This document shows, one piece after another, positions 1 through 62,196 of a DNA stretch of 62,196 bases. Source of the stretch: Candidatus Saccharibacteria bacterium UBA6209 (GTDB lineage Bacteria; Patescibacteriota; Saccharimonadia; Saccharimonadales; Saccharimonadaceae); the NCBI GenBank assembly GCA_905370345.1, contig CAJPKE010000001.1, positions 1-62,196 of the forward strand, in the 5' to 3' direction. Within the stretch, counting starts at the first letter, position 1; each line of letters begins with the position of its first letter. The position numbers and the translations under genes are program-made. A model generated the notes under the pieces. The model was not told the origin of the DNA. It searched no databases and was given only the letters and a program-made list of their open reading frames with translations.

Positions 1-178
1 CAACATAATCATGCTGATTATTCCGGGCGCCATGGATAAGAACTTAACTCATCCGATTTATTGGGTTAGCCGGCTAATTTGTATGTTCGCCGCGTTTGCC
101 GTATCATATCCCGTCAATCTATATTTGTTGCGTCGAGGCAAAGGTCACGCATTGACTCATCATTATCATCATATGTAA
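1..178 (+). CDS. 3' end of a membrane protein, DUF4396-like (partial)
   Basis: Frame 2 reads ...IIPGAMDKNLTHPIYWVSRLICMFAAFAVSYPVNLYLLRRGKGHALTHHYHHM*; the PVN..L..RGKGHA tail resembles DUF4396 proteins. Confidence 0.6.
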   Translation, partial: NIIMLIIPGAMDKNLTHPIYWVSRLICMFAAFAVSYPVNLYLLRRGKGHALTHHYHHM

Positions 179-223
179 TTTATTTGTTTTGATTTTCCCT
201 GTTATCTCGCTTATACTTAAATC

Positions 224-1810
224 ATGAAAACTTGGCAAGATGTCGCCTCTCTTTATCAAATTTATCCGCGCAGTTTTCTAGATACGAATGGCGATGGAAT
301 TGGCGATTTGAACGGCATTACCGAGAAGCTGAATTATTTATCATGGCTGGGAGTCGATTCGATTTGGATTTCCCCGTTCTTCGTATCACCACTGACCGAC
401 TTTGGTTATGATATTGCAAATTATCGAGCAATTGATCCGACTTTCGGAAAAATGCACGATTTTCAGGCGCTTCTTAAAAAAGCTCACGACCTCGACATTA
501 AAGTTATGATCGACCTCGTTCCCTGCCACACTTCAGACCAACATCCGTGGTTTCAAGAATCCAGATCTTCGCGTGACAATCCCAAGCGTGATTACTATGT
601 TTGGCGCGACGGAAAAAATAATAGCGAACCTAACAATTGGCGGAGTTTGTCTGGCGGCAGTTCATGGGAATTTGACGAGCGCACTGGGCAATTTTACCTG
701 CATTCATTCCTGAAAACGCAGCCAGATCTGAATTGGGATAATCCTGAAGTGCGTGCTGAAATGAAAAACATAGTGCGATTTTGGTTTGATATGGGCGTCG
801 ATGGAATGCGCGTCGATGCAATTTGGGGAATTTCCAAAGATCCCGACTTTAAAGACGACTCTCCAAATCCTGATTTTTATGGCAATCCAAACGATTACGG
901 AGCATTTATCCACGACCACTGTAAAATGGGACCGCATTTTCAGGAATATTTACGAGAATTGGCGTCAGCCTGCGACGAATATGACGATAAACAGATGGTT
1001 TTTGAGTTTTATCCAGACGACAAGCTGGGCGATATTTATCACCAATACAGCCAAATCTTGACAGCCCACCCAAAAGCCTCAGCGTTTTTTATGGAATATC
1101 GCGACAACGAATGGCACGCTAAAAATATTGAGAAAAAAATTGAGAATTATCTGCAATCAGCAAGCTCAACCACGCCATTTTTCTGCATCGGAAATCACGA
1201 TCAGCCGCGAGTCGCCTCCAGATTGGGCGAAGAACGCGCCCGCGCCCTCAGCTTCTTAAATCTCCTCACTCCAGGAATTAGTGTAGTGTATTACGGCGAC
1301 GAAATTGGCATGACGAATGGAGAATTAACCACTGATGACATTCAAGATAATTTTAGCCCCGCCAATTCTGTTGTTGATAGCCGAGATTTGGAACGCACGC
1401 CAATGCAATGGAATGATTCGCAATTTGCGGGCTTTTCAAGTGCAAAACCTTGGCTTCCTGTTAATGGAAATCGCACGAAGATTAACGTTTATAGCGAAAA
1501 AATCGCAAACGATTCTCTGCTTAATATGCACCGAAAGCTGCTAAAATTGCGCCAAACTCTCCCAATTCTTAAAAATGGCGATTTGAGTATCGTGCAAAAC
1601 ACTGGAAACGGCTTTATTCTCGGATTAAAAAGAGAGCTAGCTGGTCAACGTGCTTACATTTTCATCAATTTTGCAGACGCAAAACAAAGCTTCTCCATTC
1701 CGGAAGACGCCAAGATTATCACCTCGACTCACTCTGCCAATTTAATTACCGTAGAAAATCTCCAAATGACAATTCCAGGATATTGCGGAGTTTTACTTAT
1801 TGTCCAATAA
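224..1810 (+). CDS. GH13 alpha-glucosidase / oligo-1,6-glucosidase family
   Basis: YQIYPRSF.D.NGDGIGDL, QPDLNW, GMRVDA (nucleophile), NHD, YYGDEIGM and RTPMQW motifs. Confidence 0.93.
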   Translation: MKTWQDVASLYQIYPRSFLDTNGDGIGDLNGITEKLNYLSWLGVDSIWISPFFVSPLTDFGYDIANYRAIDPTFGKMHDFQALLKKAHDLDIKVMIDLVPCHTSDQHPWFQESRSSRDNPKRDYYVWRDGKNNSEPNNWRSLSGGSSWEFDERTGQFYLHSFLKTQPDLNWDNPEVRAEMKNIVRFWFDMGVDGMRVDAIWGISKDPDFKDDSPNPDFYGNPNDYGAFIHDHCKMGPHFQEYLRELASACDEYDDKQMVFEFYPDDKLGDIYHQYSQILTAHPKASAFFMEYRDNEWHAKNIEKKIENYLQSASSTTPFFCIGNHDQPRVASRLGEERARALSFLNLLTPGISVVYYGDEIGMTNGELTTDDIQDNFSPANSVVDSRDLERTPMQWNDSQFAGFSSAKPWLPVNGNRTKINVYSEKIANDSLLNMHRKLLKLRQTLPILKNGDLSIVQNTGNGFILGLKRELAGQRAYIFINFADAKQSFSIPEDAKIITSTHSANLITVENLQMTIPGYCGVLLIVQ

Positions 1811-1823
1811 TAAAAATATTCAA

Positions 1824-2138
1824 CTAGAATAAGGTTCCAGTTTCAGTATCACACTCTTCTATGGGATAAATGCCCGCACATCGAGCCGCCAGATCTGCCA
1901 TTTTCTTTTTAGTTTTCTCATCGTCGGCAGCCTCGGTGAGAGCTTCCAAGTCTAAATAGTAATCATCAAGAACATCTGGATAGCTGTTTTGGCTAGATTC
2001 TGTCGTATCGTTTTCTAACTCCTCGTCACCAACCTTATTAGCTTCTCTATAAGAGCCGAAGTCACCCAGATTATCGTTCAATATTACTCGTTGCGAATTT
2101 GTGTTTGTTCCACTTGGCAAATAATCAATACACGGCAT
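1824..2138 (-). CDS. Acidic hypothetical protein
   Basis: 104-aa ORF with GAGGAGG SD and upstream TGTATAAT on the minus strand. Confidence 0.6.
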   Translation of the reverse strand: MPCIDYLPSGTNTNSQRVILNDNLGDFGSYREANKVGDEELENDTTESSQNSYPDVLDDYYLDLEALTEAADDEKTKKKMADLAARCAGIYPIEECDTETGTLF

Positions 2139-2219
2139 TTCTCTACATTCCTCCTCTTTTCACTTTATCTATAAATTATTATACACTGCCACCAGATGTA
2201 GCGGTAGAGTTAACTTCAC

Positions 2220-2412
2220 AACACTATCAAACAACAGAACCCTTCGCTCTACTCAATTAAACTATTGTTCACTTAGCGACTGAGTTAGTGGGTGGCGGCT
2301 TTTCTTAAAATTTATAGATACTCACGAGACGCACCCACCGACACAGCCGCTAATAGTTTATTGATGCCCTAATTGTTAAAGATCACTTTCTGACATATTT
2401 GCTTTGATTGTT
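2220..2412 (-). ncRNA. Candidate structured ncRNA (rod with internal bubble, 6S-like outline)
   Basis: Nested complementary segments 2220-2239/2388-2412, 2253-2266/2352-2364, 2274-2282/2344-2352 and 2284-2294/2332-2342 in a 500-bp ORF-free spacer; G-U pairs favour the minus strand. Confidence 0.4.
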
Positions 2413-2542
2413 CTAGCTAATCTCCGTCACTCCTATAATTCTCGCTATTGAGTCGGATTGAGCTATACATTTCAATGCAGTCAGTGTAGTTGTTCTGTCT
2501 ACAAGAGGTCATCAATTTCAGATTGCCAACCTCTTCAAACAG

Positions 2543-2577
2543 AAAAACCCGCTGGCTCTCTACTTCCAGCGGGTTTT
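2543..2577. terminator. Bidirectional intrinsic terminator
   Basis: AAAACCCGCTGG-10 nt-CCAGCGGGTTTT perfect inverted repeat with A/T tails. Confidence 0.75.
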
Positions 2578-2585
2578 GCTATACA

Positions 2586-2616
2586 ACAAAAATCGTCCTG
2601 ACAAACATCAGAACGA
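2586..2616 (-). terminator. Probable terminator of the tyrS-rsmD operon
   Basis: Minus strand TCGTTCTGA-TGTTTG-TCAGGACGA followed by TTTTTGT, just after the rsmD stop. Confidence 0.55.
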
Positions 2617-2639
2617 GATTATTAAGTCATACTGTATTT

Positions 2640-3182
2640 TTACAATCGTAGGAACTTGGTGAGGTGCGCCTCCCCATAACTACGACTGTCCACCACAACA
2701 GTTTTGTCTTGAACCGGCACCTCACCTATTCCTGGATGTGATAATATCATAGTTCCACCCGGTTTGAGTAGTCTCATTAACTTAGAAACTGTGGAAAACT
2801 GTGGATTATGGTATGGCGGATCGGCAAAAATAATATCGAACTCCCCTGTTGAACTCGCACTTTCCAGCCAATTTATTATCGTTGTTTTTATTACAATAGA
2901 TTTTTCTTCGACGCCCAAAATGCTTATGTTTTCAGCAATTACTCGCTGAGCGACTCGATCTCGCTCCACGAAAACCACCGACTCTGCACCGCGACTTAAT
3001 GCCTCTAGTCCAACAGCACCAGATCCCGCAAAAGCATCCAAAACTCGCGCGCCGCGTATCGATTCGCCCAAAGAATTGAACATAGCTGAACGTACTCGCT
3101 CGCCCATAGGATGTGTCGTTGAGCCGGGCGGAGTTTTTATAAATCGTCCGCCAAATTCGCCAGAGATAATCCTAACTCTCAC
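2640..3182 (-). CDS. rsmD: 16S rRNA m2G966 methyltransferase RsmD
   Basis: MRVRIISGEFGGR start, VLDAFAGSGAVGLEALSRGA, DPPY motif. Confidence 0.9.
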   Translation of the reverse strand: MRVRIISGEFGGRFIKTPPGSTTHPMGERVRSAMFNSLGESIRGARVLDAFAGSGAVGLEALSRGAESVVFVERDRVAQRVIAENISILGVEEKSIVIKTTIINWLESASSTGEFDIIFADPPYHNPQFSTVSKLMRLLKPGGTMILSHPGIGEVPVQDKTVVVDSRSYGEAHLTKFLRL

Positions 3183-3997
3183 TTTTTTTCTGCCTCAAGT
3201 TTCCAAATAGACGCCAGCCAACCCAACATCACCGACTTTATAATAATCGGTATTAGCTCGTGATTTGTCTGCCGAGCAAGGTCCGTCGTCCAGCCGCTCT
3301 TGCTAAAATTGTCATACATTTTCATCGATGCCACGGCGTGAACTTGGTCCAAATAATACTCACGATAGCCGTGATTTTTCACTTGCAATATATCATCGTC
3401 ACTCGGAATTGCGTCCTTAAAACGCGGATATGCCACCACGCTAGCTACGCCAGCCTCAAACGCCACGTGCGTCGTCATCATACCTTTGGCGCCCCAGAAT
3501 TTCCAGTTGTTCTTAATCAGTTCAATTCCGTTATCGCCCTTCATGAGATTTTTCTTCAAAATTGAGGTTCGCGTCTCCAACCCTTCACCGCCACGAAGTT
3601 CCGCCATAGCTTGTTCCAGAGGAAAATGATGCGCTGGAGTCAAACCGTCGGTAATCGCGTGCGCCATCCATGCCGCCTCAAACGCTGCTCGCTCGGAATT
3701 ATTTGTCCGCAGTGCTCGGGCTAAATTGCCAATATGTCCGTCAATCATCTCCAAAAGTGCAGTGTCATTCGGATCGTCCGGATTTATAAAGTGCCAAGGC
3801 TCATCCACCGCTGGACTTTTTCGTTTAACACCATCAGGACCATTCTTGCCCTCAAAATGAAGAATGTTTTTAATGTCAGGAAAATCACACCAATCAGGAA
3901 GAATTGGTTCTATATTTCTCCTTGCGACTCGATCTATTTTTTGGTGGACGCCAATAAATCGACCAGAGCTATCCCTAATTGTTGTTCCTGCATACAT
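3179..3997 (-). CDS. Conserved hypothetical protein, zinc-dependent phospholipase C / S1-P1 nuclease-like
   Basis: His/Asp pattern GVHQ...GPD...WHF...WMAHAITDGLTPAHH...HVAFE matches the PLC/P1 metal-ligand layout. Confidence 0.55.
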   Translation of the reverse strand: MYAGTTIRDSSGRFIGVHQKIDRVARRNIEPILPDWCDFPDIKNILHFEGKNGPDGVKRKSPAVDEPWHFINPDDPNDTALLEMIDGHIGNLARALRTNNSERAAFEAAWMAHAITDGLTPAHHFPLEQAMAELRGGEGLETRTSILKKNLMKGDNGIELIKNNWKFWGAKGMMTTHVAFEAGVASVVAYPRFKDAIPSDDDILQVKNHGYREYYLDQVHAVASMKMYDNFSKSGWTTDLARQTNHELIPIIIKSVMLGWLASIWKLEAEKK

Positions 3998-3998
3998 A

Positions 3999-6041
3999 TT
4001 AATTTAAAACAGTTAATCGCTGATAGCGACTGACGGCGTGCGCCAGATGATTATATTGTAGCAAATCTTGCCCCTCTTTGACAAAGCGTTCAGCTTCGAC
4101 TTGAGCGCGAGCAATTAGTGCCGTATCCGCCAGCGAGGCAATTTTCAAGTTCAAATCCCCGTGTTGCATTTTGCCGTAAATCTCACCAGGTCCACGCAAC
4201 TTCAGATCAACCTCCGCCAAATAAAATCCGTCTTGCGACTTCTCAATCTCCCGAAGACGCTGACTCGGCTTATCGTGGCCGCTCATCATCAAATGGCAAA
4301 AACTCTGATGTTTCCCGCGCCCAACTCGACCGCGCAATTGATGCAATTGACTCAACCCAAAATTGTCCGCATTCTCAATCAACATCACTGTCGCATTCGG
4401 CACATTCACACCAACCTCAACCACAGTCGTACTCACCAGCATATCCAGCTCGCCATCCGCAAACTTCTGCATCACTTCAGCTTTTTCTTCAGCAGGAAGC
4501 TTTCCGTGCAACAACCCAACTCGACGATGGTTGAAAACAGTCTTAGACAATTTATTATATTCCACCTCCACCGATTTCTTATCATTGTCTGGATTATCAT
4601 CAATCAACGGACAAATAACGTAAGCTTGGCGACCTTTGGCTAGTTCATTTTCAATCGATTCGTAAAGCTTCGGAGCTGATGCTGGCGACCAAATCTTAGT
4701 CTGAATCGGCTGACGACCAGAGGGCAACTCGTCCAGAATAGAAATATCCAACTCTCCGTACAATGTCAGCGCCAAGCTGCGCGGAATTGGCGTGGCTGTC
4801 ATACTTAAAAGATGTGGCATAAAATCAGACTTTTCTAACAAAGCTTGTCGTTGCTTCACACCAAATCGGTGCTGTTCGTCGATCACCGCAAATCCCAATT
4901 TATGATACGCAACTTTCTCCTGAATTAACACATGTGTGCCGACCACAACGTCAATGTTACCGCTAGCCAAATTGTCCAACAATTGACTGCGCGCCGCACC
5001 TTTCACGTGGCCCGTCAGAAGCGCAACAGACACACCAAATGGCGACAATAGCTCGTCAAGCGTTTTCGCATGTTGCTGCGCCAAAATCTCCGTCGGCGCC
5101 ATGATTGCCGTCTGAAATCCAGCCTTCGCCACTTCCGCAGCCACCAATCCCGCAACGACAGTTTTTCCTGAGCCAACATCCCCTTGTAATAACCGATTCA
5201 TCGGATGCTCAGACTCCAAATCTTGCAGAATTTGCCACGCAGCTCGGCGCTGAGCGTTCGTCAAAGGAAACGGCAATTGGTCGACGAAGCTCTTCACGAC
5301 CGACTTATTGAACGGAATTTTCCAGCCTGTTAATCTGGTCTGTTCTTGCTTGTTAAATTGTGCCGCCAATATCATCTCGAACAACTCCTCAAATGCCAGA
5401 CGCTCACGACCGCGGGAAATTTCCTCGTGAGTTTTTGGCGCGTGAAGAAATTTAACCGCCTCAGAACGACTAACCAATTTTTGGCGCCGAATAATATTTT
5501 CCGGCAAAGTCTCGGGCAAAAAATCCATAATTGGACGAATATTTTTCATCAAATCTTGCACGGTTTTTGGGCGGAGATTTTTGATCGATTTATAAACTGG
5601 CTGAATTCCAGACGCATTTTCCATCACTTCTTTGGCAACTTCTTTTGCTAGCTCGACGGACGGATTATTGATTTGATAGCGATTATATTGCATACCAAAT
5701 TGACCAGAAAAAATAAATTCCGCATCAGATTTTAATTGCGTTTCGCGGTACGGCTGATTGAACCAAACCGCCTTAACTTTGCCTGATTTATCCGCCAAAA
5801 CCGCGGTCGTGATTCTAAGTCCACGCCGAACAACACGCGTCGAAACCGACTCGCATCGCGCCTTAACAGTAACTTTTCCCGGCTGAAGATCTGCGATATT
5901 AACCGCAGTTGAATAGTCGTCATATGCTCGCGGTAAGAAATTCAGGGCATCAGAAACCGTCGTAAGACCGGCCGCCGCTAGAGCTTGAGCAGTTTTCGGC
6001 CCGACACCTTTAATTTGCTCGAGAGGAGTTGCTAGTTTCAT
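3999..6041 (-). CDS. recG: ATP-dependent DNA helicase RecG
   Basis: RLLQGDVGSGKT, DEQHRFGV, MTATPIPRSL, GLSQLHQLRGRVGRG. Confidence 0.97.
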   Translation of the reverse strand: MKLATPLEQIKGVGPKTAQALAAAGLTTVSDALNFLPRAYDDYSTAVNIADLQPGKVTVKARCESVSTRVVRRGLRITTAVLADKSGKVKAVWFNQPYRETQLKSDAEFIFSGQFGMQYNRYQINNPSVELAKEVAKEVMENASGIQPVYKSIKNLRPKTVQDLMKNIRPIMDFLPETLPENIIRRQKLVSRSEAVKFLHAPKTHEEISRGRERLAFEELFEMILAAQFNKQEQTRLTGWKIPFNKSVVKSFVDQLPFPLTNAQRRAAWQILQDLESEHPMNRLLQGDVGSGKTVVAGLVAAEVAKAGFQTAIMAPTEILAQQHAKTLDELLSPFGVSVALLTGHVKGAARSQLLDNLASGNIDVVVGTHVLIQEKVAYHKLGFAVIDEQHRFGVKQRQALLEKSDFMPHLLSMTATPIPRSLALTLYGELDISILDELPSGRQPIQTKIWSPASAPKLYESIENELAKGRQAYVICPLIDDNPDNDKKSVEVEYNKLSKTVFNHRRVGLLHGKLPAEEKAEVMQKFADGELDMLVSTTVVEVGVNVPNATVMLIENADNFGLSQLHQLRGRVGRGKHQSFCHLMMSGHDKPSQRLREIEKSQDGFYLAEVDLKLRGPGEIYGKMQHGDLNLKIASLADTALIARAQVEAERFVKEGQDLLQYNHLAHAVSRYQRLTVLN

Positions 6042-6797
6042 CTACGAAACGGCGTTGATGCCTTCCAGAGCATAGGCTGTATCTTCCCAGCCTCTCACGC
6101 CGATTGAATCTACGCCCATTTGCTTCACTGGAAAATCATTGCCGCCTTCTTCAATTTTGTCACCAAAGAATAGAGTTTCTTCTTTCGACCAGCCATTCAA
6201 TTCAAGTAACCTGCCAATTCCATAGGCCTTATCAATTCCCGGAAGCGTGATGTCAGTACTCGTTGTCCCGCCAATTCGTACCTCAAGCCCAGGCAGCTTC
6301 TCCGCCACCTTGTCGCGATATATCGGACGAACATCCTTATACTTCTCCGCCCACGCATATTTATCTTCAGGTGTAGCTTGCTGACCCAAAGCCGACATAG
6401 TAATCTGGCTATGTCGATCTTCAATTATTTCACCCGCAGGATTCTCACACCAAATGCCCATTTCCTTCGCAACTTCTTCCAATGCCGCAGTTATCTGAGT
6501 TTTTTGCTCGTCAGACAAATCATTCGCATACTGAATTTTCCATTCATCATCGGCGGCGTCAAATCGATAATATCGAGTTCCGCAAGTCGGCATCGCATGA
6601 AACTTCTGAAGCAACTCTGGAGTAACGTTCAACCTATCAATCACCTGCTTCTTTATCTGCTGAAACGTGCCGCCCGTAATCACGCAAACGTCATAATTTT
6701 CAAGCAATCGACTAAGAATTCCAGCCATACGATCGCTAATTGGCGATTTTGTAATTGCTAATGTATCATCCAAATCAAAACCGATAATTTTCTTCAT
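6042..6797 (-). CDS. HAD-IIB hydrolase, eukaryotic-type phosphomannomutase-like
   Basis: FDLDDTL, ITGG, IGGTTSTDI, FFGDKIEEGGNDF. Confidence 0.8.
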   Translation of the reverse strand: MKKIIGFDLDDTLAITKSPISDRMAGILSRLLENYDVCVITGGTFQQIKKQVIDRLNVTPELLQKFHAMPTCGTRYYRFDAADDEWKIQYANDLSDEQKTQITAALEEVAKEMGIWCENPAGEIIEDRHSQITMSALGQQATPEDKYAWAEKYKDVRPIYRDKVAEKLPGLEVRIGGTTSTDITLPGIDKAYGIGRLLELNGWSKEETLFFGDKIEEGGNDFPVKQMGVDSIGVRGWEDTAYALEGINAVS

Positions 6798-8017
6798 TAT
6801 TCGTTCTCCCCCATAATTAATACGAACGTGTTTTTACCCTTCTTCAGCAGCGACGTGTCATTGACGACTTTATTTTCGGCAAGTTTTTCGCCGTTTAAGC
6901 TAATGGCGCCAGATTTTAACAATCGCTTTGCTTCGCCGTTAGAGCCAACCGCCCCAGATTCTACCAACGCTTCAATCACATCAATTCCAGCATCAACGCA
7001 AGGAATTTCCTCAGCCAAAGCGCCTAAATCATCGTCCGACAATTTCTTAAAATCGCCGCCACCAAACAAAACTTCAGTTACGCGCTCAACAGATTCACGA
7101 CGCGCGCTACCGTGAACGATATCAGTGACTTCGCGAGCCAAAACTTTTTGTGCCGAACGAGCGCCAGGATTAACCGCATGGTTTTCAGCAATAGCCTCAA
7201 TCGTATCGCGATCCAACATCGTAAATATCTTCATATATTCAATCGCGCTCTCATCATCGACATTCAGCCAGAATTGGTAGAATTTATAGACGCTGGTTTT
7301 ATTTTCATCAAGCCAAACCGCGCCACCTTCAGATTTACCGAATTTACGACCAGTCGACTTATTGATAAGCAGTGGCGCGGTCATTGCGTAAACTTCAGTA
7401 TTTTCTTTTTTACGGATCAAATCCACGCCAGATAATAAATTACCCCATTGATCTGATCCACCAATTTGCAGATTCACGCCATATTGATTAAATAGATGCC
7501 AAAAATCATAGCCCTGAAGCAAAGTGTAAGTAAATTCCGCAAAGCTCAAACCCTTACCATTGTTAATGCGCGCCTTGAAAAATTCGCGACTCACCAAATC
7601 TGCCATATTGAAATTCTTACCGATATCGCGAAGAAACGGCAGCAATTCCAACTCAGCCAGCCAGTCAGCGTTATCAACCAAAGTAAAATCTCGTCCAGCA
7701 AAAATCCTCGAAACTTGAGATTTTAAGGCTTGTTTATTATGCTCAATTTCCTCGTACGGAAGCAGATTTCGCTCTTCCGTGTCGCGCATATCGCCAATCA
7801 TTCCCGTGCCACCACCAACGAGCAGAAACACCTTATGTCCGCGCTCTAGAAAATGCCGAACCATCATATAAACTGCCAAATGCCCAACATGTAAGCTGTC
7901 CGCCGAAGGATCCGTCCCCAAATAGAGCGTGAAATTCTCCGAATCGATAAGTTTGTCGTCAGTAAATGTGGTCTGATTCCAGAATCCACGCCATTGTAAT
8001 TCCTCTGATAATTTCAT
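6797..8017 (-). CDS. tyrS: Tyrosine--tRNA ligase
   Basis: DPSADSLHVGH, QIGGSDQWGN, KFGKS, C-terminal S4-like domain. Confidence 0.97.
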   Translation of the reverse strand: MKLSEELQWRGFWNQTTFTDDKLIDSENFTLYLGTDPSADSLHVGHLAVYMMVRHFLERGHKVFLLVGGGTGMIGDMRDTEERNLLPYEEIEHNKQALKSQVSRIFAGRDFTLVDNADWLAELELLPFLRDIGKNFNMADLVSREFFKARINNGKGLSFAEFTYTLLQGYDFWHLFNQYGVNLQIGGSDQWGNLLSGVDLIRKKENTEVYAMTAPLLINKSTGRKFGKSEGGAVWLDENKTSVYKFYQFWLNVDDESAIEYMKIFTMLDRDTIEAIAENHAVNPGARSAQKVLAREVTDIVHGSARRESVERVTEVLFGGGDFKKLSDDDLGALAEEIPCVDAGIDVIEALVESGAVGSNGEAKRLLKSGAISLNGEKLAENKVVNDTSLLKKGKNTFVLIMGENE

Positions 8018-8090
8018 ATCACTCCTTTTCTATATATTAGTATAGCAATTTTACAATTGAAGCGAAACATATGCGTGATATAATAGAATT

Positions 8091-10751
8091 GTGAAGAAAA
8101 AGACTACGATAAGCACCGCCGGACACGGCTCAAGCGATAAGAAATCTCCGTCGAAGCGGATGAACTTATATGCCAATTTGGCGCAGAAGCATAAGACTAA
8201 AAAAGACAAGGACGCGCGCGAACGAGCGGAATATTTGGCGACTTTGCCGAAACATCCCGTAAAGCGATTCTTTTATCGATTACATCCAAAGCGACTAGCG
8301 AAATATTGGTTCTCCAAGCGCGGCGGACTGATGGCGCTAAAAATTCTTGGCGTCAGCATCTTATTGATGTTATTGCTTATCGGCGGAATGTTCGCCTATT
8401 TCCGTAAAGACCTCGATAAAATTCGCCCTGGCGAGCTTGCTAAGCGCGTTCAAACGACTGTCACTAAATATTACGACCGCAACGACAATTTGCTTTGGGA
8501 AGATAAAGGTACGGGCAATTATCAATTGGTTGTCGAATCTGACCAGATTAGCGACTATTTGAAAAAAGCCACTGTCGCAATTGAAGACCGAAACTTCTAC
8601 AATCACCACGGCATCAGTATTAGCGGTATGTTGCGCGCAATGCTCTCAACTGCTTCACGACGCCAAGTTCAGGGTGGATCAACTCTGACACAGCAGCTAG
8701 TCAAGCAAGTCTTCTTCGCAGATGAGGCTGGCGACCGATCAATTAGCGGTATTCCTCGAAAGATCAAGGAAATCATCCTCGCAATCGAAGTTGAACGCAT
8801 GTATAGCAAAGACCAAATTCTGTCATTATATCTGAATGAATCTCCGTACGGCGGTCGTCGTAACGGCGCAGAGTCTGCAGCTCAGACATACTTTGGCAAG
8901 CATGCGAAAGATCTGACGCTGGCGGAAGCGGCGCTAATTGCTGGTATTCCACAGAATCCAACTTACTATAATCCATACAACACCGCTGGAAATAAGGCTT
9001 TAATTGCCCGACAACATACAGTTCTGGATTACATGGCTGAGCAAGGCGTTATTACCAAGGATGAGGCTGAAAAAGCTAAAAAGATTGACATTTTAAGCAC
9101 GCTTAAGCCGCAGACCGAACACTTGGAGAATATTAAGGCTCCTCACTTCCTATTGATGGTTCGCAATCAGTTGAGTAAAGAGCTTGGCGAATCAGTCGTT
9201 GGACGCGGTGGATTGACGATTAAGACCACCCTCGACTGGCGTATTCAGGAAAAACTTGAAAATGAGATGAAGTCATTCTTTGCAACGGGTCGACCAGATT
9301 CTGTGCGAATTAGTAACGGCGCCGCAACAGTCGAAGACGTTCAGACTGGACAAATCGTAGCACTTGTTGGTAGCCGTGACTTTAACTACACCGGCTTTGG
9401 TCAGGATAACGCCGCAGTTTCCTATATCCAGCCAGGTTCCACAATTAAGTCACTTGTATTTGTTCAATTATTTGACAAACACGACAGTAAGCAAGCATAC
9501 GGTAGCGGCACAGTACTAACCGATGAAAATATAGATAGAATATATGGAGCAACCCTACGAAACTGGGATAATAAGTTCATGGGCGCCATCAACATTCGAA
9601 GAGCCCTAGCCTTGTCACGAAACATTCCTGCAGTTAAAGCAGCTTATATTATAGGTGACGGATCTGCAAAGCCTGTCGTTGAGGGAATCCGCAGAATGGG
9701 CGATACTAACTATTGCCGACAGGAAGAAAATGCCGGTGGTTACGGACTCGGTGCAGCAATCGGCGCATGTGGAACAAAGCAGACAGAATTGGTGAACGCT
9801 TACTCAACATTGGCGCGAATGGGAGTCCAAAAAGACATTTCAAGTGTTATCGAGGTAAAGAACAGCCAAGGCGAAACTCTGAAAAAATGGAAAGATGAGG
9901 GTAAGCAAGTTATCGATTCGCAATCAGCATACATTGTGAACGACATCTTGTCCGACCGAACTCCTGGACTTCACGGCTGGATGGGTGTCAATGGCGTTCG
10001 AACCTCTGCAAAGACTGGTACATCGGACAAAGGCTCACAGCCAAAAGACCTCTGGATTATCAACTACAGCCCAGCTCTAGTCATGGGAATGTGGCTCGGA
10101 AACTCCGACACCAGCGTGATTGGTACATCAGCCTCCAACTACGGCATGCCAGTAATTAGAAGCGTTATGGAATTTGCCCACACCCAAGTTTACGCCAAGG
10201 AAGGCAAATGGAAGTCGGGTCAATGGTATGAGCGACCAAGCGGAATCCAGACTGTCAACGGTGAGCTCTACCCGTCATGGTGGAATAAGAAACAAAGTCA
10301 ATCTACAGAGAAAATCACCTTCGACAAAGTTTCTAAGAAAAAGGCAACAAACTGTACTCCGGATGGCGCAAAGGAAGAGATTGAAGTGACAAAGATTATC
10401 GATCCTTTGACTAAGAAAGAATCAATCACCGTTCCTTCAGGCTACGACGCGAACGCAGAAGATGACGTTCACAAGTGCGACGACACTAAGCCGCAAATTG
10501 GAGCAATATCATACACCAACAGCGGTAAGAAATATACGATAAATGTCGACGTTACAGCAGGAACTTGGGGCTTATCGGCAATCGAAATTACCGTGGACGG
10601 AAAGAGCATTAAGAGTTCAGAAATTACTTCAAGCGGCAAGCAGACCGCCACAGTAGAGCTTGATACGACAGGAGCGCACACAGTTTCTGTAACCATAAGA
10701 GACTCGGCATATTACACCGCCACTTCAACTGGCAGCATTCAAGTTAACTAA
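8091..10751 (+). CDS. Class A penicillin-binding protein (transglycosylase-transpeptidase)
   Basis: EDRNF, QGGSTLTQQLVK, RKIKE; SxxK (STIK), SRN, KTGT; one N-terminal TM; beta-rich C-terminal domain. Confidence 0.93.
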   Translation: MKKKTTISTAGHGSSDKKSPSKRMNLYANLAQKHKTKKDKDARERAEYLATLPKHPVKRFFYRLHPKRLAKYWFSKRGGLMALKILGVSILLMLLLIGGMFAYFRKDLDKIRPGELAKRVQTTVTKYYDRNDNLLWEDKGTGNYQLVVESDQISDYLKKATVAIEDRNFYNHHGISISGMLRAMLSTASRRQVQGGSTLTQQLVKQVFFADEAGDRSISGIPRKIKEIILAIEVERMYSKDQILSLYLNESPYGGRRNGAESAAQTYFGKHAKDLTLAEAALIAGIPQNPTYYNPYNTAGNKALIARQHTVLDYMAEQGVITKDEAEKAKKIDILSTLKPQTEHLENIKAPHFLLMVRNQLSKELGESVVGRGGLTIKTTLDWRIQEKLENEMKSFFATGRPDSVRISNGAATVEDVQTGQIVALVGSRDFNYTGFGQDNAAVSYIQPGSTIKSLVFVQLFDKHDSKQAYGSGTVLTDENIDRIYGATLRNWDNKFMGAINIRRALALSRNIPAVKAAYIIGDGSAKPVVEGIRRMGDTNYCRQEENAGGYGLGAAIGACGTKQTELVNAYSTLARMGVQKDISSVIEVKNSQGETLKKWKDEGKQVIDSQSAYIVNDILSDRTPGLHGWMGVNGVRTSAKTGTSDKGSQPKDLWIINYSPALVMGMWLGNSDTSVIGTSASNYGMPVIRSVMEFAHTQVYAKEGKWKSGQWYERPSGIQTVNGELYPSWWNKKQSQSTEKITFDKVSKKKATNCTPDGAKEEIEVTKIIDPLTKKESITVPSGYDANAEDDVHKCDDTKPQIGAISYTNSGKKYTINVDVTAGTWGLSAIEITVDGKSIKSSEITSSGKQTATVELDTTGAHTVSVTIRDSAYYTATSTGSIQVN

Positions 10752-10756
10752 ATAAA

Positions 10757-11563
10757 CTATTGTTTATTCACCAAATTAATCAGCTCAGCCTCGTGTTGAG
10801 CTGATGTTTTTGAGCGACCATTTGTGCGCTTTTTAGGAACGCTAGTCTTCTGCTTTACAGGTTTTTTCTGTTCAACCACAAGCTTCGCAAACATCATTTT
10901 TCCAGCGTCGGTCTGCAAGCTTCGGATAATCTCAATCTTCTTCGTTTGTCCAATGTAGCGCTTGGCGTTCTCAACAACCACCATCGTTCCATCTTTCAAA
11001 TAGCCAACCGCTTGATGAGAATCTTGCCCCTTCTGCGACAGTTCCAAATCCAGCTCGTCACCAGGCAAATAACTCATCCGCAAGCTCTTTGCTAGCTCAT
11101 TGATATTCAAAACCTTAACGCCGTCAACTTGCGCCACCTTATTCAAATTATAGTCAAGCGTCAACACTGCCGCATCCATTTCCTTTGCCAATTTCAATAA
11201 GCGCGAATCCACACCTTCTGGCACGCGAATATTATCGTCATATAGCTCAAAAGAAGATTTCAAAATGTCCTTAAGCTCCTTCACAACATCCATACCGAAC
11301 CGCGCCCTTTCACGCTTATCGTGGTCTGCGCCATCAGCCAATAATTGCAGCTCCGTCAATACACTCCTTGGCACAATAATTTTTCCCAGTAAAAATCCGG
11401 TCTTCGCCAGTTCAGTCACTCGCCCGTCCATGAGTACTGACGTGTCGACCAAAATCGGCGTCGCGCCCACAGATGAATTTCGTCGCGGTTTTGCCAAGAA
11501 ATAAACCTCAGCCGCCAAACCAAGCAACATTATAATTATTATCAATCCGTAAAAATCTTTCAT
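10757..11563 (-). CDS. PIN/TRAM domain membrane protein (YacL-like)
   Basis: VDTSVLMDGR, TLDYNLNKVA, GYLKDGTMVVVE; downstream of radA. Confidence 0.88.
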   Translation of the reverse strand: MKDFYGLIIIIMLLGLAAEVYFLAKPRRNSSVGATPILVDTSVLMDGRVTELAKTGFLLGKIIVPRSVLTELQLLADGADHDKRERARFGMDVVKELKDILKSSFELYDDNIRVPEGVDSRLLKLAKEMDAAVLTLDYNLNKVAQVDGVKVLNINELAKSLRMSYLPGDELDLELSQKGQDSHQAVGYLKDGTMVVVENAKRYIGQTKKIEIIRSLQTDAGKMMFAKLVVEQKKPVKQKTSVPKKRTNGRSKTSAQHEAELINLVNKQ

Positions 11564-11574
11564 TTTTTCCCTTT

Positions 11575-12924
11575 CTATTGTAAATAGTCAATCAGCGCCT
11601 GCCGCATATCGCTGACGCCTTTTATAAATTTATCTTTATGAACTTTTGGCGCAATCGCATAAGTGAAGCCCAGCTTCTTCGCCTCTTTAATTCGAGCTTG
11701 CCAATTCGTCGCCGAACGAACCTCGCCACCCAAACCAATCTCGCCAAACACCACGGCGCCTTCATCAAGACTTCGCCCAGCGCTAGCGCTAGCAATCGCC
11801 ATCGCCACAGCCAAATCAGCCGCTGGATCATTTAGTTTCAGACCGCCAACCACATTGACATAAATATCTTTGTCCGCCAATTTCAACTTGGTTCTCTTCT
11901 CTAAAACCGCCACCAACAGATTCAATCGATTCAGATCAAAACCACTCGCCGTGCGCTTAGGATAGCCAAAATTCGTCGGATTAACTAGCGCCTGAATCTC
12001 CACCAAAAGCGGACGTGCGCCTTCCATGGTCGCCAACACAATTGACCCATCCAGATTCTGCCGCTCCGCCAGAAGTTCCGCCGACGGATTCTTCACGATT
12101 CTTAGACCCTGCTCGTCCATCTCAAAAATTGCCGCTTCATTAGTCGAACCATATCGATTCTTCTGCGCCCGAACAACTCGAAAACCGCCATATCGATCGC
12201 CCTCAAAGTTCAGCACAACGTCCACCAAATGTTCTAATATTTTCGGACCAGCAATCGAGCCCTCTTTGGTGACGTGACCAACCAAAATCACCGCCGTACC
12301 CGAAGCTTTGGCGGCACGAATAATTACATTTGACGAGTTGGTGATCTGGCTAACCGACCCCGGAGCGGAGGAAATCTCACTGAGAGAAATTGTCTGAACC
12401 GAATCGACAATCGCCAGATCATATCCGCCTTGCTGAATTGACGCCGCAATATCTTCCGCGCTATTACTGGACGCCAGCTGCATTTTTTCCGAATCAGCCG
12501 CACCCAAACGCTCCGCACGAAGCTTCACTTGAGAAACCGACTCCTCGCCGCTCACATATAACACCGATTTTGTCTTGGCGATATGTGCCGCAACTTGCGC
12601 CAAAAGCGTACTTTTCCCAATTCCTGGCTGACCCGCCACCAACACCACGCCGCCAACCAAAAATCCACCACCCAAAACAGTGTCCAAATCGTCAATTCCC
12701 GTGCTTAATCTTTCTAGTCCAGACTCAGAGGCAGCTTCACGAATGCTAGACGTTTTCAAGGCTTTGCCGCGCCCAGCAGATTTATCGACAACAGATGAGC
12801 CACCAGAAGAAACGACCTGCTCGACTAGTGAATTCCATTCTCCGCAATTTTCACACCTGCCAGCCCACTTTGAAAAACTAGCCCCGCACTGCTGACAAAC
12901 AAATTGACTTTTAGCTTTCGCCAT
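11575..12924 (-). CDS. radA: DNA repair protein RadA/Sms
   Basis: C4 zinc finger, GQPGIGKSTLL, KNRYG, Lon-like C-terminus. Confidence 0.97.
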   Translation of the reverse strand: MAKAKSQFVCQQCGASFSKWAGRCENCGEWNSLVEQVVSSGGSSVVDKSAGRGKALKTSSIREAASESGLERLSTGIDDLDTVLGGGFLVGGVVLVAGQPGIGKSTLLAQVAAHIAKTKSVLYVSGEESVSQVKLRAERLGAADSEKMQLASSNSAEDIAASIQQGGYDLAIVDSVQTISLSEISSAPGSVSQITNSSNVIIRAAKASGTAVILVGHVTKEGSIAGPKILEHLVDVVLNFEGDRYGGFRVVRAQKNRYGSTNEAAIFEMDEQGLRIVKNPSAELLAERQNLDGSIVLATMEGARPLLVEIQALVNPTNFGYPKRTASGFDLNRLNLLVAVLEKRTKLKLADKDIYVNVVGGLKLNDPAADLAVAMAIASASAGRSLDEGAVVFGEIGLGGEVRSATNWQARIKEAKKLGFTYAIAPKVHKDKFIKGVSDMRQALIDYLQ

Positions 12925-13904
12925 TATTTCGCCCCCTCCAAACTATCCAAACTTTTATTCAATTCATCAATCTGCACTCCCAACTCCCTGAGCCGCAAAA
13001 CATCAGAATTGTAAGAATTGATCTCAGAATTCAAATTGGCACGCCTTTCGTTCGATTTCGAAAGCTCCGCCTTCAGAGCTTGACGTTGACTATAAAAATC
13101 ACTCTGCGACAAGAATCCGCCGCTAATGCCCGCTCGCCGATTAAAGTCCGCCACGCGACCATTATAATCCGCCAAATCAGTTGAATATTGTGATAATTCT
13201 CTATTTAATTTTTCCTTTCGAACCTTCAATGATTCACTCAACTTCTGCGCTTCATTTTCTCTGGATTCAAATTTTTCTTGATATTGCGCGTGCAATTTCA
13301 CCACTTCGAATCTATCAGTAAAATATCGTCGGTAATATTCTTCCAGCTCGTCGCCCAAATCGGCAAATTCCGTCCCCAAAATCGAATGCAACTCGTTAGC
13401 TCTCGTTCCAGGTTGCGCACGATCATAATACTCCATCCGCTCGGACAATTTCTTATTTTTCACATTATTATAAGCCTGCTCCAAAAGCCCGCTCAAATGA
13501 GATTTTTCCGACTCGCTCAGCCTTTCCCAGGCAGCGTGCAACATCTCATGCGCTGCCGTCACTTCTTTCACGCCATCAAGCTCAGAATTAGTTACGTTAT
13601 AAATATAAATATCTCTAGACGACGGATTGTAACAACCCAAAATTGCGTTTCCCTTTTCCACACGCCGACAATCTTCATTAAACTCATTCGCCGATTTGAT
13701 TTGTGGATTAGAAACATAGAACATTTTCCTGCCAACATCCGACATCTTTACGCGATCAGCAATAGCAACAATTTCCGCACTCGGCTTATATTGCCACAGC
13801 GTAATCTCGTCAATAATTTGCTGACGATTCATCATCACAAAAACCGCAGTAGAAAGTACAATTATCGGCGTGAGGACGCTGAATATTCTACGCACGATTG
13901 ACAT
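12924..13904 (-). CDS. Membrane-anchored HExxH protein with C-terminal coiled coil
   Basis: N-terminal hydrophobic segment, AAHEMLHA plus downstream NELHS, heptad-rich tail. Confidence 0.65.
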   Translation of the reverse strand: MSIVRRIFSVLTPIIVLSTAVFVMMNRQQIIDEITLWQYKPSAEIVAIADRVKMSDVGRKMFYVSNPQIKSANEFNEDCRRVEKGNAILGCYNPSSRDIYIYNVTNSELDGVKEVTAAHEMLHAAWERLSESEKSHLSGLLEQAYNNVKNKKLSERMEYYDRAQPGTRANELHSILGTEFADLGDELEEYYRRYFTDRFEVVKLHAQYQEKFESRENEAQKLSESLKVRKEKLNRELSQYSTDLADYNGRVADFNRRAGISGGFLSQSDFYSQRQALKAELSKSNERRANLNSEINSYNSDVLRLRELGVQIDELNKSLDSLEGAK

Positions 13905-16344
13905 TAATCACCACCTTATCATTATCAGTTTTAGCCTCCAGCGTGTCGCCAGGTTTTGCTTTATTGGACAATAAAACATCACTCAGCGGATCCGCCAATT
14001 CCGACTGAATTGTTCGTCTTAAAACTCGCACGCCGCGTTGCTCGTCAAATCCTCGATCAATCAACCAACGCTTCGCCGAAGAAGTAATATCAAGCGCCAT
14101 TCCATGTCGACCAACAGCTTTGATCAAGTCAGACGTGAGATTGTCAAAAATCTTTCGTACGACCGAACGAGAGAGTGGCTTAAATGTAATCACGCTATCA
14201 AATCTGCTAATCAATTCTGGACGCAAAAACTCCTCAAGCTCACGCAGAGCGGCACGCGAATTTTTCTCGTGACGATTTTCGCTAGCCGACTTTTTCTGCC
14301 CAGACACGCCAAATCCCAGCTCCGAGTCCTGAATCATTTGCTCGGCGCCGACGTTGCTCGTCAATATGACAATCGTCTGCCGAAAACTCACCGTTCGTCC
14401 GTGAGAATCGCTTAACTTACCGTCCTCCAGAATTTGCAAAAGCAAATTCAGAACGTCAGGATGCGCCTTTTCAATCTCATCGAACAACACCACGCTATAT
14501 GGTCGACGACGAACTTTATCCGTTAATTTCCCGCCATCCTCATAGCCAACATAACCAGCCGGCGCACCAACCAGCCGACTAGCCGTGTGACGCTCGGAAA
14601 ACTCGCTCATGTCAATTTTAATCAAACTATCATCGCCGCCAAAAACTTCCCGCGCCAGAACTCGCGCCAATTCCGTTTTTCCAACTCCGGTCGGTCCCAG
14701 AAAAATAAACGACCCAAGCGGCCCACTCTGACGACTCAAACCAGCTTTATTGCGGCGAATCGCGCGCGCCAGTTGCTCAATCGCTTCATTCTGACCAAGA
14801 ACACTCCGACTCAGACGCTTCTCCAGGCGAATCAAATCCTTCATCTGATTTAACGATAATCTGTCAATCGGAATATTCGTCATTGCCGAAACCGCTCGAC
14901 GCAAATATTCATCGGTCAATACCGGCTCATCACTGACTTCATCTTTCAGCGCTTCGGCTTGCAATTCCAATTGCCTCATTTGCATCTTAAACTCTGCAGC
15001 CTTTTCGTAATTTTCAGCCTCGACCGCGGCGTCAATTTTTCCAGCCAATCGCTTAATTTGGCGAGCCAACTTATCCTTGCGCGACAATTTTATTGGCGAG
15101 CTAGACTTCAATAAACTCGCCGCCTCGTCAATCACGTCGATCGCTTTATCTGGCAAAAATCGCTCCGTCACGTAACGCCGACTCAAATCCACCGCCTCAG
15201 TCAGCATTTCGTCAGGAATTTGAACTTGATGATGCTTAGCTAATTTTCCTCTCAATCCTCGCATCATCTCCACCGCCTCTTCTGGCGACGGCTCATTGAC
15301 CGTCACAGATTGGAAGCGCCGTGACAACGCAGCATCTTTTTCTATATGCTTTCGATATTCCTCAAACGTCGTCGCACCAATCAGTCGCACCTCGCCTCGC
15401 GACAACGCTGGCTTCAATACATTTGCCGCATCCATCGAGCCTTCGGCCGAACCAGCACCAACTAACAGATGTAACTCGTCAATAAACAAAATAACTTCTT
15501 GATGTTTTTTGGCGACCGCCAGAACTTTTTGCAATCTCTCCTCAAATTGTCCGCGATATTTCGTCCCAGCAATCATCGCCGTCAAATCCAATTGAAAAAG
15601 TCGCTTACCTTTCAAAAATTCGGGAACTTTATTATCAGCAATCCTCTGTGCCAAGCCCTCAACGACCGCAGTTTTACCGACGCCAGGTTCGCCAATTAGC
15701 GCTGGATTATTCTTGCTACGCCGACCCAAAATCGTGATCATTCGCTGAATTTCCGACGATCGACCAATCACCGGATCCAAAAATCCTTCGCTAGCACGCC
15801 GCGTCAAATCGACACCAAATTTCTCCAAAACTCGCAAATCGCCAGAATTTTTACTTGCCGTACTGCGTTCACTCTGCAGAGATTCAAACTGCTGTTTATC
15901 AAACACATCTTCCAAACTTCCACGCAGATTGTCAATGTCAACGTTCATATCCCGCAGCAATTTAGTCGCTCGCGCTTCGTGCTGCTGCAGCATTCCATAA
16001 ACGATGTGTTCCGTGCCAATTTTTTCCTGTCCAAATTCAATCGCTAATTGCCAAGCAATCCTTATCAATTCAACAACTTCAGCGCTCAAACCCTTACTTA
16101 CAATCGTAATCACCAGCGGCTTTGCGGTCAGGTTCAACGCCATTTCCGCACGATCCAAAGTTACGCCATTTTCCGCCAAAATCTTTGCGCCCAATGACGA
16201 ATTCTGCGCCAACACACCAAGCAAAATATGCTCCGTGCCAACATATTCGCTCCCCTCATTATGCGCCAGAAAACCAGCCCGCCCCAAACTGGCCCGAGCC
16301 GTTTCCGTTAGCCGAGGTTCTAGTTCAGAAAAATCTTCTGACAT
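13888..16344 (-). CDS. clpC: ATP-dependent Clp protease ATPase subunit ClpC
   Basis: Clp-N repeats, two AAA modules ([16 protein letters not shown]), UVR motif; start moved to the ATG at 16344 behind an AGGAGG SD. Confidence 0.92.
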
Positions 16345-16384
16345 ATCGCCCTCCTTTCGTTTTCGGCGATTCGCAGAAGGCAGC

Positions 16385-17506
16385 CTATTCCGCCACCTCC
16401 TCAACTACGCTCATCAAGCTATCCTCAATATTCTTTCGAGGTTTTGGCTCCGCCTTAACGGGAGTTTTTGCTTCGATGTCTAATTCATAGCCAGTCAATC
16501 GACTTGCCAAGCGAACGTTCTGTCCGGCACGACCGATTGCTATTGACTGCTGATCTTCGCTAACGTAAACCGTCGCACGCTTCTCATCTTCATTGACAGT
16601 CACACTCAAAACCTCTGCCGGGCTCATTGCATTAGCAATAAATCCAGCCGCATCTTCCTCGTATGGAATAATGTCAATCTTTTCCTGCTCACCAATTTCA
16701 TTCATCACAGCCTGAACACGGGCGCCATGACCACCAACAAACGTACCAACTGGATCAACGCCAGGTAGCGCTGAAGAAACCGCCAATTTAGTTCGGCGAC
16801 CAGCTTCACGTGCGATTGCCTTAATCTCAACTGCACCAGTTTCCATCTCTGGGACTTCTTGGTTGAACAAGAATCGCACAAACTCTTCATTACCGCGGCT
16901 AAGAATCAATTGCGGACCGCGACCTTCGCGCTCGATATCCTTAATATAAACCTTAATTCGACGACCAACGCCGTAATATTCGCCAGGGATTTGCTCACTC
17001 TGAGGCATAATTCCGACAGCCTTGCCCAGCTCAATTCGCACAACACGTGGCTCAACTCGCTGAACCGTACCAATAACAACCGTACCGATTTTATCTTCAA
17101 ATTCCGCCAAGACAACTTCACGCTCAGCTTCGCGCAAACGCTGCAGAATCACTTGCTTAGCAGTCTGAGCCGCAACTCGACCAAAAGTCGTCACGTTATG
17201 AGTTTCCATCACAACTTCACCGCCAAGTTCAGCCGCAGGATCTATCTCCTTAGCTTCCTCTAGGTCGATTTGATTGGCGTCATTCTCAACTTCTTCAACA
17301 ACAGTTTTAACAACCGACACGACAGCCGTACCGTTATTGACATTCAAGCTTGCGCGAACCAACTGATCTCGCGTACCATTATCACGACGCCAAGCCGCCG
17401 CAATCGCCTGCTCAATCACGCTCAAAACTGTTTCTTCTGGCAAGTTTTTTTCCTCAGCAATCGTACGCACTGCCAACGTCAACTGCTTAATGTTCAAGTC
17501 TTCCAT
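16385..17506 (-). CDS. nusA: Transcription factor NusA
   Basis: FGRVAAQTAKQVI, S1 and KH domains, AIGRAGQNVRLASRLTG. Confidence 0.97.
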   Translation of the reverse strand: MEDLNIKQLTLAVRTIAEEKNLPEETVLSVIEQAIAAAWRRDNGTRDQLVRASLNVNNGTAVVSVVKTVVEEVENDANQIDLEEAKEIDPAAELGGEVVMETHNVTTFGRVAAQTAKQVILQRLREAEREVVLAEFEDKIGTVVIGTVQRVEPRVVRIELGKAVGIMPQSEQIPGEYYGVGRRIKVYIKDIEREGRGPQLILSRGNEEFVRFLFNQEVPEMETGAVEIKAIAREAGRRTKLAVSSALPGVDPVGTFVGGHGARVQAVMNEIGEQEKIDIIPYEEDAAGFIANAMSPAEVLSVTVNEDEKRATVYVSEDQQSIAIGRAGQNVRLASRLTGYELDIEAKTPVKAEPKPRKNIEDSLMSVVEEVAE

Positions 17507-17555
17507 TATATTCTCCTTCTTATTAATTATATCTTTTTCCGTCTCAAACTTCCAT

Positions 17556-17626
17556 AAACGAAAAACTCCGACCTGCCGGCCGGATTAGTACTTCTCTATT
17601 GTAGCGGAAAGATTCTATTCTGTCAA
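17556..17626 (-). promoter_or_regulatory. nusA promoter with leader terminator (attenuator)
   Basis: TTGACA(17626-17621)-17 bp-TACAAT(17603-17598), then TCCGGCC-GGCA-GGTCGGA hairpin plus GTTTTTCGTTT before the gene. Confidence 0.75.
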
Positions 17627-17659
17627 TCCAATTCTTTTCGCCAAAGAGATAAACATTTC

Positions 17660-18082
17660 TTAGTGGATGGGCGATATTTGGTCAAAGCCAATTCTTTGGT
17701 AAAACTCTTCAGCGGATTTTAGGGAATACAATTTGACGGCACGCGCGTCTGGATATTCACTAGCCAAAGCTTCAATAGCCGCCCGACCAATTCCTCGCTT
17801 GCGCGCAACTTCCCTAACAAAAAGATCTTCTATAGTAACCTCGCCGTCACCATTAGGGCATACAGTCATAAGCCCAGATGACAACTCTTCACCAGAAGTA
17901 TCAATAGCAAAAACGTCGCTACCGTAGTAATTATTCATACCTTTTAAATATTCTATTAAATCCTTTTTCGCACTATCCGGAAACTCACAGCCCAAAACAG
18001 ACTCCGAATGAGCTACGGCTGCCCGCTCCAAAGCTTCATCATCATTCACTGACAATTTAGTAAGACATACTTCAGATTTCAT
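17660..18082 (-). CDS. GNAT family acetyltransferase
   Basis: LFVREVARKRGIGRA acetyl-CoA motif and AEEFYQRIGF. Confidence 0.8.
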   Translation of the reverse strand: MKSEVCLTKLSVNDDEALERAAVAHSESVLGCEFPDSAKKDLIEYLKGMNNYYGSDVFAIDTSGEELSSGLMTVCPNGDGEVTIEDLFVREVARKRGIGRAAIEALASEYPDARAVKLYSLKSAEEFYQRIGFDQISPIH

Positions 18083-18118
18083 TCTACCATTTTATCATAA
18101 AAACGTATTTTGTCAATA

Positions 18119-18808
18119 TTATACTTCCACGCATTTTTCCAGGATTCCCGACATCGCGCTTTTTTCAGCTTCCGTTACCCACAAGCGATATCGTCGCTTT
18201 ATTGCTATCTGGCGCGCCACATACTGACAACGAAACGGCTTATTACTCGGCAGCCAAGTCGCCGCATCGCCATCACCTTTGGCTTGATTTGCTGGGCCGT
18301 CAACCGCCAACAGATTCAATGGATCGTTCGCCAATTTCTCTCGCTCTTCTGGAGAAATTTGCTGCGCACCCTTTTGCCAAGCATCACTCAAAGCCACGAC
18401 GTGATCAATCTGAACCTTAGAACTGGTTTTTTCACCACGCTGAAATTGAATTGTTTGACCAGTGTACGGATCGTTCAATACACCCGACAAAACTCGACAT
18501 TTTTCATCAATTTTCTCATCCGTCAAATCTCGAGCCAGAATTACTTCCCGTACAGAACAGCCGTTAATTTTGCCCCAGCCGTTGCCGAATTGCTTTCTGG
18601 AATAGCCAGTCTTTGGCGCGCGTCCTTTAACTTCTATCTTTTCCAATTCCGATTTAGCGTTCGAAGCACCAAATAATTCTCGTTGTGTTGAAGTTTGAAT
18701 TGTCTGAGGTTCGGGTTGCGAAATTCGCGAAGCCCAAACCGCCACGCCGACTATCAAAATTACCAGCGCAATCACCACTTGCCGACGTCGTATTTTATTC
18801 ACCCTCAT
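18119..18808 (-). CDS. Exported HNH nuclease, DUF1524 family
   Basis: N-terminal TM, DPYTG, VQIDHVVAL, NDPLNLLAVDGPANQAKGD, WLP. Confidence 0.85.
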   Translation of the reverse strand: MRVNKIRRRQVVIALVILIVGVAVWASRISQPEPQTIQTSTQRELFGASNAKSELEKIEVKGRAPKTGYSRKQFGNGWGKINGCSVREVILARDLTDEKIDEKCRVLSGVLNDPYTGQTIQFQRGEKTSSKVQIDHVVALSDAWQKGAQQISPEEREKLANDPLNLLAVDGPANQAKGDGDAATWLPSNKPFRCQYVARQIAIKRRYRLWVTEAEKSAMSGILEKCVEV

Positions 18809-18828
18809 GGCTGTATTATAATTAAATT
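18809..18828. promoter_or_regulatory. Overlapping divergent -10 boxes driving two leaderless genes
   Basis: ATTATAAT core gives TATAAT on both strands, each exactly 6 nt from an ATG. Confidence 0.7.
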
Positions 18829-21342
18829 ATGACTAAAGTTCCACGCTTACTTGACACATTCACACCAAATCATTACAACCTAACTCTCGATTTAACACGC
18901 GCCGAGGAAAAAGAATTTTCTGGTACAGTTATCATTTCTGGCGATTCCATCAGCGAATCAATTTCGCTACATTCCAAAGGCTTAACAATTCAATCAGCCA
19001 CAATCGACAATCAGCCCGCCGACGTTTCATTTGGTGAGTTTGACGAATTGAGATTATCCCAGCCGAACCTTGAAAACGGAAATCACACAATTCACATCAA
19101 TTTTTCTGGAAATATTACCGACGCAATGCACGGCTTGTATCCTTGTTATTTCACTCACGACGGCGTTAAAAAACAACTTTTTGCGACTCAATTTGAATCG
19201 CATCACGCCCGCGAAGTTTTCCCTTGCGTTGACGAACCAGCCGCCAAAGCCGAATACGATTTGACGCTAATAACTCGCCCAGGGATAACAGTTTTGGGAA
19301 ATATGCCCGTAAAATTCCAGAAAGAAAACGGCGATTCTCTCACTACAACATTTGAGAAAACACCACGAATGAGCAGCTATCTTCTGGCTTTTGTCATCGG
19401 TGAATTGCACAAAAAAACCGCCCGCACCAAATCTGGCGTCGAGGTTAACGTCTGGGCAACGCCAGCTCAGAATGAAAATACATTAGATTTTGCGTTAGAT
19501 ATAGCCACTCGTTCAATTGATTTTTATGACGAATATTTCGGCGTCAAATATCCATTGCCAAAATCCGATCACGTAGCGCTTCCCGACTTTTCGTCTGGCG
19601 CAATGGAAAACTGGGGTTTAATCACTTACCGAGAAAGTTGTTTACTAGCAGACCCAGAATTAACCCCAGAATCATCCAGGCGCTTCATCGCGACTGTGAT
19701 TGCGCACGAACTTAGCCATCAATGGTTCGGCAATTTGGTTACCATGCAGTGGTGGAATGATTTATGGCTCAACGAAAGCTTTGCCAATATGATGGAATAT
19801 GTAGCAATTGACGCACTCCAGCCAGATTGGCGCATGTGGGAAGATTTTGCCACGAATGAAGTAACGGCCGCACTCAGACGCGACAGTTTGGACGGCGTTC
19901 AATCCGTTCAAGCCGACGTCAATCATCCAGACGAAATCAGCACTTTGTTCGACCCGGCAATTGTTTACGCCAAGGGTGGACGACTGCTAGTTATGATCAG
20001 GAAGCTTATTGGCGAAGAGGCATTTCGCGCTGGACTTAAATCATATTTTGAAAAATTCGCGTATAAAAACACTGTCGGAAATGATTTATGGCAAGAATTG
20101 GAATCAGCGAGCGGTCAGCCAATTGTCAATCTAATGAACGCTTGGATTTCCCGACCTGGCCTTCCTGTCGTATCAGTTTCAAACAGTCACGACGCGGCGA
20201 TTTTAAGTCAGGAACGCTTCTTCATCGGCGAACACCGACCATCTGACGCATTATGGCCGATTCCATTATTCGCAAACCAGCTGCTTGACATAAAAATCTT
20301 GAATCAAAAAGAAACCACCGTTTCTATTGAAAAGCCATTACAATTAAACTGCGGATTAAGCGCCCACTTCGTCACCAAATATGACGAATCCACTCGCGAA
20401 TATTTATTGAAAAACATTACAGAATTGCCGACTTTGGACAAGATTTGCATTTTACAAGACGCGACGATACTCGCCCGCGCTGGATTTGAAAACTCGGCGT
20501 CACTACTTCCATTGGCATTGTCGCTAAAAACCGAAACCAACGAAAAAGTCTTCGGGATGGCGGCTGGTGCTTTGACGGAGCTACGAAAATTCGTCGATGA
20601 TAATGACGCCGCCAGAGATTCATTAAAGAAAATTTCTGGAGAATTTGCGCGCGCCACATTTGAAGATCTTGGCTGGGATGAAAAAGATGGAGAATCGGAC
20701 GACAACCGCGAGCGACGCACCACGGCTTTGAGCTTGATGATGTATAGCGAAGATGAAGAAGTTTTGGACGAGGCAAAAACGCGTTTTGATAGTAATAAAT
20801 TAGAAGACTTACCGACAGAAATTCGAGCTTTAATTATCAGCGCAAACGTAAGACATTTCGAGACGTCAGAGATGATTGAAAATCTCTTTGCCGCATATAA
20901 AAACACGCCGTCGAATGACATGCAGAATGATATTGCAATTGGACTAACTTCTACCAAAAACCCTGAAACCGCAGAAAAAATTCTTGCCAACATTAAAGAT
21001 TCCAATGTTATCCGACCGCAAGACGCCAGCCGTTGGTTTGTATATTTAATTCGCACCAGAGAAAGTCGCCAGATTGCTTGGAATTGGCTGAAAGAAAACT
21101 GGGCATGGGTCGAAGATACATTTGGAGAAGATAAAAGTTACGACGATTTCATTCGCTATGCAGCTACGGCGCTACTAACTCCTAATGAACTTAACGACTT
21201 TCGACAATTCTTTGAACCGATGGAAAATATTCCAGCCCTCGCCAGAACGATTAAGCTGGGAATTACCGAAATATCAGCACGCGTCGAGTTGATTGAGCGA
21301 GATAAGGCAAACGTGCTCTCTGCTTTGCAAACAACACTGTGA
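18829..21342 (+). CDS. pepN: M1 family aminopeptidase
   Basis: GAMENWG, HELSHQW, LWLNESFA, ERAP1-like C-terminus. Confidence 0.93.
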   Translation: MTKVPRLLDTFTPNHYNLTLDLTRAEEKEFSGTVIISGDSISESISLHSKGLTIQSATIDNQPADVSFGEFDELRLSQPNLENGNHTIHINFSGNITDAMHGLYPCYFTHDGVKKQLFATQFESHHAREVFPCVDEPAAKAEYDLTLITRPGITVLGNMPVKFQKENGDSLTTTFEKTPRMSSYLLAFVIGELHKKTARTKSGVEVNVWATPAQNENTLDFALDIATRSIDFYDEYFGVKYPLPKSDHVALPDFSSGAMENWGLITYRESCLLADPELTPESSRRFIATVIAHELSHQWFGNLVTMQWWNDLWLNESFANMMEYVAIDALQPDWRMWEDFATNEVTAALRRDSLDGVQSVQADVNHPDEISTLFDPAIVYAKGGRLLVMIRKLIGEEAFRAGLKSYFEKFAYKNTVGNDLWQELESASGQPIVNLMNAWISRPGLPVVSVSNSHDAAILSQERFFIGEHRPSDALWPIPLFANQLLDIKILNQKETTVSIEKPLQLNCGLSAHFVTKYDESTREYLLKNITELPTLDKICILQDATILARAGFENSASLLPLALSLKTETNEKVFGMAAGALTELRKFVDDNDAARDSLKKISGEFARATFEDLGWDEKDGESDDNRERRTTALSLMMYSEDEEVLDEAKTRFDSNKLEDLPTEIRALIISANVRHFETSEMIENLFAAYKNTPSNDMQNDIAIGLTSTKNPETAEKILANIKDSNVIRPQDASRWFVYLIRTRESRQIAWNWLKENWAWVEDTFGEDKSYDDFIRYAATALLTPNELNDFRQFFEPMENIPALARTIKLGITEISARVELIERDKANVLSALQTTL

Positions 21343-21359
21343 TATATTATGCCACATTT

Positions 21360-21602
21360 TTGACAAAATCTATTGACATTTTATACTATTAGTGGTATAA
21401 ATAGACACAGCTTTTGTTGACAAGTTGAGTAAATCCTTGTCCGGAAGCGCACTTTGACAAGTGAAGAGAATCTATAAGACGAAGGTGAGATTTTGCGGTA
21501 TTCTAATAAGTACCTCGAAACCTCATCTTCGATCTATGCCATCCGGGCGTTGATCAGTGTTTCCAGCACGGGCGTTCGCCCAGATGAGGAGAGAGTACTA
21601 CA
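21360..21602 (+). promoter_or_regulatory. Cassette A: sigma70-type promoter and ~195-nt structured leader
   Basis: Tandem TTGACA (21360, 21373), 17 bp, TGG-TATAAAT; hairpins 21408-21427, 21480-21531, 21540-21586; boxA-like GCACTTTGACAA 21449-21460; SD AGGAGAG 21587-21593. Confidence 0.75.
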
Positions 21603-21989
21603 ATGTCGTTTATTACCGATGAAGTCAAGGCAAAGAGGGCTGCCGACATCAATGATAGGAGGAAAATACTGGAGACACTCAGGAGAAATGAAGTCTCCCG
21701 TTTCCTCGAAGAGGGAATCCCCACACTGTGCGAGGAAGCCAGGAAAGCTGCAATCAATGAATACCTTATGAAAGGCAAGCTTCCAGACGAGATCCGTATC
21801 TATGATCATGACCGTCGAATCACCTCAGCAGTCGCAAACAACCCCGAGTGTCGTAAGGCACTCCTTAAGAAGCTCCAGAGCCTCGAAGAGAAGGTTCGTG
21901 ACGTTGAATTCAGATACACAGAATCCAACCCGTGGGTAATTACTCCCGATCCTTGCGTTGTCGTCTACTTCTCCAACAACCAGGAGTAG
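21603..21989 (+). CDS. Orphan soluble protein (cassette A)
   Basis: 128-aa ORF with own promoter and SD; no family recognised. Confidence 0.75.
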   Translation: MSFITDEVKAKRAADINDRRKILETLRRNEVSRFLEEGIPTLCEEARKAAINEYLMKGKLPDEIRIYDHDRRITSAVANNPECRKALLKKLQSLEEKVRDVEFRYTESNPWVITPDPCVVVYFSNNQE

Positions 21990-22052
21990 CAGGCAATAAC
22001 CTCGCAAACATGGCGAGTCTGTAGACTCTCCGTCAGATTCTCTCACTTGTCG

Positions 22053-22109
22053 TGTTTGCTCCATAGATGTGTATCTATGCCGATGAGTCGAAAACGACGA
22101 AAGCGAACA
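22053..22109 (+). ncRNA. Type III hammerhead ribozyme (U4C core variant)
   Basis: TGTTTGC-T-C^-CATAGA-TGTGTA-TCTATG-CCGATGA-GTCG-AAAA-CGAC-GAAA-GCGAACA: stems I, II and III all pair; core matches consensus except position 4. Confidence 0.82.
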
Positions 22110-22111
22110 AT

Positions 22112-23101
22112 TTATTCCAACACCACACATTCCTCGACTACAGGCGGATTTCCATCAACAGAAATTGCCAGCATTTGCATATCACAGCTTTCATACTGCG
22201 CATTTTTGGCAATGAACATCTCTACAGAAAAACGCATTTGCTGCTGTTTTTTATTTGTAATTGCCGCCAAGCCATCGCCGAAATTGTCATTTTTACGATA
22301 TTTGACCTCTGTAAAATATAGAACATTATCTTTTTTACTAACAATATCAATTTCGCAATACCGTGTTCGCCAATTCCGTTCTATAATCTCATGACCATCA
22401 GCGACCAACCAATCCGCCGCCGCTTGCTCACCCTTATCGCCAATTTGACGCATCGTGTCTTTTTGCTGGTTTTTAGACCTTCCATCATCAAGCGCATTCT
22501 GCGAGTTCACCTCAACATTAGCATATTTAGTCAACGGCGCAAAACTCAGCCGATGTAGCGGAGTTACACCCAGATTATCAATAGCCGCTCGGTGCTTCGC
22601 CACACCATAACCAACGTGCGAAGAAAAATCATATCCCGGATAAATATTATCCTGCTTCGCCATAAATTTATCACGAGCCACCTTAGCAATAATCGACGCC
22701 GCCGAAACGCTCGGAATCAGACCGTCGGCTTTCGCTATAATTGTTACATACTTTTCTAGCGGTGTACCCGCCAAAAAATTGACCGTCCCATCGATAATAA
22801 TCTCATCAAACGTCAAGCCGCTTTTCTGGCATTTCGCTTGAATTTCTTTGACTGCGCGCCGCGTTGCCAGCTTAAGTGCCTCGCTCATCCCTATTTCATC
22901 CAGCTCCTCAGCAGGAACCCAGCCCAACGCCCAAGCCGACGCTTGCTCGCGAATCTTCTCATTGAGCAATTCACGGCGTTTTTTAGTCAATTTTTTACTA
23001 TCATCAAGCCCTTCAATTTCAGCGCCGCCCAAAACCACCGCGCCAATCACCAACGGCCCCGCCCACGCGCCGCGCCCAACTTCATCAATCCCCAGAATCA
23101 C
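22112..23101 (-). CDS. rnhB: Ribonuclease HII fused to a YraN (UPF0102) domain
   Basis: GIDEVGRG, DSKKL, SVSAASIIAKVARD, HRLSF; C-terminal GDKGEQAA...NWR...EIDIV...EVKYR. Confidence 0.9.
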   Translation of the reverse strand: MILGIDEVGRGAWAGPLVIGAVVLGGAEIEGLDDSKKLTKKRRELLNEKIREQASAWALGWVPAEELDEIGMSEALKLATRRAVKEIQAKCQKSGLTFDEIIIDGTVNFLAGTPLEKYVTIIAKADGLIPSVSAASIIAKVARDKFMAKQDNIYPGYDFSSHVGYGVAKHRAAIDNLGVTPLHRLSFAPLTKYANVEVNSQNALDDGRSKNQQKDTMRQIGDKGEQAAADWLVADGHEIIERNWRTRYCEIDIVSKKDNVLYFTEVKYRKNDNFGDGLAAITNKKQQQMRFSVEMFIAKNAQYESCDMQMLAISVDGNPPVVEECVVLE

Positions 23102-23582
23102 CCGACAATCTTCCCTTTTTCGTCATAAAATTCGCAATAATCCAGCCAATCCAAACTGTTGCCGCGCCTAATGTATTCGCCAAAATATCCCAATTCGTGT
23201 CGTCCAATTTTATGCTCGCCAAGCCTACCTTGACCATAAATAATTCCGCCAATTCATTAATGCAGCCCAGCGCCGAAACTAAAGCGAAAATCGAAAATGC
23301 CATAATCAGCCAATACGCCCGCCATTTCATCGACGAAACCAAATACACCCAGAACAGCCCCGTGAATAGCCCACCGCCCACAAAGTGCGTCGTAAAACTA
23401 GTGTCCTGTCCGTCAATTAACGGCGATGGCAAATACCAAGATATGAAAAACAACAAACATGCTACGTAAAGTAGCCAGCGATATTTTTGCTCCCTATCAA
23501 AGCCGTTTTTCTTCAAAACATAAGGAGCCGTCACAGCCAAAGTCGTCGGAACAAGGACGGATATATAATGAAATATTGCCAT
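23085..23582 (-). CDS. Hypothetical multi-pass membrane protein
   Basis: About five hydrophobic segments; HF.GGG, NE..E and D..WD..AN motifs; leaderless TATAAT-6-ATG. Confidence 0.7.
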   Translation of the reverse strand: MAIFHYISVLVPTTLAVTAPYVLKKNGFDREQKYRWLLYVACLLFFISWYLPSPLIDGQDTSFTTHFVGGGLFTGLFWVYLVSSMKWRAYWLIMAFSIFALVSALGCINELAELFMVKVGLASIKLDDTNWDILANTLGAATVWIGWIIANFMTKKGRLSGDSGD

Positions 23583-23601
23583 ATTGAGATTATAACATGA
23601 G

Positions 23602-23631
23602 AAAACCGCCTCAGATTAAGAGACGGTTTTT
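23602..23631 (-). terminator. rplS terminator
   Basis: AAAACCGCCTC/GAGACGGTTTT inverted repeat after the rplS stop. Confidence 0.7.
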
Positions 23632-23651
23632 AATGATTAACCAATTGACAA

Positions 23652-24173
23652 TTACGCGTCTTTGTGGCGAGCTGCAACTTCAGCAGCCTTAGCGTCAAGT
23701 TCAGCCTGAGCAGCATCTTTTTCAGCTTGTTTTGCAGCAGCAGCCTGAGCAGCTTCTTCCTTCAAGCGTTCAGCTTCCGCCTCTGCCTTAACATCATGAA
23801 TGTCATTAACAGCAGCGCGATCGAAATTCTTAGCCGTCAAGCGAGCTGACTTACCGCTACGCTGACGAAGGAAGCTTAAGAACTTGCGGCGAACCTTAGC
23901 ACGACGAACAATCTCGATCTTCTCAATCAATGGACTGTGCATCAAAAATGACTTTTCAACGCCAACACCTGAAGCAATCTTTCGAACCGTAATACGTGAT
24001 GTGTGCGACTTTTTATTATCGGTGCGGATAACAACGCCCTCGAACATCTGAATACGCTCTTTGTTGCCTTCCTTAATTTTCTGGTAAACGCGAACTGTGT
24101 CACCACTGCGAGCATCGACAACTGCTTGCTTTTTTTGTGCTTGGTTGATTTTGTTGATTAACTCAAAACTCAT
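23652..24173 (-). CDS. rplS: 50S ribosomal protein L19 with Ala/Glu/Lys-rich C-terminal extension
   Basis: GDTVRV...IKEGNKERIQMFEGVVI, TVRKIASGVGVEK. Confidence 0.96.
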   Translation of the reverse strand: MSFELINKINQAQKKQAVVDARSGDTVRVYQKIKEGNKERIQMFEGVVIRTDNKKSHTSRITVRKIASGVGVEKSFLMHSPLIEKIEIVRRAKVRRKFLSFLRQRSGKSARLTAKNFDRAAVNDIHDVKAEAEAERLKEEAAQAAAAKQAEKDAAQAELDAKAAEVAARHKDA

Positions 24174-24308
24174 AATTTTTCCTATCTTCCGAACTCGCTT
24201 CGACTGGCCACGCAGTTGTACCTCTGCGGCTCCACATCAAACAAAGCTCGAATATTTAACTCTCGTACAATTACATAAGATAATAACACAAATCTGAAGA
24301 AATATCAA
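24174..24308 (-). promoter_or_regulatory. rplS promoter and structured leader
   Basis: TTGATA-17-TATTAT (24308-24280); long imperfect hairpin 24190-24250 just upstream of the RBS. Confidence 0.6.
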
Positions 24309-24336
24309 TTAAATAAAATTGGAGTATAATATAGTT

Positions 24337-25470
24337 ATGGATTACAATAAATTAGCACTCGAACTACACGAAAAATACAAAGGTAAAATTACGACTAGCC
24401 TTAGAGATAAAGAGGAGCTTAATCGCGACAAACTTAGCGCTTATTACAGCCCTGGCGTCGGCGCAGTTAGCCAAGCAATTGCCGAAAATCCAGCTGATTT
24501 GCCAAAATACACTTGGACAAACAATCTAGTTGCTGTAATCTCAGACGGCTCAGCAATTTTGGGCTTAGGTAATTTGGGACCAAAAGCCGCCATGCCAGTC
24601 ATGGAGGGAAAAGCTTTGCTATTTAAGCATTTTGCCGATGTCGACGCCGTGCCAATTGTGTTAGACGTTCACGAGCCAGAAGAAATTATTGCCACCGTTA
24701 AAGCCATCGCGCCAAGTTTCGGAGCCATCAACCTCGAAGACATTGCCGCACCAAAATGCTTTGAAATTGAAGAGCGATTGAAGGCAGAATTAGATATTCC
24801 AGTCTTCCACGACGACCAACACGGCACGGCTGTCGTTGTATTAGCAGGCTTAATTAACGCCGCTAAATTGACAGGACGAAACCTGGCAGATTGCAAATTC
24901 GTGGTCATCGGCGCAGGCGCAGCTGGCACGGCAATCATCAAATTGTTAAATCTTTACGGAGCAAAAAACATCGTAGCGGTGGATAGTCGAGGAATTGTCG
25001 GAAAATCACGCACAGATTTGAACGCTGAAAAAACCGCACTATTGGAATACGTCGATGCATCGCAATCTGGCTCAATTGAAGACGCCATCACCGACGCAGA
25101 CGTATTCATCGGCGTATCGCGCGCAGGACTTCTCACTCCAGAATTAGTCCAAAAAATGGCGAAAGATCCAATCGTATTCGCACTAGCAAATCCTGTTCCA
25201 GAAATTATGCCAGATATCGCCAAACAATCCGGCGTCGCAATCATCGGTACAGGTCGTAGCGACTTTCCAAACCAAGTCAACAACTCTCTGGCCTTCCCTG
25301 GAATTTTCCGCGGCGCATTAGATCACGGAGTTAAGAAAATTACCGATCAGCACAAATTGGCGGCTGCTGAAGCACTAGCCAACCTGGTCGAAAATCCAAC
25401 CGTTGATAAAGTCGTCCCAACTGCATTTGATAAGGGTGTGGTTGAAGCTATTGCGAATGTCATTAGATAA
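24337..25470 (+). CDS. NAD(P)-dependent malic enzyme
   Basis: YSPGV, ISDGSAILGLG, MEGKALLFK, NLEDI, FHDDQHGTA, GAGAAG; start set at the leaderless ATG 24337. Confidence 0.93.
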   Translation: MDYNKLALELHEKYKGKITTSLRDKEELNRDKLSAYYSPGVGAVSQAIAENPADLPKYTWTNNLVAVISDGSAILGLGNLGPKAAMPVMEGKALLFKHFADVDAVPIVLDVHEPEEIIATVKAIAPSFGAINLEDIAAPKCFEIEERLKAELDIPVFHDDQHGTAVVVLAGLINAAKLTGRNLADCKFVVIGAGAAGTAIIKLLNLYGAKNIVAVDSRGIVGKSRTDLNAEKTALLEYVDASQSGSIEDAITDADVFIGVSRAGLLTPELVQKMAKDPIVFALANPVPEIMPDIAKQSGVAIIGTGRSDFPNQVNNSLAFPGIFRGALDHGVKKITDQHKLAAAEALANLVENPTVDKVVPTAFDKGVVEAIANVIR

Positions 25471-25472
25471 GC

Positions 25473-27044
25473 CTAAGCACCAGCACCGTACTTAGCCGCA
25501 TCACGAGAATCTCCATCTATAAACAGAGCCACTAACGACTCCTGATTTTGTTTGTCGCAAGCCCCCAAAAATAACACCATTTCAGTCACTCCAGCTTTCT
25601 GAAGAGATTTTTTAGTCTCACTTTCATCGGGTATATCTTCAATGCTGACTTTTGACACATAAACCCTCTTGGCGTTATGTGTCTGTTCTTTCCAGGCGTA
25701 AATTATAAACGGATAAAGCTCTTTTAATCTATTATTTAAGCCAATTGGCAAACCAACAGACTTATCTTCTGAAGTTGCTACACATTTAGCAGTCATAGTT
25801 AATTTGTCCTTAATAATAGGCAGAATGTCCCGCTTCTTCTCGTCGTTTTCGTATCCAGTCATTTTATGCTCGACCTTTTTAGCCTCTTCAGTGCGCGCGT
25901 CAATTACTGCGACCACAGTACCGTCACCACCACGCTCAACATGCAGTACATTCACAATAGAATCTTCTTTAAGCCACGGAAACGTCTCGCTATCAAGCGT
26001 CACAGCATCTCCCGCCTTCAATCCAATTTCTACCAACTGAGAGCTGCCTTCTTCGATTGTCGGCTTCGATTTGTTTAATCTTTTTCTCTTAGCAACTTTT
26101 TTCAAAGACCCGCTCGCAATTTCACCCGCCGCTTCGTAAGTTGTGAATTTTTCAGAAAGAACCCTCAGCTCCCCCTCTAAAATTGACTTCATTTTTTCTT
26201 CCACCACGGTTTTGGCAAGAGTTCGCACATTCGGACAATTTTCCTCAAATACAATTTCCGTATATTCACGAGCTAACAACTCCTCATCCAGATCTCTCAT
26301 CCCGTCTGCACAGTCGAGTATGGTTTTAGTCCACGCCATGTCTCTTTCATAATTAAAGAAGGCTTCAATGCGCTCCATACGTGCACCACTTTCATTCCCA
26401 GACATCGCCTCAAGCTCATCGGCTTTAAGCATTGAAAAATCTGTCAATAGCTCGACCAAGTGATGTGTCTTTTCGCGAGCTGGATCGTATTCAGGTCGAC
26501 TTACTCCAAATTCTATAGGAGGAAAAGTGCTGTCTTTTCTATAAATCCCATCAATCACAGACCTCTTAGTTTCTAGTGTGAGTTGCATATATTCAGAGTC
26601 GGCAACATCTGGGCTGAGATTATTATTCCTCTGAAATTTCTTTACTTTAGGAATTTTACACCCCTCAAGATTGCAGTATTTCGGAACATTAACTTCCGCT
26701 ATATTATCAGGAAAAATCTTATCTAACGATGATATAAAAGCATCTAGTGAGGCTTTATACTCCTTATTAAATTCCTCTTTCAATCGAGAACTCACTTCGT
26801 CAAAATCATAGCGGATATCCAAATATTCAGGAGACTGTCCGTATATATCCTTAGCCTGCTTAAGACTATCAATTACAGGCTTATATTTCCCAACCAAGTC
26901 ATTAAATATGGATGAATCTTTGGACACATCTTCATATATATATTCAAGAAATTTGATGGCAGTACTAAAAATTTCACAGACAGAGTCTTTCTCAGACTCT
27001 GAAGATTCGCTATCGTAACAAGAGTGTTCCGGAATTTCGCTCAT
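25473..27044 (-). CDS. Large acidic hypothetical protein, possible C-terminal RelE/HigB-like domain
   Basis: 523-aa ORF; tail KRVYV...MVLFLGACDKQNQ. Confidence 0.6.
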   Translation of the reverse strand: MSEIPEHSCYDSESSESEKDSVCEIFSTAIKFLEYIYEDVSKDSSIFNDLVGKYKPVIDSLKQAKDIYGQSPEYLDIRYDFDEVSSRLKEEFNKEYKASLDAFISSLDKIFPDNIAEVNVPKYCNLEGCKIPKVKKFQRNNNLSPDVADSEYMQLTLETKRSVIDGIYRKDSTFPPIEFGVSRPEYDPAREKTHHLVELLTDFSMLKADELEAMSGNESGARMERIEAFFNYERDMAWTKTILDCADGMRDLDEELLAREYTEIVFEENCPNVRTLAKTVVEEKMKSILEGELRVLSEKFTTYEAAGEIASGSLKKVAKRKRLNKSKPTIEEGSSQLVEIGLKAGDAVTLDSETFPWLKEDSIVNVLHVERGGDGTVVAVIDARTEEAKKVEHKMTGYENDEKKRDILPIIKDKLTMTAKCVATSEDKSVGLPIGLNNRLKELYPFIIYAWKEQTHNAKRVYVSKVSIEDIPDESETKKSLQKAGVTEMVLFLGACDKQNQESLVALFIDGDSRDAAKYGAGA

Positions 27045-27081
27045 AAACTGATATTTTATCAGTTTATAGCTATAAAGTCAA

Positions 27082-28704
27082 TTATATTACTCTATTAACT
27101 TCTTCTAGTGTTGTTTCGCCACGAAGAGCTGCCAACACGCCAGCCTGAAGTAACGTCACCATGCCATCTTCTTTTGCAGCCTTTTCAATCGCTTCCGTAT
27201 GAACATCCTCAACATCGCCACGCAAAAATTTCTGAATATTCTCGCTCACGACCAGTTGCTCCATTACTGGAATTCGCCCCTTATAACCGAACGGCACGTC
27301 GTCTGTCGGCACCGCACGCCAAAGCTTAAACGTATCCAAATCTGGGCAATCAACATTCTCTGGCAAATCCTTCAAGACTTCTTTTACCCACTTGCGAGTC
27401 GCCTCATCTGGCTCATACTCTTCCTTGCTATCATCCCACAATCTCCTCACTAGTCGCTGAGCAATCACCAGCCGAACCGCCGAGCTAAAAATCGGGTTTT
27501 GCCCAATCATATCGATCATACGACTAAACGCCGCCGCAGTCGAATTGGCGTGAAAGCTAGACAGCACCAAGTGTCCCGTAATTGACGCCTGAATCGCAGT
27601 CTTCGCAGTTTCATTGTCGCGAATCTCACCGACCATCACCACGTCTGGGTCAAGACGCAAAACACTGCGCAAACCGTCAGCAAACCTCTGTCCGTTTGTC
27701 GTATCAATTGGAATCTGAGCAATCCCAGGAATCGTATTTTCTACAGGATCTTCCAGCGTGATAATCTTTCGATCCTGAGTATTAAGAGCGTTCAAAATAC
27801 TATATAACGTCGTGGATTTTCCTGAACCAGTCGGACCAACCATCAACAACATCCCGCGCGGATGAGAAATGACTTCATCGATTTGCTCGCGCTCTTTCTT
27901 CGAAATACTCAATAGATCCAAGTTCAACATTGACTCATCGAAATTGAACAATCGAAGCACCAAGTCTAAACCGTACACCGTCATCACGGCTTCCACGCGC
28001 AAATTCAGCACATGCGATGCACCATCTCTATGAATTTCCTGCTGCATATGTCCAGACTGAGGCTCCCTGGAAGCGGTAGAAATATTCGCGCGCGATGCCA
28101 AAGTCGCCATAATCACTCGATATCTATCCCTGCTAAGCTCCGCTACCGTATGCAAAGCTCCGTCAACACGCATCCGAATTCGAATCGACTCACGCTGGTT
28201 CTCAATGTGAATATCCGACGCACCCAACAAATCCGCTTGGTCAATCAAATAATTAAACACGTCATTTGTGCCGACGGATGCCAAAGTCTGAGTAACCTGC
28301 GCCAGAGTATCGCTATCACCTTCCTTGGCAATTTCGATGTTATCGTAAATTACTTTTTTTGGCGGATCAAACCTGAGCATAATTGACCGAAACGCCGAAC
28401 CAGAAATTAAGAAGAAGAAGATTCGCTTGCCGTTTTCAACATACTGATCTCGCATCCGCTTCATCAACGATTCAGAAGTTTGCGACGTAACACCAAATCG
28501 ATAAGACTGATCCTCCTCGTTAAAAGCCAGTGGAACCAGCCGACCCTTATACATCTCCTCTATAGTTAAAACATCCTTAAGCAAGGGTAAAGTCTCTTCA
28601 AATTCCCGCCCATCAAGATATTGAAGTCCTAAAATTGACGCTCGACGACGAGTAGCTTCCTCATCTTGCTCACGGCGTCGCGCCTGAATTTTGTCTTCGT
28701 CCAT
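27082..28704 (-). CDS. Type IV pilus / T2SS assembly ATPase (PilB/GspE family)
   Basis: ASDIHIE, GPTGSGKSTTLY, TLEDPVE, LRLDPDVVMVGEIRD, TGHLV. Confidence 0.92.
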   Translation of the reverse strand: MDEDKIQARRREQDEEATRRRASILGLQYLDGREFEETLPLLKDVLTIEEMYKGRLVPLAFNEEDQSYRFGVTSQTSESLMKRMRDQYVENGKRIFFFLISGSAFRSIMLRFDPPKKVIYDNIEIAKEGDSDTLAQVTQTLASVGTNDVFNYLIDQADLLGASDIHIENQRESIRIRMRVDGALHTVAELSRDRYRVIMATLASRANISTASREPQSGHMQQEIHRDGASHVLNLRVEAVMTVYGLDLVLRLFNFDESMLNLDLLSISKKEREQIDEVISHPRGMLLMVGPTGSGKSTTLYSILNALNTQDRKIITLEDPVENTIPGIAQIPIDTTNGQRFADGLRSVLRLDPDVVMVGEIRDNETAKTAIQASITGHLVLSSFHANSTAAAFSRMIDMIGQNPIFSSAVRLVIAQRLVRRLWDDSKEEYEPDEATRKWVKEVLKDLPENVDCPDLDTFKLWRAVPTDDVPFGYKGRIPVMEQLVVSENIQKFLRGDVEDVHTEAIEKAAKEDGMVTLLQAGVLAALRGETTLEEVNRVI

Positions 28705-28755
28705 ATGAAAATTATACCAAAAAGCTTACGGTTTTACGAGTGATATAATAGTAAT

Positions 28756-29316
28756 ATGAATCCAGAAATTACTCTGTTAGTTCACAATATTCGCTCAACA
28801 CATAACGTTGGGGCAATTTTTCGCACAGCCGAAGGATTTGGCGTAAAAAAGATTATTCTCAGTGGCTACACGCCGTATCCAGAATTGAGTTTATGTAGCA
28901 AAGCGCCTGCCTGTGCGCTTGTCGATGGAGAAATTCGATCTGAAGATCCTCGCCTGCCGCATATTCGCGAAAAAATCACCAGCCAAATTCATAAAACTGC
29001 TTTGGGTGCGGAAAGTTTGGTACCGTTTGAGTTTTACGAGGATATCAATGATTGGATTAAAGAGAATCAGCAAACAGAAAACTTGCCAATTATCGCGCTG
29101 GAGCAATCAAAAGATAGCGTGATGCTATCAGAATTTCAGCCGCCTGAAAAATTTGCGCTGCTACTCGGAGAAGAAGTTCACGGGATCACGCCAGAACTTT
29201 TGGACAACTGCGATTTCACTGTAGAAATCCCAATGTTCGGCCAAAAAGAATCATTCAACGTGTCGGTCGCAACAGGAATTGCGCTATTTGGACTGATTTT
29301 CCCGAGAATGAAATAA
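28756..29316 (+). CDS. TrmH/SpoU family RNA methyltransferase
   Basis: NIRSTHNVGAIFRTA, GEEVHG, EIPMFGQKESFNVSVA. Confidence 0.9.
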   Translation: MNPEITLLVHNIRSTHNVGAIFRTAEGFGVKKIILSGYTPYPELSLCSKAPACALVDGEIRSEDPRLPHIREKITSQIHKTALGAESLVPFEFYEDINDWIKENQQTENLPIIALEQSKDSVMLSEFQPPEKFALLLGEEVHGITPELLDNCDFTVEIPMFGQKESFNVSVATGIALFGLIFPRMK

Positions 29317-29354
29317 TCTCAACAACACATAAATAAATCCCTCAAGTCTGCTTA

Positions 29355-29445
29355 TTGACTTTATTAACCATATGTGTTATATTTGTATGAGCTTTCTTTG
29401 GAATCCCCCAGAGAAAGTAGTCCCCTACATGAAAGGTTCGAGGAA
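29355..29445 (+). promoter_or_regulatory. Cassette B promoter and leader
   Basis: TTGACT-17-TATATT with TGn; 11-bp 5' hairpin GCTTTCTTTGG/CCAGAGAAAGT 29391-29418; AAAGG..GAGG before ATG. Confidence 0.7.
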
Positions 29446-29739
29446 ATGTTTGACATTTTCTTTATTCTCACAATTCTAGCAACCATGTATGTTGCATGGT
29501 ACGCCTACAGGGCCCCTTCGGGGGTTAGCCACATATGGCACGCGCTAGCCGCCGCGGCTGGCGTGTGGATGACAGTCTTTTTCATCTACTTCATGGTAGC
29601 AGAATCGCCACACCGGCCGATGTACCACACAGTGCTGGTGGCTTTGTTCTACTGCACGACGGCGGCCACTTACACTACCCTACAAGAGAGGGGTAAGACA
29701 GAAGTGAGGAATGAACTGCGGGATAATAAGTCCCGCTGA
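29446..29739 (+). CDS. Orphan small membrane protein, ~3 TM (cassette B)
   Basis: 97 aa from ATG 29446; three hydrophobic segments and a charged tail. Confidence 0.7.
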   Translation: MFDIFFILTILATMYVAWYAYRAPSGVSHIWHALAAAAGVWMTVFFIYFMVAESPHRPMYHTVLVALFYCTTAATYTTLQERGKTEVRNELRDNKSR

Positions 29740-29741
29740 CA

Positions 29742-29802
29742 GATAGTTAGCCCGCCAGAGCAACCAGCTCCGGCTGAGGCCTCTGTCGGCGGGCTAACTA
29801 TC
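29742..29802. terminator. Long hairpin between cassette B and dnaE
   Basis: Perfect 15-bp GATAGTTAGCCCGCC/GGCGGGCTAACTATC with inner stems; no clear U tract. Confidence 0.6.
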
Positions 29803-32800
29803 ACTTTAGAACTACGCACTCTTCACCCAGAGTGTTTTTTAATTGGCTTAGTAGGCTATCATTAGCATCCACCTTAAACGGCAGACGCATGGCTGATTTC
29901 TCTTTCTCACCCAACACCAAAACCACATCAGTCGTGCCAGCATTCTCGCCGCAAACAGACTTCATTTTCACTAACCGCGAATGGTCATTCGGGTCTTTAA
30001 TATACACAAATAACTTTGAAGCGGGAATTTCTGGCGCAACATTAACAGGCGCCGAATGAGTTTTTGGCTGCGGTTTGGCGGCGTCATTTTTTACGGCAGA
30101 CTTCGGAGAAGCTCCATTTTTCTGATTACGATAAGCTTCACGGCGCTCTTTTTTTACGGCAGAGCTAATTTTTGGCGCATCCATTTTACGACCAGTCGAC
30201 TCATAGCCATTGATATCGTTATCCGTAATCACAATAATGTCATCGGCAATTAGTTTACTTTCATTGCCCAAATTTCCGTCACGATCTCGAGCTGAATTTT
30301 TACCAGAAACTCGAATCACTGCGTCCTGAACTAGCTTGGCGCCAACTTTCTCATACAGATTTGGAAAGACAATTATTTCGCCCTCGCCGAATTTATCCTC
30401 AATTCCCACGAACGCCATTTTCGAACCGCTTTTTGTGACAATTGTACGAACGGTGCTAATAATTCCCCCGACCGTCATCATCCGACTGTCGTACTCAGGA
30501 ACTAATTGCGTCAATGGTTGAGTTTGCTCACTCAAATACGTTTCATACCTATCAAGCGGATGCGCCGAAATATACAACCCCAGCAGTTCTCGCTCCCACA
30601 TCAAGCGCTCTTTATCGTCGTGTTTCACAGGAGCCTTCTGGAGATGAAGAGTTGATTGGACGCTCGCCGCATCATCGCCACCCAACATTCCAAACAAATT
30701 GGTCTGCCCGCTGGCGGCTTCTTTTTGGAGCTTGGACGCAAATGATGTAATAGAATCCAGATTGAAAAGCAAATCAGATCGATCGCCCATATCATCAAAC
30801 GCACCAGACTTAATAAGCGACTCCCAGGCTTTTCTATTGAACTTGCTGGTTGAAACACGTCTAGCAAAATCCTCAACCGACGTAAACGGCCCATCTTCGC
30901 GCGCCCGCAGAACTTCCTCGACCGCACCAACGCCAACTCCCTTCACCGCCGACATTCCGAAACGAATTTTATTCTCGTTCGGCACCACAGCAAACTCAAC
31001 GAACGACTCGTTTACATTAGGGCTCAACACGCTAATTCCCATGTGCTTACATTCAGTAATTTCAATTGCCAAACGATCGGTATCATCATGGTCGCTAGTC
31101 ATAAGCGCCGCCATAAACGCGTCAGGATAATGTGCTTTCAAATAAGCCGTCCAATAAGCAATCAAACCATAACAAGCGGCGTGCGACTTATTGAAACAAT
31201 AGTTGGCGAACTCCTCCAACTGAGTCCAGAAAGTTTCCGCAATTTCCTTAGTTGCGCCACCAACTTTAACCGCACCCTCGACAAATTCAGGCTTGACCTT
31301 TTTCATCAAGTCAATTTTCTTCTTACCAACAGCCTTTCGCAACGTGTCAGCCTGACCGCCAGTAAATCCACACCATTCCTTAGAAATCTGCATAAACTGT
31401 TCCTGATAGACCAAAATTCCATAAGTATTTTTCAGCGAGTTTTTCATTCCAGAATGCAAATAAGTTATTTCTTCCTCGCCGTGTTTGCGCCTAATAAAGC
31501 TGTCAATAAACTGCATCGGGCCCGGACGATAAAGAGCCACCATAGCAATAATATCTTCAAACGTAGTCGGCTTCAGTCCGCGCAAATATCGCTTCATTCC
31601 CGCCGATTCCAACTGGAATACGCCAGTCGTGTCGCCGCGCTGGAACAGCTCGTAGGTCTTTTTATCATCAAGAGGCAGCTCTGAAAGATTAATTTCTTTC
31701 TTGTAAGCTTTTCGGATAATCCTCATGGCGTTATTAATAATCGTAAGGTTCGAAAGCCCCAAAAAGTCCATCTTAAGAAGCCCAAGCTCTTCAACTTCGC
31801 CCATCGGGAACTGAGTTGCCACCACGCCCTTTTGCGCCATTTCAAGCGGAATATAATTGACCAACGTATCTGGCGCGATCACCACGCCACAAGCATGAAC
31901 GCCATGGCTACGAATCGTCCCTTCCAGCTGAATTGCATAGTCCAGAACTTCTTTGGCGGTCGGGTTATTTTCATATTCATTCCGAAGGTCCGCGTCTTCT
32001 TTAATACTCACGGACAACGGAATATGCCGCCCCTGGTTTGGTGGCGGAACTAACTTCGCCAAGCGGTCGCTCTCAGCGTACGGAACCTCCAAAACCCTGG
32101 CGACATCACGCACTGCCATACGACCAAACATCTTACCGAACGTTGCGATATTACTGACGTGATCTTCGCCATATTTTTTCGCACAATATTCAATCACTTC
32201 ATCGCGACGCGTATCCTGAATATCAACGTCGATGTCGGGCATAGAAATACGATCAGGATTCAGGAATCGCTCAAACAGTAGTCCATATTTCAGCGGGTCA
32301 AGATCTGTAATGTTCAGCGCATACGCAATAATCGAGCCGGCCGCACTACCACGCCCCGGACCAAAGACAATTCCTTGAGATTTTCCCCAGTTGATAAAAT
32401 CCTGGACGATCAAGAAATAACCCTCATAGCCCATATTTCCCATCACACCAAGCTCCATCTTAGCGCGCTCACGAACTTCGTCAGACAGCTTCGGAATAAT
32501 TTCGTCAGGATCCAACTTTTCAGCCTCCTCCTTCGAAGCTCCATTGTAACGCTGCAATAAACCTTGATATGTCAATCTAAGCAGATATGAATGTTCATTC
32601 TCGCCGTCTGGCAATGGATATTTTGGGATAAGAATTCGCCCAAGCTCAATCTCAACGTCGCAGCGATCAGCTATTTTTTTCGTGTTGCGAATAACTTCAG
32701 GAAATTCCTCTCCCCAGTGGTCAATAATATCGCGCGGATCCGTCAAATGAAGCTCAAAATCCTTCAAGCTCATTCGCTTTTCATCGCTAAGATATGAACC

Positions 32801-33541
32801 AGTTCCGACACAAAGCAAAATTTCATGCGCGTCTTGATATTCGTGCGTCAAATAGTGACCATCACAAGTCACCACCATTTCAATACCAAGCTCCTTCGAA
32901 AGCTTGACTAAGCCTTCATTGATTTTTTCCTGCACATCCCAGTGTGTATTCGACTTCGGATGTCCGTGGTCCTGTAGCTCCAAATAATAACGATCACCAA
33001 AAATTGACTTATACCATTTGGCAATCTCACGAGCGCGATCATAATCATCTTCTTTCAACGCCACGCCAATTTCACCACTTGCGCAACCACTCAGGACAAT
33101 CAATCCCTCATTCAATTCCTCCAAAAGTTCATGGTCAATTCGCGGCTTGTAATACATTCCCTCCAGATTGGCGCGCGTCGACAGCTTCATCAAATTATGG
33201 AATCCTGTATTGTTCATCGCCAGCACAGTCAAGTGAAAACGCTGCTTATCTTTACCTGGATCGCGATCAAATCGAGAACGAGTCGCCACGTAAGTTTCAA
33301 TTCCGATAATCGGCTTAATTCCCGCTTTTTTGGCGGTCTTGTAATAGTCCAAAATACCACTCATCGTGCCGTGATCGGTTACGGCGGCAGCCTCCATTCC
33401 GAGCTCCTTAACCTTATCGACCAAGTCATGAATCTTAGTCAATCCGTCCAGCACCGAATGAAAAGTGTGATTATGAAGATGCACGAAATCTGACGGCTTC
33501 AAAGCCGCCGACGATGATTGTTCGCTTGTCCCCTCAGTCAT
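29801..33541 (-). CDS. dnaE: DNA polymerase III alpha subunit
   Basis: FVHLHNHT PHP domain, GPGRGSAAGS, MPDIDVD, KMDFLGL, FNKSH, OB fold. Confidence 0.97.
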   Translation of the reverse strand: MTEGTSEQSSSAALKPSDFVHLHNHTFHSVLDGLTKIHDLVDKVKELGMEAAAVTDHGTMSGILDYYKTAKKAGIKPIIGIETYVATRSRFDRDPGKDKQRFHLTVLAMNNTGFHNLMKLSTRANLEGMYYKPRIDHELLEELNEGLIVLSGCASGEIGVALKEDDYDRAREIAKWYKSIFGDRYYLELQDHGHPKSNTHWDVQEKINEGLVKLSKELGIEMVVTCDGHYLTHEYQDAHEILLCVGTGSYLSDEKRMSLKDFELHLTDPRDIIDHWGEEFPEVIRNTKKIADRCDVEIELGRILIPKYPLPDGENEHSYLLRLTYQGLLQRYNGASKEEAEKLDPDEIIPKLSDEVRERAKMELGVMGNMGYEGYFLIVQDFINWGKSQGIVFGPGRGSAAGSIIAYALNITDLDPLKYGLLFERFLNPDRISMPDIDVDIQDTRRDEVIEYCAKKYGEDHVSNIATFGKMFGRMAVRDVARVLEVPYAESDRLAKLVPPPNQGRHIPLSVSIKEDADLRNEYENNPTAKEVLDYAIQLEGTIRSHGVHACGVVIAPDTLVNYIPLEMAQKGVVATQFPMGEVEELGLLKMDFLGLSNLTIINNAMRIIRKAYKKEINLSELPLDDKKTYELFQRGDTTGVFQLESAGMKRYLRGLKPTTFEDIIAMVALYRPGPMQFIDSFIRRKHGEEEITYLHSGMKNSLKNTYGILVYQEQFMQISKEWCGFTGGQADTLRKAVGKKKIDLMKKVKPEFVEGAVKVGGATKEIAETFWTQLEEFANYCFNKSHAACYGLIAYWTAYLKAHYPDAFMAALMTSDHDDTDRLAIEITECKHMGISVLSPNVNESFVEFAVVPNENKIRFGMSAVKGVGVGAVEEVLRAREDGPFTSVEDFARRVSTSKFNRKAWESLIKSGAFDDMGDRSDLLFNLDSITSFASKLQKEAASGQTNLFGMLGGDDAASVQSTLHLQKAPVKHDDKERLMWERELLGLYISAHPLDRYETYLSEQTQPLTQLVPEYDSRMMTVGGIISTVRTIVTKSGSKMAFVGIEDKFGEGEIIVFPNLYEKVGAKLVQDAVIRVSGKNSARDRDGNLGNESKLIADDIIVITDNDINGYESTGRKMDAPKISSAVKKERREAYRNQKNGASPKSAVKNDAAKPQPKTHSAPVNVAPEIPASKLFVYIKDPNDHSRLVKMKSVCGENAGTTDVVLVLGEKEKSAMRLPFKVDANDSLLSQLKNTLGEECVVLK

Positions 33542-33560
33542 TAATAACAATTATAGCACG

Positions 33561-33857
33561 CTATTGACGGCGTTGCATCGTCTCAATTAAGCGGTTGATG
33601 AAATCAGCCAACGGCGGGAAAATGTCGGCAAATTGCCCCAAAATCCAAACCAATATCGCGATCAATAACGTCGCACCCAAAGCACTTCCAAGGCCAAAGA
33701 AAATTCCGCGAACAAAATTCACCCAATAAACTTGGTGGCGAGATTTATGAAAATCAAAGAACAAATCCTCCAAAATCGCCCGACGAGCACCATTTTCGTT
33801 ATCGCGAACGACTTTTTTTGTTAGCTTATTTGACTGTTCTTTGGCTGACTTTTTCAC
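33561..33857 (-). CDS. Small membrane protein, DUF5665-like
   Basis: NFVRGIFFGLGSALGAT motif. Confidence 0.7.
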   Translation of the reverse strand: MKKSAKEQSNKLTKKVVRDNENGARRAILEDLFFDFHKSRHQVYWVNFVRGIFFGLGSALGATLLIAILVWILGQFADIFPPLADFINRLIETMQRRQ

Positions 33858-34113
33858 TCTTTCTTACCTTTTTCTTTGAGAAAAATTTCGAGAAAAATCC
33901 GCTCTTTGAAGCGAAGCTTTTGGCTAATTCCACGCCAATTGAAACCGTACTTACAATTCCATTTAAGTTAGCAATTCGCTGACTTATAGCCTCCACGTTT
34001 TGCTGAGTTTGGCGAATTTGACGCGTTAATTTAATGATAGAAATTGTCATAGCAATCATCATGATGATAAAAATCACCATCAAAATCACTAATATAATAA
34101 GCAATCCGTTCAT
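33826..34113 (-). CDS. Small membrane-anchored coiled-coil protein
   Basis: N-terminal TM then coiled coil; leaderless TATAAT-7-ATG. Confidence 0.65.
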   Translation of the reverse strand: MNGLLIILVILMVIFIIMMIAMTISIIKLTRQIRQTQQNVEAISQRIANLNGIVSTVSIGVELAKSFASKSGFFSKFFSKKKVRKSEKVSQRTVK

Positions 34114-34128
34114 GCTATTTATTATACA

Positions 34129-35022
34129 TTATTTTAGACGATCCGTCAGATGAGCACGTAATTTATCACCAAAATTAGGATCACGCAACCCAAAGTCGAT
34201 CACCGTTTTTAGATATTCCAATTTGTCGCCAGTGTCGTAATAAGTGCCATTCGTAATTTCTACGCCATAGAAATCAAATCCATCGTCAATCATTTGTTGC
34301 ATAATTGGCTGAATCGTAAACTCGCCGTTACCGTCAAATTCTTCCTTAGCTTTGTCTAGATAGCCAAAAATCTCGCCCGGAAGTAAATAGCTACTGACGC
34401 TAGCCAAATCAGAAGGCGCGTTCTCCTTGCCCGGCTTTTCAATGATATTCGTCATTTTTATAACGCCGTCTTTCACTCCTTGACCATTGATAACTCCATA
34501 ACGATCAAATTCCGCGTCATCGGTGATTTTCTTACACGATAGAACCGCTCCATCTAAGCTTTCCGACGCTTCAATCATCTGCTTGAAACGACTTGGACTA
34601 GCCGCAATAAAGTCATCTGCAAACGTGTAAATCACAGGCTCGTCATGATGAATCAAATGTGAGGCACAAGCCAAAGGCGTTGCGTTGCCGTACGGACCTT
34701 TCTGGCGAATATAAATAAAGTTCGCCATCTCAGCCAAATTCTGCACCTCGTCAATGAAAGGTTGCTTTTTAGGACCGCCAGCGCGCAAATTAGCCAAAAG
34801 TTCTTCATTCGGCTCATCAAAATGGTCCTCGATTGCTCGCTTATTCGCGCTACCGATAATGATGATATCTTTAATGCCAGCCTCAACTAATTCCTCGACG
34901 ACGTATTGAATAATCGGCTTATCAATCAGCGGCAGCATTTCCTTTGGCATGGCTTTGGTTTGTGGCAAAAATCGCGTACCAAAACCGGCAGCAGCGATGA
35001 TAGCTTTAGTTGGTTTTCTCAT
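34129..35022 (-). CDS. galU: UTP--glucose-1-phosphate uridylyltransferase
   Basis: KAIIAAAGFGTRFLPQTKAMPKEMLP. Confidence 0.9.
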   Translation of the reverse strand: MRKPTKAIIAAAGFGTRFLPQTKAMPKEMLPLIDKPIIQYVVEELVEAGIKDIIIIGSANKRAIEDHFDEPNEELLANLRAGGPKKQPFIDEVQNLAEMANFIYIRQKGPYGNATPLACASHLIHHDEPVIYTFADDFIAASPSRFKQMIEASESLDGAVLSCKKITDDAEFDRYGVINGQGVKDGVIKMTNIIEKPGKENAPSDLASVSSYLLPGEIFGYLDKAKEEFDGNGEFTIQPIMQQMIDDGFDFYGVEITNGTYYDTGDKLEYLKTVIDFGLRDPNFGDKLRAHLTDRLK

Positions 35023-35056
35023 ATTTCAGCTCCTATTCCCTATTATTTCAGCAATT

Positions 35057-36505
35057 CTAAAGTCTTTCGCGAATCAGTTTCTGAGCAAGGCTTGGATTGG
35101 CTTGACCCTTAGACTTCTTCATAACTTGCCCAACCAAATAGCCAATAGCCTTATCTTTTCCAGCCTTAATGTCGGCAATTGATGCCGCCGAAGCTGGATC
35201 ACTCAGAACTTCGTCAACGATTGCAGCAATCGCCGATTCATCAGAAACCTGCAGCAAATTCTTCTCTTCGGCAAGCTTACGCGGATTTTTCGCGCCAGCC
35301 AGAAGCTCATTGAATAACTCCTTCGCATTCGTGCTGGAAACTTCAGACTTCTCTGTCATTTCAGCCAATTCTATCAAATCGTCAACTGCCACACGTGTAG
35401 ATTCATTGTCCGTTTGCGCGTCACTTTCGTCAGAAGCCGTCAATGCGCTCGCAAACCAATGCGCGACTCGCTTAGCGGAAGCCTCGCCCGACTTTTCCTG
35501 AACTTCCAATGTAATCTGGGCGTAATCCTGATTAGACAAAAGCGAATTGATAACAGATTTATCCAAGTTCAGTGCGCTCCATTTTTCCCTATATTCACCA
35601 GGAAGCATCGGCACTTTGGACTGAATTTCGGCAATATCCTCGTCAGTCAACACAACTGGCGGAATATCTGGATCTGGCATATAGCGATAATCCTGAGCGT
35701 CTTCCTTTGACCTCTGAGAAATAGTTATCTGCTTGTCATCATTCCAACCCCTGGTCTCCTGAACAACTTCTTCGCCACGCTCCAAAATATCGACTTGGCG
35801 TTTGAATTCATACTCAGCCGCCCTCTCAACGCTGCGGAAGGAGTTGAGGTTCTTAATTTCTGCGCGCTTTCCAAGCTCCGTCGCGTCCTTTTTTGCTACT
35901 GAAATATTGACGTCAAATCGCATATTTCCGTGATACAAATTACCGTAAGTCACACCTGCGTAAACCATCAATTTATGCAGTTCCGAAACGTAAGCTTTAG
36001 CCTCCTCGGCCGAATGCATATCCGGCTCAGAAACAATCTCAATCAGCGGCGTGCCGGCACGGTTAAGGTCGACCAAAGAATAGCCGTCATGATGCGTCAA
36101 TTTACCAGCATCTTCCTCCATGTGAGCATGATGGATTCGCACGCGTTTCAAAGAACCATCTTCCAGCGGCGCATCGACATATCCAGCCAAAATAATCGGA
36201 TTATACATCTGCGAGGTCTGATAGCCCTTTGGTAAATCTGGATAAAAATAATGCTTTCGATCAAATCGGCTAACGTGTGCAATCGGTGAATTCAAAGCTT
36301 TTCCAGCACGAACTGCCAGCTCAACAGCGTGTTTATTCAAAACCGGTAACATCCCCGGCAAACCAAAGTCAATCTGATGTGTCTTACTATTCGGCTCAGC
36401 ATCACGAGCGTCATTATCGGCCGGACTAAATAGCTTGGTTTTCGTCGCCAGCTGAACGTGACATTCGATACCAATTGTCATTTCATAATCGTCATATACA
36501 CTCAT
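35057..36505 (-). CDS. gatB: Asp/Glu-tRNA amidotransferase subunit B
   Basis: IGIECHVQL, RKHYFYPDLPKGYQ, DLNRAGTPLIEIV, YRYMPDPD. Confidence 0.97.
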   Translation of the reverse strand: MSVYDDYEMTIGIECHVQLATKTKLFSPADNDARDAEPNSKTHQIDFGLPGMLPVLNKHAVELAVRAGKALNSPIAHVSRFDRKHYFYPDLPKGYQTSQMYNPIILAGYVDAPLEDGSLKRVRIHHAHMEEDAGKLTHHDGYSLVDLNRAGTPLIEIVSEPDMHSAEEAKAYVSELHKLMVYAGVTYGNLYHGNMRFDVNISVAKKDATELGKRAEIKNLNSFRSVERAAEYEFKRQVDILERGEEVVQETRGWNDDKQITISQRSKEDAQDYRYMPDPDIPPVVLTDEDIAEIQSKVPMLPGEYREKWSALNLDKSVINSLLSNQDYAQITLEVQEKSGEASAKRVAHWFASALTASDESDAQTDNESTRVAVDDLIELAEMTEKSEVSSTNAKELFNELLAGAKNPRKLAEEKNLLQVSDESAIAAIVDEVLSDPASAASIADIKAGKDKAIGYLVGQVMKKSKGQANPSLAQKLIRERL

Positions 36506-36927
36506 TATAATGCTCCCAAATCTTTTAATGCCTGTTCAAAACTCGCCATAGCTCGACGAAAACTCTGCGCCGTTACCGTTACGTTGGTTTCGTGGGCAAT
36601 TTGATTACGCAATTTATGCGCCGCCCAAAGCCCATTTTCATCGCTCCAATATCCCTTGCGAGATTTCATACGTTCGCCCATTGTTTCGCCAGCCACGCCA
36701 CAGTCGCGCATAGCTTTGTCTAGCAATTTGTCCGCCTTCATTATCGCCATCTGCATACTTTCCGATTTTCTGGTTTCGACATTGCGCAAAATTTGCCGCC
36801 AAACCCTCTGGTACATTTCTTTGTCAATTTGACCGCGACCACGAGAAGTCAATTGAATGAAAATCATCAGCAAGGCGCCGATAGTCAATGCCGCAACAAC
36901 TATCGCAACCATCAATCCATCCATCAA
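36505..36927 (-). CDS. Membrane-anchored hypothetical protein within the gat operon
   Basis: N-terminal TM; ADKLLD...GET.GER...AHKLRNQIAHE (RxxxxH). Confidence 0.75.
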   Translation of the reverse strand: MMDGLMVAIVVAALTIGALLMIFIQLTSRGRGQIDKEMYQRVWRQILRNVETRKSESMQMAIMKADKLLDKAMRDCGVAGETMGERMKSRKGYWSDENGLWAAHKLRNQIAHETNVTVTAQSFRRAMASFEQALKDLGAL

Positions 36928-38294
36928 ATCTTCTCCACTTCCGAAACTAACTTCAGCAAGTTCTTGTCCGACTTGTAATCGCCAATAAGCTGCACGCCAA
37001 TTGGCAATCCTTCGTCACTATTTCCAGCCGGCGCCGAAACTGCAGGAAGTCCAGCCAAACTTGCTGGCACAGTCATAATGTCCGCCAAATACATTTTTAT
37101 CGGATCGCTAGCATTTTCCCCAATCTTAAATGCAGGAGTCGGCGCGACCGGCATCAATAGCGCGTCATATTCGGTAAATAACTTCTTAAATTCGTCAATC
37201 AACAACGTCCTGGCTTTTTGGGCCTGCATATAGTAAGCGTCAAAGAATCCACTTGACAATACAAAACTTCCTATCATAATTCGTCGCTTATTTTCAGTCA
37301 TGAAGCCTTCATTTCGACTACGACCATAAAGCTCCGCCAAAGTTTTCACTTCCGCCGCTCGATGACCATATCGCACGCCGTCATATCGCGCCAAATTCGA
37401 AGACAATTCCGCCGGCACAATTATGTAATACATCGCCAGAGAATGTTGCATCATGCTCAAATCTACTTCCTCGATTTCGTAGCCAAGCTGCTTCAATTTC
37501 TCCGCATAATCAAGCGTTTTCTGGCGAACTTCCGCGTCCACGTCATCGGTCATACACTGTTTAACTAGACCTATCTTTTTCTTTGCAAATTCTGGCTGAT
37601 TATTCCAAAAATCAGGCAAAGTCGTCATATCTTTATTATCACGACCAGCCATAATTTCCATCACCAAATCAGTGTCTTCTGCGTTCGTAGCAAAACAACC
37701 GATCGTGTCCGTACTTGACGCCATAGCAACCACACCATAACGACTAACCGCTCCGTAAGTCGGCTTAATTCCAACCACTCCGTTAAAGCTGGCTGGCTGA
37801 CGAATAGAGCCACCGGTATCTGTACCAAGCGCAAACGGAACCACGTCGAGCGCCGTAACTACCGCCGATCCACCAGATGATCCACCAGCAACTCGCGTTT
37901 TATCAGCAGCATTCTTAGTTGGGCCGAATGCCGAATTTTCCGTCGAACCGCCGTGCGCAAAAGCATCCAAGTTCGCCTTACCGATGCAAATCGCACCTTC
38001 CGCTTCCAATTTTTCAACAGCCGTCGCCTGTAATGGCGCATTAAAGTTTTCTAGCATTTTTGAAGCGGCAGTCGTTGGCGCACCAAACGCCAAAAAATTG
38101 TCCTTCACAACAAATGGCACGCCCGCCAATCGTCCAGAGATCTCGCCAGCATCAACTTTTTCTGCTCGCTCCAGCGCACGCTCTTCCGTCAAGCTAAGCA
38201 GCGCATTATGCTCCTCAATTTCACGCGCTCGTCGCAACGCTTCTTTTACGTTCTCGACCGCGCTCTTGCCGATAAAATCACTAATCTTACTCAT
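36924..38294 (-). CDS. gatA: Asp/Glu-tRNA amidotransferase subunit A
   Basis: Amidase signature GGSSGGSA, GTDTGGSIRQPAS, SSNLARYDG. Confidence 0.96.
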   Translation of the reverse strand: MSKISDFIGKSAVENVKEALRRAREIEEHNALLSLTEERALERAEKVDAGEISGRLAGVPFVVKDNFLAFGAPTTAASKMLENFNAPLQATAVEKLEAEGAICIGKANLDAFAHGGSTENSAFGPTKNAADKTRVAGGSSGGSAVVTALDVVPFALGTDTGGSIRQPASFNGVVGIKPTYGAVSRYGVVAMASSTDTIGCFATNAEDTDLVMEIMAGRDNKDMTTLPDFWNNQPEFAKKKIGLVKQCMTDDVDAEVRQKTLDYAEKLKQLGYEIEEVDLSMMQHSLAMYYIIVPAELSSNLARYDGVRYGHRAAEVKTLAELYGRSRNEGFMTENKRRIMIGSFVLSSGFFDAYYMQAQKARTLLIDEFKKLFTEYDALLMPVAPTPAFKIGENASDPIKMYLADIMTVPASLAGLPAVSAPAGNSDEGLPIGVQLIGDYKSDKNLLKLVSEVEKI

Positions 38295-38581
38295 TACAAT
38301 ACCTGCGGAACTTTCACTTGATTATTCTGTTTTTCTGGCGCCAAATCGAGCAACTCCTCAACAGAAATCCCCGTTTGAACTTCATCTTCGCGCCAGACAT
38401 TGCTCAGTCCCGTAACTTGATAAGTCGGCTCAACACCCGACACGTCAAGCTCGCCCAACTGCTCAATATAGCCAATTATATTTTCCAAATCTTGGCGCAG
38501 TCCGTCGGTTTCGTCATCAGTCAATGCCAGACTACTCAAACTCGCCAAGTGCTGAATATCGCTGGTAGAAATAGTTATCAT
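38294..38581 (-). CDS. gatC: Asp/Glu-tRNA amidotransferase subunit C
   Basis: Size, position, ELDVSGVEPT...WRED...KVPQVL. Confidence 0.92.
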   Translation of the reverse strand: MITISTSDIQHLASLSSLALTDDETDGLRQDLENIIGYIEQLGELDVSGVEPTYQVTGLSNVWREDEVQTGISVEELLDLAPEKQNNQVKVPQVL

Positions 38582-38598
38582 ATCAATATTATACCACT

Positions 38599-38630
38599 AA
38601 AAAAAGCCGCCCATTAAAATGAGCGACTTT
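38599..38630 (-). terminator. Intrinsic terminator
   Basis: Minus strand AAAGTCGCTCAT-TTTA-ATGGGCGGCTTTTTTT. Confidence 0.7.
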
Positions 38631-38646
38631 ATTTTTCCAAGTTTTA

Positions 38647-39441
38647 TTACATTGAGTAATCTTGGTAGTTCTTGTAGCGACTGTAATCTGATGGAATAGT
38701 CTTTACTGAGCTACCCGTGTCGTGTGCTTTAACGGCGATTGTGATAGCGCCAGTCAATAATACGACAGAAGAAGCCACAATCAGCATCAAGGACAAAGCC
38801 TTTGACATGTTGCGTCCTTTGACAATTTGGCAAATGAAGTAGGCGCCAGTAGCAACAATTGCAAGAGCTAATGCGTATGGCAAGAATTCGCCCAAGTACA
38901 AGCTCTTATAGAATTCGCCACCGTCACCAACGCCGATAAACAGCAATGAGTTGATCAAAATGCTTACTAATCGAGCAACCAAGTCAACAGCTGGAATAAT
39001 CAAAACCGCCAAACCGCCGTAAGTTACCAATTTGTAAGCTGTTCGCTTTGTGTAGCCTTCACGCTCTGGAACAGCTTTTGATACGCGAGAGAATAGAACT
39101 AGTGACAATACAGCCAAAAGCACAGCAAACACTGACGCCGCAATAATTCCCGTTCCTTGAGTTACCATCGATGGGGCAAAAAATCCGCCAACACTTCTTA
39201 ATAACATTGATGTTGAATTCGTCCACAAACCAAACACCTTGGTTATGATGTCAATCAGCAACATGATTGAAATAATCGCCGAACCCATTGCCAAAGAGTA
39301 TTCCAAAGTTAGCATCTTTGCCTTGCCCTTATTCGGGTCTTCGTATGCGTATTGTGGTGGATATGCTTGGTAAGCATTTGGTCGCATCGGCATTTCTGGT
39401 TGCGCGACGTTTGTTGGCTGTGGCTGTTCTTTTGCTGCCAT
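38647..39441 (-). CDS. Hypothetical multi-pass membrane protein
   Basis: Pro/Gln/Tyr-rich N-terminus, about five TM segments, AGGAGG SD. Confidence 0.75.
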   Translation of the reverse strand: MAAKEQPQPTNVAQPEMPMRPNAYQAYPPQYAYEDPNKGKAKMLTLEYSLAMGSAIISIMLLIDIITKVFGLWTNSTSMLLRSVGGFFAPSMVTQGTGIIAASVFAVLLAVLSLVLFSRVSKAVPEREGYTKRTAYKLVTYGGLAVLIIPAVDLVARLVSILINSLLFIGVGDGGEFYKSLYLGEFLPYALALAIVATGAYFICQIVKGRNMSKALSLMLIVASSVVLLTGAITIAVKAHDTGSSVKTIPSDYSRYKNYQDYSM

Positions 39442-39471
39442 AATCCCTCCTAATCTAATAATATTTTCATT

Positions 39472-41442
39472 CTACATTGTATGGCGAATTTCTGCAATTA
39501 AGTCACGCAGTTCTGCCGCTTTTTCAAATTCCAAATTAGCGCTATGCAATTCCATTTGCGCCGTCAGATCTTTAATCAAAGCCGGATATTCGTCTTTTGG
39601 AATTTTCTTCAGGTTAAGCTTTGGCTTTTTATCAGATTCTTTTTGCGGAATAATCGAACGCAAACCATCGTCAATTTTCTTCTGAATGGTTTGTGGCGTG
39701 ATATTATGCTCTTCGTTATATTTCTGCTGGATCGCTCGACGTCGATTCGTTTCGTCAATTGCTCGACGCATACTATCCGTAACATTGTCGCCATACATAA
39801 TAACTCGCCCATCAACGTGCCGCGCCGCTCGCCCAATTGTCTGAATTAGCGCCTGTTCACTACGCAAGAAACCTTCCTTGTCGGCGTCCATAATTGCTAC
39901 CAAACTGACCTCCGGAAGGTCCAGACCTTCACGCAATAGATTAATTCCAACCAGCACATCATACGTTCCGAGCCGCAAATCTTTCAGAATATCACCACGC
40001 TCCAGCGTATCAATTTCGCTATGCAAATATGCCGTCTTCACGCCGTTTTCCGTCAAATAAGCGCTCAAGTCCTCCGCCATTCGCTTGGTTAGTGTCGTCA
40101 CCAACACGCGATGACCTTTCGCAATCGTCTGGCGAATTTCCTCCATCAAATCATCTACTTGCCCATCGGTTGGTCGAACTTCAATCGGCGGATCAAGCAA
40201 CCCAGTCGGTCGAATAAGCTGCTCAGCTGGCTTTGGCGAATGAGAAAGCTCATAATCTCCCGGCGTGGCGGAAACATAAATTGCCTGATGAATATGCTGA
40301 TTGAACTCGTCAAATCGAAGTGGGCGATTGTCCAGCGCGCTCGGAAGACGAAAACCATGCTCAACCAAAACTTCCTTACGGGCGCGATCGCCGTTGTACA
40401 TTCCCCGAACTTGAGGCAATGTCATGTGCGATTCGTCAACCAAAAGCAGCCAATCATCCGGAAAATAATCAATCAAAGTTGCCGGCTGCTCGCCAGGTTC
40501 TCGGTCGGTCAAATAGCGCGAATAATTCTCAATCCCTTTCACGAAACCGGTTTCCTTCAGCATTTCCAAATCATATTTGGTGCGCTGACTTAGTCTTTGT
40601 GCCTCTAAAAACTTGCCATTATCTTCAAACCATTTCAGTCGTTGATTAAACTCATTCTCAATTCCAACAATCGCTTTTTCAATTCGCTCACGCGGCGTCG
40701 AATAGTGGCTGGATGGGAAAATTGTCAATTGATCTGGACGATCCAAAATCTCGCCGGTCAAAGGGTCGATCTTCGTCAGCCGCTCAATTTCATCGCCAAA
40801 GAATTCCACGCGAACCGCAGTATCTTGACCCGCCGGAAAAATATCCACAACATCGCCGCGCACCCGAAAAGTTCCTCGCGCAAAATCGATGTCGTTGCGC
40901 TTATACTGAATGTCGGTCAATAAGCGGATAAATTTATCCTGAACTCGGCGCTCACCAACGGTCAATTTAATAGCCATGTCAGCGTAAGTTTCTGGCGAAC
41001 CAATACCATAAATACAACTCACGCTCGCCACGATAATTACGTCACGGCGTGTAAGCAGTGCAGAAGTCGCAGCATGTCTAAGCCGATCAATTTCGTCATT
41101 GATCTTCGAGTCTTTTTCAATATAAGTATCACTTGAGGCAATGTACGCCTCTGGCTGATAGTAATCAAAATAGCTAACAAAATAATGAACTTCATTGTCC
41201 GGAAAAAATTCCTTAAACTCAGAAAAAAGTTGCGCCGCCAAAGTCTTATTGTGAGCCAAAACCAGCGTCGGCACATTGCGCTCGGCAATAATATTCGCCA
41301 TAGTAAAAGTCTTACCAGAACCAGTCACGCCCAGCAAAGTTTGCTCGCGCTGACCTTTTTCCAAACCCTCGACCAACTGAGCAATTGCTCGCGGCTGATC
41401 ACCCGTGGGCTGATACGAAGAAGAGAGGCGAAATTTATTCAC
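39472..41442 (-). CDS. uvrB: Excinuclease ABC subunit B
   Basis: [43 protein letters not shown]-terminal UVR. Confidence 0.98.
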
Positions 41443-41469
41443 CTCTCTATTTTACTATATTTATGAAAA

Positions 41470-42069
41470 CTAGTCTTGGCTATAAGTTTGAGACGAGCCA
41501 GAAACTTCACATTTGCCGTCAACCAAACGAATCGGAACCGATGCCAACTTCAAGTCTGAGCACGGCATTCCGCCCTGTTGCGTACCTGCAACAATTGCAA
41601 TTTCACCAGTGCCATTCTTTGGTCCGATAATAGTATAAGCGTTTGTCAAGCCATATACTGCCGCATATTTTCCGTATGCACGGTCGATGATTGGCTCATA
41701 CACAGAACCTTCACGTTCTAGGATTGGCTGACCGACCTTAGACTTCAAGAACTTCTTCAAAGAACTGTCAATATCCAATTTATCAACATCGCTTGCTGAA
41801 GTTAAACGAATGCCCGTACCATCGCCTTTGGTTCGGAAATCTTTATATTCTTTCTTTGCCTCATTTGACGGCTCCTCGCCTTCACCGCGAGATTTTTCCA
41901 GTGAATCAGGCGAATCTTTCTTTGTTTGGCTGGTTTTTACTGAAGCGCTAGAATCCTTATCTTTATGCATAGCACCAGCAATTATCCAAGTAGCCATAGC
42001 AACAATGATTATGCCCATAACAATCACCGCCGCAATCAACCATTTATTAGCCGTTGATTTGTTCTCCAT
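41470..42069 (-). CDS. Membrane-anchored extracellular hypothetical protein
   Basis: N-terminal TM, Ser/Lys linker, C-terminal Cys pair. Confidence 0.7.
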   Translation of the reverse strand: MENKSTANKWLIAAVIVMGIIIVAMATWIIAGAMHKDKDSSASVKTSQTKKDSPDSLEKSRGEGEEPSNEAKKEYKDFRTKGDGTGIRLTSASDVDKLDIDSSLKKFLKSKVGQPILEREGSVYEPIIDRAYGKYAAVYGLTNAYTIIGPKNGTGEIAIVAGTQQGGMPCSDLKLASVPIRLVDGKCEVSGSSQTYSQD

Positions 42070-42192
42070 AAAACCTCCATTTAGATTGTGCTTTGATTAT
42101 ATATGATGGATTATTTACCGTCAGCGTATTGTAACCATAGGCATTTTATGATATAGTAATAAAGTTAAAATCATAAAATAAAAAGGATAACG

Positions 42193-42861
42193 ATGACACC
42201 GAAAAATGTTTGTATTCCGCGCGAATTGCAACTTCAAGCTGCGATGTTCAGATTAGGAAAAGTCGATGACGAAATTCATGCCGGCTATGAAATTCTCCAA
42301 AAATATCATAAAACCGTGACTTTTTTTGGATCAGCCAGGATAACTGAAGATAACGAATATTATCAAAAAGCCAAAGATCTAGCGTTTCAATTAGCTAAAG
42401 AAGGCTACACAATCATCACTGGCGGCGGTGGCGGAATTATGGAAGCGGCAAACCGCGGCGCTATGGAAGCTGGCGGAAAATCAGTCGGATTCAACATTCG
42501 CTTGCCACACGAGCAATCCTTAAACAACTACACGACAGATTCGTTCGCATTCACTCACTTCGCGCCACGAAAAATCGTTATGACGCTTCTGGCTGACGCG
42601 TACGTTTGTTTCCCTGGCGGATTCGGTACGATGGATGAAATTTGTGAGATTATCACATTGACACAAACTAAGAAAATGGCGCCAGTGCCAATTGTTCTGT
42701 TTGATAAAAAATTCTGGGGCAAATGGGATGATTTTGTTTGCGAAAATATGCTTCCAAATAAGCTAATTTCTGACGGCGATGAAAAAACCTACACAATTAC
42801 TGAAGACATTACGGAAGTAGTTGAGCTAATTAGGAATCAGCGAACTTGTTGCGACCGATAG
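42193..42861 (+). CDS. LOG family nucleotide phosphoribohydrolase (TIGR00730-like)
   Basis: FFGSAR, TGGGGGIMEAANRGA, PGGFGTMDE. Confidence 0.9.
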   Translation: MTPKNVCIPRELQLQAAMFRLGKVDDEIHAGYEILQKYHKTVTFFGSARITEDNEYYQKAKDLAFQLAKEGYTIITGGGGGIMEAANRGAMEAGGKSVGFNIRLPHEQSLNNYTTDSFAFTHFAPRKIVMTLLADAYVCFPGGFGTMDEICEIITLTQTKKMAPVPIVLFDKKFWGKWDDFVCENMLPNKLISDGDEKTYTITEDITEVVELIRNQRTCCDR

Positions 42862-43341
42862 CTATTTCTTAGTTTTCGGCTCAATCCAACAAATTCCGCC
42901 CTGGCAAACCACTCGCTCCACAGCTGGATTATATGTGCGCGGGTGGTTTTTATATCGGCGCGTAATCTCAAATCCCAGACCTCGCTTGCCATACGTTGTT
43001 TGCTGCTTTCCCAGAGGTAACTGGCAATGATAGTTATTTATAATGTCAATCGGATTAAACGAAATCACTTGCCCATCAACGTCCAAAAGCACCCATTCAG
43101 AAGCCTTGAACGGCGCCCATTTGTCCACTTTCGGCGCAATGGCCATTAGTGATTGATAAATTTCTTCTGCCGTAGCGTTTGACGGATCCAGACCTAGAGA
43201 TCGAATAATCGAGTGCGCCCTAGCCAATATTTCCGCAATCAATCGCACATCGCTATCATCCCTAGTCATCTGCCTGAGCTCTGTCAACGCTCGGCGTTTT
43301 TTCACGTCACCGCCTAACAATTTTCCCAAATTTTGCGCCAT
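42862..43341 (-). CDS. Hypothetical protein
   Basis: 159-aa ORF translationally coupled to the PfkB gene. Confidence 0.7.
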   Translation of the reverse strand: MAQNLGKLLGGDVKKRRALTELRQMTRDDSDVRLIAEILARAHSIIRSLGLDPSNATAEEIYQSLMAIAPKVDKWAPFKASEWVLLDVDGQVISFNPIDIINNYHCQLPLGKQQTTYGKRGLGFEITRRYKNHPRTYNPAVERVVCQGGICWIEPKTKK

Positions 43342-44303
43342 TATATTTCCCTTTCTTGAATTGGCATAGCATGAAGCACCGTGCCAGCATATAAAATTCC
43401 AGCCTTTGCTCCAATTTTCATAACCACCGAACTAGCGTTCGCACTGCCCATAATCACAGAGTTTTTCAAATTGCCACTTCGCGCCCATTCACTCAAAAAT
43501 CCCGACGCAAACGCATCTCCAGCGCCAGTTCTGTCAATTGACGGTCTATCGTCGTACATTAGCGCTCGCACGATGGTTTTTCCGTCGCTTGCGATTGAGC
43601 CATTTACACCGTCCGTCACCAAAACGACCGGAACTAATCTCAAGCCTCTCCTAACCAAGGCCTCCAAATCCTCGCCAGACACCAATTGTTGCATCTCCTC
43701 TTTATTAAGCGTCAAAACGTCGACATCAGACAATAATCCCAGCAATTTATCCTTTTGCGCCAATTCTTTCTTTCCAGGATTAAAACAGATTTTCATATCG
43801 CGACGCTTGGCTTGCTGGAATAATTTATGAAGCATCGGCATATTTCCCGCCAAAGTTGAAACATATAGCCAATCCGCGTCCTCTTCAGACAAATCAAAAT
43901 CCGCCTCATGATAATGCGTTGAAGCACCGCGGTACGTTAAAATTGTTCGCTCGCCATTTGAGGCTAATAGTAAAACTGAATATCCCGTGCTATATTTTGG
44001 CGAATATCGCACCAAATGCGTATCAATATTTTCCTTATCCAAGTCAGCAATCACTGCTTGCCCAGCTGGATCATGACCGATTGCGCCCATAAAACTAACA
44101 TAATGCCCTTGCCTGGAAAACGTTACCGCGGCGTTCGTAGCGCCACCGCCAGTCGAAAAATGAATCTGGTTTACGTCGGCTTTCGCCCCCAAATCCAACC
44201 GCGCAAAACAATGTTCTGGACTTTCACAAACTGGCGTCAGTGCGTCTGATTGACTTAAAAACACATCTTGAATCGCCGCACCAACGGTGATAATTTTTGC
44301 CAT
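43341..44303 (-). CDS. PfkB/ribokinase family carbohydrate kinase
   Basis: GGGATNAA, NKEE, DRTGAGDAFASG. Confidence 0.9.
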   Translation of the reverse strand: MAKIITVGAAIQDVFLSQSDALTPVCESPEHCFARLDLGAKADVNQIHFSTGGGATNAAVTFSRQGHYVSFMGAIGHDPAGQAVIADLDKENIDTHLVRYSPKYSTGYSVLLLASNGERTILTYRGASTHYHEADFDLSEEDADWLYVSTLAGNMPMLHKLFQQAKRRDMKICFNPGKKELAQKDKLLGLLSDVDVLTLNKEEMQQLVSGEDLEALVRRGLRLVPVVLVTDGVNGSIASDGKTIVRALMYDDRPSIDRTGAGDAFASGFLSEWARSGNLKNSVIMGSANASSVVMKIGAKAGILYAGTVLHAMPIQEREI

Positions 44304-45214
44304 TAAACCACCGCCTTTCGCACGGAATTAAACGCCTTAATCTTCGACTCCACCACTTCCTGTACGGCGGCATAAACTGGCGGCATTAATTTAACAATGG
44401 CGTACTCATTTGGATTTTCTCGCAAAGTTTTCTCCAGGGTTGTTCGGAAAGCGTAGCGCATATCAGAATTAATATTGATTTTAGAAACGCCAATTTTCGC
44501 AGCGTCCTCAAAATAATGTAGCGGCGTGCCAGACCCACCGTGCAACGAAATCTGACAATAAATCGCCTCACGAATGTCAGCCAACAAATCCAAATCCAAC
44601 ATTTTCGGAACTGGATATTTGCCATGCAAATTGCCAATCGCCGCCGCAAAAGTATCAATTCCAGTCGCCTCGACGAACGCACGCGCGCCCTCTGGCGTGG
44701 AAAAAGTCTTTTTTATTTCTTCGTAATTTATATCTTCCGTATGAACATTTGAACTTCCGCCAAAATAATGCGGCTCAGATTCCACTAGCGCGCCAGTAAA
44801 CTTGGCATATTCAACAACTTCACGAGTCTTCGCAATAATTTCCTCGTCCGAAGCGTCGTGATTCGCCTGAGAAATATCAATATGGACAAACTCATATCCA
44901 GCGTCAATGGCTCGCTTACAGCCCTCAACTGTCGGACCGTGGTCCAAATTCAAATACATTTCAATTCCGTACTCAGCCTTATAATTGTCCACCAGATCGC
45001 GAACGTTCTCTAGACCCATAGCCTTCACTTCGGCGTCGGAAACCTCAACCAACACTGGCGATTGGAGTTTTTGCGCCGCGCGTGCCACCGCAATCAGCGT
45101 TTCTTGATTGTCAATATTAAACGCCCCAACCGCAAAACGCTGCGCCCGTGTCCGCTGCATTAAATGACGCGCCCGTGTCGTGTTTTTCCGAATCTCTGAA
45201 ATCGATAATCCCAT
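44303..45214 (-). CDS. fba: Class II fructose-bisphosphate aldolase
   Basis: AVGAFN, LDHG, AIGNLHG, LHGGSG, KININSD. Confidence 0.9.
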   Translation of the reverse strand: MGLSISEIRKNTTRARHLMQRTRAQRFAVGAFNIDNQETLIAVARAAQKLQSPVLVEVSDAEVKAMGLENVRDLVDNYKAEYGIEMYLNLDHGPTVEGCKRAIDAGYEFVHIDISQANHDASDEEIIAKTREVVEYAKFTGALVESEPHYFGGSSNVHTEDINYEEIKKTFSTPEGARAFVEATGIDTFAAAIGNLHGKYPVPKMLDLDLLADIREAIYCQISLHGGSGTPLHYFEDAAKIGVSKININSDMRYAFRTTLEKTLRENPNEYAIVKLMPPVYAAVQEVVESKIKAFNSVRKAVV

Positions 45215-45273
45215 GCTGCCCCCTAAAATACTTATGGTAATTATATCAATTACTGCCCGCTATGCCAAGAGAA

Positions 45274-45379
45274 TTGACATCATGTTGTTTTGGTGATAAT
45301 ATAAAATAACTTTTGCCCAAGGCTTACCCCTAAGGGCGAAAGAGCCCTTTGGTCTTGAGCGTCAGGAGAGGAGAGGACA
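45274..45379 (+). promoter_or_regulatory. Cassette C promoter and leader
   Basis: TTGACA-17-TAATAT with TGn; 5' hairpin CTTTTGCCC/GGGCGAAAG 45310-45342; SD AGGAGAGGAGAGG. Confidence 0.72.
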
Positions 45380-45577
45380 ATGAGTCCCATCGTGCGAGCC
45401 GCTAAGCTAATGCTTAATGGCTTAATCTTTATCACCCTGATTGCGTGCGCAATCTGGTGTGCGGCGTTTATCTATTTCTTCTTAGCCTACGAACTACTCG
45501 AATCCTTGGCATTCGCCCTGGGGAGTATCTATCTTCTCGTGCTTATCTGTAGCATGATATATCACGATCGACCATAG
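45380..45577 (+). CDS. Orphan 65-aa two-TM membrane protein (cassette C)
   Basis: Two hydrophobic helices; own promoter, SD and terminator. Confidence 0.7.
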   Translation: MSPIVRAAKLMLNGLIFITLIACAIWCAAFIYFFLAYELLESLAFALGSIYLLVLICSMIYHDRP

Positions 45578-45585
45578 GCTAACAC

Positions 45586-45652
45586 AACCCGTCAGGACTA
45601 CTTGCTTTGAGGTCTTTAATTAGATCTTGGCGGTAGCTCCTGGCGGGTTTTT
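45586..45652 (+). terminator. Long-stem terminator of cassette C
   Basis: AACCCGTCAGGA/TCCTGGCGGGTT plus inner stems, then T tract. Confidence 0.7.
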
Positions 45653-46614
45653 CACTGGAGAAAATTGACAACACTACGAACAATTGAATCGACATCCAAA
45701 CCGTGCTTTTTCCATAATTCAGACATCTTGCCCGACTCTCCAAATGCGTCATTAACGCCAATTCGCTTCATCTTCACAGGCAAATTCTCACTAAGAACTT
45801 CTGTCACGCTTGAACCAAATCCGCCAGTGATCTGCCCTTCTTCCGCCGTAATGACGGCTTGGCATTTTTGAGCCGCGTTAAGCACAGCATCCTCATCCAA
45901 CGGCTTAATCGTCGGAAAATGAATCACTTCCGCCTGAATGTCATATTCATTCGCAAGCTTTTCCGCTGCCGACAGTAATTGATAAGTCATCACGCCAGTT
46001 CCAAACAAAGCAACATCTTTGCCGCGCCTCAACGTATAACTTTTTCCAATCTCAAAAGTAGATTGATTTAGGAACAGCGGTGTTTTTTCTCTTGGCAATC
46101 TTACGTAGTTTGGGCGTTTATCTCCAGCCATTGCCGCCGCTATGAGCTTAGCCTCATTAGTATCACCGGGCGCCAAAACCACCATATTAGGCAAACTTCG
46201 CATCAGCGCAATATCTTCCAGCATTTGATGCGTTGCGCCGTCCGGACCGACATTAAGCCCCGCATGAGAACCTATCAGCTTGACCGGCTGATTATTAAGG
46301 CAAATAGTCGTGCGAATCTGCTCCCAGTTGCGACCCGGACTAAACGTCGCATAACTGGCTACAAACGGAATATTTCCCATAGCCGCCAATCCAGACGCCA
46401 CGGTAACCAAATTCTGTTCCGCCACGCCAACTTCAATTACCCGCGGACTCCCGATTTCCTCGTAAAACTTACCAAAACCAACGCTTTCCATCAAATCCGC
46501 ACTCAGCGCCACCACCAAATTATTTTTCTTCGCAATATCCACCAAGCCTTCGCCAAAACCAACGCGAATTGCCGCAAGCTCCGAATTCTGCCAATTCTCC
46601 ATTAAGAAACTCAT
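45652..46614 (-). CDS. Transketolase, C-terminal subunit
   Basis: GVAEQN, GPDGATHQ, TIKPLD; start set at ATG 46614 overlapping the upstream stop. Confidence 0.92.
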   Translation of the reverse strand: MSFLMENWQNSELAAIRVGFGEGLVDIAKKNNLVVALSADLMESVGFGKFYEEIGSPRVIEVGVAEQNLVTVASGLAAMGNIPFVASYATFSPGRNWEQIRTTICLNNQPVKLIGSHAGLNVGPDGATHQMLEDIALMRSLPNMVVLAPGDTNEAKLIAAAMAGDKRPNYVRLPREKTPLFLNQSTFEIGKSYTLRRGKDVALFGTGVMTYQLLSAAEKLANEYDIQAEVIHFPTIKPLDEDAVLNAAQKCQAVITAEEGQITGGFGSSVTEVLSENLPVKMKRIGVNDAFGESGKMSELWKKHGLDVDSIVRSVVNFLQ

Positions 46615-47447
46615 TCGCCGCCTCCTCCACTCAATTGAGCAAGCGCCCACTCCGCTTCCTCGGCGTTTGGAGATTTTCCATGCCAGCGATAATCATATTC
46701 CATAAAATCAACGCCACGACCAGGAATTGTATGCGCAATTATCACACTCGGCCGCCGAGAGATCTTTGCCTTATCAATCGCCTGAATTATCGCCAAATGA
46801 TTATGCCCGTCAATCTCTTGCGCGTCCCAGCCAAAACTTCGCCATTTGTCCGCCAAATCACCTAGCGGCATCACCTTTTCCGTATCGCCACCAATCTGAA
46901 TATTATTTCTATCAACAATCGCAATTAAATTCGCCAGATTATATTTTTTCGCAAACATCGCCGCTTCCCAAATATTACCTTCGTCAAGCTCGCCATCGCC
47001 CAAACTGCAGTAAACGAACCGCTCAGAATTGCCACCCAAATATTGCAATGAATACGCCATGCCGGCCGCCTGACTTAGACCGCACCCCAGAGGACCGCTA
47101 GTTGTTTCAATTCCCGGTAAATTGCCACGTTCTGGATGACCCTGAAGCCTAGAACCAAATTTTCGCAAATTAGCCAACTCTTTCTTATCGAAAAATCCCC
47201 GCTCCGCCAGCGTCGCATATAAAAGCGGAGCATAATGACCGTTACTCATCACGAAAATATCCCGATATTCCCAATTAGGATCCTCAGGATCTAGCTGCAT
47301 GGCGTGAAAATACAAAACCGCCATAACATCAGCGAATCCCAAGCAACCAGCCGAATGGCCCGAACCAGCCTCGGACAACTCACGAATGACAGACTTTCGT
47401 AATTGTTGTGATATTTTCTTCAGACTAGTTATAGCGTCAATATCCAT
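46611..47447 (-). CDS. Transketolase, N-terminal subunit
   Basis: SGH, SNGH, LQGHP, SGPLGCG, GDGELDEG TPP motif. Confidence 0.93.
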   Translation of the reverse strand: MDIDAITSLKKISQQLRKSVIRELSEAGSGHSAGCLGFADVMAVLYFHAMQLDPEDPNWEYRDIFVMSNGHYAPLLYATLAERGFFDKKELANLRKFGSRLQGHPERGNLPGIETTSGPLGCGLSQAAGMAYSLQYLGGNSERFVYCSLGDGELDEGNIWEAAMFAKKYNLANLIAIVDRNNIQIGGDTEKVMPLGDLADKWRSFGWDAQEIDGHNHLAIIQAIDKAKISRRPSVIIAHTIPGRGVDFMEYDYRWHGKSPNAEEAEWALAQLSGGGGE

Positions 47448-48097
47448 TAAAGCACGCTCGTTTTATTAATCTCCTGCTGCAATCTGGCGAAAATGGCGCG
47501 AGGATCTGACGATTTCTGAATAACACCGCCAACGTTCAGAACGTTAACACCGCCCTGAACTAGGCTGTACGCATTATCTACCGCCACTCCACCGTCCCAA
47601 CCGATTTCAACACTAGGATTAATAGCTTTAATAAGTCGTATTTTTTCTAGTTGCATCAAACTAGCAGTTCCACCAAATCGCCCCAGTTCACCGCTAAAAA
47701 TCATTACGTGATCTGCTATTTTTATCAATTCCTCAACCGTTCGCGGAACCGTTGGCTTAAGTAGCGCTAATCCCGCCATAATTCCAGCTTGACGAATCTG
47801 CATGAGCGCGGTCTTCACATCTCCCGTCGCCTCCGCGTGAATAATAATCATATGCGGCCTTAAGGCAATCAACTTCGGAACATACTCAGCAACATCATTA
47901 ACCATTGCGTGAATATCAATCATCCAACCCTCTGGCGCCCATAATTCTGGAATTCCAACAGTCAGAGTCGGAGCAAACTCACCATCAGAAATGTCAATAT
48001 GAACACGCTCAACAAGACCAGTTATCTTATCAACCTGCTCTTTATATTGATCGGCATTTTCTGCCAAAATTGCTGGTGCGATTACAGAATTACTCAT
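47447..48097 (-). CDS. rpe: Ribulose-phosphate 3-epimerase
   Basis: APAIL, HIDISDGEF, DIHAMV, DGGV. Confidence 0.88.
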   Translation of the reverse strand: MSNSVIAPAILAENADQYKEQVDKITGLVERVHIDISDGEFAPTLTVGIPELWAPEGWMIDIHAMVNDVAEYVPKLIALRPHMIIIHAEATGDVKTALMQIRQAGIMAGLALLKPTVPRTVEELIKIADHVMIFSGELGRFGGTASLMQLEKIRLIKAINPSVEIGWDGGVAVDNAYSLVQGGVNVLNVGGVIQKSSDPRAIFARLQQEINKTSVL

Positions 48098-48546
48098 GAC
48101 AATTCATCCAATTGCGCATTACGCCTATTAAATCGCGGAGCATTCGCATAAGGAGTGTTTAGCCATGTTTCCACAATCCCCTTCCAAGCAGACTCATTAT
48201 CTTCCAAAACTCGCGCTGGCAAACATAGAACATTCGAGTCGTTATCTTGGCGTGTCATTTTCGCCTCGAAAGCATCCCAAATCACACTGGCACGAATTCC
48301 CTTAAAGCGGTTCGCCGCCATACACATTCCTTGACCGCCGCCGCAAATTAATATCGCACGCGGATCTTTACTATCATCACCAATGACCTTTAACGCCGCC
48401 GCCTGCGCGAATTGCGGAAAATCGTCATCAGGATTTAATTCTACACCGCCGACGTCTTGCACGTCATAGCCGTTCTTAACCAAATAAGCAAAAACTTTTT
48501 CTTTCAGCATAAAGCCGCGGTGATCAGATCCGAGGTAGATTTTCAT
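48094..48546 (-). CDS. rpiB: Ribose-5-phosphate isomerase B
   Basis: GSDHRG, CGGGQG, ANRFKGIRA, NDSNVLCL. Confidence 0.92.
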   Translation of the reverse strand: MKIYLGSDHRGFMLKEKVFAYLVKNGYDVQDVGGVELNPDDDFPQFAQAAALKVIGDDSKDPRAILICGGGQGMCMAANRFKGIRASVIWDAFEAKMTRQDNDSNVLCLPARVLEDNESAWKGIVETWLNTPYANAPRFNRRNAQLDELS

Positions 48547-48621
48547 GATTTTAGTATAAGCGTTTTCGGTGATTTTTGCAAGGAAAAGTTAGGTATTTTA
48601 TCAGAGGTAGAGTGTAGCTAT

Positions 48622-48770
48622 TTGACAAAGAGCGTTGACATCTTGTGACTGGTATGATATACATATATTAGCTTTTCAAACCGTGAAAAGCGACTCCCGG
48701 GGAGTTCACCCCGATTGAGGTCGCGGTTCTGAAAAGCCGCACCTCAAAATTTTCTCTAGGAGGAGAAATC
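48622..48770 (+). promoter_or_regulatory. Cassette D promoter and structured leader
   Basis: Tandem TTGACA (48622, 48635), 17 bp, TGA-TATACAT; hairpins 48671-48691, 48716-48747 and SD-covering TTTCTC/GAGAAA. Confidence 0.75.
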
Positions 48771-49154
48771 ATGTCTACTGAGATTTTGACTACCATCACG
48801 ATTTATATCTTGGTGGGAGGACTGTCCGCAGCTTTGACTGAGGCACTGTACTGTCGCCAACTGGCTAAAGCGAGCGTACTCGCTGCAGCCGTGTCCGCCG
48901 CTATCCATCTCGTATTCGTCATGAGCGCGTGGAAGGAAGCAGCGGAGGAGGCACCATATCAGGTGGTATCCCCGCTGCTGACGGCAGTATGTGACGCTCC
49001 TGCTTGGGCAGCCGTCGTCTTTTTGACGACGGGCATCGTACTCGCAGCCATCCAGCGGCACCGCGAAAAGGTCGCCGAAAAGAAGTTGATGGCAGCTCTG
49101 ACGAAACCCTTTGGGGTCAATGAACCCGAGGAGAATGAGTCTGAGAAGGACTGA
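48771..49154 (+). CDS. Orphan membrane protein, ~3 TM (cassette D)
   Basis: 127-aa GC-rich ORF, AGGAGGAG SD, charged tail. Confidence 0.75.
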   Translation: MSTEILTTITIYILVGGLSAALTEALYCRQLAKASVLAAAVSAAIHLVFVMSAWKEAAEEAPYQVVSPLLTAVCDAPAWAAVVFLTTGIVLAAIQRHREKVAEKKLMAALTKPFGVNEPEENESEKD

Positions 49155-49226
49155 GGTGCTACGCGCCAGCAGAAGGCGCGCTAAGATAAATATTCTGTAA
49201 AACAAAACCGTCGGAAATCCCGGCGT

Positions 49227-49262
49227 CCCCGCACTATCACGGTGCGGGGTTATTTCCTTTTT
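49227..49262 (+). terminator. Terminator of cassette D
   Basis: CCCCGCACT-ATCAC-GGTGCGGGG then TTATTTCCTTTTT. Confidence 0.75.
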
Positions 49263-49273
49263 GGAAGATGGCC

Positions 49274-50296
49274 TTATTCACTCTTTTTCAGATAATACGC
49301 CACATCCGCCACCAGTTCGACCAGGCGGTTAGAATAGCCCCATTCATTGTCATACCAGACCATAACCTTAATCAAATTACCACCAACTACCTTCGTCAAC
49401 GGAAGATCGACAATTCCAGAATATGAATTACCAATGAAGTCGCGGCTTACCAAAGGCTCCTCAGAAACACCCAAAATGCCTTGATAGAAATTACTCTGGG
49501 CGGCTTTTTTGAACGCGTCATTTACCTGTTCGACAGTCACATCTTTCCTGAGAAGCGCCGTCACGTCACTAAGTGACACCACTGGAGTCGGTACGCGCAC
49601 ACTAAGTCCATCAAATTTTCCAGTTAGCTGCGGCAAGGTTTTAGTTACAGCAATTGCGGCGCCAGTCGTAGTCGGAACAATGTTTTCGGCGGCGTTGCGA
49701 CCTTCTCTAAGATCCTTGGATGGCGCATCCTGAAGCTTTTGGCTAGCCGTATAACTATGCACCGTCGTTAGCATTGACTTTTCAACGCCAAACTCTGCGT
49801 CCAAAATCGCCATAACCGCGCCTAACGAATTGGTCGTACAACTAGCATTAGACACGATTGGTGTCGCGTTTTTTACCTTGTCATCGTTTGTCCCCAAAAC
49901 AATCGTATCAACTCCCTCGGACTTCGTCGGACCACTGATAACCACACGCTTTGCGCCAGCCGTTAAGTGCTTGCCCGCGCCATCTTTATCAGTGAAAAAT
50001 CCCGTCGATTCAATCACCACATCAATATTCAAATCTCGCCACGGCAGATTTTCTGGATCTTTCTCAGCCAGCACCTTAACCGACTTACCTTCAATAATCA
50101 GCTCGTTTTCCGTAAAATCAACTTGACGTCCGTACTCGCCGTAATTGCTGTCATGCTTCAACAAATACGCCAAAGTTTTCGTGTCAGTCAAATCATTGAT
50201 CGCGACAATTTCTAAGTCGCTTCGCTCGTTAGCAATTTTAAACGCATTGCGTCCGATTCGCCCGAAGCCGTTAATTGCTATTCTCGTTACAGCCAT
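49274..50296 (-). CDS. gap: Glyceraldehyde-3-phosphate dehydrogenase
   Basis: INGFGRIGR, SNASCTTN, WYDNEWGY. Confidence 0.97.
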   Translation of the reverse strand: MAVTRIAINGFGRIGRNAFKIANERSDLEIVAINDLTDTKTLAYLLKHDSNYGEYGRQVDFTENELIIEGKSVKVLAEKDPENLPWRDLNIDVVIESTGFFTDKDGAGKHLTAGAKRVVISGPTKSEGVDTIVLGTNDDKVKNATPIVSNASCTTNSLGAVMAILDAEFGVEKSMLTTVHSYTASQKLQDAPSKDLREGRNAAENIVPTTTGAAIAVTKTLPQLTGKFDGLSVRVPTPVVSLSDVTALLRKDVTVEQVNDAFKKAAQSNFYQGILGVSEEPLVSRDFIGNSYSGIVDLPLTKVVGGNLIKVMVWYDNEWGYSNRLVELVADVAYYLKKSE

Positions 50297-50366
50297 ATCG
50301 CCCTCCCTGTTAGATATTTTCGCTTTAGCTTTTCTTAATTATACTACAAAGTTGTATAATATAAAT

Positions 50367-51884
50367 ATGACGCGCGAAGAGTTATTATCAATCGCTGAAC
50401 AAAAATACGACGAAGTGCCAGTATTAGTTTTAGCGAGCGCAATCGATTACGCCACGGAAAAGCACGCTGGACAAAAGCGCAAAAGTGGCGAACCCTACAT
50501 TAATCACCCATTGGCAGTGGCGGGAATTCTGATTGAATGGGGTATGGATATTGATACAGTCGTAGCGGGAGTTCTGCACGACACCGTTGAAGATACCGAC
50601 GCAACTTTGGACGATTTGGAGAGTTTGTTTGGACGCGACGTGGCGTTTCTGGTGGATGGCGTAACTAAAGTTTCACAAGCTCGCGCTGGGATGCGAAATT
50701 TGGATAGTTATTTGCCACACACGAAGGACAATTTGACCAAGTTAATGATTGCTGTGGGCGAAGATGTGCGCGTGATAATTATCAAGCTAGCCGACCGCCT
50801 GCACAATATGCGAACCTTGCAATTTATGACTCCAGAAAAGCAGAAAAAAATCGCCAGAGAGACGATTGAAGTTTTTGCGCCGCTGGCTGACCGCTTAAAT
50901 ATGGGACGAGTTCGTGTTCAATTGGAAGAGCTGAGCTTTAGATATTTGATGCCGAAAGCTTTTCAAGAAACCAAAAATTTGATGGACAGTCGACTGAAAA
51001 AATCGCAACGAAAATTGGATCACGTTCGCCGCGAAGTTGAAGCGCGACTGAAGGCGGAAAAGCTAGTTTTCCAGATGGACGGACGCGTTAAGAGTGTTTA
51101 TAGTCTGTTTAAGAAATTAGACAAAGTTGGCGATATTGATAAGATTTACGATTTGATTGCCCTGAGGATAATTGTCGACGATTTATCGACTGGATATTTG
51201 GTTCTGGGAATTCTACACGATATGTATCAGCCGATGTATGAAAGAATAAAAGATTATGTTGCCAATCCAAAACCAAATGGCTATCAAAGCTTGCACACAA
51301 CCGTGCAAACTCCGAGCGGGCAAATTGTTGAATTCCAGATTCGCACCAAAGAAATGCACGAATATGCCGAGCGTGGTTTGGCTGCCAGCTTCCATTATAA
51401 TGAGCAAAAATTGACCGACGCCTATAAAAAAGGAAGAATCGGAACTATGCCAGCCGATTTGTCGTGGATTCGCGAACTTCAAGAAGCCGCCGCTTTAATT
51501 AGCGAAGGAAAGCGATTCGACTCCAACAAATTCCGAATGAAGCTGTTTTCTGACAGGATTTTCGTATATTCACCAAAGGGCGACATTTATGATTTGCCTC
51601 GCGGAGCGTTTCCCCTGGATTATGCCTATCGAATTCACTCCGATATCGCGGCACGCGCAAGTGGATTTAAGATCAATGGCGTAATGAAGCCGTTCAATTA
51701 CAAATTGAGACACGGCGATACAATTGAAGTCTTAACAAGCAAATCCGCTCGTCCAAAACCAGATTGGCGGGACGTCATAATTACACCACACGCCAAAGAT
51801 AAATTGCGCTTGCAATTGTCCCGCTCAAACGGCATCTTACAACAATTAACTGGCGGCGTTTCCTCGTTCTTCCGACACAAGTAA
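50367..51884 (+). CDS. RelA/SpoT homologue (hydrolase-synthetase-TGS, short form)
   Basis: RKSGEPYI.HP, LHDTVED, KLADRLHNMRTL, KPNGYQSLHT, EFQIRT, TGS; start at leaderless ATG 50367. Confidence 0.93.
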   Translation: MTREELLSIAEQKYDEVPVLVLASAIDYATEKHAGQKRKSGEPYINHPLAVAGILIEWGMDIDTVVAGVLHDTVEDTDATLDDLESLFGRDVAFLVDGVTKVSQARAGMRNLDSYLPHTKDNLTKLMIAVGEDVRVIIIKLADRLHNMRTLQFMTPEKQKKIARETIEVFAPLADRLNMGRVRVQLEELSFRYLMPKAFQETKNLMDSRLKKSQRKLDHVRREVEARLKAEKLVFQMDGRVKSVYSLFKKLDKVGDIDKIYDLIALRIIVDDLSTGYLVLGILHDMYQPMYERIKDYVANPKPNGYQSLHTTVQTPSGQIVEFQIRTKEMHEYAERGLAASFHYNEQKLTDAYKKGRIGTMPADLSWIRELQEAAALISEGKRFDSNKFRMKLFSDRIFVYSPKGDIYDLPRGAFPLDYAYRIHSDIAARASGFKINGVMKPFNYKLRHGDTIEVLTSKSARPKPDWRDVIITPHAKDKLRLQLSRSNGILQQLTGGVSSFFRHK

Positions 51885-51926
51885 CGCTCGCCAGTCTCCC
51901 AGTTTTAATCAATAATCAAACGCGAT

Positions 51927-52457
51927 TTATTTTTCGTTCCAACGAGTAATTGACTCGCGGATAATTTGCTTTGCCCTTTCTACGTCGCCGAATCCCTTGA
52001 CTACTGTTGAACCAGGCTTCTTCAAATCCTTGTAGTGATTGAAATGGTGTTCAATTTGCTTCAACAATTGTGAAGGTAGATCTTCTAGTGAGTTGATTGC
52101 GTTGCCAGTGTTTCGGTCGTCGGCTGGCACGACGATAACCTTGTCGTCGACTTCATTATCGTCAACGAACTCCAGCACGCCGATAACTTTTGCTTCCATA
52201 AAAATACCGGTCGTCAACGGTTCGTCGGTGATAATTAGCGCATCCAATTCGTCGCCATCTTCATCCAAAGTTTGTGGAATGAAACCGTAGTTTGTTGGCT
52301 TTGCAAAAATAGCTGGCTCAACACGGTCCAACTGCATCACCGCAAGCTCACGATTCCACTCAATTTTATGACTTGATCCCTGTGGAATCTCAACAACTAC
52401 ATTTACGATACCGTTTTCAACATCACCAGGTGTTAAAATTTGATTAAAATCTGCCAT
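51927..52457 (-). CDS. ppa: Family I inorganic pyrophosphatase
   Basis: NYGFIPQTLDEDGDELD, DDKVI, HFNHYKDL. Confidence 0.94.
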   Translation of the reverse strand: MADFNQILTPGDVENGIVNVVVEIPQGSSHKIEWNRELAVMQLDRVEPAIFAKPTNYGFIPQTLDEDGDELDALIITDEPLTTGIFMEAKVIGVLEFVDDNEVDDKVIVVPADDRNTGNAINSLEDLPSQLLKQIEHHFNHYKDLKKPGSTVVKGFGDVERAKQIIRESITRWNEK

Positions 52458-52460
52458 TTT

Positions 52461-53393
52461 TTACTCCTCTCTGGCCTTTTCTTGTAAATATTCACGAATC
52501 TGCAGCGCTGCCACCGCACCTTCACCAACCGCCGAAGCGATTTGCATAGTTGCCCCCGAGCGTACATCGCCAGAAGCAAAAACGCCAGGAATATTAGTGT
52601 GCAAATGTTCGTCAGTAATGATGTGTCCGCCCAAATCCAACTCAACATCCGAGTTTATCAGGAATTGCGTGTTCGGAATTAGCCCAATAAACACAAACAA
52701 TCCGTCAGCGGTAAATTCTTTCTGCTCGCCGTTTTGGGTCGACTTAACGCCGTAAAACTTATCGTCCTTGACAATAATTTCATCAGTCGTTGCACCGATA
52801 TGAACGGTAATTTTTCCATCATCGACATACTTCTGCAAATCTTTTTGCAAGATGTCACTGGCGCGCAACTTACTGCGAACTAGCAGATCAATGTGGCTAG
52901 CGTATCGCGTCAAAAATATCGCCTCTTGCACCGCTGAGTTTCCGCCACCGACAACGATTAGATTTTTATCACGATAAAACGCGCCGTCGCAAGTCGCACA
53001 GTAATGCACGCCTCGACCATATAATTCATCTTCGCCCGGAACGCCTAATTTGCGGTGATTCGAGCCAGTCGCTAGCAAAACCGACTTCGCGCGGACAGAT
53101 TGACCGTCAATCGTCAATTCCAACTCGCCATCAACTTGCTTCAATTCCGTCACGTCGCCATACTCAATCTTCGCACCAAATCGCTCCGCCTGCTGTTGCA
53201 ATTCAGATGCCAATTTCATTCCCGTAACGCCCTCGGCAAATCCAGGATAATTGTCAATTTGATCAGTAATCGCCGCCATTCCGCCGACCACGCCACGCTC
53301 ATATAGCGTCGTGTCGACATCTTCGCGCGACAAGTAAATTGCCGCCGTTAACGCGCTTGGACCAGCGCCAACAATAATAACATCTTTAGACAT
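52461..53393 (-). CDS. trxB: Thioredoxin reductase
   Basis: GAGPSA, CATCDG, GGGNSA, GDV. Confidence 0.93.
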   Translation of the reverse strand: MSKDVIIVGAGPSALTAAIYLSREDVDTTLYERGVVGGMAAITDQIDNYPGFAEGVTGMKLASELQQQAERFGAKIEYGDVTELKQVDGELELTIDGQSVRAKSVLLATGSNHRKLGVPGEDELYGRGVHYCATCDGAFYRDKNLIVVGGGNSAVQEAIFLTRYASHIDLLVRSKLRASDILQKDLQKYVDDGKITVHIGATTDEIIVKDDKFYGVKSTQNGEQKEFTADGLFVFIGLIPNTQFLINSDVELDLGGHIITDEHLHTNIPGVFASGDVRSGATMQIASAVGEGAVAALQIREYLQEKAREE

Positions 53394-54063
53394 TGAAACC
53401 TCGCGATCGATAATATTGCTTCATCACTTCTGGCATTTCTGGCTCTGGAATATCAGCCGGCTTTTCAACAGCCATCACCACAAACTTAAGCGGAGAATTT
53501 GCAGGAATTTTATCGCCCTGAGCTTTGTCGCCATAAGCCTTGTCGGCCGGGATTGTTAATTCACGCACGCCGCCAATTTTCATACCAATCAAGCCCTCTT
53601 TCCAGCCCTGAATGACTGCAGTATTTGCCGGACCATCCATATTGAGCGGAGCTTTCAACTTGCCGTCAGCGATTGATTGATCGAAAATCTCACCCTTAGC
53701 GTTCCAGCCAATATAGTAAACTGCCAGCTTGGTGTCATCCTTAACCTCGGCACCTTCGCCCTCAACCAAATCTTCCTTAACAAGCTCTTTCACGTCACCA
53801 GCTTCAAACGCACCAACTCGTGAGCTAAACTCAGAAAACTTACCGTAATATTTTTGACTCAATTCATTAGCCTGAGCCTCAACTTTCTTTTTTCGTTCGT
53901 CAGTAGCCTTGGTGTATTCGTCCTGAGCTTTCTTAAACGCGGCTTGGTCTTTGGCTTCATTTCCAGGCGCTACCATCATAGCGACAAATCCGCCAACGGT
54001 CCCCAAAAACATCATGCCGGCAATAACCCAAATACCTATTCTCTGGCCTTTTGTAGTTGCCAT
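53386..54063 (-). CDS. Membrane-anchored FKBP-type peptidyl-prolyl isomerase
   Basis: VIQGWKEGLIGMKIGGVRELTIP..AYG, IPANSPLKF. Confidence 0.9.
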   Translation of the reverse strand: MATTKGQRIGIWVIAGMMFLGTVGGFVAMMVAPGNEAKDQAAFKKAQDEYTKATDERKKKVEAQANELSQKYYGKFSEFSSRVGAFEAGDVKELVKEDLVEGEGAEVKDDTKLAVYYIGWNAKGEIFDQSIADGKLKAPLNMDGPANTAVIQGWKEGLIGMKIGGVRELTIPADKAYGDKAQGDKIPANSPLKFVVMAVEKPADIPEPEMPEVMKQYYRSRGFNV

Positions 54064-54121
54064 ATTCCTCCTTTATTTACCTTTCAATTATAGCAATTTT
54101 TATCAAGCGCAACAAATCACA

Positions 54122-56638
54122 TTAAACCTGAGCGGCGTCGAATTCTTCCGCAGCCATCGCAGCAATCTCCTCAATAATCGGCGCAATGTCTTTATCTTCC
54201 AGCGTCCGCTCGGCGCTCGTAAATTTTACATTCAAAGTTACAGTTTTTGTCGAATCGTCATTTTTTGGCTGATATATCGCAATTGGCGTTATGCTAATTT
54301 GTAACTCACTGTGTTTTTTCGCAACTTCTTCAGCGCAAGCATAAACCTTCGCATAATCAACATTCGAATCCATTTTCAATGAAATGTCTCTGGCAGTCGA
54401 CGGGAATCGACTTAACGGCTGGTAATTATAGCCCTGATTTTTACTCAGATTTTTCTGCAATTTTTCAATATCAATAGAAAACGCTGCCGTGTAATCTGGC
54501 AATTTGAAGTTGCGTCGGGCAGACTGAACCAGCTCGCCAACAATCCCTAAATTGTCACTGTTCTTCGCCACAATCCAAGCGCTGCGTTTTGCATCAAATG
54601 GCGCTGGAACGTCGCTGTCAGATTCCGCAATCTTCACAAAATCAACCTCAATACTCAAATCTTTCATCAGCCTTTCAGCAATTTTCCTCACCTTGTAAAA
54701 TGGCGCACCAACTTGGGGTTTTTTATTCGCATAAACTCCGTCAATGAAAGTCTTTTCAATCGGCAAATTCTCATCGTTAAACCCTAATTTCTTATCGTGA
54801 ATTTTGCCAATTTCAAACAGCATAAATTCGTCATGCCCAGATTTTATATTGGCATGAACTTTATCCAGCAAACTCGGCAAAATGCTAATTCGGTAATATT
54901 GCAAGTCTGGACTAAGCGCATTACTCAAGCGATACGCATTGCCAGGATCTTGCTCGGAATTTTTCAAAACGCGCTCATGAATAAAACTGTACGTCAAAAC
55001 TTCGTTCGCTCCAGACCTAGACAAACTTTGGCGAATCTTCTGCTTCAATTTGCGACGTTCATTCTTTGGCGCAGGCTTGATGCTTCGCTCTGGCAAATGA
55101 CGCGGCAATCTATCAAAGCCATATAATCGCCCAACTTCCTCAACAATATCCTCAGGAAGCTCAATATCTGTTCGCCAAAATGGCACTTGAATACAGATAT
55201 AGTCAGATTCTTTTTCCATACTGTGACTGCGAATCTCGACACTATTAAGCAGCTCGCAAATGTCGTCATCTGATAAATCCGAGCCTAATCTCTCATTTAT
55301 AAACTTACTATCGATATCAATATTCGCTGGCGTATATTTTCCATCGAAATAATCATCCATATGTCCGTCGAATTGCTTCAAATCAAAAACTTCGCTCGCC
55401 TGCACTCCACCAACCATATTCATCAATTGCTTTAATACGGCAGCATTTTGCAGAGGCGATTGCCCCTTGTTAAACCTAGTCAGAGCGTCGGTAAAAATTC
55501 CGTGGCGCATAGCCGTACGACGTAGCGCGTACATATCAAAATTGGCACATTCAAGGACAATATTCTTCGTTTCAGCCGAAACTTCCGTATCAACGCCGCC
55601 CATAATTCCAGCTAACCCAATCACACCTTCGCCATCAGCAATGACAATATCGTCAGCCGTCAATTCATATTCCTTACCATTAAGCAAACCGACTTTTTCG
55701 CCATCGTGCGCCATTCGCACGCCAAGTTTATGTCCACGCAACTTGTCGTAATCATAGGCGTGAGTCGGCTGCGCAGTCATAAACATCACGTAGTTTGTCG
55801 CGTCAACGATATTATTGATAGGCTTGCCGCCCATTGCGACTAATTGACATTGCAGCCACAACGGGCTTGAATGAACGGAAACATCACGAATTGCCACGGC
55901 CATAAAACGCTGTGCTAGTTCTGGTGCGTCATTCTCTACTGTCAGCTCCAAATCATTAGCGCCAGCAAACTGCTGATCCTGTCCATACCAATCAGGGCTG
56001 GTAAATCGTTGATGAAAAATCCCAGCAATTTCACGCGCCACGCCAAGTTGCCCGAAACAATCCGGCCTGTGTGTAAACATCTTATTCTCAATTTCCAGCA
56101 CGTAATCGTCCAGCTCAAAAACTTCAGCAAAACTTGCGCCAGCTTGAAGTGTAACGCCAGCCGGAATATCACGCTCATTGATCTCAATAATTCCCTCGTG
56201 ATCCGTACCAATCGCCAGCTCATCAGCCGCCGCCAGCATGCCCTGGCTTAGAATTCCACGCAGCGGTCGCGCATCCAGCACGAACGGCTCGGCGTCATCA
56301 AAACTTGCTGGGACGGTGCTTTTTGGTGGCAACCAAATTGCCCACATATCAGCATGAACATTCGGCGCACCGCAAACCACTTGCACTAGACCATTGTCAT
56401 CACGCGGCACATCTGCGACCACGCCGCCATCGTCAATTTTAGTCACACTCAAACGATCCGCATTCGGGTGCTTTTCACACTCAACAACCCGCACTATGCG
56501 CGCGCCACCATATTTGGCTTTCAGGTCAATCACTTCCTCGACACCACCAAGCTGCTGATTGACGCGCGACACCAACTCATCAACTGGCGGCAACTCAAAA
56601 TTAATCAATTGTTTTATAAGATTTAAGCTAACTTTCAT
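54122..56638 (-). CDS. pheT: Phenylalanine--tRNA ligase beta subunit
   Basis: KHPNADRL, VVCGAPN, RPDC, INNIVDATNY, EDIVEEVGRLYG, RDIS. Confidence 0.95.
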   Translation of the reverse strand: MKVSLNLIKQLINFELPPVDELVSRVNQQLGGVEEVIDLKAKYGGARIVRVVECEKHPNADRLSVTKIDDGGVVADVPRDDNGLVQVVCGAPNVHADMWAIWLPPKSTVPASFDDAEPFVLDARPLRGILSQGMLAAADELAIGTDHEGIIEINERDIPAGVTLQAGASFAEVFELDDYVLEIENKMFTHRPDCFGQLGVAREIAGIFHQRFTSPDWYGQDQQFAGANDLELTVENDAPELAQRFMAVAIRDVSVHSSPLWLQCQLVAMGGKPINNIVDATNYVMFMTAQPTHAYDYDKLRGHKLGVRMAHDGEKVGLLNGKEYELTADDIVIADGEGVIGLAGIMGGVDTEVSAETKNIVLECANFDMYALRRTAMRHGIFTDALTRFNKGQSPLQNAAVLKQLMNMVGGVQASEVFDLKQFDGHMDDYFDGKYTPANIDIDSKFINERLGSDLSDDDICELLNSVEIRSHSMEKESDYICIQVPFWRTDIELPEDIVEEVGRLYGFDRLPRHLPERSIKPAPKNERRKLKQKIRQSLSRSGANEVLTYSFIHERVLKNSEQDPGNAYRLSNALSPDLQYYRISILPSLLDKVHANIKSGHDEFMLFEIGKIHDKKLGFNDENLPIEKTFIDGVYANKKPQVGAPFYKVRKIAERLMKDLSIEVDFVKIAESDSDVPAPFDAKRSAWIVAKNSDNLGIVGELVQSARRNFKLPDYTAAFSIDIEKLQKNLSKNQGYNYQPLSRFPSTARDISLKMDSNVDYAKVYACAEEVAKKHSELQISITPIAIYQPKNDDSTKTVTLNVKFTSAERTLEDKDIAPIIEEIAAMAAEEFDAAQV

Positions 56639-56649
56639 ACTGATGTAAT
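56614..56649 (+). repeat. 36-bp direct repeat copy 1 (pheT start region)
   Basis: TTATAAGATTTAAGCTAACTTTCATACTGATGTAAT; 34/36 identical to 57125-57160. Confidence 0.9.
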
Positions 56650-56817
56650 TATATCATCTTACCGGCAAGTAATCGACCTTAGAAAACTACAAATTACCAA
56701 GGAAAAAATTGTTCTAGGATAAAATACAGCCGTCCTTGAACAGGCGGGAGATAATCCTCAAGGACGCCCCTCTCTTCAGACTTGGAGAGGAATCATTCCC
56801 CGAATTATAATATAGCT

Positions 56818-57093
56818 ATGGACTACGATAGATATCTAGAATTGCAAACTCGCCTAGAATGGTTTTATGATTTTCATCCAGAGTTTTTTAATGATATTTC
56901 ACCCGAGCAGAAGAAACTACTGCAGGATAGGTTCCTATACGACGCACCCGACGAACACTATCCGGCGTCATTACGGGATTTTTATGATAAGAATATTGAC
57001 AATCAGCCAACACTTCAGAACGATATGCTCTTAGCAGTAGATGCTTTATATAAAGCGGCGGGAGCTGGAAGCTTGTTTGATTATGATAAATAA
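56818..57093 (+). CDS. Hypothetical protein between the pheT-start repeats
   Basis: 91 aa from leaderless TATAAT-6-ATG. Confidence 0.7.
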   Translation: MDYDRYLELQTRLEWFYDFHPEFFNDISPEQKKLLQDRFLYDAPDEHYPASLRDFYDKNIDNQPTLQNDMLLAVDALYKAAGAGSLFDYDK

Positions 57094-57124
57094 AGCTTTT
57101 CTTCGTACGAACACGCCACCGAGC

Positions 57125-57160
57125 TTATAAGATTTAAGTTAACTTTCATACTGATGCAAT
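57125..57160 (+). repeat. 36-bp direct repeat copy 2 (relic pheT start)
   Basis: TTATAAGATTTAAGTTAACTTTCATACTGATGCAAT; minus strand encodes MKVNLNLI versus PheT MKVSLNLI. Confidence 0.9.
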
Positions 57161-57268
57161 AAATTCATGATTCACAACTTGCATTCAGCATATTCTTTAC
57201 CAGCAGACCACGATACACGTCATAAAACTGTCCATTTTTCACACTCAAAATAGTACAATTATAAAGAT

Positions 57269-57652
57269 ATGAAAAATAGCATCGGCATCACAATACCAGA
57301 TTTTATCACTCAAGCCTTTCCTTTACTTAATGAAGCAACATATGTTCGTGAATTTGCTTCTTTCATCACGCTATATCCAGATGCGGTCTATTATCTATTT
57401 CAAACAACAGCTGGCCAGTCGCTCATACTTGTAGCAATTGACTATCCCGACCCAATGGACGAGAGCCAACAGGTAAAGAAAATATCTGGCGGTTTTGAGT
57501 TTGAATTCACATATCTTATCAAGCCGTATGCCAATGACCAGCACCTTAGAATCTGTCCAAATGATGAGGTAGAAGAACTATTTTTCGTCTCGGACCCAAA
57601 TGGTCGTTGCCACTATTATCTGGCAGCAGTCAAACAAAAGCGGAGTTGGTAG
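57269..57652 (+). CDS. Hypothetical protein
   Basis: 127-aa ORF with upstream TACAAT. Confidence 0.65.
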   Translation: MKNSIGITIPDFITQAFPLLNEATYVREFASFITLYPDAVYYLFQTTAGQSLILVAIDYPDPMDESQQVKKISGGFEFEFTYLIKPYANDQHLRICPNDEVEELFFVSDPNGRCHYYLAAVKQKRSW

Positions 57653-57748
57653 GTTTATGTTGACTGAGCGCTTCTAAGTTCGAGAAGACCCCGTCCTGGT
57701 AGCATAAAGCTGCCTGGGTAGGGTGTGCTACCTTGCTATAATAAACCT

Positions 57749-58392
57749 ATGATTCATAAGCTATACTCTGCCTACGATTTGCCAGCAGGCCACGACACGT
57801 GCCACTTGTTTGAGCATCTGATTATTAGGCGATTCTTAAAGGAAACGGAAAAAGTTGGCGGCAACCGAGCTTTTACTGGAGAGTTAGATGGCACGACTAG
57901 CGAATCAAGCGTATTTTTTACGTCTGCACTATTCACAAGCGAGTCTAATACATTATTTGAACAAACCATCAACGATATTACGCCTTTTGAGGCGTCTCTT
58001 ATTTAACAGTCCATCTCACACATAGAAGCCGAGATGCAATCCAACATTGATATAGCAGACATGACGCTATTACAAGAACAGCTCGCTCTTTGTCAAAAAT
58101 ATTTTATCGATAGTCAAAAAACCACTCCCAGCAATTCACACCCAAAATCTAAGATTTCTCCTCTTAAAATCAGCCATACTTACAAAGCTTTAACATATCC
58201 TCGCACGCAACCGACCTAAGAAACCTTGCCGAAGCTTTCGCGTCTGATCCATTTTATATTTCAGTTCCCATATATTTTTATCAACAAACCGCTACGCCAC
58301 TAGCCAGAAATGACCTAGCGAAAACTATAAACGTCGCAAATATGAACGCAATCCTAAAACAAGTAAAGGCGACGATAGTCCTGGATTATTAG
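57749..58392 (+). pseudogene. Disrupted gene with M16-peptidase-like HxxEH motif
   Basis: CHLFEHL near the N-terminus; in-frame TAA at 58004-58006 with the frame continuing; frame switch near 58170-58180 to a tail ending TIVLDY*. Confidence 0.7.
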
Positions 58393-58459
58393 CCCTAGCC
58401 GATTTTCTAGCAGAGAAAAGATTCTGAAGAGGAAATATTAACGCCGCCAATATGCAAGC

Positions 58460-58801
58460 TTACTGACAAACCTTAAACTCAATACCAATCACGCCATAAA
58501 TCTTTTGGTCTTCAATAGAATAAAATTCAGAAATTTGATTTTCTAACCATTCGACATTATCACCGCCGAACTTTCGCGGATTATTGTGAGAAAATAAGTC
58601 ACGAAATGTCGCGTATCTCAGCAAACCAACAACCTCAGCGGTAACGGTTTGCTCGGAATTATCTCTATTTGTAAAAATAATCCAATCCCCGATCTGGATT
58701 TTCTGTCGTTTGGTATCATATAGTCGCGACTCGATAGTCTTATTGCCAGAAATAATAGCATTAAACGGCTCAGTCGCCAATTTTAATTGGTGTGTGGTCA
58801 T
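58460..58801 (-). CDS. ASCH domain protein
   Basis: F..I.SGNKTIESRL.D.KRQ.I..GD.I.F signature. Confidence 0.88.
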   Translation of the reverse strand: MTTHQLKLATEPFNAIISGNKTIESRLYDTKRQKIQIGDWIIFTNRDNSEQTVTAEVVGLLRYATFRDLFSHNNPRKFGGDNVEWLENQISEFYSIEDQKIYGVIGIEFKVCQ

Positions 58802-58886
58802 AAAATTATTTGCCTTTCTTGCTATAATTAAACCATAATATAAACAAGTATTCAAATATCTACACTTCCATAAGAAAGGCTATCAA

Positions 58887-59453
58887 ATGACCAAGAAACT
58901 ACTAGAAATCGAACGCAAGCGCCAGCTAACGGGCAATATTGAAGAACTAATCGAGCAGCTGCAAAACATCGGTTTTGAGCTAAAGAGTAATCTACGCGAA
59001 ATTGATACGTATTATTCTCGTCCTGATGTCGATTTTATGCAGACGGTTGAATGCTTGCGGATTCGCCAGCGTGATAGTTTTGCTGAGGTAACATATAAGC
59101 CAGCAACGACTACTGCAACACATACGGAGAATGATGTAATCATTAAGCCCGAGACAAACCTGCCAATTCAGCCCGAAGATGCGGCAACCGCCAAGCAGCT
59201 ACTGGCAAACCTCGGTATGATGCAACTGGTTGAGGTCAACAAATACCGTCGCTCGTTTCAGTCCTCTGATTTTCCGCAGGCAACGGTAGCTATTGATGAA
59301 ATTAAAGATGCTGGAACTTTCGTGGAAGTTGAGGTTTTGTCAGATGATGAGGCTAGTGCACTTATAATGATTAGTGAAATTGAAACCAAACTCAGTCTGG
59401 ATTCAATGGAAATTGTGACGCGACCTTATCGGGATATTTGTATGGGACTTTAA
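58887..59453 (+). CDS. CYTH domain protein (class IV adenylate cyclase / triphosphatase family)
   Basis: EIERK, DTYY, LRIR, TYK, K.R, G.FVEVE. Confidence 0.88.
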   Translation: MTKKLLEIERKRQLTGNIEELIEQLQNIGFELKSNLREIDTYYSRPDVDFMQTVECLRIRQRDSFAEVTYKPATTTATHTENDVIIKPETNLPIQPEDAATAKQLLANLGMMQLVEVNKYRRSFQSSDFPQATVAIDEIKDAGTFVEVEVLSDDEASALIMISEIETKLSLDSMEIVTRPYRDICMGL

Positions 59454-59561
59454 TTGCAAGCTCACTACAAACCGCACACCCCGCCCGCAATGTGCGTGTC
59501 AAAGATGCGCCAAGCGTGAGCACGGCGGCCTCCGTCATAGAACGGAGTCCGATAGGACGGT

Positions 59562-59657
59562 CATTTCAACCACTCTTACAGTGACTGTCTGACTGGTGTT
59601 TTCTCGATTCGTAAAAGTGACTTCGTCTCCGAGTTGGATTTTTTGGCACTTTTCATT
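59562..59657 (-). pseudogene. Internal fragment of a second ASCH gene
   Basis: NEKCQKIQLGDEVTFTNRENTSQTVTVRVVEM aligns with DTKRQKIQIGDWIIFTNRDNSEQTVTAEVVGL of 58460-58801. Confidence 0.8.
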
Positions 59658-59709
59658 GTTCACAGTATGCCACATTGACCAAATATTGCCTCTTCATTAC
59701 AATTGAAAT

Positions 59710-60129
59710 GTGGTTAAAGCAGTATCAAAAGCGCTTATTAAGAATAAAAATGGTAAATATCTACTGCTTTATAGGGGAGATACGCACCCTAATTTCCCTG
59801 GACATCTTGACCTTCCTGGAGGAGAAGTAGAATCGGAAGAGACCTCTAAGACGGCGACTGCACGAGAAGTACAGGAAGAAACTGGCATATGTATATATCC
59901 AAATGACTTAAAAAAGCTATTTGTTAGACAGCACAAAAACACAAGACATGTACTTTTTGAGATAGTCATAGATAAGACTGAGACCGACATTCCTATTAAA
60001 TTGAGCTGGGAGCATAAAAAATACCGTTGGATGACGCTATCGGAATTATTAGATACTAATATTCCAGAGGGCGCAGATCCTTATTATATAGATGTTATTG
60101 ATTATTTAAAGCATTTATCCGAGACTTGA
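59710..60129 (+). CDS. NUDIX hydrolase
   Basis: PGGEVESEE....TAREVQEETG, LSWEH. Confidence 0.88.
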   Translation: MVKAVSKALIKNKNGKYLLLYRGDTHPNFPGHLDLPGGEVESEETSKTATAREVQEETGICIYPNDLKKLFVRQHKNTRHVLFEIVIDKTETDIPIKLSWEHKKYRWMTLSELLDTNIPEGADPYYIDVIDYLKHLSET

Positions 60130-60195
60130 TCCATCCGACCTGAACTCGAGCGCCGTTTGGCATATCACTGATGAACTTATAACATTATTCGACTA

Positions 60196-60696
60196 TTAGC
60201 GGATGCGAGATTGCGAAATATACGCCTGTAAAATTGTTTTTAGATCCACACTGTGGCGAAAGTTTATATCGTCAATCTTATCCAGATCAACCCACTCTGG
60301 CGTACCGTTAGTGTAGGTCTTCTCGCTGTCGGTTATATTGTCGTTATCTATTTTTCCATGCAGTTGACTATGGGTAAAATACAGCTGAATCGACTGGTTA
60401 GCTTGCGACTCAGCGTTGCGCTTGAAGAAAGTGGTTGCTTGGTGAATAATTCTATCTGGCGTGATAGTCAGTCCAGTCTCTTCCTTAACTTCGCGGACAA
60501 TTGACTCCTCGATCGTTTCGCCCTTCTCGACACCGCCGCCAATTAGGCTATAACCGTCCCATTGCCGAGTTAAAAGAATATTATTATCCTCAATAATAAC
60601 CGCGTACACGCCGACGCGAATATTCAGTTCGTCAACAGGAACGGTGTATTGATTGCCGAAGACGTCTTTACAGATGATAGATTTAATAAAAGTCAC
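60196..60696 (-). CDS. NUDIX hydrolase (start uncertain)
   Basis: GGGVEKGETIEESIVREVKEETG; TATAAT at 60711-60706 suggests a start at GTG 60696 rather than TTG 60747. Confidence 0.85.
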   Translation of the reverse strand: MTFIKSIICKDVFGNQYTVPVDELNIRVGVYAVIIEDNNILLTRQWDGYSLIGGGVEKGETIEESIVREVKEETGLTITPDRIIHQATTFFKRNAESQANQSIQLYFTHSQLHGKIDNDNITDSEKTYTNGTPEWVDLDKIDDINFRHSVDLKTILQAYISQSRIR

Positions 60697-60805
60697 CTCT
60701 TTCAGATTATAAGCATCCCCTTGTTTATAATATCGTGCGGATGTCAATTATGATCTTTATTTTAGCATGGGCGGGCGGGAAATTACTATGTTTTACCGCA
60801 ACTCT

Positions 60806-61396
60806 CTAGATATTACTGTTGTTTTTATAGCCTGCCTTTTTTAGCAGATTATACATCTTGTCTAATGGCAGTCCTAATGCGCCCATATATGAACCTTCAA
60901 TTTTCTCAATCAACGCAAATCCCGCCGAATCAACATGAAAACCAAGCGCAGCATTACGACGGTTCGGATTGTAATTATGAGCGTTATCTAACATCGCCGC
61001 GTTAAAATTCATATATGCTATCTTTGTTTCCGTACTGTCAGTAAACGTTTTTCCTCGATTTATCACGCAGACGCCAGTGTAGATAGTTGTAGTTTTACCC
61101 GATTGGCTCAAACACATTTTCATCTTTTCGGTAGCGGTTTTCGCTTTATGCAAGCGCGAACCGTCAGGCAAAACACCGAATGTATCAGCAGCAACAATAC
61201 AGTCGTCGGGATACAACTTGGCAAGAGCTTCTGCCTTTGAACGCGCCAACAGAATAGCAGTCCCTCTTGCATCTAGCTCTGGGTGAGATTTCTCTATAGC
61301 TCGCTCATCAATATTAGCGCTAATAGCCTCGTAAGCTAGCCCGCTTCTATCCATGATCATGCGCTTAGTCGGCGATTCGGTGGCAAGTATTAGCAT
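60806..61396 (-). CDS. Maf family nucleoside triphosphate pyrophosphatase
   Basis: LILATESP, NIDE, SKA, AADT, SGK, IEGSY..ALGLPL. Confidence 0.85.
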   Translation of the reverse strand: MLILATESPTKRMIMDRSGLAYEAISANIDERAIEKSHPELDARGTAILLARSKAEALAKLYPDDCIVAADTFGVLPDGSRLHKAKTATEKMKMCLSQSGKTTTIYTGVCVINRGKTFTDSTETKIAYMNFNAAMLDNAHNYNPNRRNAALGFHVDSAGFALIEKIEGSYMGALGLPLDKMYNLLKKAGYKNNSNI

Positions 61397-61433
61397 GCTT
61401 TATCCTCCTTTTGAAAATCTTTTAATGATGGGA

Positions 61434-61964
61434 TCATTTATTTTTACTTATCGTTGCTTTTAATCCTGCTAATTCCCTAGCTCGCTCAAACAAATGCACG
61501 TATTCTTTAGATGTGCCTGACTGAACTAGCTTAATAGCTTGCTGGAGATTATCACACCAAACAATTGAGCAGCCGTGCAACTCTTCTTCGTCAATCCAAG
61601 CGCTTTTGCCGATCGTTCCATAAACATGTGCGGTAAAATAATGCTGATTACAATCCTCGTTATATGCCGACAAATGTGATTGTACAACACCCAAATAGTA
61701 GATATCTGTAATATTTGCTCCAACCTCTTCCTTAATTTCACGGCGAACAGTCTGTTCTAAGCTCTCACCTACTTCTACATTACCTCCAGGCAGTTTGTAA
61801 TGATTATATTTGTGCTCATATACTAGAGCAATACGACTATCATTATCAAACAAAATCGCCCGCGCACCGGTACGGATTGATTTTTCTGCGCCTGATAATG
61901 GTGTTTGCAAACCAATAGTTTGGTCATTTATAGTTGACAAAAGACAATTAGAATCCATACTCAT
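61434..61964 (-). CDS. NUDIX hydrolase
   Basis: YKLPGGNVEVGESLEQTVRREIKEEVG. Confidence 0.88.
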   Translation of the reverse strand: MSMDSNCLLSTINDQTIGLQTPLSGAEKSIRTGARAILFDNDSRIALVYEHKYNHYKLPGGNVEVGESLEQTVRREIKEEVGANITDIYYLGVVQSHLSAYNEDCNQHYFTAHVYGTIGKSAWIDEEELHGCSIVWCDNLQQAIKLVQSGTSKEYVHLFERARELAGLKATISKNK

Positions 61965-62196
61965 CTCTTAGTTCCCTTATTTTTGCTAAATAACTATTAT
62001 CTACTGATCCGTCTGGTAATATTTTTGACAACAGAGCTGCACCTTCAGTTATCTCATTCCAAGTCGTGATAGGAGTAAAGGGGTACATTCCTTGAATATC
62101 TCTAAAATGCTTACCTTCAGGAATACTTTCACGAGTAGACACATCCCATCTGACCACAACGGGAGGAATATACGGCTTATCTATTTGCTCTTGAAT
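61948..62196 (-). CDS. 3' end of an unidentified protein (partial)
   Basis: Frame open to the window edge; overlaps the start of the NUDIX gene. Confidence 0.6.
   Translation of the reverse strand: MQEQIDKPYIPPVVVRWDVSTRESIPEGKHFRDIQGMYPFTPITTWNEITEGAALLSKILPDGSVDNSYLAKIRELRDEYGF

Follow-up and report, generated by a model that had tools for sequence, protein, structure and literature searches.

Candidate small-protein expression cassettes in fixed intergenic slots of Nanosynbacter-type Saccharibacteria

Results

Anatomy of the four loci

The window analyzed here is a 62,196-nt stretch of a Candidatus Saccharibacteria genome. Four of its 62 ORFs belong to loci of a common design, c1 to c4 (Table 1); c3 occupies the slot between tktC and fba, and c4 the slot between gap and rpiB. 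Re-reading of the sequence confirmed the coordinates and motifs given for these sites in the first-pass annotation. In each locus, TTGAC(A/T) is followed after a 17-nt spacer by a -10 box with a TGn extension, and A(G/A)CTTT then comes at a distance of 36 (c1), 35 (c2), 34 (c3), or 35 nt (c4) from the start of the -35 box. Downstream of the leader follow a small ORF led by a Shine-Dalgarno sequence (SD) and long 3' stems (z-scores from -2.6 to -6.7). A second TTGACA is located 13 nt 5' of the -35 box in c1 and c4. The 5'-terminal hairpin described earlier was likewise seen at all four sites: it begins at +2 in the MFE folds of c2, c3, and c4, and in c1 it forms when the first 52 nt are folded locally but not when all 197 nt of the leader are folded. 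Leaderless-like starts, noted before for many host genes, were found in 17 of the 38 genes that are preceded by a gap of 20 nt or more.

Table 1. Sequence features of the four loci in the window
Feature	Coordinates	Strand	Basis
c1 promoter: upstream TTGACA 21360-21365, -35 TTGACA 21373-21378, 17-nt spacer, TGg+TATAAA 21393-21401	21360..21401	+	sequence, pattern match
c1 inferred transcript start AGCTTT (21409) and 5'-terminal hairpin 21410-21448	21409..21448	+	local MFE fold, 21409-21460
RAGATH-10 RNA motif in c1 leader	21517..21596	+	Rfam RF03147, full length, 79.8 bits vs gathering score 41.2
c1 ORF, 128 aa, soluble (P0001)	21603..21989	+	67 homologues, 60-97 % identity in best local alignment
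c1 long 3' stem	22004..22059	+	fold, -26.9 kcal/mol, z -4.4
c1 candidate type III hammerhead ribozyme, core CCGAUGAG...GAAA	22053..22109	+	Rfam RF00008, 31.8 bits (sub-threshold)
c2 promoter: TTGACT 29355, 17-nt spacer, TGt+TATATT 29375-29383	29355..29383	+	sequence, pattern match
c2 leader: AGCTTT 29390, 5' hairpin 29391-29418, then SD-like GAGGAA	29390..29445	+	fold
c2 ORF, 97 aa, hydrophobic (P0002)	29446..29739	+	12 homologues, 60-99 %
c2 3' module: long stem 29742-29802 (15-nt perfect arms), terminator-like hairpin 29816-29835 with T run	29742..29835	+	fold, sequence
c3 promoter: TTGACA 45274, 17-nt spacer, TGa+TAATAT 45294-45302	45274..45302	+	sequence, pattern match
c3 leader, type B: AACTTT 45308, 5'-terminal helix 45310-45342 or alternative long stem, purine-rich SD	45308..45379	+	covariance model R1, 68.1 bits
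c3 ORF, 65 aa, 2 TM segments (P0003)	45380..45577	+	16 cluster representatives as homologues
c3 long 3' stem, then T run (terminator)	45586..45649	+	fold, z -5.8
c4 5' module: ~50 nt conserved upstream sequence, TTGACA 48622-48627, -35 TTGACA 48635-48640, TGa+TATACA 48655-48663	48583..48663	+	sequence, pattern match, loci comparison
c4 leader, type A: AGCTTT 48670, P1 48671-48691, P2 48698-48713, P3 48715-48747, SD-sequestering P4 48751-48768	48670..48770	+	fold, z -5.4
c4 ORF, 127 aa, 3 TM segments, acidic tail (P0004)	48771..49154	+	46 homologues
c4 3' module: hairpins 49162-49180, 49209-49225, 49227-49249, then T run	49162..49249	+	fold, sequence

As stated previously, three of the four ORFs (c2, c3, and c4) encode hydrophobic proteins, with 2-3 predicted transmembrane (TM) segments. 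None of the four has a Pfam match, yet the term "orphan" applied to them at first is too strong, since homologue searches found Saccharibacteria relatives for every ORF. In c2, most database homologues are called from an alternative start, GTG 29374, which lies 5' of the inferred transcription start.

Unlike the other three loci, c1 has RAGATH-10 in its leader and a hammerhead-like 3' end, and so it may be a separate class that has only the promoter style in common with them. Its transcript start was placed by the distance from the -10 box. The 3' strand of the RAGATH-10 outer stem overlaps the SD GAGGAGAG (21586-21593). Rfam lists this motif as an sRNA gene, whereas the c1 copy sits in the 5' UTR with its outer stem over the SD, an arrangement that points to regulation in cis. 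RAGATH motifs take their name from an association with hammerheads, and the c1 gene indeed has a hammerhead-like element, 64 nt past the stop codon. Its RF00008 score falls short of the gathering score, 48.5 (E 9.8e-5 in a 901-nt search); folded alone, the stretch has a three-way junction as its MFE structure, and it is the sole match to our own hammerhead descriptor in 1.36 Mb. The 5' strand of its stem III overlaps the long 3' stem. The AlphaFold2 model of the c1 protein (pLDDT 89.7) combines a long helix with a small alpha/beta domain, and no PDB fold match was found for it (best E 0.27).

These RNA elements in c1 would fit phage remnants or "morons", or ribozyme-associated selfish elements (those where RAGATH motifs were defined), scattered over the chromosome. 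Further, the language-model clusters nearest to the c1 product consist of viral hypothetical proteins (scores 0.82-0.84, a lead only), and the product encoded at one related locus, L020, weakly matches phrog_37877 (E 6e-4). Nevertheless, we consider such an origin very unlikely: no phage or mobile-element genes were found in the window, c1 and c4 have no DNA match in 50,697 phage records, the PHROGs search was negative for 25 of 26 cargo proteins, and ribozyme or RAGATH matches are absent from c2, c3, c4, and 10 related loci.

Distribution of the motif and of the leaders

The pattern TTGACN{29,31}ARCTTT matches the window four times, at c1-c4 and always on the + strand, vs 0.30 expected matches, and none of 100 shuffles attained four; since the pattern had been derived from c1-c4 themselves, the test is post hoc. 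As an independent test, a relaxed pattern was scanned over 80 related loci (1.3 Mb). It gave 85 matches in 60 of them, 84 lying by their coordinates in two homologous slots and one in a third slot (L015). No match precedes a housekeeping gene in these 1.3 Mb, and in the window the relaxed motif occurs at c1-c4 only.

The comparison set consists of Nanosynbacter-like loci around rpe and covers the c3 and c4 slots. The c3-type promoter keeps a fixed offset in related loci. The leader B model has 72 matches, of which 54 lie in tktC|fba and 17 in gap|rpiB, the remaining one being c3 of the window. In its 5' helix 98.8 % of cells are paired, vs 47-67 % in slid controls; covariation is seen in a 36-sequence alignment. 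Leader A, which scores 110.2 bits in c4 with model R2, has 29 strong matches, which include c4 and one tktC-side cassette (L068), the others lying in gap|rpiB. RNAalifold of 17 type A sequences gave 30 pairs, three with compensatory changes. Variants of the SD hairpin preserve pairing, and compensatory pairs occur in both leaders. On these comparative data types A and B are conserved structured RNAs; no Rfam entry was found for either type, nor any Rfam match for c2 or c4. The c3 3' stem is 90-100 % conserved in 26 loci, and the c4 3' module 75-98 % in 32 loci. The middle hairpin of the latter, read on the - strand, resembles the gap terminator.

Occupancy and cargo of the slots

The gap|rpiB slot is filled (503-766 nt) in 44 of 66 loci, empty (28-79 nt) in 21, and intermediate in one; comparison with these empty sites set the left boundary of the c4 5' module. 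The tktC|fba slot has at least 400 nt in 57 of 69 loci, less than 100 nt in seven, and an intermediate length in five. At the four near-clade empty tktC|fba sites, one arm of the cassette terminator, the 3' one, is still present and the junction is the same in all, and hence these sites represent a deletion rather than virgin sites.

The gap|rpiB slot holds at least six unrelated cargo families, including 3-TM proteins (17, with the window), lipobox lipoproteins (nine), 2-3-TM proteins (seven), Cys-rich soluble proteins (five), and small soluble proteins (four); at least five unrelated families were found in tktC|fba. The cargo is up to 140 aa long, soluble proteins of 62-70 aa are among it, and two families begin with MST. 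The untranslated modules retain 75-100 % nucleotide identity, while the ORFs match patchily or not at all. In L030, leader B is joined to 3' module A. Since no cargo family common to both slots was found in the related loci, movement between slots is documented for leaders and 3' modules and not for ORFs.

This variety bears on the possibility, raised at the outset, of type I toxin-antitoxin-like loci, in which a small hydrophobic toxin would be made from a stable, translationally inert mRNA with a sequestered SD and checked by an antisense RNA. In hok/sok, AapA/IsoA, and TisB/IstR, small hydrophobic ORFs come with a long, structured 5' UTR in which the SD is hidden. The loci studied here resemble these modules in the hydrophobic ORFs of c2-c4, the SD-sequestering hairpins with their compensatory variants, the hairpins at the 5' terminus, a stable-mRNA architecture, and the several copies between core genes that vary in presence among species. 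However, the cargo is heterogeneous and hypervariable: the same slot also holds the lipoprotein family and soluble proteins, the c1 product is soluble, and the longest cargo exceeds the lengths usual for type I toxins. Moreover, the antisense strand of the filled cassettes (45 and 60 sequences for the two slots, window included) has no conserved promoter-like site within the transcribed part; what the scan did find are the promoters of the neighbouring genes. These data would still be compatible with an antitoxin from another locus or under a weak promoter, but we regard the toxin reading as unlikely.

Composition and history of the ORFs

The third-position G/C excess that had been noticed by eye was borne out by computation. 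The GC3 values of c1 (0.57), c2 (0.64), c3 (0.57), and c4 (0.62) are the four highest among the 62 ORFs (mean 0.44, sd 0.06), the next being 0.52. The excess persists under strand control, with fourfold-site GC of 0.56 in the window cargo vs 0.43 in same-strand housekeeping genes; it is 0.61 in 91 cargo ORFs from the loci, vs 0.43-0.475 in housekeeping genes. A foreign origin, instead of recombination, might account for this excess.

Compared with L003, the c4 ORF has dS 0.011, vs 0.25-0.66 in the flanks, and nucleotide identity is 0.98-1.00 across the ORF vs 0.83-0.95 in most flank windows. Compared with L001 and L007, the cargo dS (0.22-0.26) is flank-like (0.22-0.29), whereas dN is 0.16-0.17 vs at most 0.01 in the flanks, and in some relatives with near-identical flanks the cargo is 69-72 % identical. 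The dN/dS of 0.35-0.77 fits relaxed constraint and diversifying selection equally well. In the 14 members of the c4 family that were examined, the sense frame alone is open throughout.

Another account is that these are ordinary lineage-specific small genes with strong promoters, grouped into a family by selection by eye. That every ORF has relatives, that the c3 family recurs in its slot in 25 related loci and the c4 family in 16, and that the window pattern test is post hoc all agree with it. We still find it very improbable, as the motif is restricted to the slots in independent sequence, the same leader precedes unrelated ORFs, leaders are common to both slots, the history of the cassette is unlike that of its flanks, and the top GC3 values are those of the cassette ORFs; for c3 and c4 this account is largely refuted.

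Discussion

We consider it fairly probable that the four loci form a family of self-contained monocistronic small-protein expression cassettes of Nanosynbacter-type Saccharibacteria, exchanged via homologous recombination. The earlier proposal of a cassette grammar with interchangeable cargo stands, apart from the word "orphan", for c3 and c4, given unrelated ORFs in conserved modules, empty slots, leaders crossing between slots, and discordant histories; on sequence comparison, both slots are likely recombination hot spots. Given the common promoter and 5' grammar, c1 and c2 may take part in the exchange as well. Nothing was found that points to RNA-derived insertions, another of the initial suggestions.

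In the proposed scheme, transcription would be driven by a near-consensus sigma-70 promoter whose -10 box is TGn-extended, and the initial A of A(G/A)CUUU would be its first base, the 5'-terminal bases closing a hairpin from +2. The structured leader, mostly with a terminal SD-sequestering hairpin, may gate translation; the terminal hairpins might stabilize the mRNA, by analogy with E. coli ompA and B. subtilis ermC; and the long 3' hairpins would end transcription. The cargo is a small ORF with raised GC3, mostly for a membrane or secreted protein. Cassettes occupy fixed intergenic slots between core genes, and both these genes and the conserved untranslated modules on either side of the ORF could serve as homology arms. 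By homologous recombination, probably following DNA uptake, an ORF could be swapped, replaced, or removed inside its slot and, on occasion, across slots, presumably through the untranslated modules. Our best guess is that the cargo represents strain-variable envelope proteins for interactions with the host, phages, or competitors; that it is directed at a high-GC host is pure speculation.

Exchange at fixed positions also recalls integrons, including single attC sites without an integrase; in an integron-like mechanism, site-specific recombination would act at the 3' hairpins as it does at attC sites. Both systems have small, mostly uncharacterised ORFs, an imperfect long hairpin 3' of each, a single orientation, and interchangeable cargo. 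Unlike integron cassettes, those described here are solitary and have their own strong promoter and structured leader. Their conserved segments reach over the promoter and leader, so that the boundaries are not at the hairpin, and exchange appears to proceed via homology in the untranslated modules and flanks. In line with the initial report of no visible integrase, no integrase or transposase domain was found among the 62 window ORFs, nor terminal inverted repeats around the cassettes; by eye, the hairpin feet mismatch the attC core motifs. An integron-like mechanism is thus extremely improbable.

In the variable lipoprotein genes of Mycoplasma, a variable envelope protein lies behind a conserved promoter and 5' region. 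The Saccharibacteria cassettes resemble such expression sites in the conserved promoter, 5' end, and first codons, but whole unrelated ORFs are replaced between lineages, and neither repeat expansion nor within-genome inversion was seen. Finally, the 5'-terminal stem-loops of E. coli ompA and B. subtilis ermC/aprE are mRNA stabilizers, and like them the cassette hairpins lie within 1-2 nt of the (here inferred) 5' end; unlike in plain stabilizers, which would not need it, the opening A(G/A)CUUU is conserved over otherwise unrelated leaders.

Genomic setting

The window (GC content 44.9 %) carries a Saccharibacteria-like gene set, namely a split transketolase, the gap-rpiB-rpe-tkt-fba run, a type IV pilus ATPase, dnaE and gatCAB, and the nearest relatives of its rpe are found in Candidatus Nanosynbacter genomes. 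The majority of the genes are on the - strand. An upstream gap of at least 20 nt precedes 38 genes; 17 of these look leaderless, their -10 box ending 4-12 nt ahead of the start codon, and 13 have a Shine-Dalgarno (SD) core. This agrees with the early remark that many host genes are leaderless.

Anatomy of the cassettes

The coordinates of the four cassettes, c1-c4, and of the other features considered are listed in the table. The architecture proposed in the first-pass annotation is present at all four sites: a TTGAC(A/T) box, a 17-nt spacer, a TGn-extended -10 box and then A(G/A)CTTT. The latter motif begins 34-36 nt past the start of the -35 box, and its A falls 5-7 nt beyond the -10 box, which is the usual position of a transcription start; from the sequence, we infer that transcription starts at this A. 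In both c1 and c4, a second TTGACA lies 13 nt upstream. The composite pattern has four matches in 62 kb, all of them at c1-c4 (0.3 expected; none of 100 shuffles reaches four), a test that is circular, since the pattern was derived from these very sites.

Positions of the cassettes and associated features (window coordinates unless a locus is named)
Feature	Location	Strand	Remarks
c1	21360-22109	+	
RAGATH-10 match	21517-21596		c1 leader
c2	29355-29802	+	
c2 intrinsic terminator	29816-29835		found by scan
c3	45274-45652	+	tktC|fba slot
c4	48622-49262	+	gap|rpiB slot
c4 intrinsic terminator	49227-49249		found by scan
Antisense ORF	48756-49205		rejected as a gene
TGnTAAAAT box	48590-48600	-	upstream of the rpiB leaderless promoter
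gap	49274-50296	-	
Longest RelA/SpoT ORF	50145-51884	+	TTG start at 50145
Direct repeat and bracketed segment	56614-57168		gene from ATG 56819 to 57093
104-aa ORF	1824-2138	-	SD-led
Stretch upstream of the 104-aa ORF	2139-2639		501 nt
L015 third-slot cassette	L015:1023-1390	-	beside pheT; same promoter, AGCTTTTG start; different leader
L033 tktC|fba slot	~L033:10449-10983	-	

The suggested 5'-terminal hairpin is seen as pairing of the opening bases from +2 in the folds of c2, c3, and c4; in c1, it appears only in the local fold. The fold of the c4 leader has a z-score of -5.4 relative to shuffles, and its final hairpin pairs the SD. Long 3' stems, also noted at first, are present at c1-c4 (z from -2.6 to -6.7). 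T runs occur in the 3' regions of c2, c3, and c4; intrinsic terminators (a GC-rich stem and a T run) were found by scan in c2 and c4, TTTTT comes after the c3 stem, and the long stem of c1 has no T run after it.

The cargo ORFs, 128, 97, 65, and 127 aa in c1-c4, respectively, are mutually unrelated, as had been supposed, and none has a Pfam match in a search of 62 window ORFs. The third-position GC, judged by eye to be elevated, is 0.57-0.64 in the cassettes, the four highest values among the 62 ORFs. Fourfold sites across the window show strong strand asymmetry. Strand bias was nevertheless rejected as the source of the high GC3, the fourfold GC being 0.56 in the cassettes versus 0.43 in housekeeping genes of the same strand; a foreign source may account for it, as may biased gene conversion at a recombination hot spot. 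An ORF antisense to c4 was rejected as a real gene, since its frame is interrupted in relatives, among them the locus L003 (99.7 % identical).

Distribution of the motif in related genomes

A genome scan with rpe, a gene located between c3 and c4, yielded 80 related loci (L001-L080) with Rpe proteins 68-99 % identical. A relaxed promoter and start pattern has 85 matches in 60 of these loci, every one oriented as the cassettes are. According to their coordinates, 84 of them fall into two slots, that is, fixed intergenic positions between core genes: tktC|fba, homologous to the c3 site, and gap|rpiB, homologous to the c4 site. The remaining match, in a third slot in L015, heads a 76-aa disordered, low-complexity protein followed by a clean terminator. 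The concern of the first-pass annotation that the motif might be equally common before housekeeping genes can be set aside, because none of the 85 matches precedes such a gene.

In the window, the start of pheT and its leaderless promoter are directly repeated over 44 nt (89 % identical), and the two copies flank a 511-nt segment, which occupies the slot filled by a family cassette in L015. The segment was rejected as a family member, since it holds a leaderless, low-GC3 gene.

Slot occupancy and cargo

The cross-genome comparison covers the c3 and c4 slots; in the window, c1 lies between pepN and rnhB, and c2 between a SpoU-methylase gene and dnaE. In the 66 loci with both gap|rpiB flanks, the slot holds 503-766 nt in 44 cases and 181 nt in one; in the other 21, it is an empty site of 28-79 nt. 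At tktC|fba, 57 of 69 loci hold at least 400 nt, five are intermediate, and seven hold under 100 nt. The empty sites looked for in relatives exist at both positions. In filled slots, the promoter offset is constant.

In the compared sequences, conservation extends over some 120 nt leading to the promoter, over the leader, and over about 110 nt past the stop codon, and the ORF in between differs. For this reason, homologues of the c3 and c4 proteins are only 34-63 % and 37-71 % identical, respectively, or undetectable, beside flanking proteins that in the nearest 32 loci share 98-100 % identity; the exception is L003, with 100 %. The idea of interchangeable cargo therefore holds at these slots, where conserved modules surround at least five (tktC|fba) and at least six (gap|rpiB) unrelated families. 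The largest family at tktC|fba is the two-transmembrane family of c3 (26 members including the window). At gap|rpiB, the counted families are the three-transmembrane family of c4 (17 including the window), lipoproteins with a lipobox (nine), a family with two or three transmembrane segments (seven), a Cys-rich 70-aa family (five), and 62-67-aa soluble proteins (four); others occur besides these five.

The proposal that the cassettes are type I toxin-antitoxin loci calls for a small membrane-active toxin ORF. The proteins of c2, c3, and c4 are hydrophobic; those of c1 and of several slot-mates are soluble or lipoproteins. The proposal is weakened by this non-hydrophobic cargo and by a consensus scan, which found no conserved antisense promoter-like site in the transcribed part of filled cassettes in either slot.

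No cargo protein out of 26 (four from the window and 22 from the loci) scores above the cut-off in Pfam, NCBIfam, PADLOC, or PHROGs. For a phage or selfish-element origin of the cassettes there are only weak leads: the best sub-cut-off profile match, of an L020 cargo protein to phrog_37877 (E 6e-4), and a weak viral lead among the language-model look-alikes of the c1 protein; the phage records searched, for their part, contain no DNA match to c1 or c4. The look-alikes of the c4 protein are probably its own cluster. Relatives of the c1 protein number 67; they are about 128 aa long and vary in a mosaic pattern. The model of the c1 protein is confident (pLDDT 89.7), with no significant fold match in PDB (best E 0.27). 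A fold search with the lipoprotein cargo model (pLDDT 74) gave no usable match (best E 0.64). The c2 protein has 12 relatives.

Leader and 3' modules

Leader A, the type found in c4, has four helices with compensatory changes in three P2 pairs (17 distinct sequences), and the pairing of its SD hairpin is kept through variants, for example, UUCUCU/GGAGAA and UUCCCU/AGGGAA. Leader B, the c3 type, has a long stem with covariation, one pair being A-U in 17, G-C in 13, and G-U in six of 36 sequences. Its 5'-terminal helix is paired in 98.8 % of 322 cells versus 47-67 % with the partner columns slid, and across L001-L080 covariation links the 5' end CUUYYG to the apical loop CRRAAG (e.g., CUUCUG with CAGAAG). 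This pairing is incompatible with the long stem preferred by RNAalifold. As the 5' helix and the long stem are mutually exclusive, two alternative folds are possible, and leader B may switch between them.

The covariance model built from the leader B alignment has 72 matches: 54 in tktC|fba, 17 in gap|rpiB, and c3 of the window. The leader A model, built likewise, has 29; they comprise c4, a single cassette of L068 located downstream of tktC, and the matches in gap|rpiB. Thus the leaders are common to both slots, since matches to A and B occur in each. Neither model has further strong matches, and none lies at c1 or c2, the c2 leader being of a third, short type. In L030, leader B is joined to the 3' module usually paired with leader A. 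Leaders A and B and both 3' modules match no Rfam family, and a search of c2, c3, and c4 at permissive thresholds gave nothing credible; Rfam likewise had no match in three loci that carry the other type of 3' module, nor, at gathering scores, in seven loci.

Upstream of the leaderless promoter of rpiB, within the conserved 5' module of the cassette, lies another extended -10 box, TGnTAAAAT. Most near-clade loci have it at the corresponding position, and the cassette may in this way supply rpiB with a second promoter. At tktC|fba in L033, the segment upstream of the cassette resembles, by eye, the rpiB-promoter flank of gap|rpiB; this suggests a possible copying event between the two slots that carried along both a cassette and its divergent leaderless promoter.

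RAGATH-10 and a hammerhead-like element in c1

The c1 leader contains a full-length match to RAGATH-10 (RF03147), scoring 79.8 bits versus the gathering score of 41.2 over model positions 1-82 of 82. The 3' strand of the outer stem overlaps the c1 SD. The Rfam search found no RAGATH-10 in c2, c3, or c4.

A type III hammerhead-like element lies 64 nt past the c1 stop codon. Its stems I, II, and III have 8, 4, and 7 pairs, and the GAAA and CUC site are present, the core being CCGAUGA versus CUGAUGA in the Rfam consensus. The score against RF00008 is below the cut-off (31.8 bits versus gathering 48.5; E 9.8e-5 in a 901-nt search), and the element is the sole match of a simple descriptor in 1.36 Mb. 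In isolation it folds as a three-way junction; stem III competes with the stronger long 3' stem upstream. By these sequence features, it is a candidate hammerhead ribozyme only.

The definition and naming of the RAGATH motifs are reportedly linked with a study by Weinberg et al. of 2015. The open-access literature searched yielded nothing on RAGATH-10 or on a hammerhead ribozyme with Saccharibacteria, and the main text of PMC5737381, as far as available, does not mention RAGATH.

History of the cassettes and their flanks

Compared with L001 and L007, the c4 ORF has dS of 0.22-0.26, versus 0.22-0.29 in the flanks, with dN of 0.16-0.17 (flanks at most 0.01) and dN/dS of 0.6-0.8 (flanks at most 0.03). 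Compared with L003, its dS is 0.011, versus 0.25-0.66 for rpiB, gap, and rpe. In 100-nt identity profiles, the cassette is the segment most similar to L003 and least similar to L001 and L007. These comparisons indicate that the c4 cassette has a genealogy separate from that of its flanks, and recombination between lineages is needed to explain this.

In the four empty tktC|fba sites of the near clade, the junction is the same and retains the 3' arm of the cassette terminator; these sites therefore descend from a deletion. Distant clades have short spacers without a cassette remnant. Empty gap|rpiB sites retain the rpiB promoter and stop exactly where the conserved upstream segment of the cassette starts.

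No integrase domain, as first noted, and no transposase was found among the 62 window ORFs, and no terminal inverted repeats bracket c1-c4. With no duplication at the empty-site junctions either, the cassettes lack the marks of an insertion sequence or MITE. They are also unlike integron cassettes: besides the missing integrase, each has its own promoter, whereas an integron cassette is promoterless, and the hairpin feet, judged by eye, do not fit the attC core motifs RYYYAAC/GTTRRRY.

Interpretation

The simplest account is that the four loci are a family of self-contained expression cassettes for small proteins, whose untranslated modules double as homology arms. By analogy with established examples of terminal-hairpin mRNA stabilization and SD-hairpin gating, the terminal hairpins would plausibly stabilize the mRNA, and the SD hairpin would limit or gate translation. 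Stability alone is insufficient to explain the conservation of A(G/A)CUUU across otherwise unrelated leaders.

A broader reading, which we consider rather unlikely, is that Saccharibacteria possess an integrase-free counterpart of the integron, reshuffling small envelope or effector proteins for strain specificity under common post-transcriptional control. Portable promoter-leader and terminator modules would serve as both expression unit and homology arms, and natural transformation would let any small ORF enter set positions between core genes. The continually re-assorted repertoire would set strain-level specificity toward the actinobacterial host, phages, and rival epibionts, and the A(G/A)CUUU 5' end and SD hairpins would put all cargo under one control. 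That cassette products or mRNAs act inside the high-GC host seems very improbable.

Saccharibacteria genomes are tiny and most of their genes are conserved; hence loci varying between near-identical strains are prime candidates for roles in host range, phage resistance, and competition, and the cassettes provide a sequence signature for finding such loci genome-wide. The analysis also adds two conserved 5'-UTR structures without a match in Rfam 15, and gives RAGATH-10 a defined position in a leader, with its outer stem lying over the SD. The modular design, with a strong promoter and the predicted stabilizing ends and gated SD, could be a ready-made expression unit for genetics. If recombination does run through untranslated modules, cassettes could be shuffled by a simple route that needs no recombinase. 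The open-access literature searched yielded no description of these cassettes; bioRxiv 10.64898/2026.09.08.750141 and PMC6851277, in their available parts, are unrelated to them.

Other features of the window

The 501-nt stretch upstream of the 104-aa ORF, which itself has no Pfam match, contains no ORF of at least 60 aa, tRNA, or Rfam match. The gap gene shares 152 nt, head-to-head, with the longest RelA/SpoT ORF, whose start is probably called too far upstream.

Follow-up and report, generated by a model that had tools for sequence, protein, structure and literature searches.

A trailer strand shared by two mutually exclusive helices and its predicted control of a hammerhead ribozyme in Saccharibacteria cassettes

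The window analyzed here, a stretch of 62,196 nt from Candidatus Saccharibacteria bacterium UBA6209, contains a small ORF followed by a trailer strand that can be paired in two ways, either with a leader strand of the same transcript, across the ORF, or with a nearby decoy strand. Both helices exist, are conserved, covary and exclude each other, and the decoy helix also excludes stem III of the hammerhead ribozyme that follows. Equilibrium folding models switch as proposed below, and the gating of hammerhead folding by the leader, as predicted by them, is well supported in silico. Concerning the whole explanation, i.e., a modular cassette with a three-strand RNA switch centred on the trailer and controlling the hammerhead, we consider its chances about even. 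A similarly balanced judgement applies to the view that Saccharibacteria have a modular expression cassette with a variable small ORF and that this locus is one of its copies. Such a cassette would run in the order promoter, 5′ hairpin, leader strand, 5′UTR regulator (here RAGATH-10), ORF, decoy, trailer and 3′-end-forming element; the decoy strand would be placed just 3′ of the stop codon, and the 3′-end-forming element would be, in this copy, a type III hammerhead. The features of the locus are the following:

21360..21401, + strand: promoter-like region, in a layout also kept 5′ of 75 related leaders
21410..21448, + strand: 5′-terminal hairpin P0, present in the full-length minimum free energy (MFE) structure
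21455..21473, + strand: leader strand (L), with a conserved core UGACAAG and then a variable 3′ part (21465–21473)
21481..21530, + strand: hairpin alternative to RAGATH-10 P1, in the full-length MFE structure
21517..21596, + strand: RAGATH-10 RNA (RF03147), 79.8 bits versus a gathering score of 41.2
21603..21989, + strand: cargo ORF of 128 aa, without known family or fold
22004..22018, + strand: decoy strand (A), the 5′ part of which mimics the 3′ strand of stem III
22035..22052, + strand: trailer strand (T), partner of the leader
22045..22059, + strand: strand B, partner of the decoy, made up of the 3′ part of the trailer and the 5′ strand of stem III (22053–22059)
22053..22109, + strand: type III hammerhead, an RF00008 match with its coordinates checked pair by pair

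In the promoter-like region two overlapping candidates were recognized, one by a promoter scan (TTGACA at 21360, a spacer of 16 and TATACT, with 11/12 matches) and the other by eye (TTGACA at 21373, a spacer of 17 and TATAAA, preceded by TG). Hairpins equivalent to P0, of other sequence, lie 5′ of the leader strand in related loci. In the hairpin at 21481..21530 an upstream mimic, GAAGGUGAGAUUU, pairs with the 5′ strand of RAGATH-10 P1, an arrangement that is also visible by eye in related loci. The RAGATH-10 match covers model positions 1–82 of 82, and the Shine-Dalgarno sequence shares bases with the 3′ strand of its P1. No more than 10 of 28 cassette types hold a RAGATH-10 at or above the cut-off. 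The cargo ORF has nine homologues in related cassettes and no Pfam, PHROG or NCBIfam family, and its AlphaFold model (pLDDT 90.5) gave no fold match (best E values 0.21 in PDB and 4.7e-3 in BFVD). Ten other cargo ORFs gave one Pfam match (Tad4) and two PHROG matches of unknown function, and NCBIfam gave no match for nine of the ten. An intrinsic terminator, defined as a G+C-rich hairpin and a U run after it, was not found on the + strand within 21200–22300.

The initial annotation had described an 18-bp leader-trailer duplex with one bulge, enclosing the whole ORF, and a 15-bp local hairpin covering the 5′ strand of stem III. Both were verified pair by pair, and the two helices are confirmed as real, not chance, exactly at the positions listed above. 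The leader-trailer helix consists of 17 Watson-Crick pairs and one terminal U.G, with A21465 bulged. As annotated, it ends at 22052, directly against stem III, which starts at 22053. The interaction of a 24-nt trailer with the upstream transcript was estimated at −29.9 kcal/mol, compared to −19.0 (sd 2.3) for dinucleotide shuffles, none of which (0/1000) reached the observed value. In 82 of the 112 hammerhead sites analyzed, the best upstream partner of the 24-nt trailer was a leader of the GACAAG type located 303–1008 nt away. So, a complementarity of 5′UTR and 3′UTR is conserved over a long range within one transcript.

Covariation across sequence types was estimated with custom scripts comparing cognate to permuted partners. 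The 28 sequence types provide 54 distinct leader/trailer combinations. The variable parts alone gave a mean of −11.36 for cognate leader-trailer duplexes and −7.59 (sd 0.45) for permuted ones (0/20000 permutations). For the decoy helix, cognate partners gave −13.74 and permuted ones −9.99 (sd 0.52), again with 0/20000. A MAFFT alignment of 49 3′UTRs left the decoys of different types out of register, and the pair counts of alignment tools were therefore limited to nine orthologous cassettes. In these, 94.4% of the cells of the 18 leader-trailer pairs were paired, and two pairs had changed on both sides (AU/GC and CG/UA). The leader-trailer core covaries as well, being GAUAAG/CUUAUC in one set and GACAGG/CCUGUC among cassettes without hammerhead. 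Both helices are thus conserved with compensatory changes in dozens of Saccharibacteria cassettes that hold unrelated small ORFs; a lack of this compensatory conservation had been set beforehand as grounds for refusing the idea.

The decoy helix (22004–22018 with 22045–22059) is formed by 12 Watson-Crick and three G.U pairs, and appeared as 80% complementary in an inverted-repeat scan that takes G.T as a mismatch. Its energy was −21.7, versus −10.9 (sd 2.2) for mononucleotide shuffles (0/1000). The decoy-to-trailer loop varied from 10 to 81 nt, with a median of 44, in 58 distinct 3′ regions. The helix is strand-specific, with energies of −20.1 in the sense and −13.7 in the antisense strand, the sense being stronger in 20 of 21 types (p=3e-6). 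The leader helix, which is nearly all Watson-Crick, shows no such strand-specific G.U signature (sense stronger in 14 and weaker in 12 of 28), so its RNA-level nature rests on context.

Concerning the competition between strands, the leader and decoy helices of the window are mutually exclusive over 8 nt. Stem III cannot form together with the decoy helix, but it can with the leader helix, which lies directly next to it. Of 61 loci, 56 have the leader helix within 0–1 nt of the stem III strand, and in 66 of 75 loci at least five of six stem III bases find a partner in the decoy. The 3′ part of the decoy mimics the leader core by means of G.U pairs, and at the trailer bases common to both helices G.U was counted in 20/581 cases for the leader and 93/581 for the decoy (61 loci). 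Leader positions 21465–21473 can be called a toehold, as their partners are trailer bases beyond the decoy helix; the toehold had a median of eight pairs in 61 loci. One position of the stem III strand went from C to U within the nine orthologous cassettes; the decoy followed with a compensatory change (GC:5, AU:4), whereas the partner within the ribozyme itself did not (CG:5, UG:4).

The hammerhead aligns with RF00008 (Hammerhead_3) at 22054–22108, covering model positions 1–54 of 54, with 31.8 bits and an E value of 9.8e-05 in a 901-nt region, under the Rfam gathering score of 48.5. A second copy in the same genome scored 41.8 bits against the same threshold, and none of 21 related loci held a hammerhead at or above it. 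Stem III is formed by 22053–22059 with 22103–22109, stem I by 22062–22068 with 22073–22079 and stem II by 22087–22090 with 22095–22098; the core occupies 22080–22086. Stems I and II are loop-capped and stem III is open to the flanks, which is the type III architecture. The cleavage-site dinucleotide U22060-C22061 is present, A22102 pairs with U22060 in the MFE structure, and cleavage is predicted after C22061.

The core departs from CUGANGA, reading CCGAUGA with C22081 in place of U4, and stem III contains a U.G pair. The only other family copy seen with C at U4 was L126, the other listed copies reading CUGAUGA; the CCGAUGA pattern occurred also in L015, L060 and L082, in all three within unrelated sequence. 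A passage of PMC3088659 reports that U4C considerably cuts hammerhead activity in vitro. Contigs from public RNA runs, in which the share of sampled words was 0.10 or less, cover relatives of the cassette; T stands at 22081 in each of the four RNA-library contig sets. Two RNA-library contigs span the cleavage site, which shows just that uncut RNA or DNA is present.

Folding was explored with nearest-neighbour models, which describe equilibrium, are lenient on long-range closure and silent on kinetics. For the 3′UTR plus ribozyme of the window alone, the MFE structure was the decoy state (−37.6, versus −30.8 with stem III forced). The proposal that only transcripts carrying the leader let the ribozyme fold was borne out in part. 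In these models the addition of the leader strand raised the probability of stem III, P(stem III), from 0.00 to 1.00, whereas in the window transcript with the ORF present and the leader deleted stem III still formed with P=0.69, because the trailer then paired with 21583–21599, in the Shine-Dalgarno region. In the full-length transcript of the window, the MFE structure combined leader helix and stem III (−235.9, versus −225.8 with the decoy forced), with probabilities of 0.93 for the leader helix and 0.77 for stem III. Across sequence types, stem III was predicted at P<0.1 locally in 22/27 and at P>0.5 with the leader strand supplied in 19/27, both being true in 14/27, including the window; eight of the 27 were predicted to be OFF even with the leader supplied, and five were not OFF locally. 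Deletion of the leader from whole transcripts lowered P(stem III) by more than 0.5 in 13/27 types. After cleavage, the models retained the leader helix instead of the decoy in 24 of 28 types.

The mechanism that we propose starts in an OFF state, in which the trailer, as it is transcribed, would zip with the nearby decoy, and the decoy helix would swallow the 5′ strand of stem III, so that the ribozyme could not fold. The leader would offer the same core as the decoy, with A-U where the decoy has G.U, and in addition about eight private pairs to the distal trailer. With this stronger core and private toehold, it could seize the toehold and displace the decoy, which would keep only 6–7 private pairs and be outcompeted by the ribozyme's own 3′ strand. 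In the ON state the leader-trailer helix would stack on stem III, and the hammerhead would fold and cut after C22061. The product would be an mRNA of about 650 nt with its 5′ and 3′ UTRs clamped non-covalently and a 3′ cyclic phosphate. What we infer here is that the decoy pairs first and the leader second, that cleavage does depend on the leader, and that protected ends are the advantage gained. The earlier suggestion of a closed RNA is retained as far as the non-covalent clamp is concerned, which appears in the models, but nothing suggests a covalent circle: the unit has one ribozyme match, with none upstream of the leader, and so there is no 5′-OH end to ligate.

A search based on the leader recovered eight cassettes without hammerhead, and in these eight loci no other ribozyme was found at E up to 0.1. 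The seven of them that were examined (L132, L134, L145, L146, L147, L150 and L151, two of which are in this genome) keep the leader-trailer and decoy helices and then have intrinsic terminators, for example in L151 and L145. The claim that the switch gates the ribozyme has thus to be narrowed: it agrees with the modelled switching of 14 of the 27 types, but the same module precedes terminators where there is no ribozyme, and ribozyme gating cannot be the only job of the switch.

These terminator-ended cassettes, with both helices and their own covarying core, favour a rival reading in which the switch mainly controls mRNA stability or translation, as a clamp of the 5′ and 3′ UTRs like that of Bacillus subtilis hbs. 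It would operate with any kind of 3′-end-forming element, the overlap with stem III being secondary. We regard this as rather unlikely, though with a substantial minority chance. It is also favoured by the window lineage, where the ribozyme is weakened (U4C, U.G) and the decoy is repaired by compensatory change, and by cassettes L041, L099 and L129, which lack RAGATH-10 and in which the leader strand overlaps the Shine-Dalgarno sequence. Under this reading, the stem III overlap might set the timing of the ribozyme, keep it silent or supply a 3′-terminal hairpin; the last role, if placed after cleavage, is not favoured, since the cleaved product is predicted to keep the leader helix and not the decoy. 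Against it, the private pairs of the decoy in hammerhead cassettes comprise exactly the stem III strand and the linker, and covary with the stem III strand; this and the abutting of leader helix and stem III in nearly all loci mean more integration than a bystander needs. The clamp is in any case compatible with the preferred reading of a ribozyme-controlling switch, not exclusive of it.

The precedent for such a clamp is a 14-bp interaction between 5′ and 3′ UTRs that, according to PMC5737220, modulates RNase Y cleavage of hbs mRNA; a 5′/3′-UTR base pairing is likewise described, in PMC3868564, for Staphylococcus aureus icaR mRNA. The likeness lies in a helix of some 14 bp or longer that links both UTRs over a distance and affects access to the leader. 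Unlike in hbs and icaR, the 3′ strand of the locus studied here can also pair locally, with the decoy; the choice of partner is coupled to a self-cleaving ribozyme or precedes a terminator, and the module recurs around at least 20 unrelated ORFs. Nor is complementarity of the trailer to the Shine-Dalgarno sequence general here, in contrast to what is described for icaR; a role of the trailer as a general anti-Shine-Dalgarno was rejected, as comparison with shuffled trailers gave a median z of −0.64 and 0/21 below −2.

A second rival attributes the opening of the decoy base to the terminating ribosome instead of the leader. The ribosome would license cleavage, leader-trailer pairing or both, and only translated mRNAs would be processed. 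The decoy does start a few bases after the stop codon (median 6 nt, interquartile range 3–14, counted in 58 distinct 3′ regions from the stop to the first decoy base that pairs), and it is with its 5′ end that it pairs to the stem III strand. The gap in the window is, however, 14 nt, as the stop codon ends at 21989 and the decoy starts at 22004, and a ribosome positioned at the stop codon would not extend that far. Moreover, ORF ends were called mechanically in those 58 regions, with about 12 outliers, short 3′UTRs are expected anyway in a 0.69-Mb genome, and the covariation of the leader strand and toehold with the trailer is left unexplained. We consider this reading improbable.

It is still much less probable that the leader-trailer duplex could be a processing stem for an enzyme of the RNase III type, which would trim both mRNA ends by analogy with the leader-trailer stems that flank rRNAs. 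A long-range helix of 13–20 bp, stacked on 7 bp more, does enclose a whole functional RNA, but it is short and bulged for RNase III, and a cutter or terminator of the unit's own already provides for the 3′ end. Finally, a reading of the arms as a DNA-level inverted repeat (an inverton or a recombination site for cargo swapping), with no RNA helix, can hardly be sustained: it would suit the nearly all Watson-Crick leader helix without strand bias and the exchange of cassettes at the pepN-rnhB slot, but the arms contain bulges and G.U pairs, the trailer arm is shared with the clearly RNA-level, strand-specific decoy helix, the conserved sequence usable for homologous exchange (promoter/P0 region and hammerhead) is outside the arms, and no inverted copy was noticed in 75 distinct leader regions, which were scanned for ORFs on the forward strand only, with a forward ORF assigned to each and the 5′UTR forward by eye. 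That cassettes do get exchanged is indicated by the pepN-rnhB slot itself, which holds different cargo in relatives with PepN 92–95% identical.

The preferred reading, a trailer-centred switch acting on the hammerhead, has partial parallels among other ribozymes. In the HDV ribozyme, an upstream 'Alt' pairing silences activity and a hairpin further upstream relieves it, and viroid hammerheads are active solely in a transient fold. The locus resembles them in that a nearby complement captures a strand of an essential helix and a third strand would release it; it differs in that the releasing strand would come from the 5′ end of the mRNA, some 550 nt off and beyond an ORF, and in that the system is chromosomal, bacterial and attached to protein-coding cassettes. 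Discontinuous hammerheads occur in rodent Clec2 3′UTRs. As in Clec2, a hammerhead in an mRNA 3′UTR depends for its activity, here according to the models, on pairing of a distant segment; in Clec2 the distant segments are parts of the ribozyme, whereas the hammerhead of this locus is in one piece and a decoy is the target of the distant strand. Engineered toehold strand-displacement switches and ribozyme switches also exist, and share with this locus the private toehold, the common branch-migration core and the wobble-weakened incumbent, the present case being natural, in cis and available in many covarying versions. Hammerhead and twister ribozymes are associated with certain genes. The name RAGATH reportedly comes from Weinberg et al. 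(2015), and in the window one small gene has a RAGATH-10 of full score on its upstream side and a hammerhead on its downstream side. RF03147 models the 82-nt 5′ motif alone, and the leader, decoy and trailer are outside both Rfam models. No published account of the leader/decoy/trailer switch was found among the matches listed for RAGATH, for Saccharibacteria/TM7 hammerheads and for alternative pairings. The term 'RAGATH' is absent from the main text of PMC5737381, and the supplements of that paper may describe RAGATH-10 and its surroundings.

A broader picture can be put forward tentatively, as one that may well prove wrong. The module would be a natural toehold strand-displacement circuit in which the hammerhead is kept off by the decoy until the leader, perhaps with the help of the first terminating ribosome, frees it, so that all released mRNAs are born end-clamped. 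The variable toeholds would serve as address codes keeping paralogous cassettes of the same cell self-pairing, hammerheads and intrinsic terminators would be interchangeable 3′ modules of a single cassette system, and phage-like accessory genes would be shuttled through fixed chromosomal slots.

The role of bacterial chromosomal hammerheads was still called open in a 2019 review (PMC6765202). In the cassettes described here, which include a hammerhead subgroup missed by the Rfam cut-off, the hammerhead occupies the position of the intrinsic terminator of sister cassettes and is linked by covarying helices to the mRNA 5′ end. If the proposed switch is true, the 5′ end of an mRNA would be coupled to the formation of a 3′ end by a ribozyme. 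This would give a bacterial hammerhead a specific and falsifiable role, as predicted by the models, in regulated 3′-end formation leading to an end-clamped mRNA, with dozens of natural sequence variants at hand for its testing. The ultra-small genomes of Saccharibacteria are also seen to reuse a UTR 'frame' around unrelated small genes.

The leader, decoy and trailer arrangement described in the initial annotation is confirmed and conserved. The elements concerned lie in one cassette, as follows:

Elements of the cassette in the window
21343-22111: cassette slot, between ORF 18829-21342 and ORF 22112-23101
21455-21473 with 22035-22052, plus strand: leader-trailer helix, 18 pairs with A21465 bulged out; 17 are Watson-Crick and one, at the end, is U.G
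21517-21596: RAGATH-10, full length, Rfam 79.8 bits
22004-22018 with 22045-22059, plus strand: local hairpin (decoy helix), 15 pairs, 3 of them G.U
22053-22059 with 22103-22109: hammerhead stem III, predicted cut after C22061
22054-22108: type III hammerhead from a sensitive Rfam search, 31.8 bits, under the 48.5 cut-off

The claimed duplex of 18 bp with one bulge was recovered pair by pair. Its energy was -29.9 kcal/mol, whereas 1000 dinucleotide shuffles averaged -19.0 (sd 2.3); the decoy helix gave -21.7 against -10.9 (sd 2.2). None of the 1000 shuffles reached the observed value in either case, and neither helix is a chance occurrence. Since the 5′ strand of stem III is 22053-22059, the leader helix, ending at 22052, stops exactly where stem III starts, and the local hairpin contains the whole of that strand, both as claimed.

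The genome of the window has 0.69 Mb in 46 contigs. Of 151 genomes sampled from the organism's family, 10 carry RAGATH-10; at 7 of these 10 loci it is followed about 400-560 nt downstream by a hammerhead, the intervening ORFs being unrelated. A pattern scan for the hammerhead subtype yielded at least 118 stretches, nearly all from records titled Candidatus Saccharibacteria; the matches listed comprise 121 with the stem I hairpin, 7 without it being left out. These loci were gathered through the hammerhead and are mutually related, and their counts are not independent samples. Among the matches listed, 112 sites had at least 500 nt upstream, and 82 of them have, as the best upstream partner of the 24 nt before the stem III strand, a leader of the GACAAG type located 303-1008 nt from the trailer (median energy -25.1 kcal/mol). 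The remaining 30 include chance pattern matches, contigs too short for a leader and sites without a clear partner, and a few have a well-matching partner of quite different sequence (e.g., L071 and L069).

The 75 distinct leader regions among the matches listed gave 54 leader/trailer combinations of 28 sequence types. With the constant core removed, the variable parts of cognate arms paired with a mean energy of -11.36 kcal/mol, against -7.59 (sd 0.45) for permuted arms (0 of 20000 permutations), and the core itself covaries (GAUAAG with CUUAUC, GACAGG with CCUGUC). In an alignment of the nine cassettes with the ORF family of the window, the 18 leader-trailer pairs were formed in 94.4% of cells, against 30–47% with slid partners, and two pairs were altered on both sides, in four sequences each. 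Compensatory conservation in homologous loci, whose absence the initial annotation named as a refuting outcome, is present.

The decoy helix behaves similarly. In 66 of 75 loci among the matches listed, the local sequence that pairs best with the trailer end captures at least 5 of the 6 stem III bases; the linker from the CUUGUC core to stem III is variable (among others A, GC, AU and ACUUUU), and the decoy changes along with it. Cognate decoys gave -13.74 against -9.99 (sd 0.52) when permuted (0 of 20000 permutations). In the lineage of the window, the stem III strand has undergone a C-to-U substitution that is compensated in the decoy (GC in five, AU in four), with the 3′ strand of the ribozyme retaining its G (CG in five, UG in four). 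In 20 of 21 types the decoy helix is far more stable as read from the mRNA strand than from the complementary one (-20.1 vs. -13.7, p = 3e-6), and it contains 149 G.U against 27 A.C. The leader-trailer helix, almost purely Watson-Crick, displays no such preference: of 28 types, the sense strand has the stronger helix in 14 and the weaker one in 12, so that the strand test taken alone leaves room for the arms being a DNA-level repeat rather than an RNA helix. Against this stand the bulges and wobbles in the arms, the use of the trailer arm by the clearly RNA-level decoy helix, and the fact that no inverted copy was noticed in 75 leader regions, the ORF scan covering the forward strand only.

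The competition between the two helices was measured in the 61 loci with both, among the matches listed. At trailer bases common to both, G.U pairs number 20/581 with the leader and 93/581 with the decoy. Private pairs number a median of 8 for the leader, on the distal trailer, and a median of 6 for the decoy, formed by the linker and the stem III strand; 0–1 nt separate the leader helix from that strand in 56 of 61 loci. This layout is that of a switch working by toehold strand displacement: the leader would be the favoured invader, and the strand set free an arm of the ribozyme.

Folding models, which describe equilibrium and do not reach the kinetic order, were in line with this. For the 3′UTR and ribozyme of the window alone, the decoy state was favoured (-37.6 vs. 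-30.8 with stem III forced) and the predicted probability of stem III was 0.00; in the full transcript, leader helix plus stem III prevailed (-235.9 vs. -225.8 with the decoy forced), with probabilities of 0.93 and 0.77, respectively. Locally, stem III was off (P < 0.1) in 22 of 27 types; once the leader strand was added to the model, it was on (P > 0.5) in 19. Both applied in 14 types, window included. The initial annotation held that the leader is required for ribozyme folding, and this stood for the 3′ region, modelled as off alone and on with the leader, but not for the whole window transcript, which is predicted to keep stem III when the leader is deleted, the trailer then pairing with the Shine-Dalgarno region, an alternative not general across cassette types. 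Leader deletion in whole transcripts abolished stem III in 13 of 27 types, the window not among them. Because the leader helix beats the decoy in the modelled cleaved product in 24 of 28 types, the decoy looks more like a passing state, or one adopted when the leader is absent, than the final 3′ hairpin. The short distance from stop codon to decoy (median 6 nt) would be compatible with a variant of the switch in which the ribosome does the opening, but the 14-nt gap in the window speaks against it at this locus. Comparative and thermodynamic evidence gives the gating mechanism good support, though it is unproven and incomplete; no published description of the switch was found in the main-text literature searched.

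Other potential pairings were seen. Within the loop between decoy and trailer, a stretch containing CUCUCC (22021-22031) is complementary to the Shine-Dalgarno region (21588-21598; inverted-repeat search, I11), and similar pyrimidine runs recur in other 3′UTR types. The 5′ strand of RAGATH-10 P1 has a potential second partner in an upstream purine-rich mimic (21481-21493), and the 3′ strand of P1 overlaps with the Shine-Dalgarno sequence. The arrangement resembles an ON/OFF expression platform, and RAGATH-10 would be a translational regulator.

Concerning the ribozyme, its core in the window is CCGAUGA, with C for U4 at 22081, shared within the hammerhead family only by one relative of the same type (L126) among the matches listed; four other relatives of this cassette type and all four RNA-library contig sets have U. 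According to PMC3088659, U4C considerably lowers in vitro activity but still supports viroid infectivity. Because of this effect and the U.G pair in stem III, the window copy may be a weak cutter. Neither the window hammerhead (22054-22108) nor those of 21 related loci reached the Rfam Hammerhead_3 gathering score, so the whole subgroup would be missed by standard annotation.

A single cassette occupies the slot between the aminopeptidase N gene (pepN) and a convergent RNase HII-like gene (rnhB). In the window the latter is ORF 22112-23101 (minus strand, 329 aa), which by eye resembles a fusion of RNase HII with a C-terminal domain of the YraN/UPF0102 type. The stop codon of this ORF is 3 nt from the end of stem III, and read-through beyond the ribozyme would therefore be antisense to it. 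Where PepN is 92–95% identical the cargo differs (the family of the window, two other families and one cassette without RAGATH-10), as does the leader/trailer type (L034, L041, L054, L068, L081, L099 and L118). Across these relatives the slot acts like a hot spot for the exchange of cargo, bounded by conserved promoter/P0 and hammerhead. The 75 cargo ORFs among the matches listed, some of them doubtful mechanical calls, form 27 BLAST families, mostly without a known family. The cargo of the window has a confidently predicted fold, for which no matching known structure was found. Two cargo ORFs match phage protein families of unknown function, and L022:3104-3499 matches Pfam PF25186 (Tad4; 27.4 bits, cut-off 25) and phrog_9822. 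Tad4 is a phage anti-Thoeris family inhibiting type I Thoeris, a hint that counter-defence genes of phage type may be among the cargo.

A search with the promoter, P0 and leader of the window gave further cassettes in the same genus, eight with a hammerhead (window counted) and eight without. The seven hammerhead-less cassettes examined all keep the leader-trailer helix (-21 to -25 kcal/mol) and the decoy helix (-17 to -32), four with the covarying GACAGG/CCUGUC core. In all seven the trailer is followed, by eye, by a terminator-like hairpin and a T run, confirmed in both cassettes submitted to a terminator scan; other ribozymes were not found in them. This genome has four cassettes, with hammerheads in the window and on contig 14 and terminators on contigs 18 and 20. 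The latter two (L151 and L145) have promoter, P0, leader, decoy and trailer as in the window, an intrinsic terminator replacing the hammerhead. The contig 14 cassette (L129) lacks RAGATH-10; its hammerhead is canonical, and its cargo ORF, about 250 aa long, is putatively membrane-like by eye. As both end types occur on like cassettes, hammerhead and terminator appear to be interchangeable 3′ modules. In L041, L099 and L129, which lack RAGATH-10, the leader strand overlaps the Shine-Dalgarno sequence, and the ribosome binding site would therefore be masked as well when leader and trailer pair. The three-strand switch must have a further role besides ribozyme gating, most plausibly the control of leader accessibility, by analogy with hbs mRNA (PMC5737220).

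Follow-up and report, generated by a model that had tools for sequence, protein, structure and literature searches.

Hammerhead ribozymes have long been known in bacteria. Bacterial hammerheads beside variable genes, natural variants of the catalytic core, and an association with RAGATH RNAs are already in print (PMC3088659, PMC11061315). In the hammerhead survey (PMC3088659), the type III hammerheads of bacteria and phages (RF00008) have a junction that opens at stem III, stems that covary, and a core that is conserved, and in all of these respects the element described here resembles them. It differs from the hammerheads of the survey in that it lies on a Saccharibacteria chromosome and not in a prophage, with no integrase, phage family, or recombinase in the neighbouring ORFs examined, and in that most copies of its family fall under the Rfam cut-off, the copy under study carries a C at core position 4 (C4), and a conserved upstream strand competes for stem III. 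The same core substitution, U4C, occurs in a natural viroid hammerhead, which, according to the survey (PMC3088659), is considerably less active in vitro but sufficient in vivo, leaving the viroid infectious. The viroid U4C is a replication ribozyme, whereas the copy described here is a 3' UTR element of a bacterial mRNA, and its core change is recurrent in at least three cassette lineages.

Two further systems invite comparison. With regard to the RAGATH RNAs (PMC11061315), a RAGATH-10 element is located here upstream of the hammerhead, and its outer stem covers a Shine-Dalgarno sequence. In sister cassettes that have a common promoter and leader, the position of the hammerhead at the 3' end is taken by intrinsic terminators, which consist of a hairpin and a U-tract; unlike these, a hammerhead cuts the RNA without releasing the polymerase, and the expected end is a 2',3'-cyclic phosphate and not a U-tail. 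A full-text search of a literature library found no description of hammerheads from Saccharibacteria or Patescibacteria, whose sequences may be present in supplementary lists of core variants, and no description of RAGATH-10.

The window, meaning the whole stretch of 62,196 nucleotides that was analysed, belongs to a genome of 689 kb in 46 contigs that is 96% complete. Its features and those of the related loci are collected in Table 1. Stem III of the hammerhead is formed by tgtttgct (22053-22060) and agcgaaca (22102-22109), comprising 8 bp including one U-G pair, and the predicted cut falls between C22061, which is position C17, and C22062. Stem I (6 bp) pairs cataga (22062-67) with tctatg (22074-79) around loop 1, tgtgta; the core ccgatga follows at 22080-86, with the deviating C4 at 22081, and leads into stem II (4 bp, gtcg/cgac, loop aaaa) and the terminal gaa (22099-22101). 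Three helices surround the junction, stems I and II being closed by loops and stem III being open, as in the hammerhead topology. The core residues C3, G5, A6, G8, A9, G12, A13, and A14 are present, position 17 is a non-G (C22061), and the A15.1-U16.1 pair is made by A22102 with U22060; only the U expected at position 4 is replaced, by C. When folded alone, the 57-mer adopts exactly the hammerhead structure (-15.9 kcal/mol, z -2.9). The elements listed in an earlier note on this DNA are all present, base for base, at the positions given there, and its type III assignment, cleavage site, loops, and U4C as the sole core deviation are borne out by the fold, the Rfam match, and an alignment of the family. 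That note makes no mention of the RAGATH-10 upstream, of the canonical paralogue, of how rare C4 is, or of the conserved helix in competition with stem III.

Table 1. Positions of the features discussed (window numbering unless a locus or contig is named).
Feature	Position	Strand	Basis
Promoter-like region	21360..21401	+	scan; block conserved in paralogous and orthologous cassettes
5' leader motif	21409..21463	+	GCUUUUGUUGACAAGUUGAG..CCUUGUCCGRAAG..CUUUGACAAG; copies in genome and congeners
Leader copies in genome	C14:16712-16766; C18:8673-8723; C20:10869-10920	-	sequence search
RAGATH-10 RNA (RF03147)	21517..21596	+	79.8 bits, above the gathering cut-off of 41.2
128-aa ORF, conserved hypothetical	21603..21989	+	homologous clusters; Saccharibacteria only as far as named
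3' UTR clamp helix (predicted)	22003..22059	+	fold, orthologue conservation, L041 comparison
Type III hammerhead ribozyme	22053-22109	+	fold, Rfam match, homology, covariation; cut site predicted
Post-hammerhead similarity	window 22110-22125; L001 1485-1499; L090 1936-1951		sequence comparison
RNase HII (rnhB) fused to YraN/UPF0102, convergent	22112..23101	-	NF000595.1, 203.4 bits against a cut-off of 167
Aminopeptidase-rnhB slot	window 21343-22111; L034 2518-3020; L035 2480-3200(-)		cassette comparison
229-aa ORF with GmrSD restriction-endonuclease C-terminal domain	18119-18808	-	E 7e-21
243-aa hydrophobic ORF ahead of the contig-14 hammerhead	L001 1593-2324	-	weak Rce1-like CAAX protease match
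Tandem hammerheads of G043 contig 13	L007 265-1556; L048 1951-2028	-	covariance-model matches

In the Rfam check proposed in the earlier note, the Hammerhead_3 model aligns with 22054-22108 end to end at 31.8 bits, with an E-value of 6.5e-4 when 6 kb was compared to all 4227 families and of 1.8e-5 per genome, but the score remains below the curated gathering cut-off of 48.5 bits that serves as the operational criterion, and a default Rfam scan of the window is silent on the hammerhead for this reason. As the viroid U4C variant is accepted as a hammerhead in the survey (PMC3088659), the copy is filed as a member of the class by descent. The segment 22053-22109 is thus a type III hammerhead by descent and fold, whereas its catalytic competence is a prediction from sequence.

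The genome contains a second hammerhead on contig 14 (G000:C14:15863-15917), which has the canonical core CUGAUGA and is identical to the window copy at 54 of 57 positions. The three differences are a C/U in stem III, U4 in place of C4, and one base of loop 2. Even this canonical paralogue scores under the Rfam cut-off, at 41.8 bits. Across 151 genomes of the same family, a search with the Rfam model yielded hammerhead matches at E <=0.01 in 54, and only 2 of the 151 have any match over the cut-off, which misses most copies in the phylum. Of the 92 family places listed, 76 were retrieved, the 16 weakest (nearly all partial matches) being excluded. In an alignment of 21 family members, 95.5% of the stem cells are paired, as compared to 29-44% in slid-partner controls, and 14 of the 17 stem pairs have changed on both sides around an invariant core. 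The observed covariation score was reached by none of 500 shuffles. The covariation of the stems among relatives, whose absence the earlier note had counted towards a decayed or chance fold, is compensatory in kind. A covariance model built from this alignment (R1) found 76 hammerheads in 80 of 86 sources, the six excluded sources duplicating or overlapping others, and, in a phylum-wide sample of 151 genomes, gave matches in 19. The family has kept both loop 1 (UGUGUA-like) and loop 2 (AAAA or GAAA), the loops whose tertiary contact gives fast cleavage in hammerheads.

With naive ORF calls of at least 40 aa, a same-strand ORF precedes 74 of the 76 hammerheads, at a median gap of 72.5 nt and with a median length of 143 aa, and the next downstream gene runs towards the hammerhead in 30 cases (convergent) and in the same direction in 43. 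Pfam matches among the 74 upstream ORFs number only 6, each confined to a single member. When 20 hammerhead loci (L005-L024) were scanned at Rfam gathering thresholds, neither RAGATH nor twister nor any other additional ribozyme family turned up. Judged by these comparisons, the hammerhead is a conserved 3' module of small and mostly unannotatable gene cassettes, in a family that is common in Saccharibacteria.

In the window, the hammerhead is the last module of a 770-bp unit between a gene for an M1 aminopeptidase (18829-21342) and rnhB. The unit consists, in order, of a strong promoter-like region, a conserved 5' leader, RAGATH-10, a 128-aa ORF, a conserved 3' UTR of 63 nt, and the hammerhead. 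The promoter-like region combines TTGACA (21360) with TATACT, amounting to 11 of 12 matches, and overlaps a second arrangement of TTGACA (21373), a 17-nt spacer, and TATAAAT. The leader, of about 55 nt, is present in four full copies in the genome (contigs C1, C14, C18, and C20) together with one partial match on C18, and in further copies in congeners, including L040, L042, L044, and L090; these copies begin where transcripts of several small-gene cassettes, unrelated to one another, are predicted to start. Its central CUUGUC is able to pair with either of two GACAAG boxes. In the leader alignment (A7), the GACAAG/CUUGUC hairpin shows wobble and compensatory changes, and the first hairpin is preserved via matched insertions (GACGAAG/CUUUGUC, GACGGAA/UUUUGUC). 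Rfam returned only a chance-level match of the leader to freshwater-1 (16.1 bits, E 9.4), and the element may represent a leader RNA or a switch of a kind not yet described.

The RAGATH-10 of the window lies 457 nt upstream of the hammerhead. Five of the 6 orthologous genome loci carry it, as does L041, which is a different RAGATH-10 cassette, and 6 of the 10 RAGATH-10 matches in the family have a same-strand hammerhead 340-482 nt downstream. The 3' arm of its outer stem (AGAUGAGG) includes the Shine-Dalgarno GAGGAG of the ORF, whose ATG is at 21603, and the 5' arm (CUCAUCUUCG) has a complement further upstream, in CGAAGGUGAG (21481-21490). In its layout, 21481-21602 (+) resembles a region of translational control made up of an anti-sequestor, a sequestor, and the Shine-Dalgarno, and such putative control by RAGATH-10 is suggested by the position of the outer stem over the Shine-Dalgarno. 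A shorter look-alike is found in two other cassettes of the genome, on contigs 20 and 18.

The 128-aa ORF had been called an orphan gene. This holds insofar as no Pfam, PHROG, or NCBIfam family was found for it, but not in the stricter sense, since it has 67 homologous protein clusters at 60-93% identity, of which the few that are named are Saccharibacteria (Candidatus Nanosynbacter, Candidatus Minimicrobia). Seventeen related loci of the ORF (6 genomes and 11 metagenome contigs) were compared, and the hammerhead is present in all 17. It lies 63-69 nt past the stop codon in the 16 loci with an intact ORF, the ORF of L091 being truncated.

The modules of the cassette are found in other combinations. 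The contig-14 hammerhead follows an unrelated, membrane-like ORF of 243 aa that has no BLASTP similarity to the window ORF, and yet the two cassettes have a common promoter, leader, and stretch before the hammerhead. The match of the 243-aa ORF to the Rce1-like CAAX protease family is weak and sub-threshold (18 bits, cut-off 22.4); proteins of this kind frequently have a role in bacteriocin immunity. Three genomes of a single genus each have their own small ORF in the aminopeptidase-rnhB (pepN|rnhB) slot, the promoter being common to two of them, and the slot is a turnover hot spot for small genes. In other genomes, the ORF cassette of the window also occupies a second slot beside a CobW-like gene, the shared DNA running from about 21356 to 22125. 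The similarity between the cassettes of these two slots extends about 16 nt past the hammerhead, into the last codons of unrelated convergent genes, which end in ..VVLE for RNase HII-YraN and in ..MMFE for the CobW-like gene, with 14 of 16 bases shared. This similarity may be due to chance, given that the rnhB gene of a congener without a hammerhead also ends in VVLE. On the upstream side, the ORF with the GmrSD domain adjoins the aminopeptidase gene. On the other side, the stop codon of rnhB occupies 22112-22114 and begins 3 nt after the ribozyme, in agreement with the earlier note. The YraN/UPF0102 nuclease-like domain comprises residues ~213-320 of the rnhB ORF, and the 329-aa length is also found in L088 and L089.

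A simple scan of the + strand from 21990 to 22400 found no U-tailed terminator-like site after the ORF, in agreement with the earlier note. Four cassettes of the genome have a common promoter and leader; two of them end in a hammerhead, and the two on contigs 20 and 18, which are without a hammerhead, end in U-tailed hairpins. Similarly, a congener cassette in the aminopeptidase-rnhB slot, with the same promoter, ends in a U-tailed terminator hairpin. The proposal that self-cleavage defines the 3' end of the mRNA is plausible in view of these sister cassettes with alternative ends, but a cruder statistical test showed that terminator-like sites are not depleted at hammerheads (13 of 76 loci, as compared to 71 of 452 for the gene ends of this genome and 39 of 400 for random windows). 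The statistical claim that hammerheads replace terminators was rejected on these counts, and the case for hammerheads as putative stand-ins for terminators is anecdotal, being drawn only from the sister cassettes. The further suggestion that cleavage cuts off read-through into rnhB does not follow, because cleavage separates the RNAs without stopping the polymerase, which continues after the RNA is severed. Among RNA data, comprising three RNA libraries and one with a guessed RNA label, all of them assembled contigs of relatives, at most 0.18 of the sampled words were recovered per run. One RNA-library contig (X8, 22013-22108) spans the predicted cut site; this is neutral as to cleavage, since contigs carry no RNA ends or strand and DNA may be present in the libraries.

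U4 sits in the CUGA U-turn of the hammerhead, a position that is highly conserved and for which natural exceptions are documented. Among the 76 family hammerheads the core reads CUGAUGA in 62, CUGACGA in 12, CUGAAGA in 1, and CCGAUGA in 1, the last being the window copy; the model used to collect these hammerheads puts C4 at a disadvantage, and the window copy was still recovered at the same threshold. In the 18 cassettes with the ORF of the window, C4 is found in 3 (the window, L089, and L098) and U4 in 15, and the other 12 core bases and all of the stems are intact in 18 of 18. The nearest relative of the window on the protein tree, L092, at 93% identity, is a U4 carrier; the protein of L089 (C4) is identical to that of L099 (U4); and L098 (C4) branches, weakly supported (81/82), as the sister of a clade with U4. 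C4 arose or segregates in at least three lineages, and none of its occurrences is on a deep branch of the tree. The pattern of C4, which is found at the tips only and is missing in the 75 other family copies, fits a mildly deleterious change. Random decay would be expected to spread and not to strike one position three times while sparing twelve; we read C4 as a recurrent, tolerated, and probably attenuating allele. In the window copy, it most likely lowers the rate of cleavage without abolishing cutting. Work on the type III CUGA turn reports that single and double mutants are poorly active, with the exception of a swap of the C3/G8 pair (PMC9901934). The window copy also has the U-G wobble in stem III, where it differs from the canonical paralogues; U4 orthologues share the wobble, indicating that it is ancestral to this type of cassette.

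The 3' UTR contains a second predicted structure that involves the ribozyme. The stretch 22003-22017 (GCAAACAUGGCGAGU) pairs with 22045-22059 (ACUUGUCGUGUUUGC) over 15 bp, forming a clamp helix that starts 14 nt past the stop codon and whose outer 7 pairs take up 22053-22059, the 5' strand of stem III. The fold of 21990-22061 has an energy of -26.9 kcal/mol (z -4.86), and the 3' UTR and clamp helix hardly vary among the orthologues, although the encoded proteins share no more than 66-93% identity. As the clamp helix is transcribed first, it could block folding of the hammerhead. With 80 nt of upstream context, the minimum-energy fold consists of the clamp helix and stems I and II, without stem III, and forcing the hammerhead in this context costs 4.8 kcal/mol (rank 14th of 76, median 1.1), differences that are within the error of the method, which ignores the loop-loop tertiary contact. 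An analogous helix of 13 bp (z -6.9) is found in L041; as read from the sequences, two of its pairs have changed on both sides relative to the window (U-A to C-G and A-U to G-C), and one base is deleted from each strand in a matched fashion. A 6-bp version is present in the canonical paralogue on contig 14. The apparent covariation of GCAAAC (window) with GCGAAC (L001) at one homologous position was rejected, as these boxes are at different positions, leaving L041 as the valid comparison.

In the family as a whole, at least 4 bases of the 5' strand of stem III are paired upstream in 21 of 76 minimum-energy folds. A perfect 6-nt upstream complement of this strand is present at 6 of 76 loci, as compared to 1 of 76 downstream and 0 of 76 for the reversed box, and the upstream complement was accordingly rejected as a family-wide feature in favour of a sub-family trait. 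Predicted cleavage products with an overhang of at most 3 nt were no commoner than in control windows (57% versus 54%), and a terminal hairpin as a general feature of these hammerheads was likewise rejected; since this family-wide test did no better than the controls, the clamp is a sub-family trait as well. The last 80 nt before the predicted cut are more stable than ORF windows (mean -29.1 versus -22.4 kcal/mol, with base composition uncontrolled). The clamp data support clamping after cleavage but would fit restraint of the ribozyme before cleavage equally well.

The reading that we favour, with reasonable though by no means full confidence, is that the 3' end of the mRNA would be formed by self-cleavage followed by refolding, more slowly in the C4 copy; the cleavage, its rate, and the clamping and protection of the end are what we infer. 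Transcription would start near 21408 and yield an mRNA bearing the leader, RAGATH-10, and the 128-aa ORF. The hammerhead would fold 63 nt past the stop codon and cut after C22061, so that read-through RNA, antisense to rnhB, would no longer be attached to the mRNA. The 5' strand of stem III, once free, could then re-pair with 22003-22009 to complete the 15-bp terminal hairpin, and the cleaved mRNA would end in this hairpin, an overhang of 2 nt, and a 2',3'-cyclic phosphate. Formation of the hairpin would release the 3' fragment and should make the end of the mRNA less accessible to 3' exonucleases. A more ambitious version, in which cleaving and then clamping form a device carried by swappable small-gene cassettes, with an upstream strand, preserved by compensatory changes, that captures the 5' strand of stem III after the cut and expels the ribozyme body, with a nearly blunt protective hairpin, and with U4C tuning cassette expression by turning down the rate of cleavage, is offered tentatively and may well claim too much.

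An unlikely alternative, but one to be taken seriously, is that the window copy is a dead or dying ribozyme, in which U4C has inactivated the core and the relic is kept by linkage, the 15-bp helix of the 3' UTR alone stabilising or processing the 3' end. The low activity of single mutants of the CUGA turn, as given in that work (PMC9901934), would be consistent with such a state, as would the restriction of C4 to the tips of the tree and to 1 of 76 family copies, the absence of stem III from the minimum-energy fold in context, and the additional U-G wobble relative to the canonical paralogues. The wobble, however, is common to the U4 orthologues and is ancestral, and a decaying ribozyme would be expected to accumulate scattered changes, not the same one three times amid otherwise intact cores and stems. 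Moreover, a natural viroid hammerhead with U4C still functions in vivo, according to the survey (PMC3088659). Quite improbable, in our estimation, is a conditional ribozyme, the 5' strand of stem III being held by the upstream helix until this is opened by a ribosome, helicase, protein, or temperature, with cleavage and the fate of the mRNA being regulated thereby. That 22053-22059 has two mutually exclusive partners, both conserved, is in keeping with this idea, as are the proximity of the helix to the stop codon and the upstream pairing of stem III strands in 21 of the 76 family folds. Nevertheless, no ligand, protein, or signal can be named for it, the predicted energies are within the error of a method that ignores tertiary contact between the loops, and refolding after cleavage, as in the reading that we favour, explains the same geometry equally well.

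It is also conceivable, though we think it very unlikely, that the 3' module acts mainly at the level of DNA, as a homology arm or recombination site for the swapping of cassettes, with RNA cleavage being incidental. The occurrence of the same ORF cassette in two slots (pepN|rnhB and beside the CobW-like gene) with DNA shared from about 21356 to 22125, the presence of the same 5' and 3' modules on different ORFs, and the different cassettes of the pepN-rnhB slot in three congeners all point in this direction. Against it, the covariation of the stems around an invariant catalytic core indicates selection on RNA and not on a DNA site, and no recombinase lies beside the cassette among the ORFs examined; in any case, the roles in RNA and DNA are not exclusive. 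As for a meaningless chance match, the score under the gathering cut-off and the sub-threshold hammerhead matches (E up to 10) that 7 of 14 control genomes also give might have suggested one, but this explanation is already refuted for practical purposes, because the paralogue is 54/57 identical, all 17 other cassettes have the ribozyme, and the stems covary strongly.

The family offers a compact and repeated natural design, in which a promoter and leader, in some cases joined by RAGATH-10, precede a small ORF with its hammerhead, and the Saccharibacteria cassettes give RAGATH-10 a defined genetic context. Natural contrasts are at hand in the U4 and C4 alleles of near-identical cassettes, in the sister cassettes that end in terminators, and in the competing helix that is conserved with the ribozyme. 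With these three contrasts, the role of a bacterial hammerhead in its mRNA becomes directly testable, in host-dependent bacteria with very small genomes. An unusual arrangement is found in the related genome G043, where at least four hammerheads follow one another in tandem on contig 13, ~600-650 nt apart. At least three of these follow an ORF of 137-169 aa, the ORF before the fourth extending past the retrieved stretch. Cleavage at such tandem hammerheads would free gene-length RNAs with 5'-OH and cyclic-phosphate ends.
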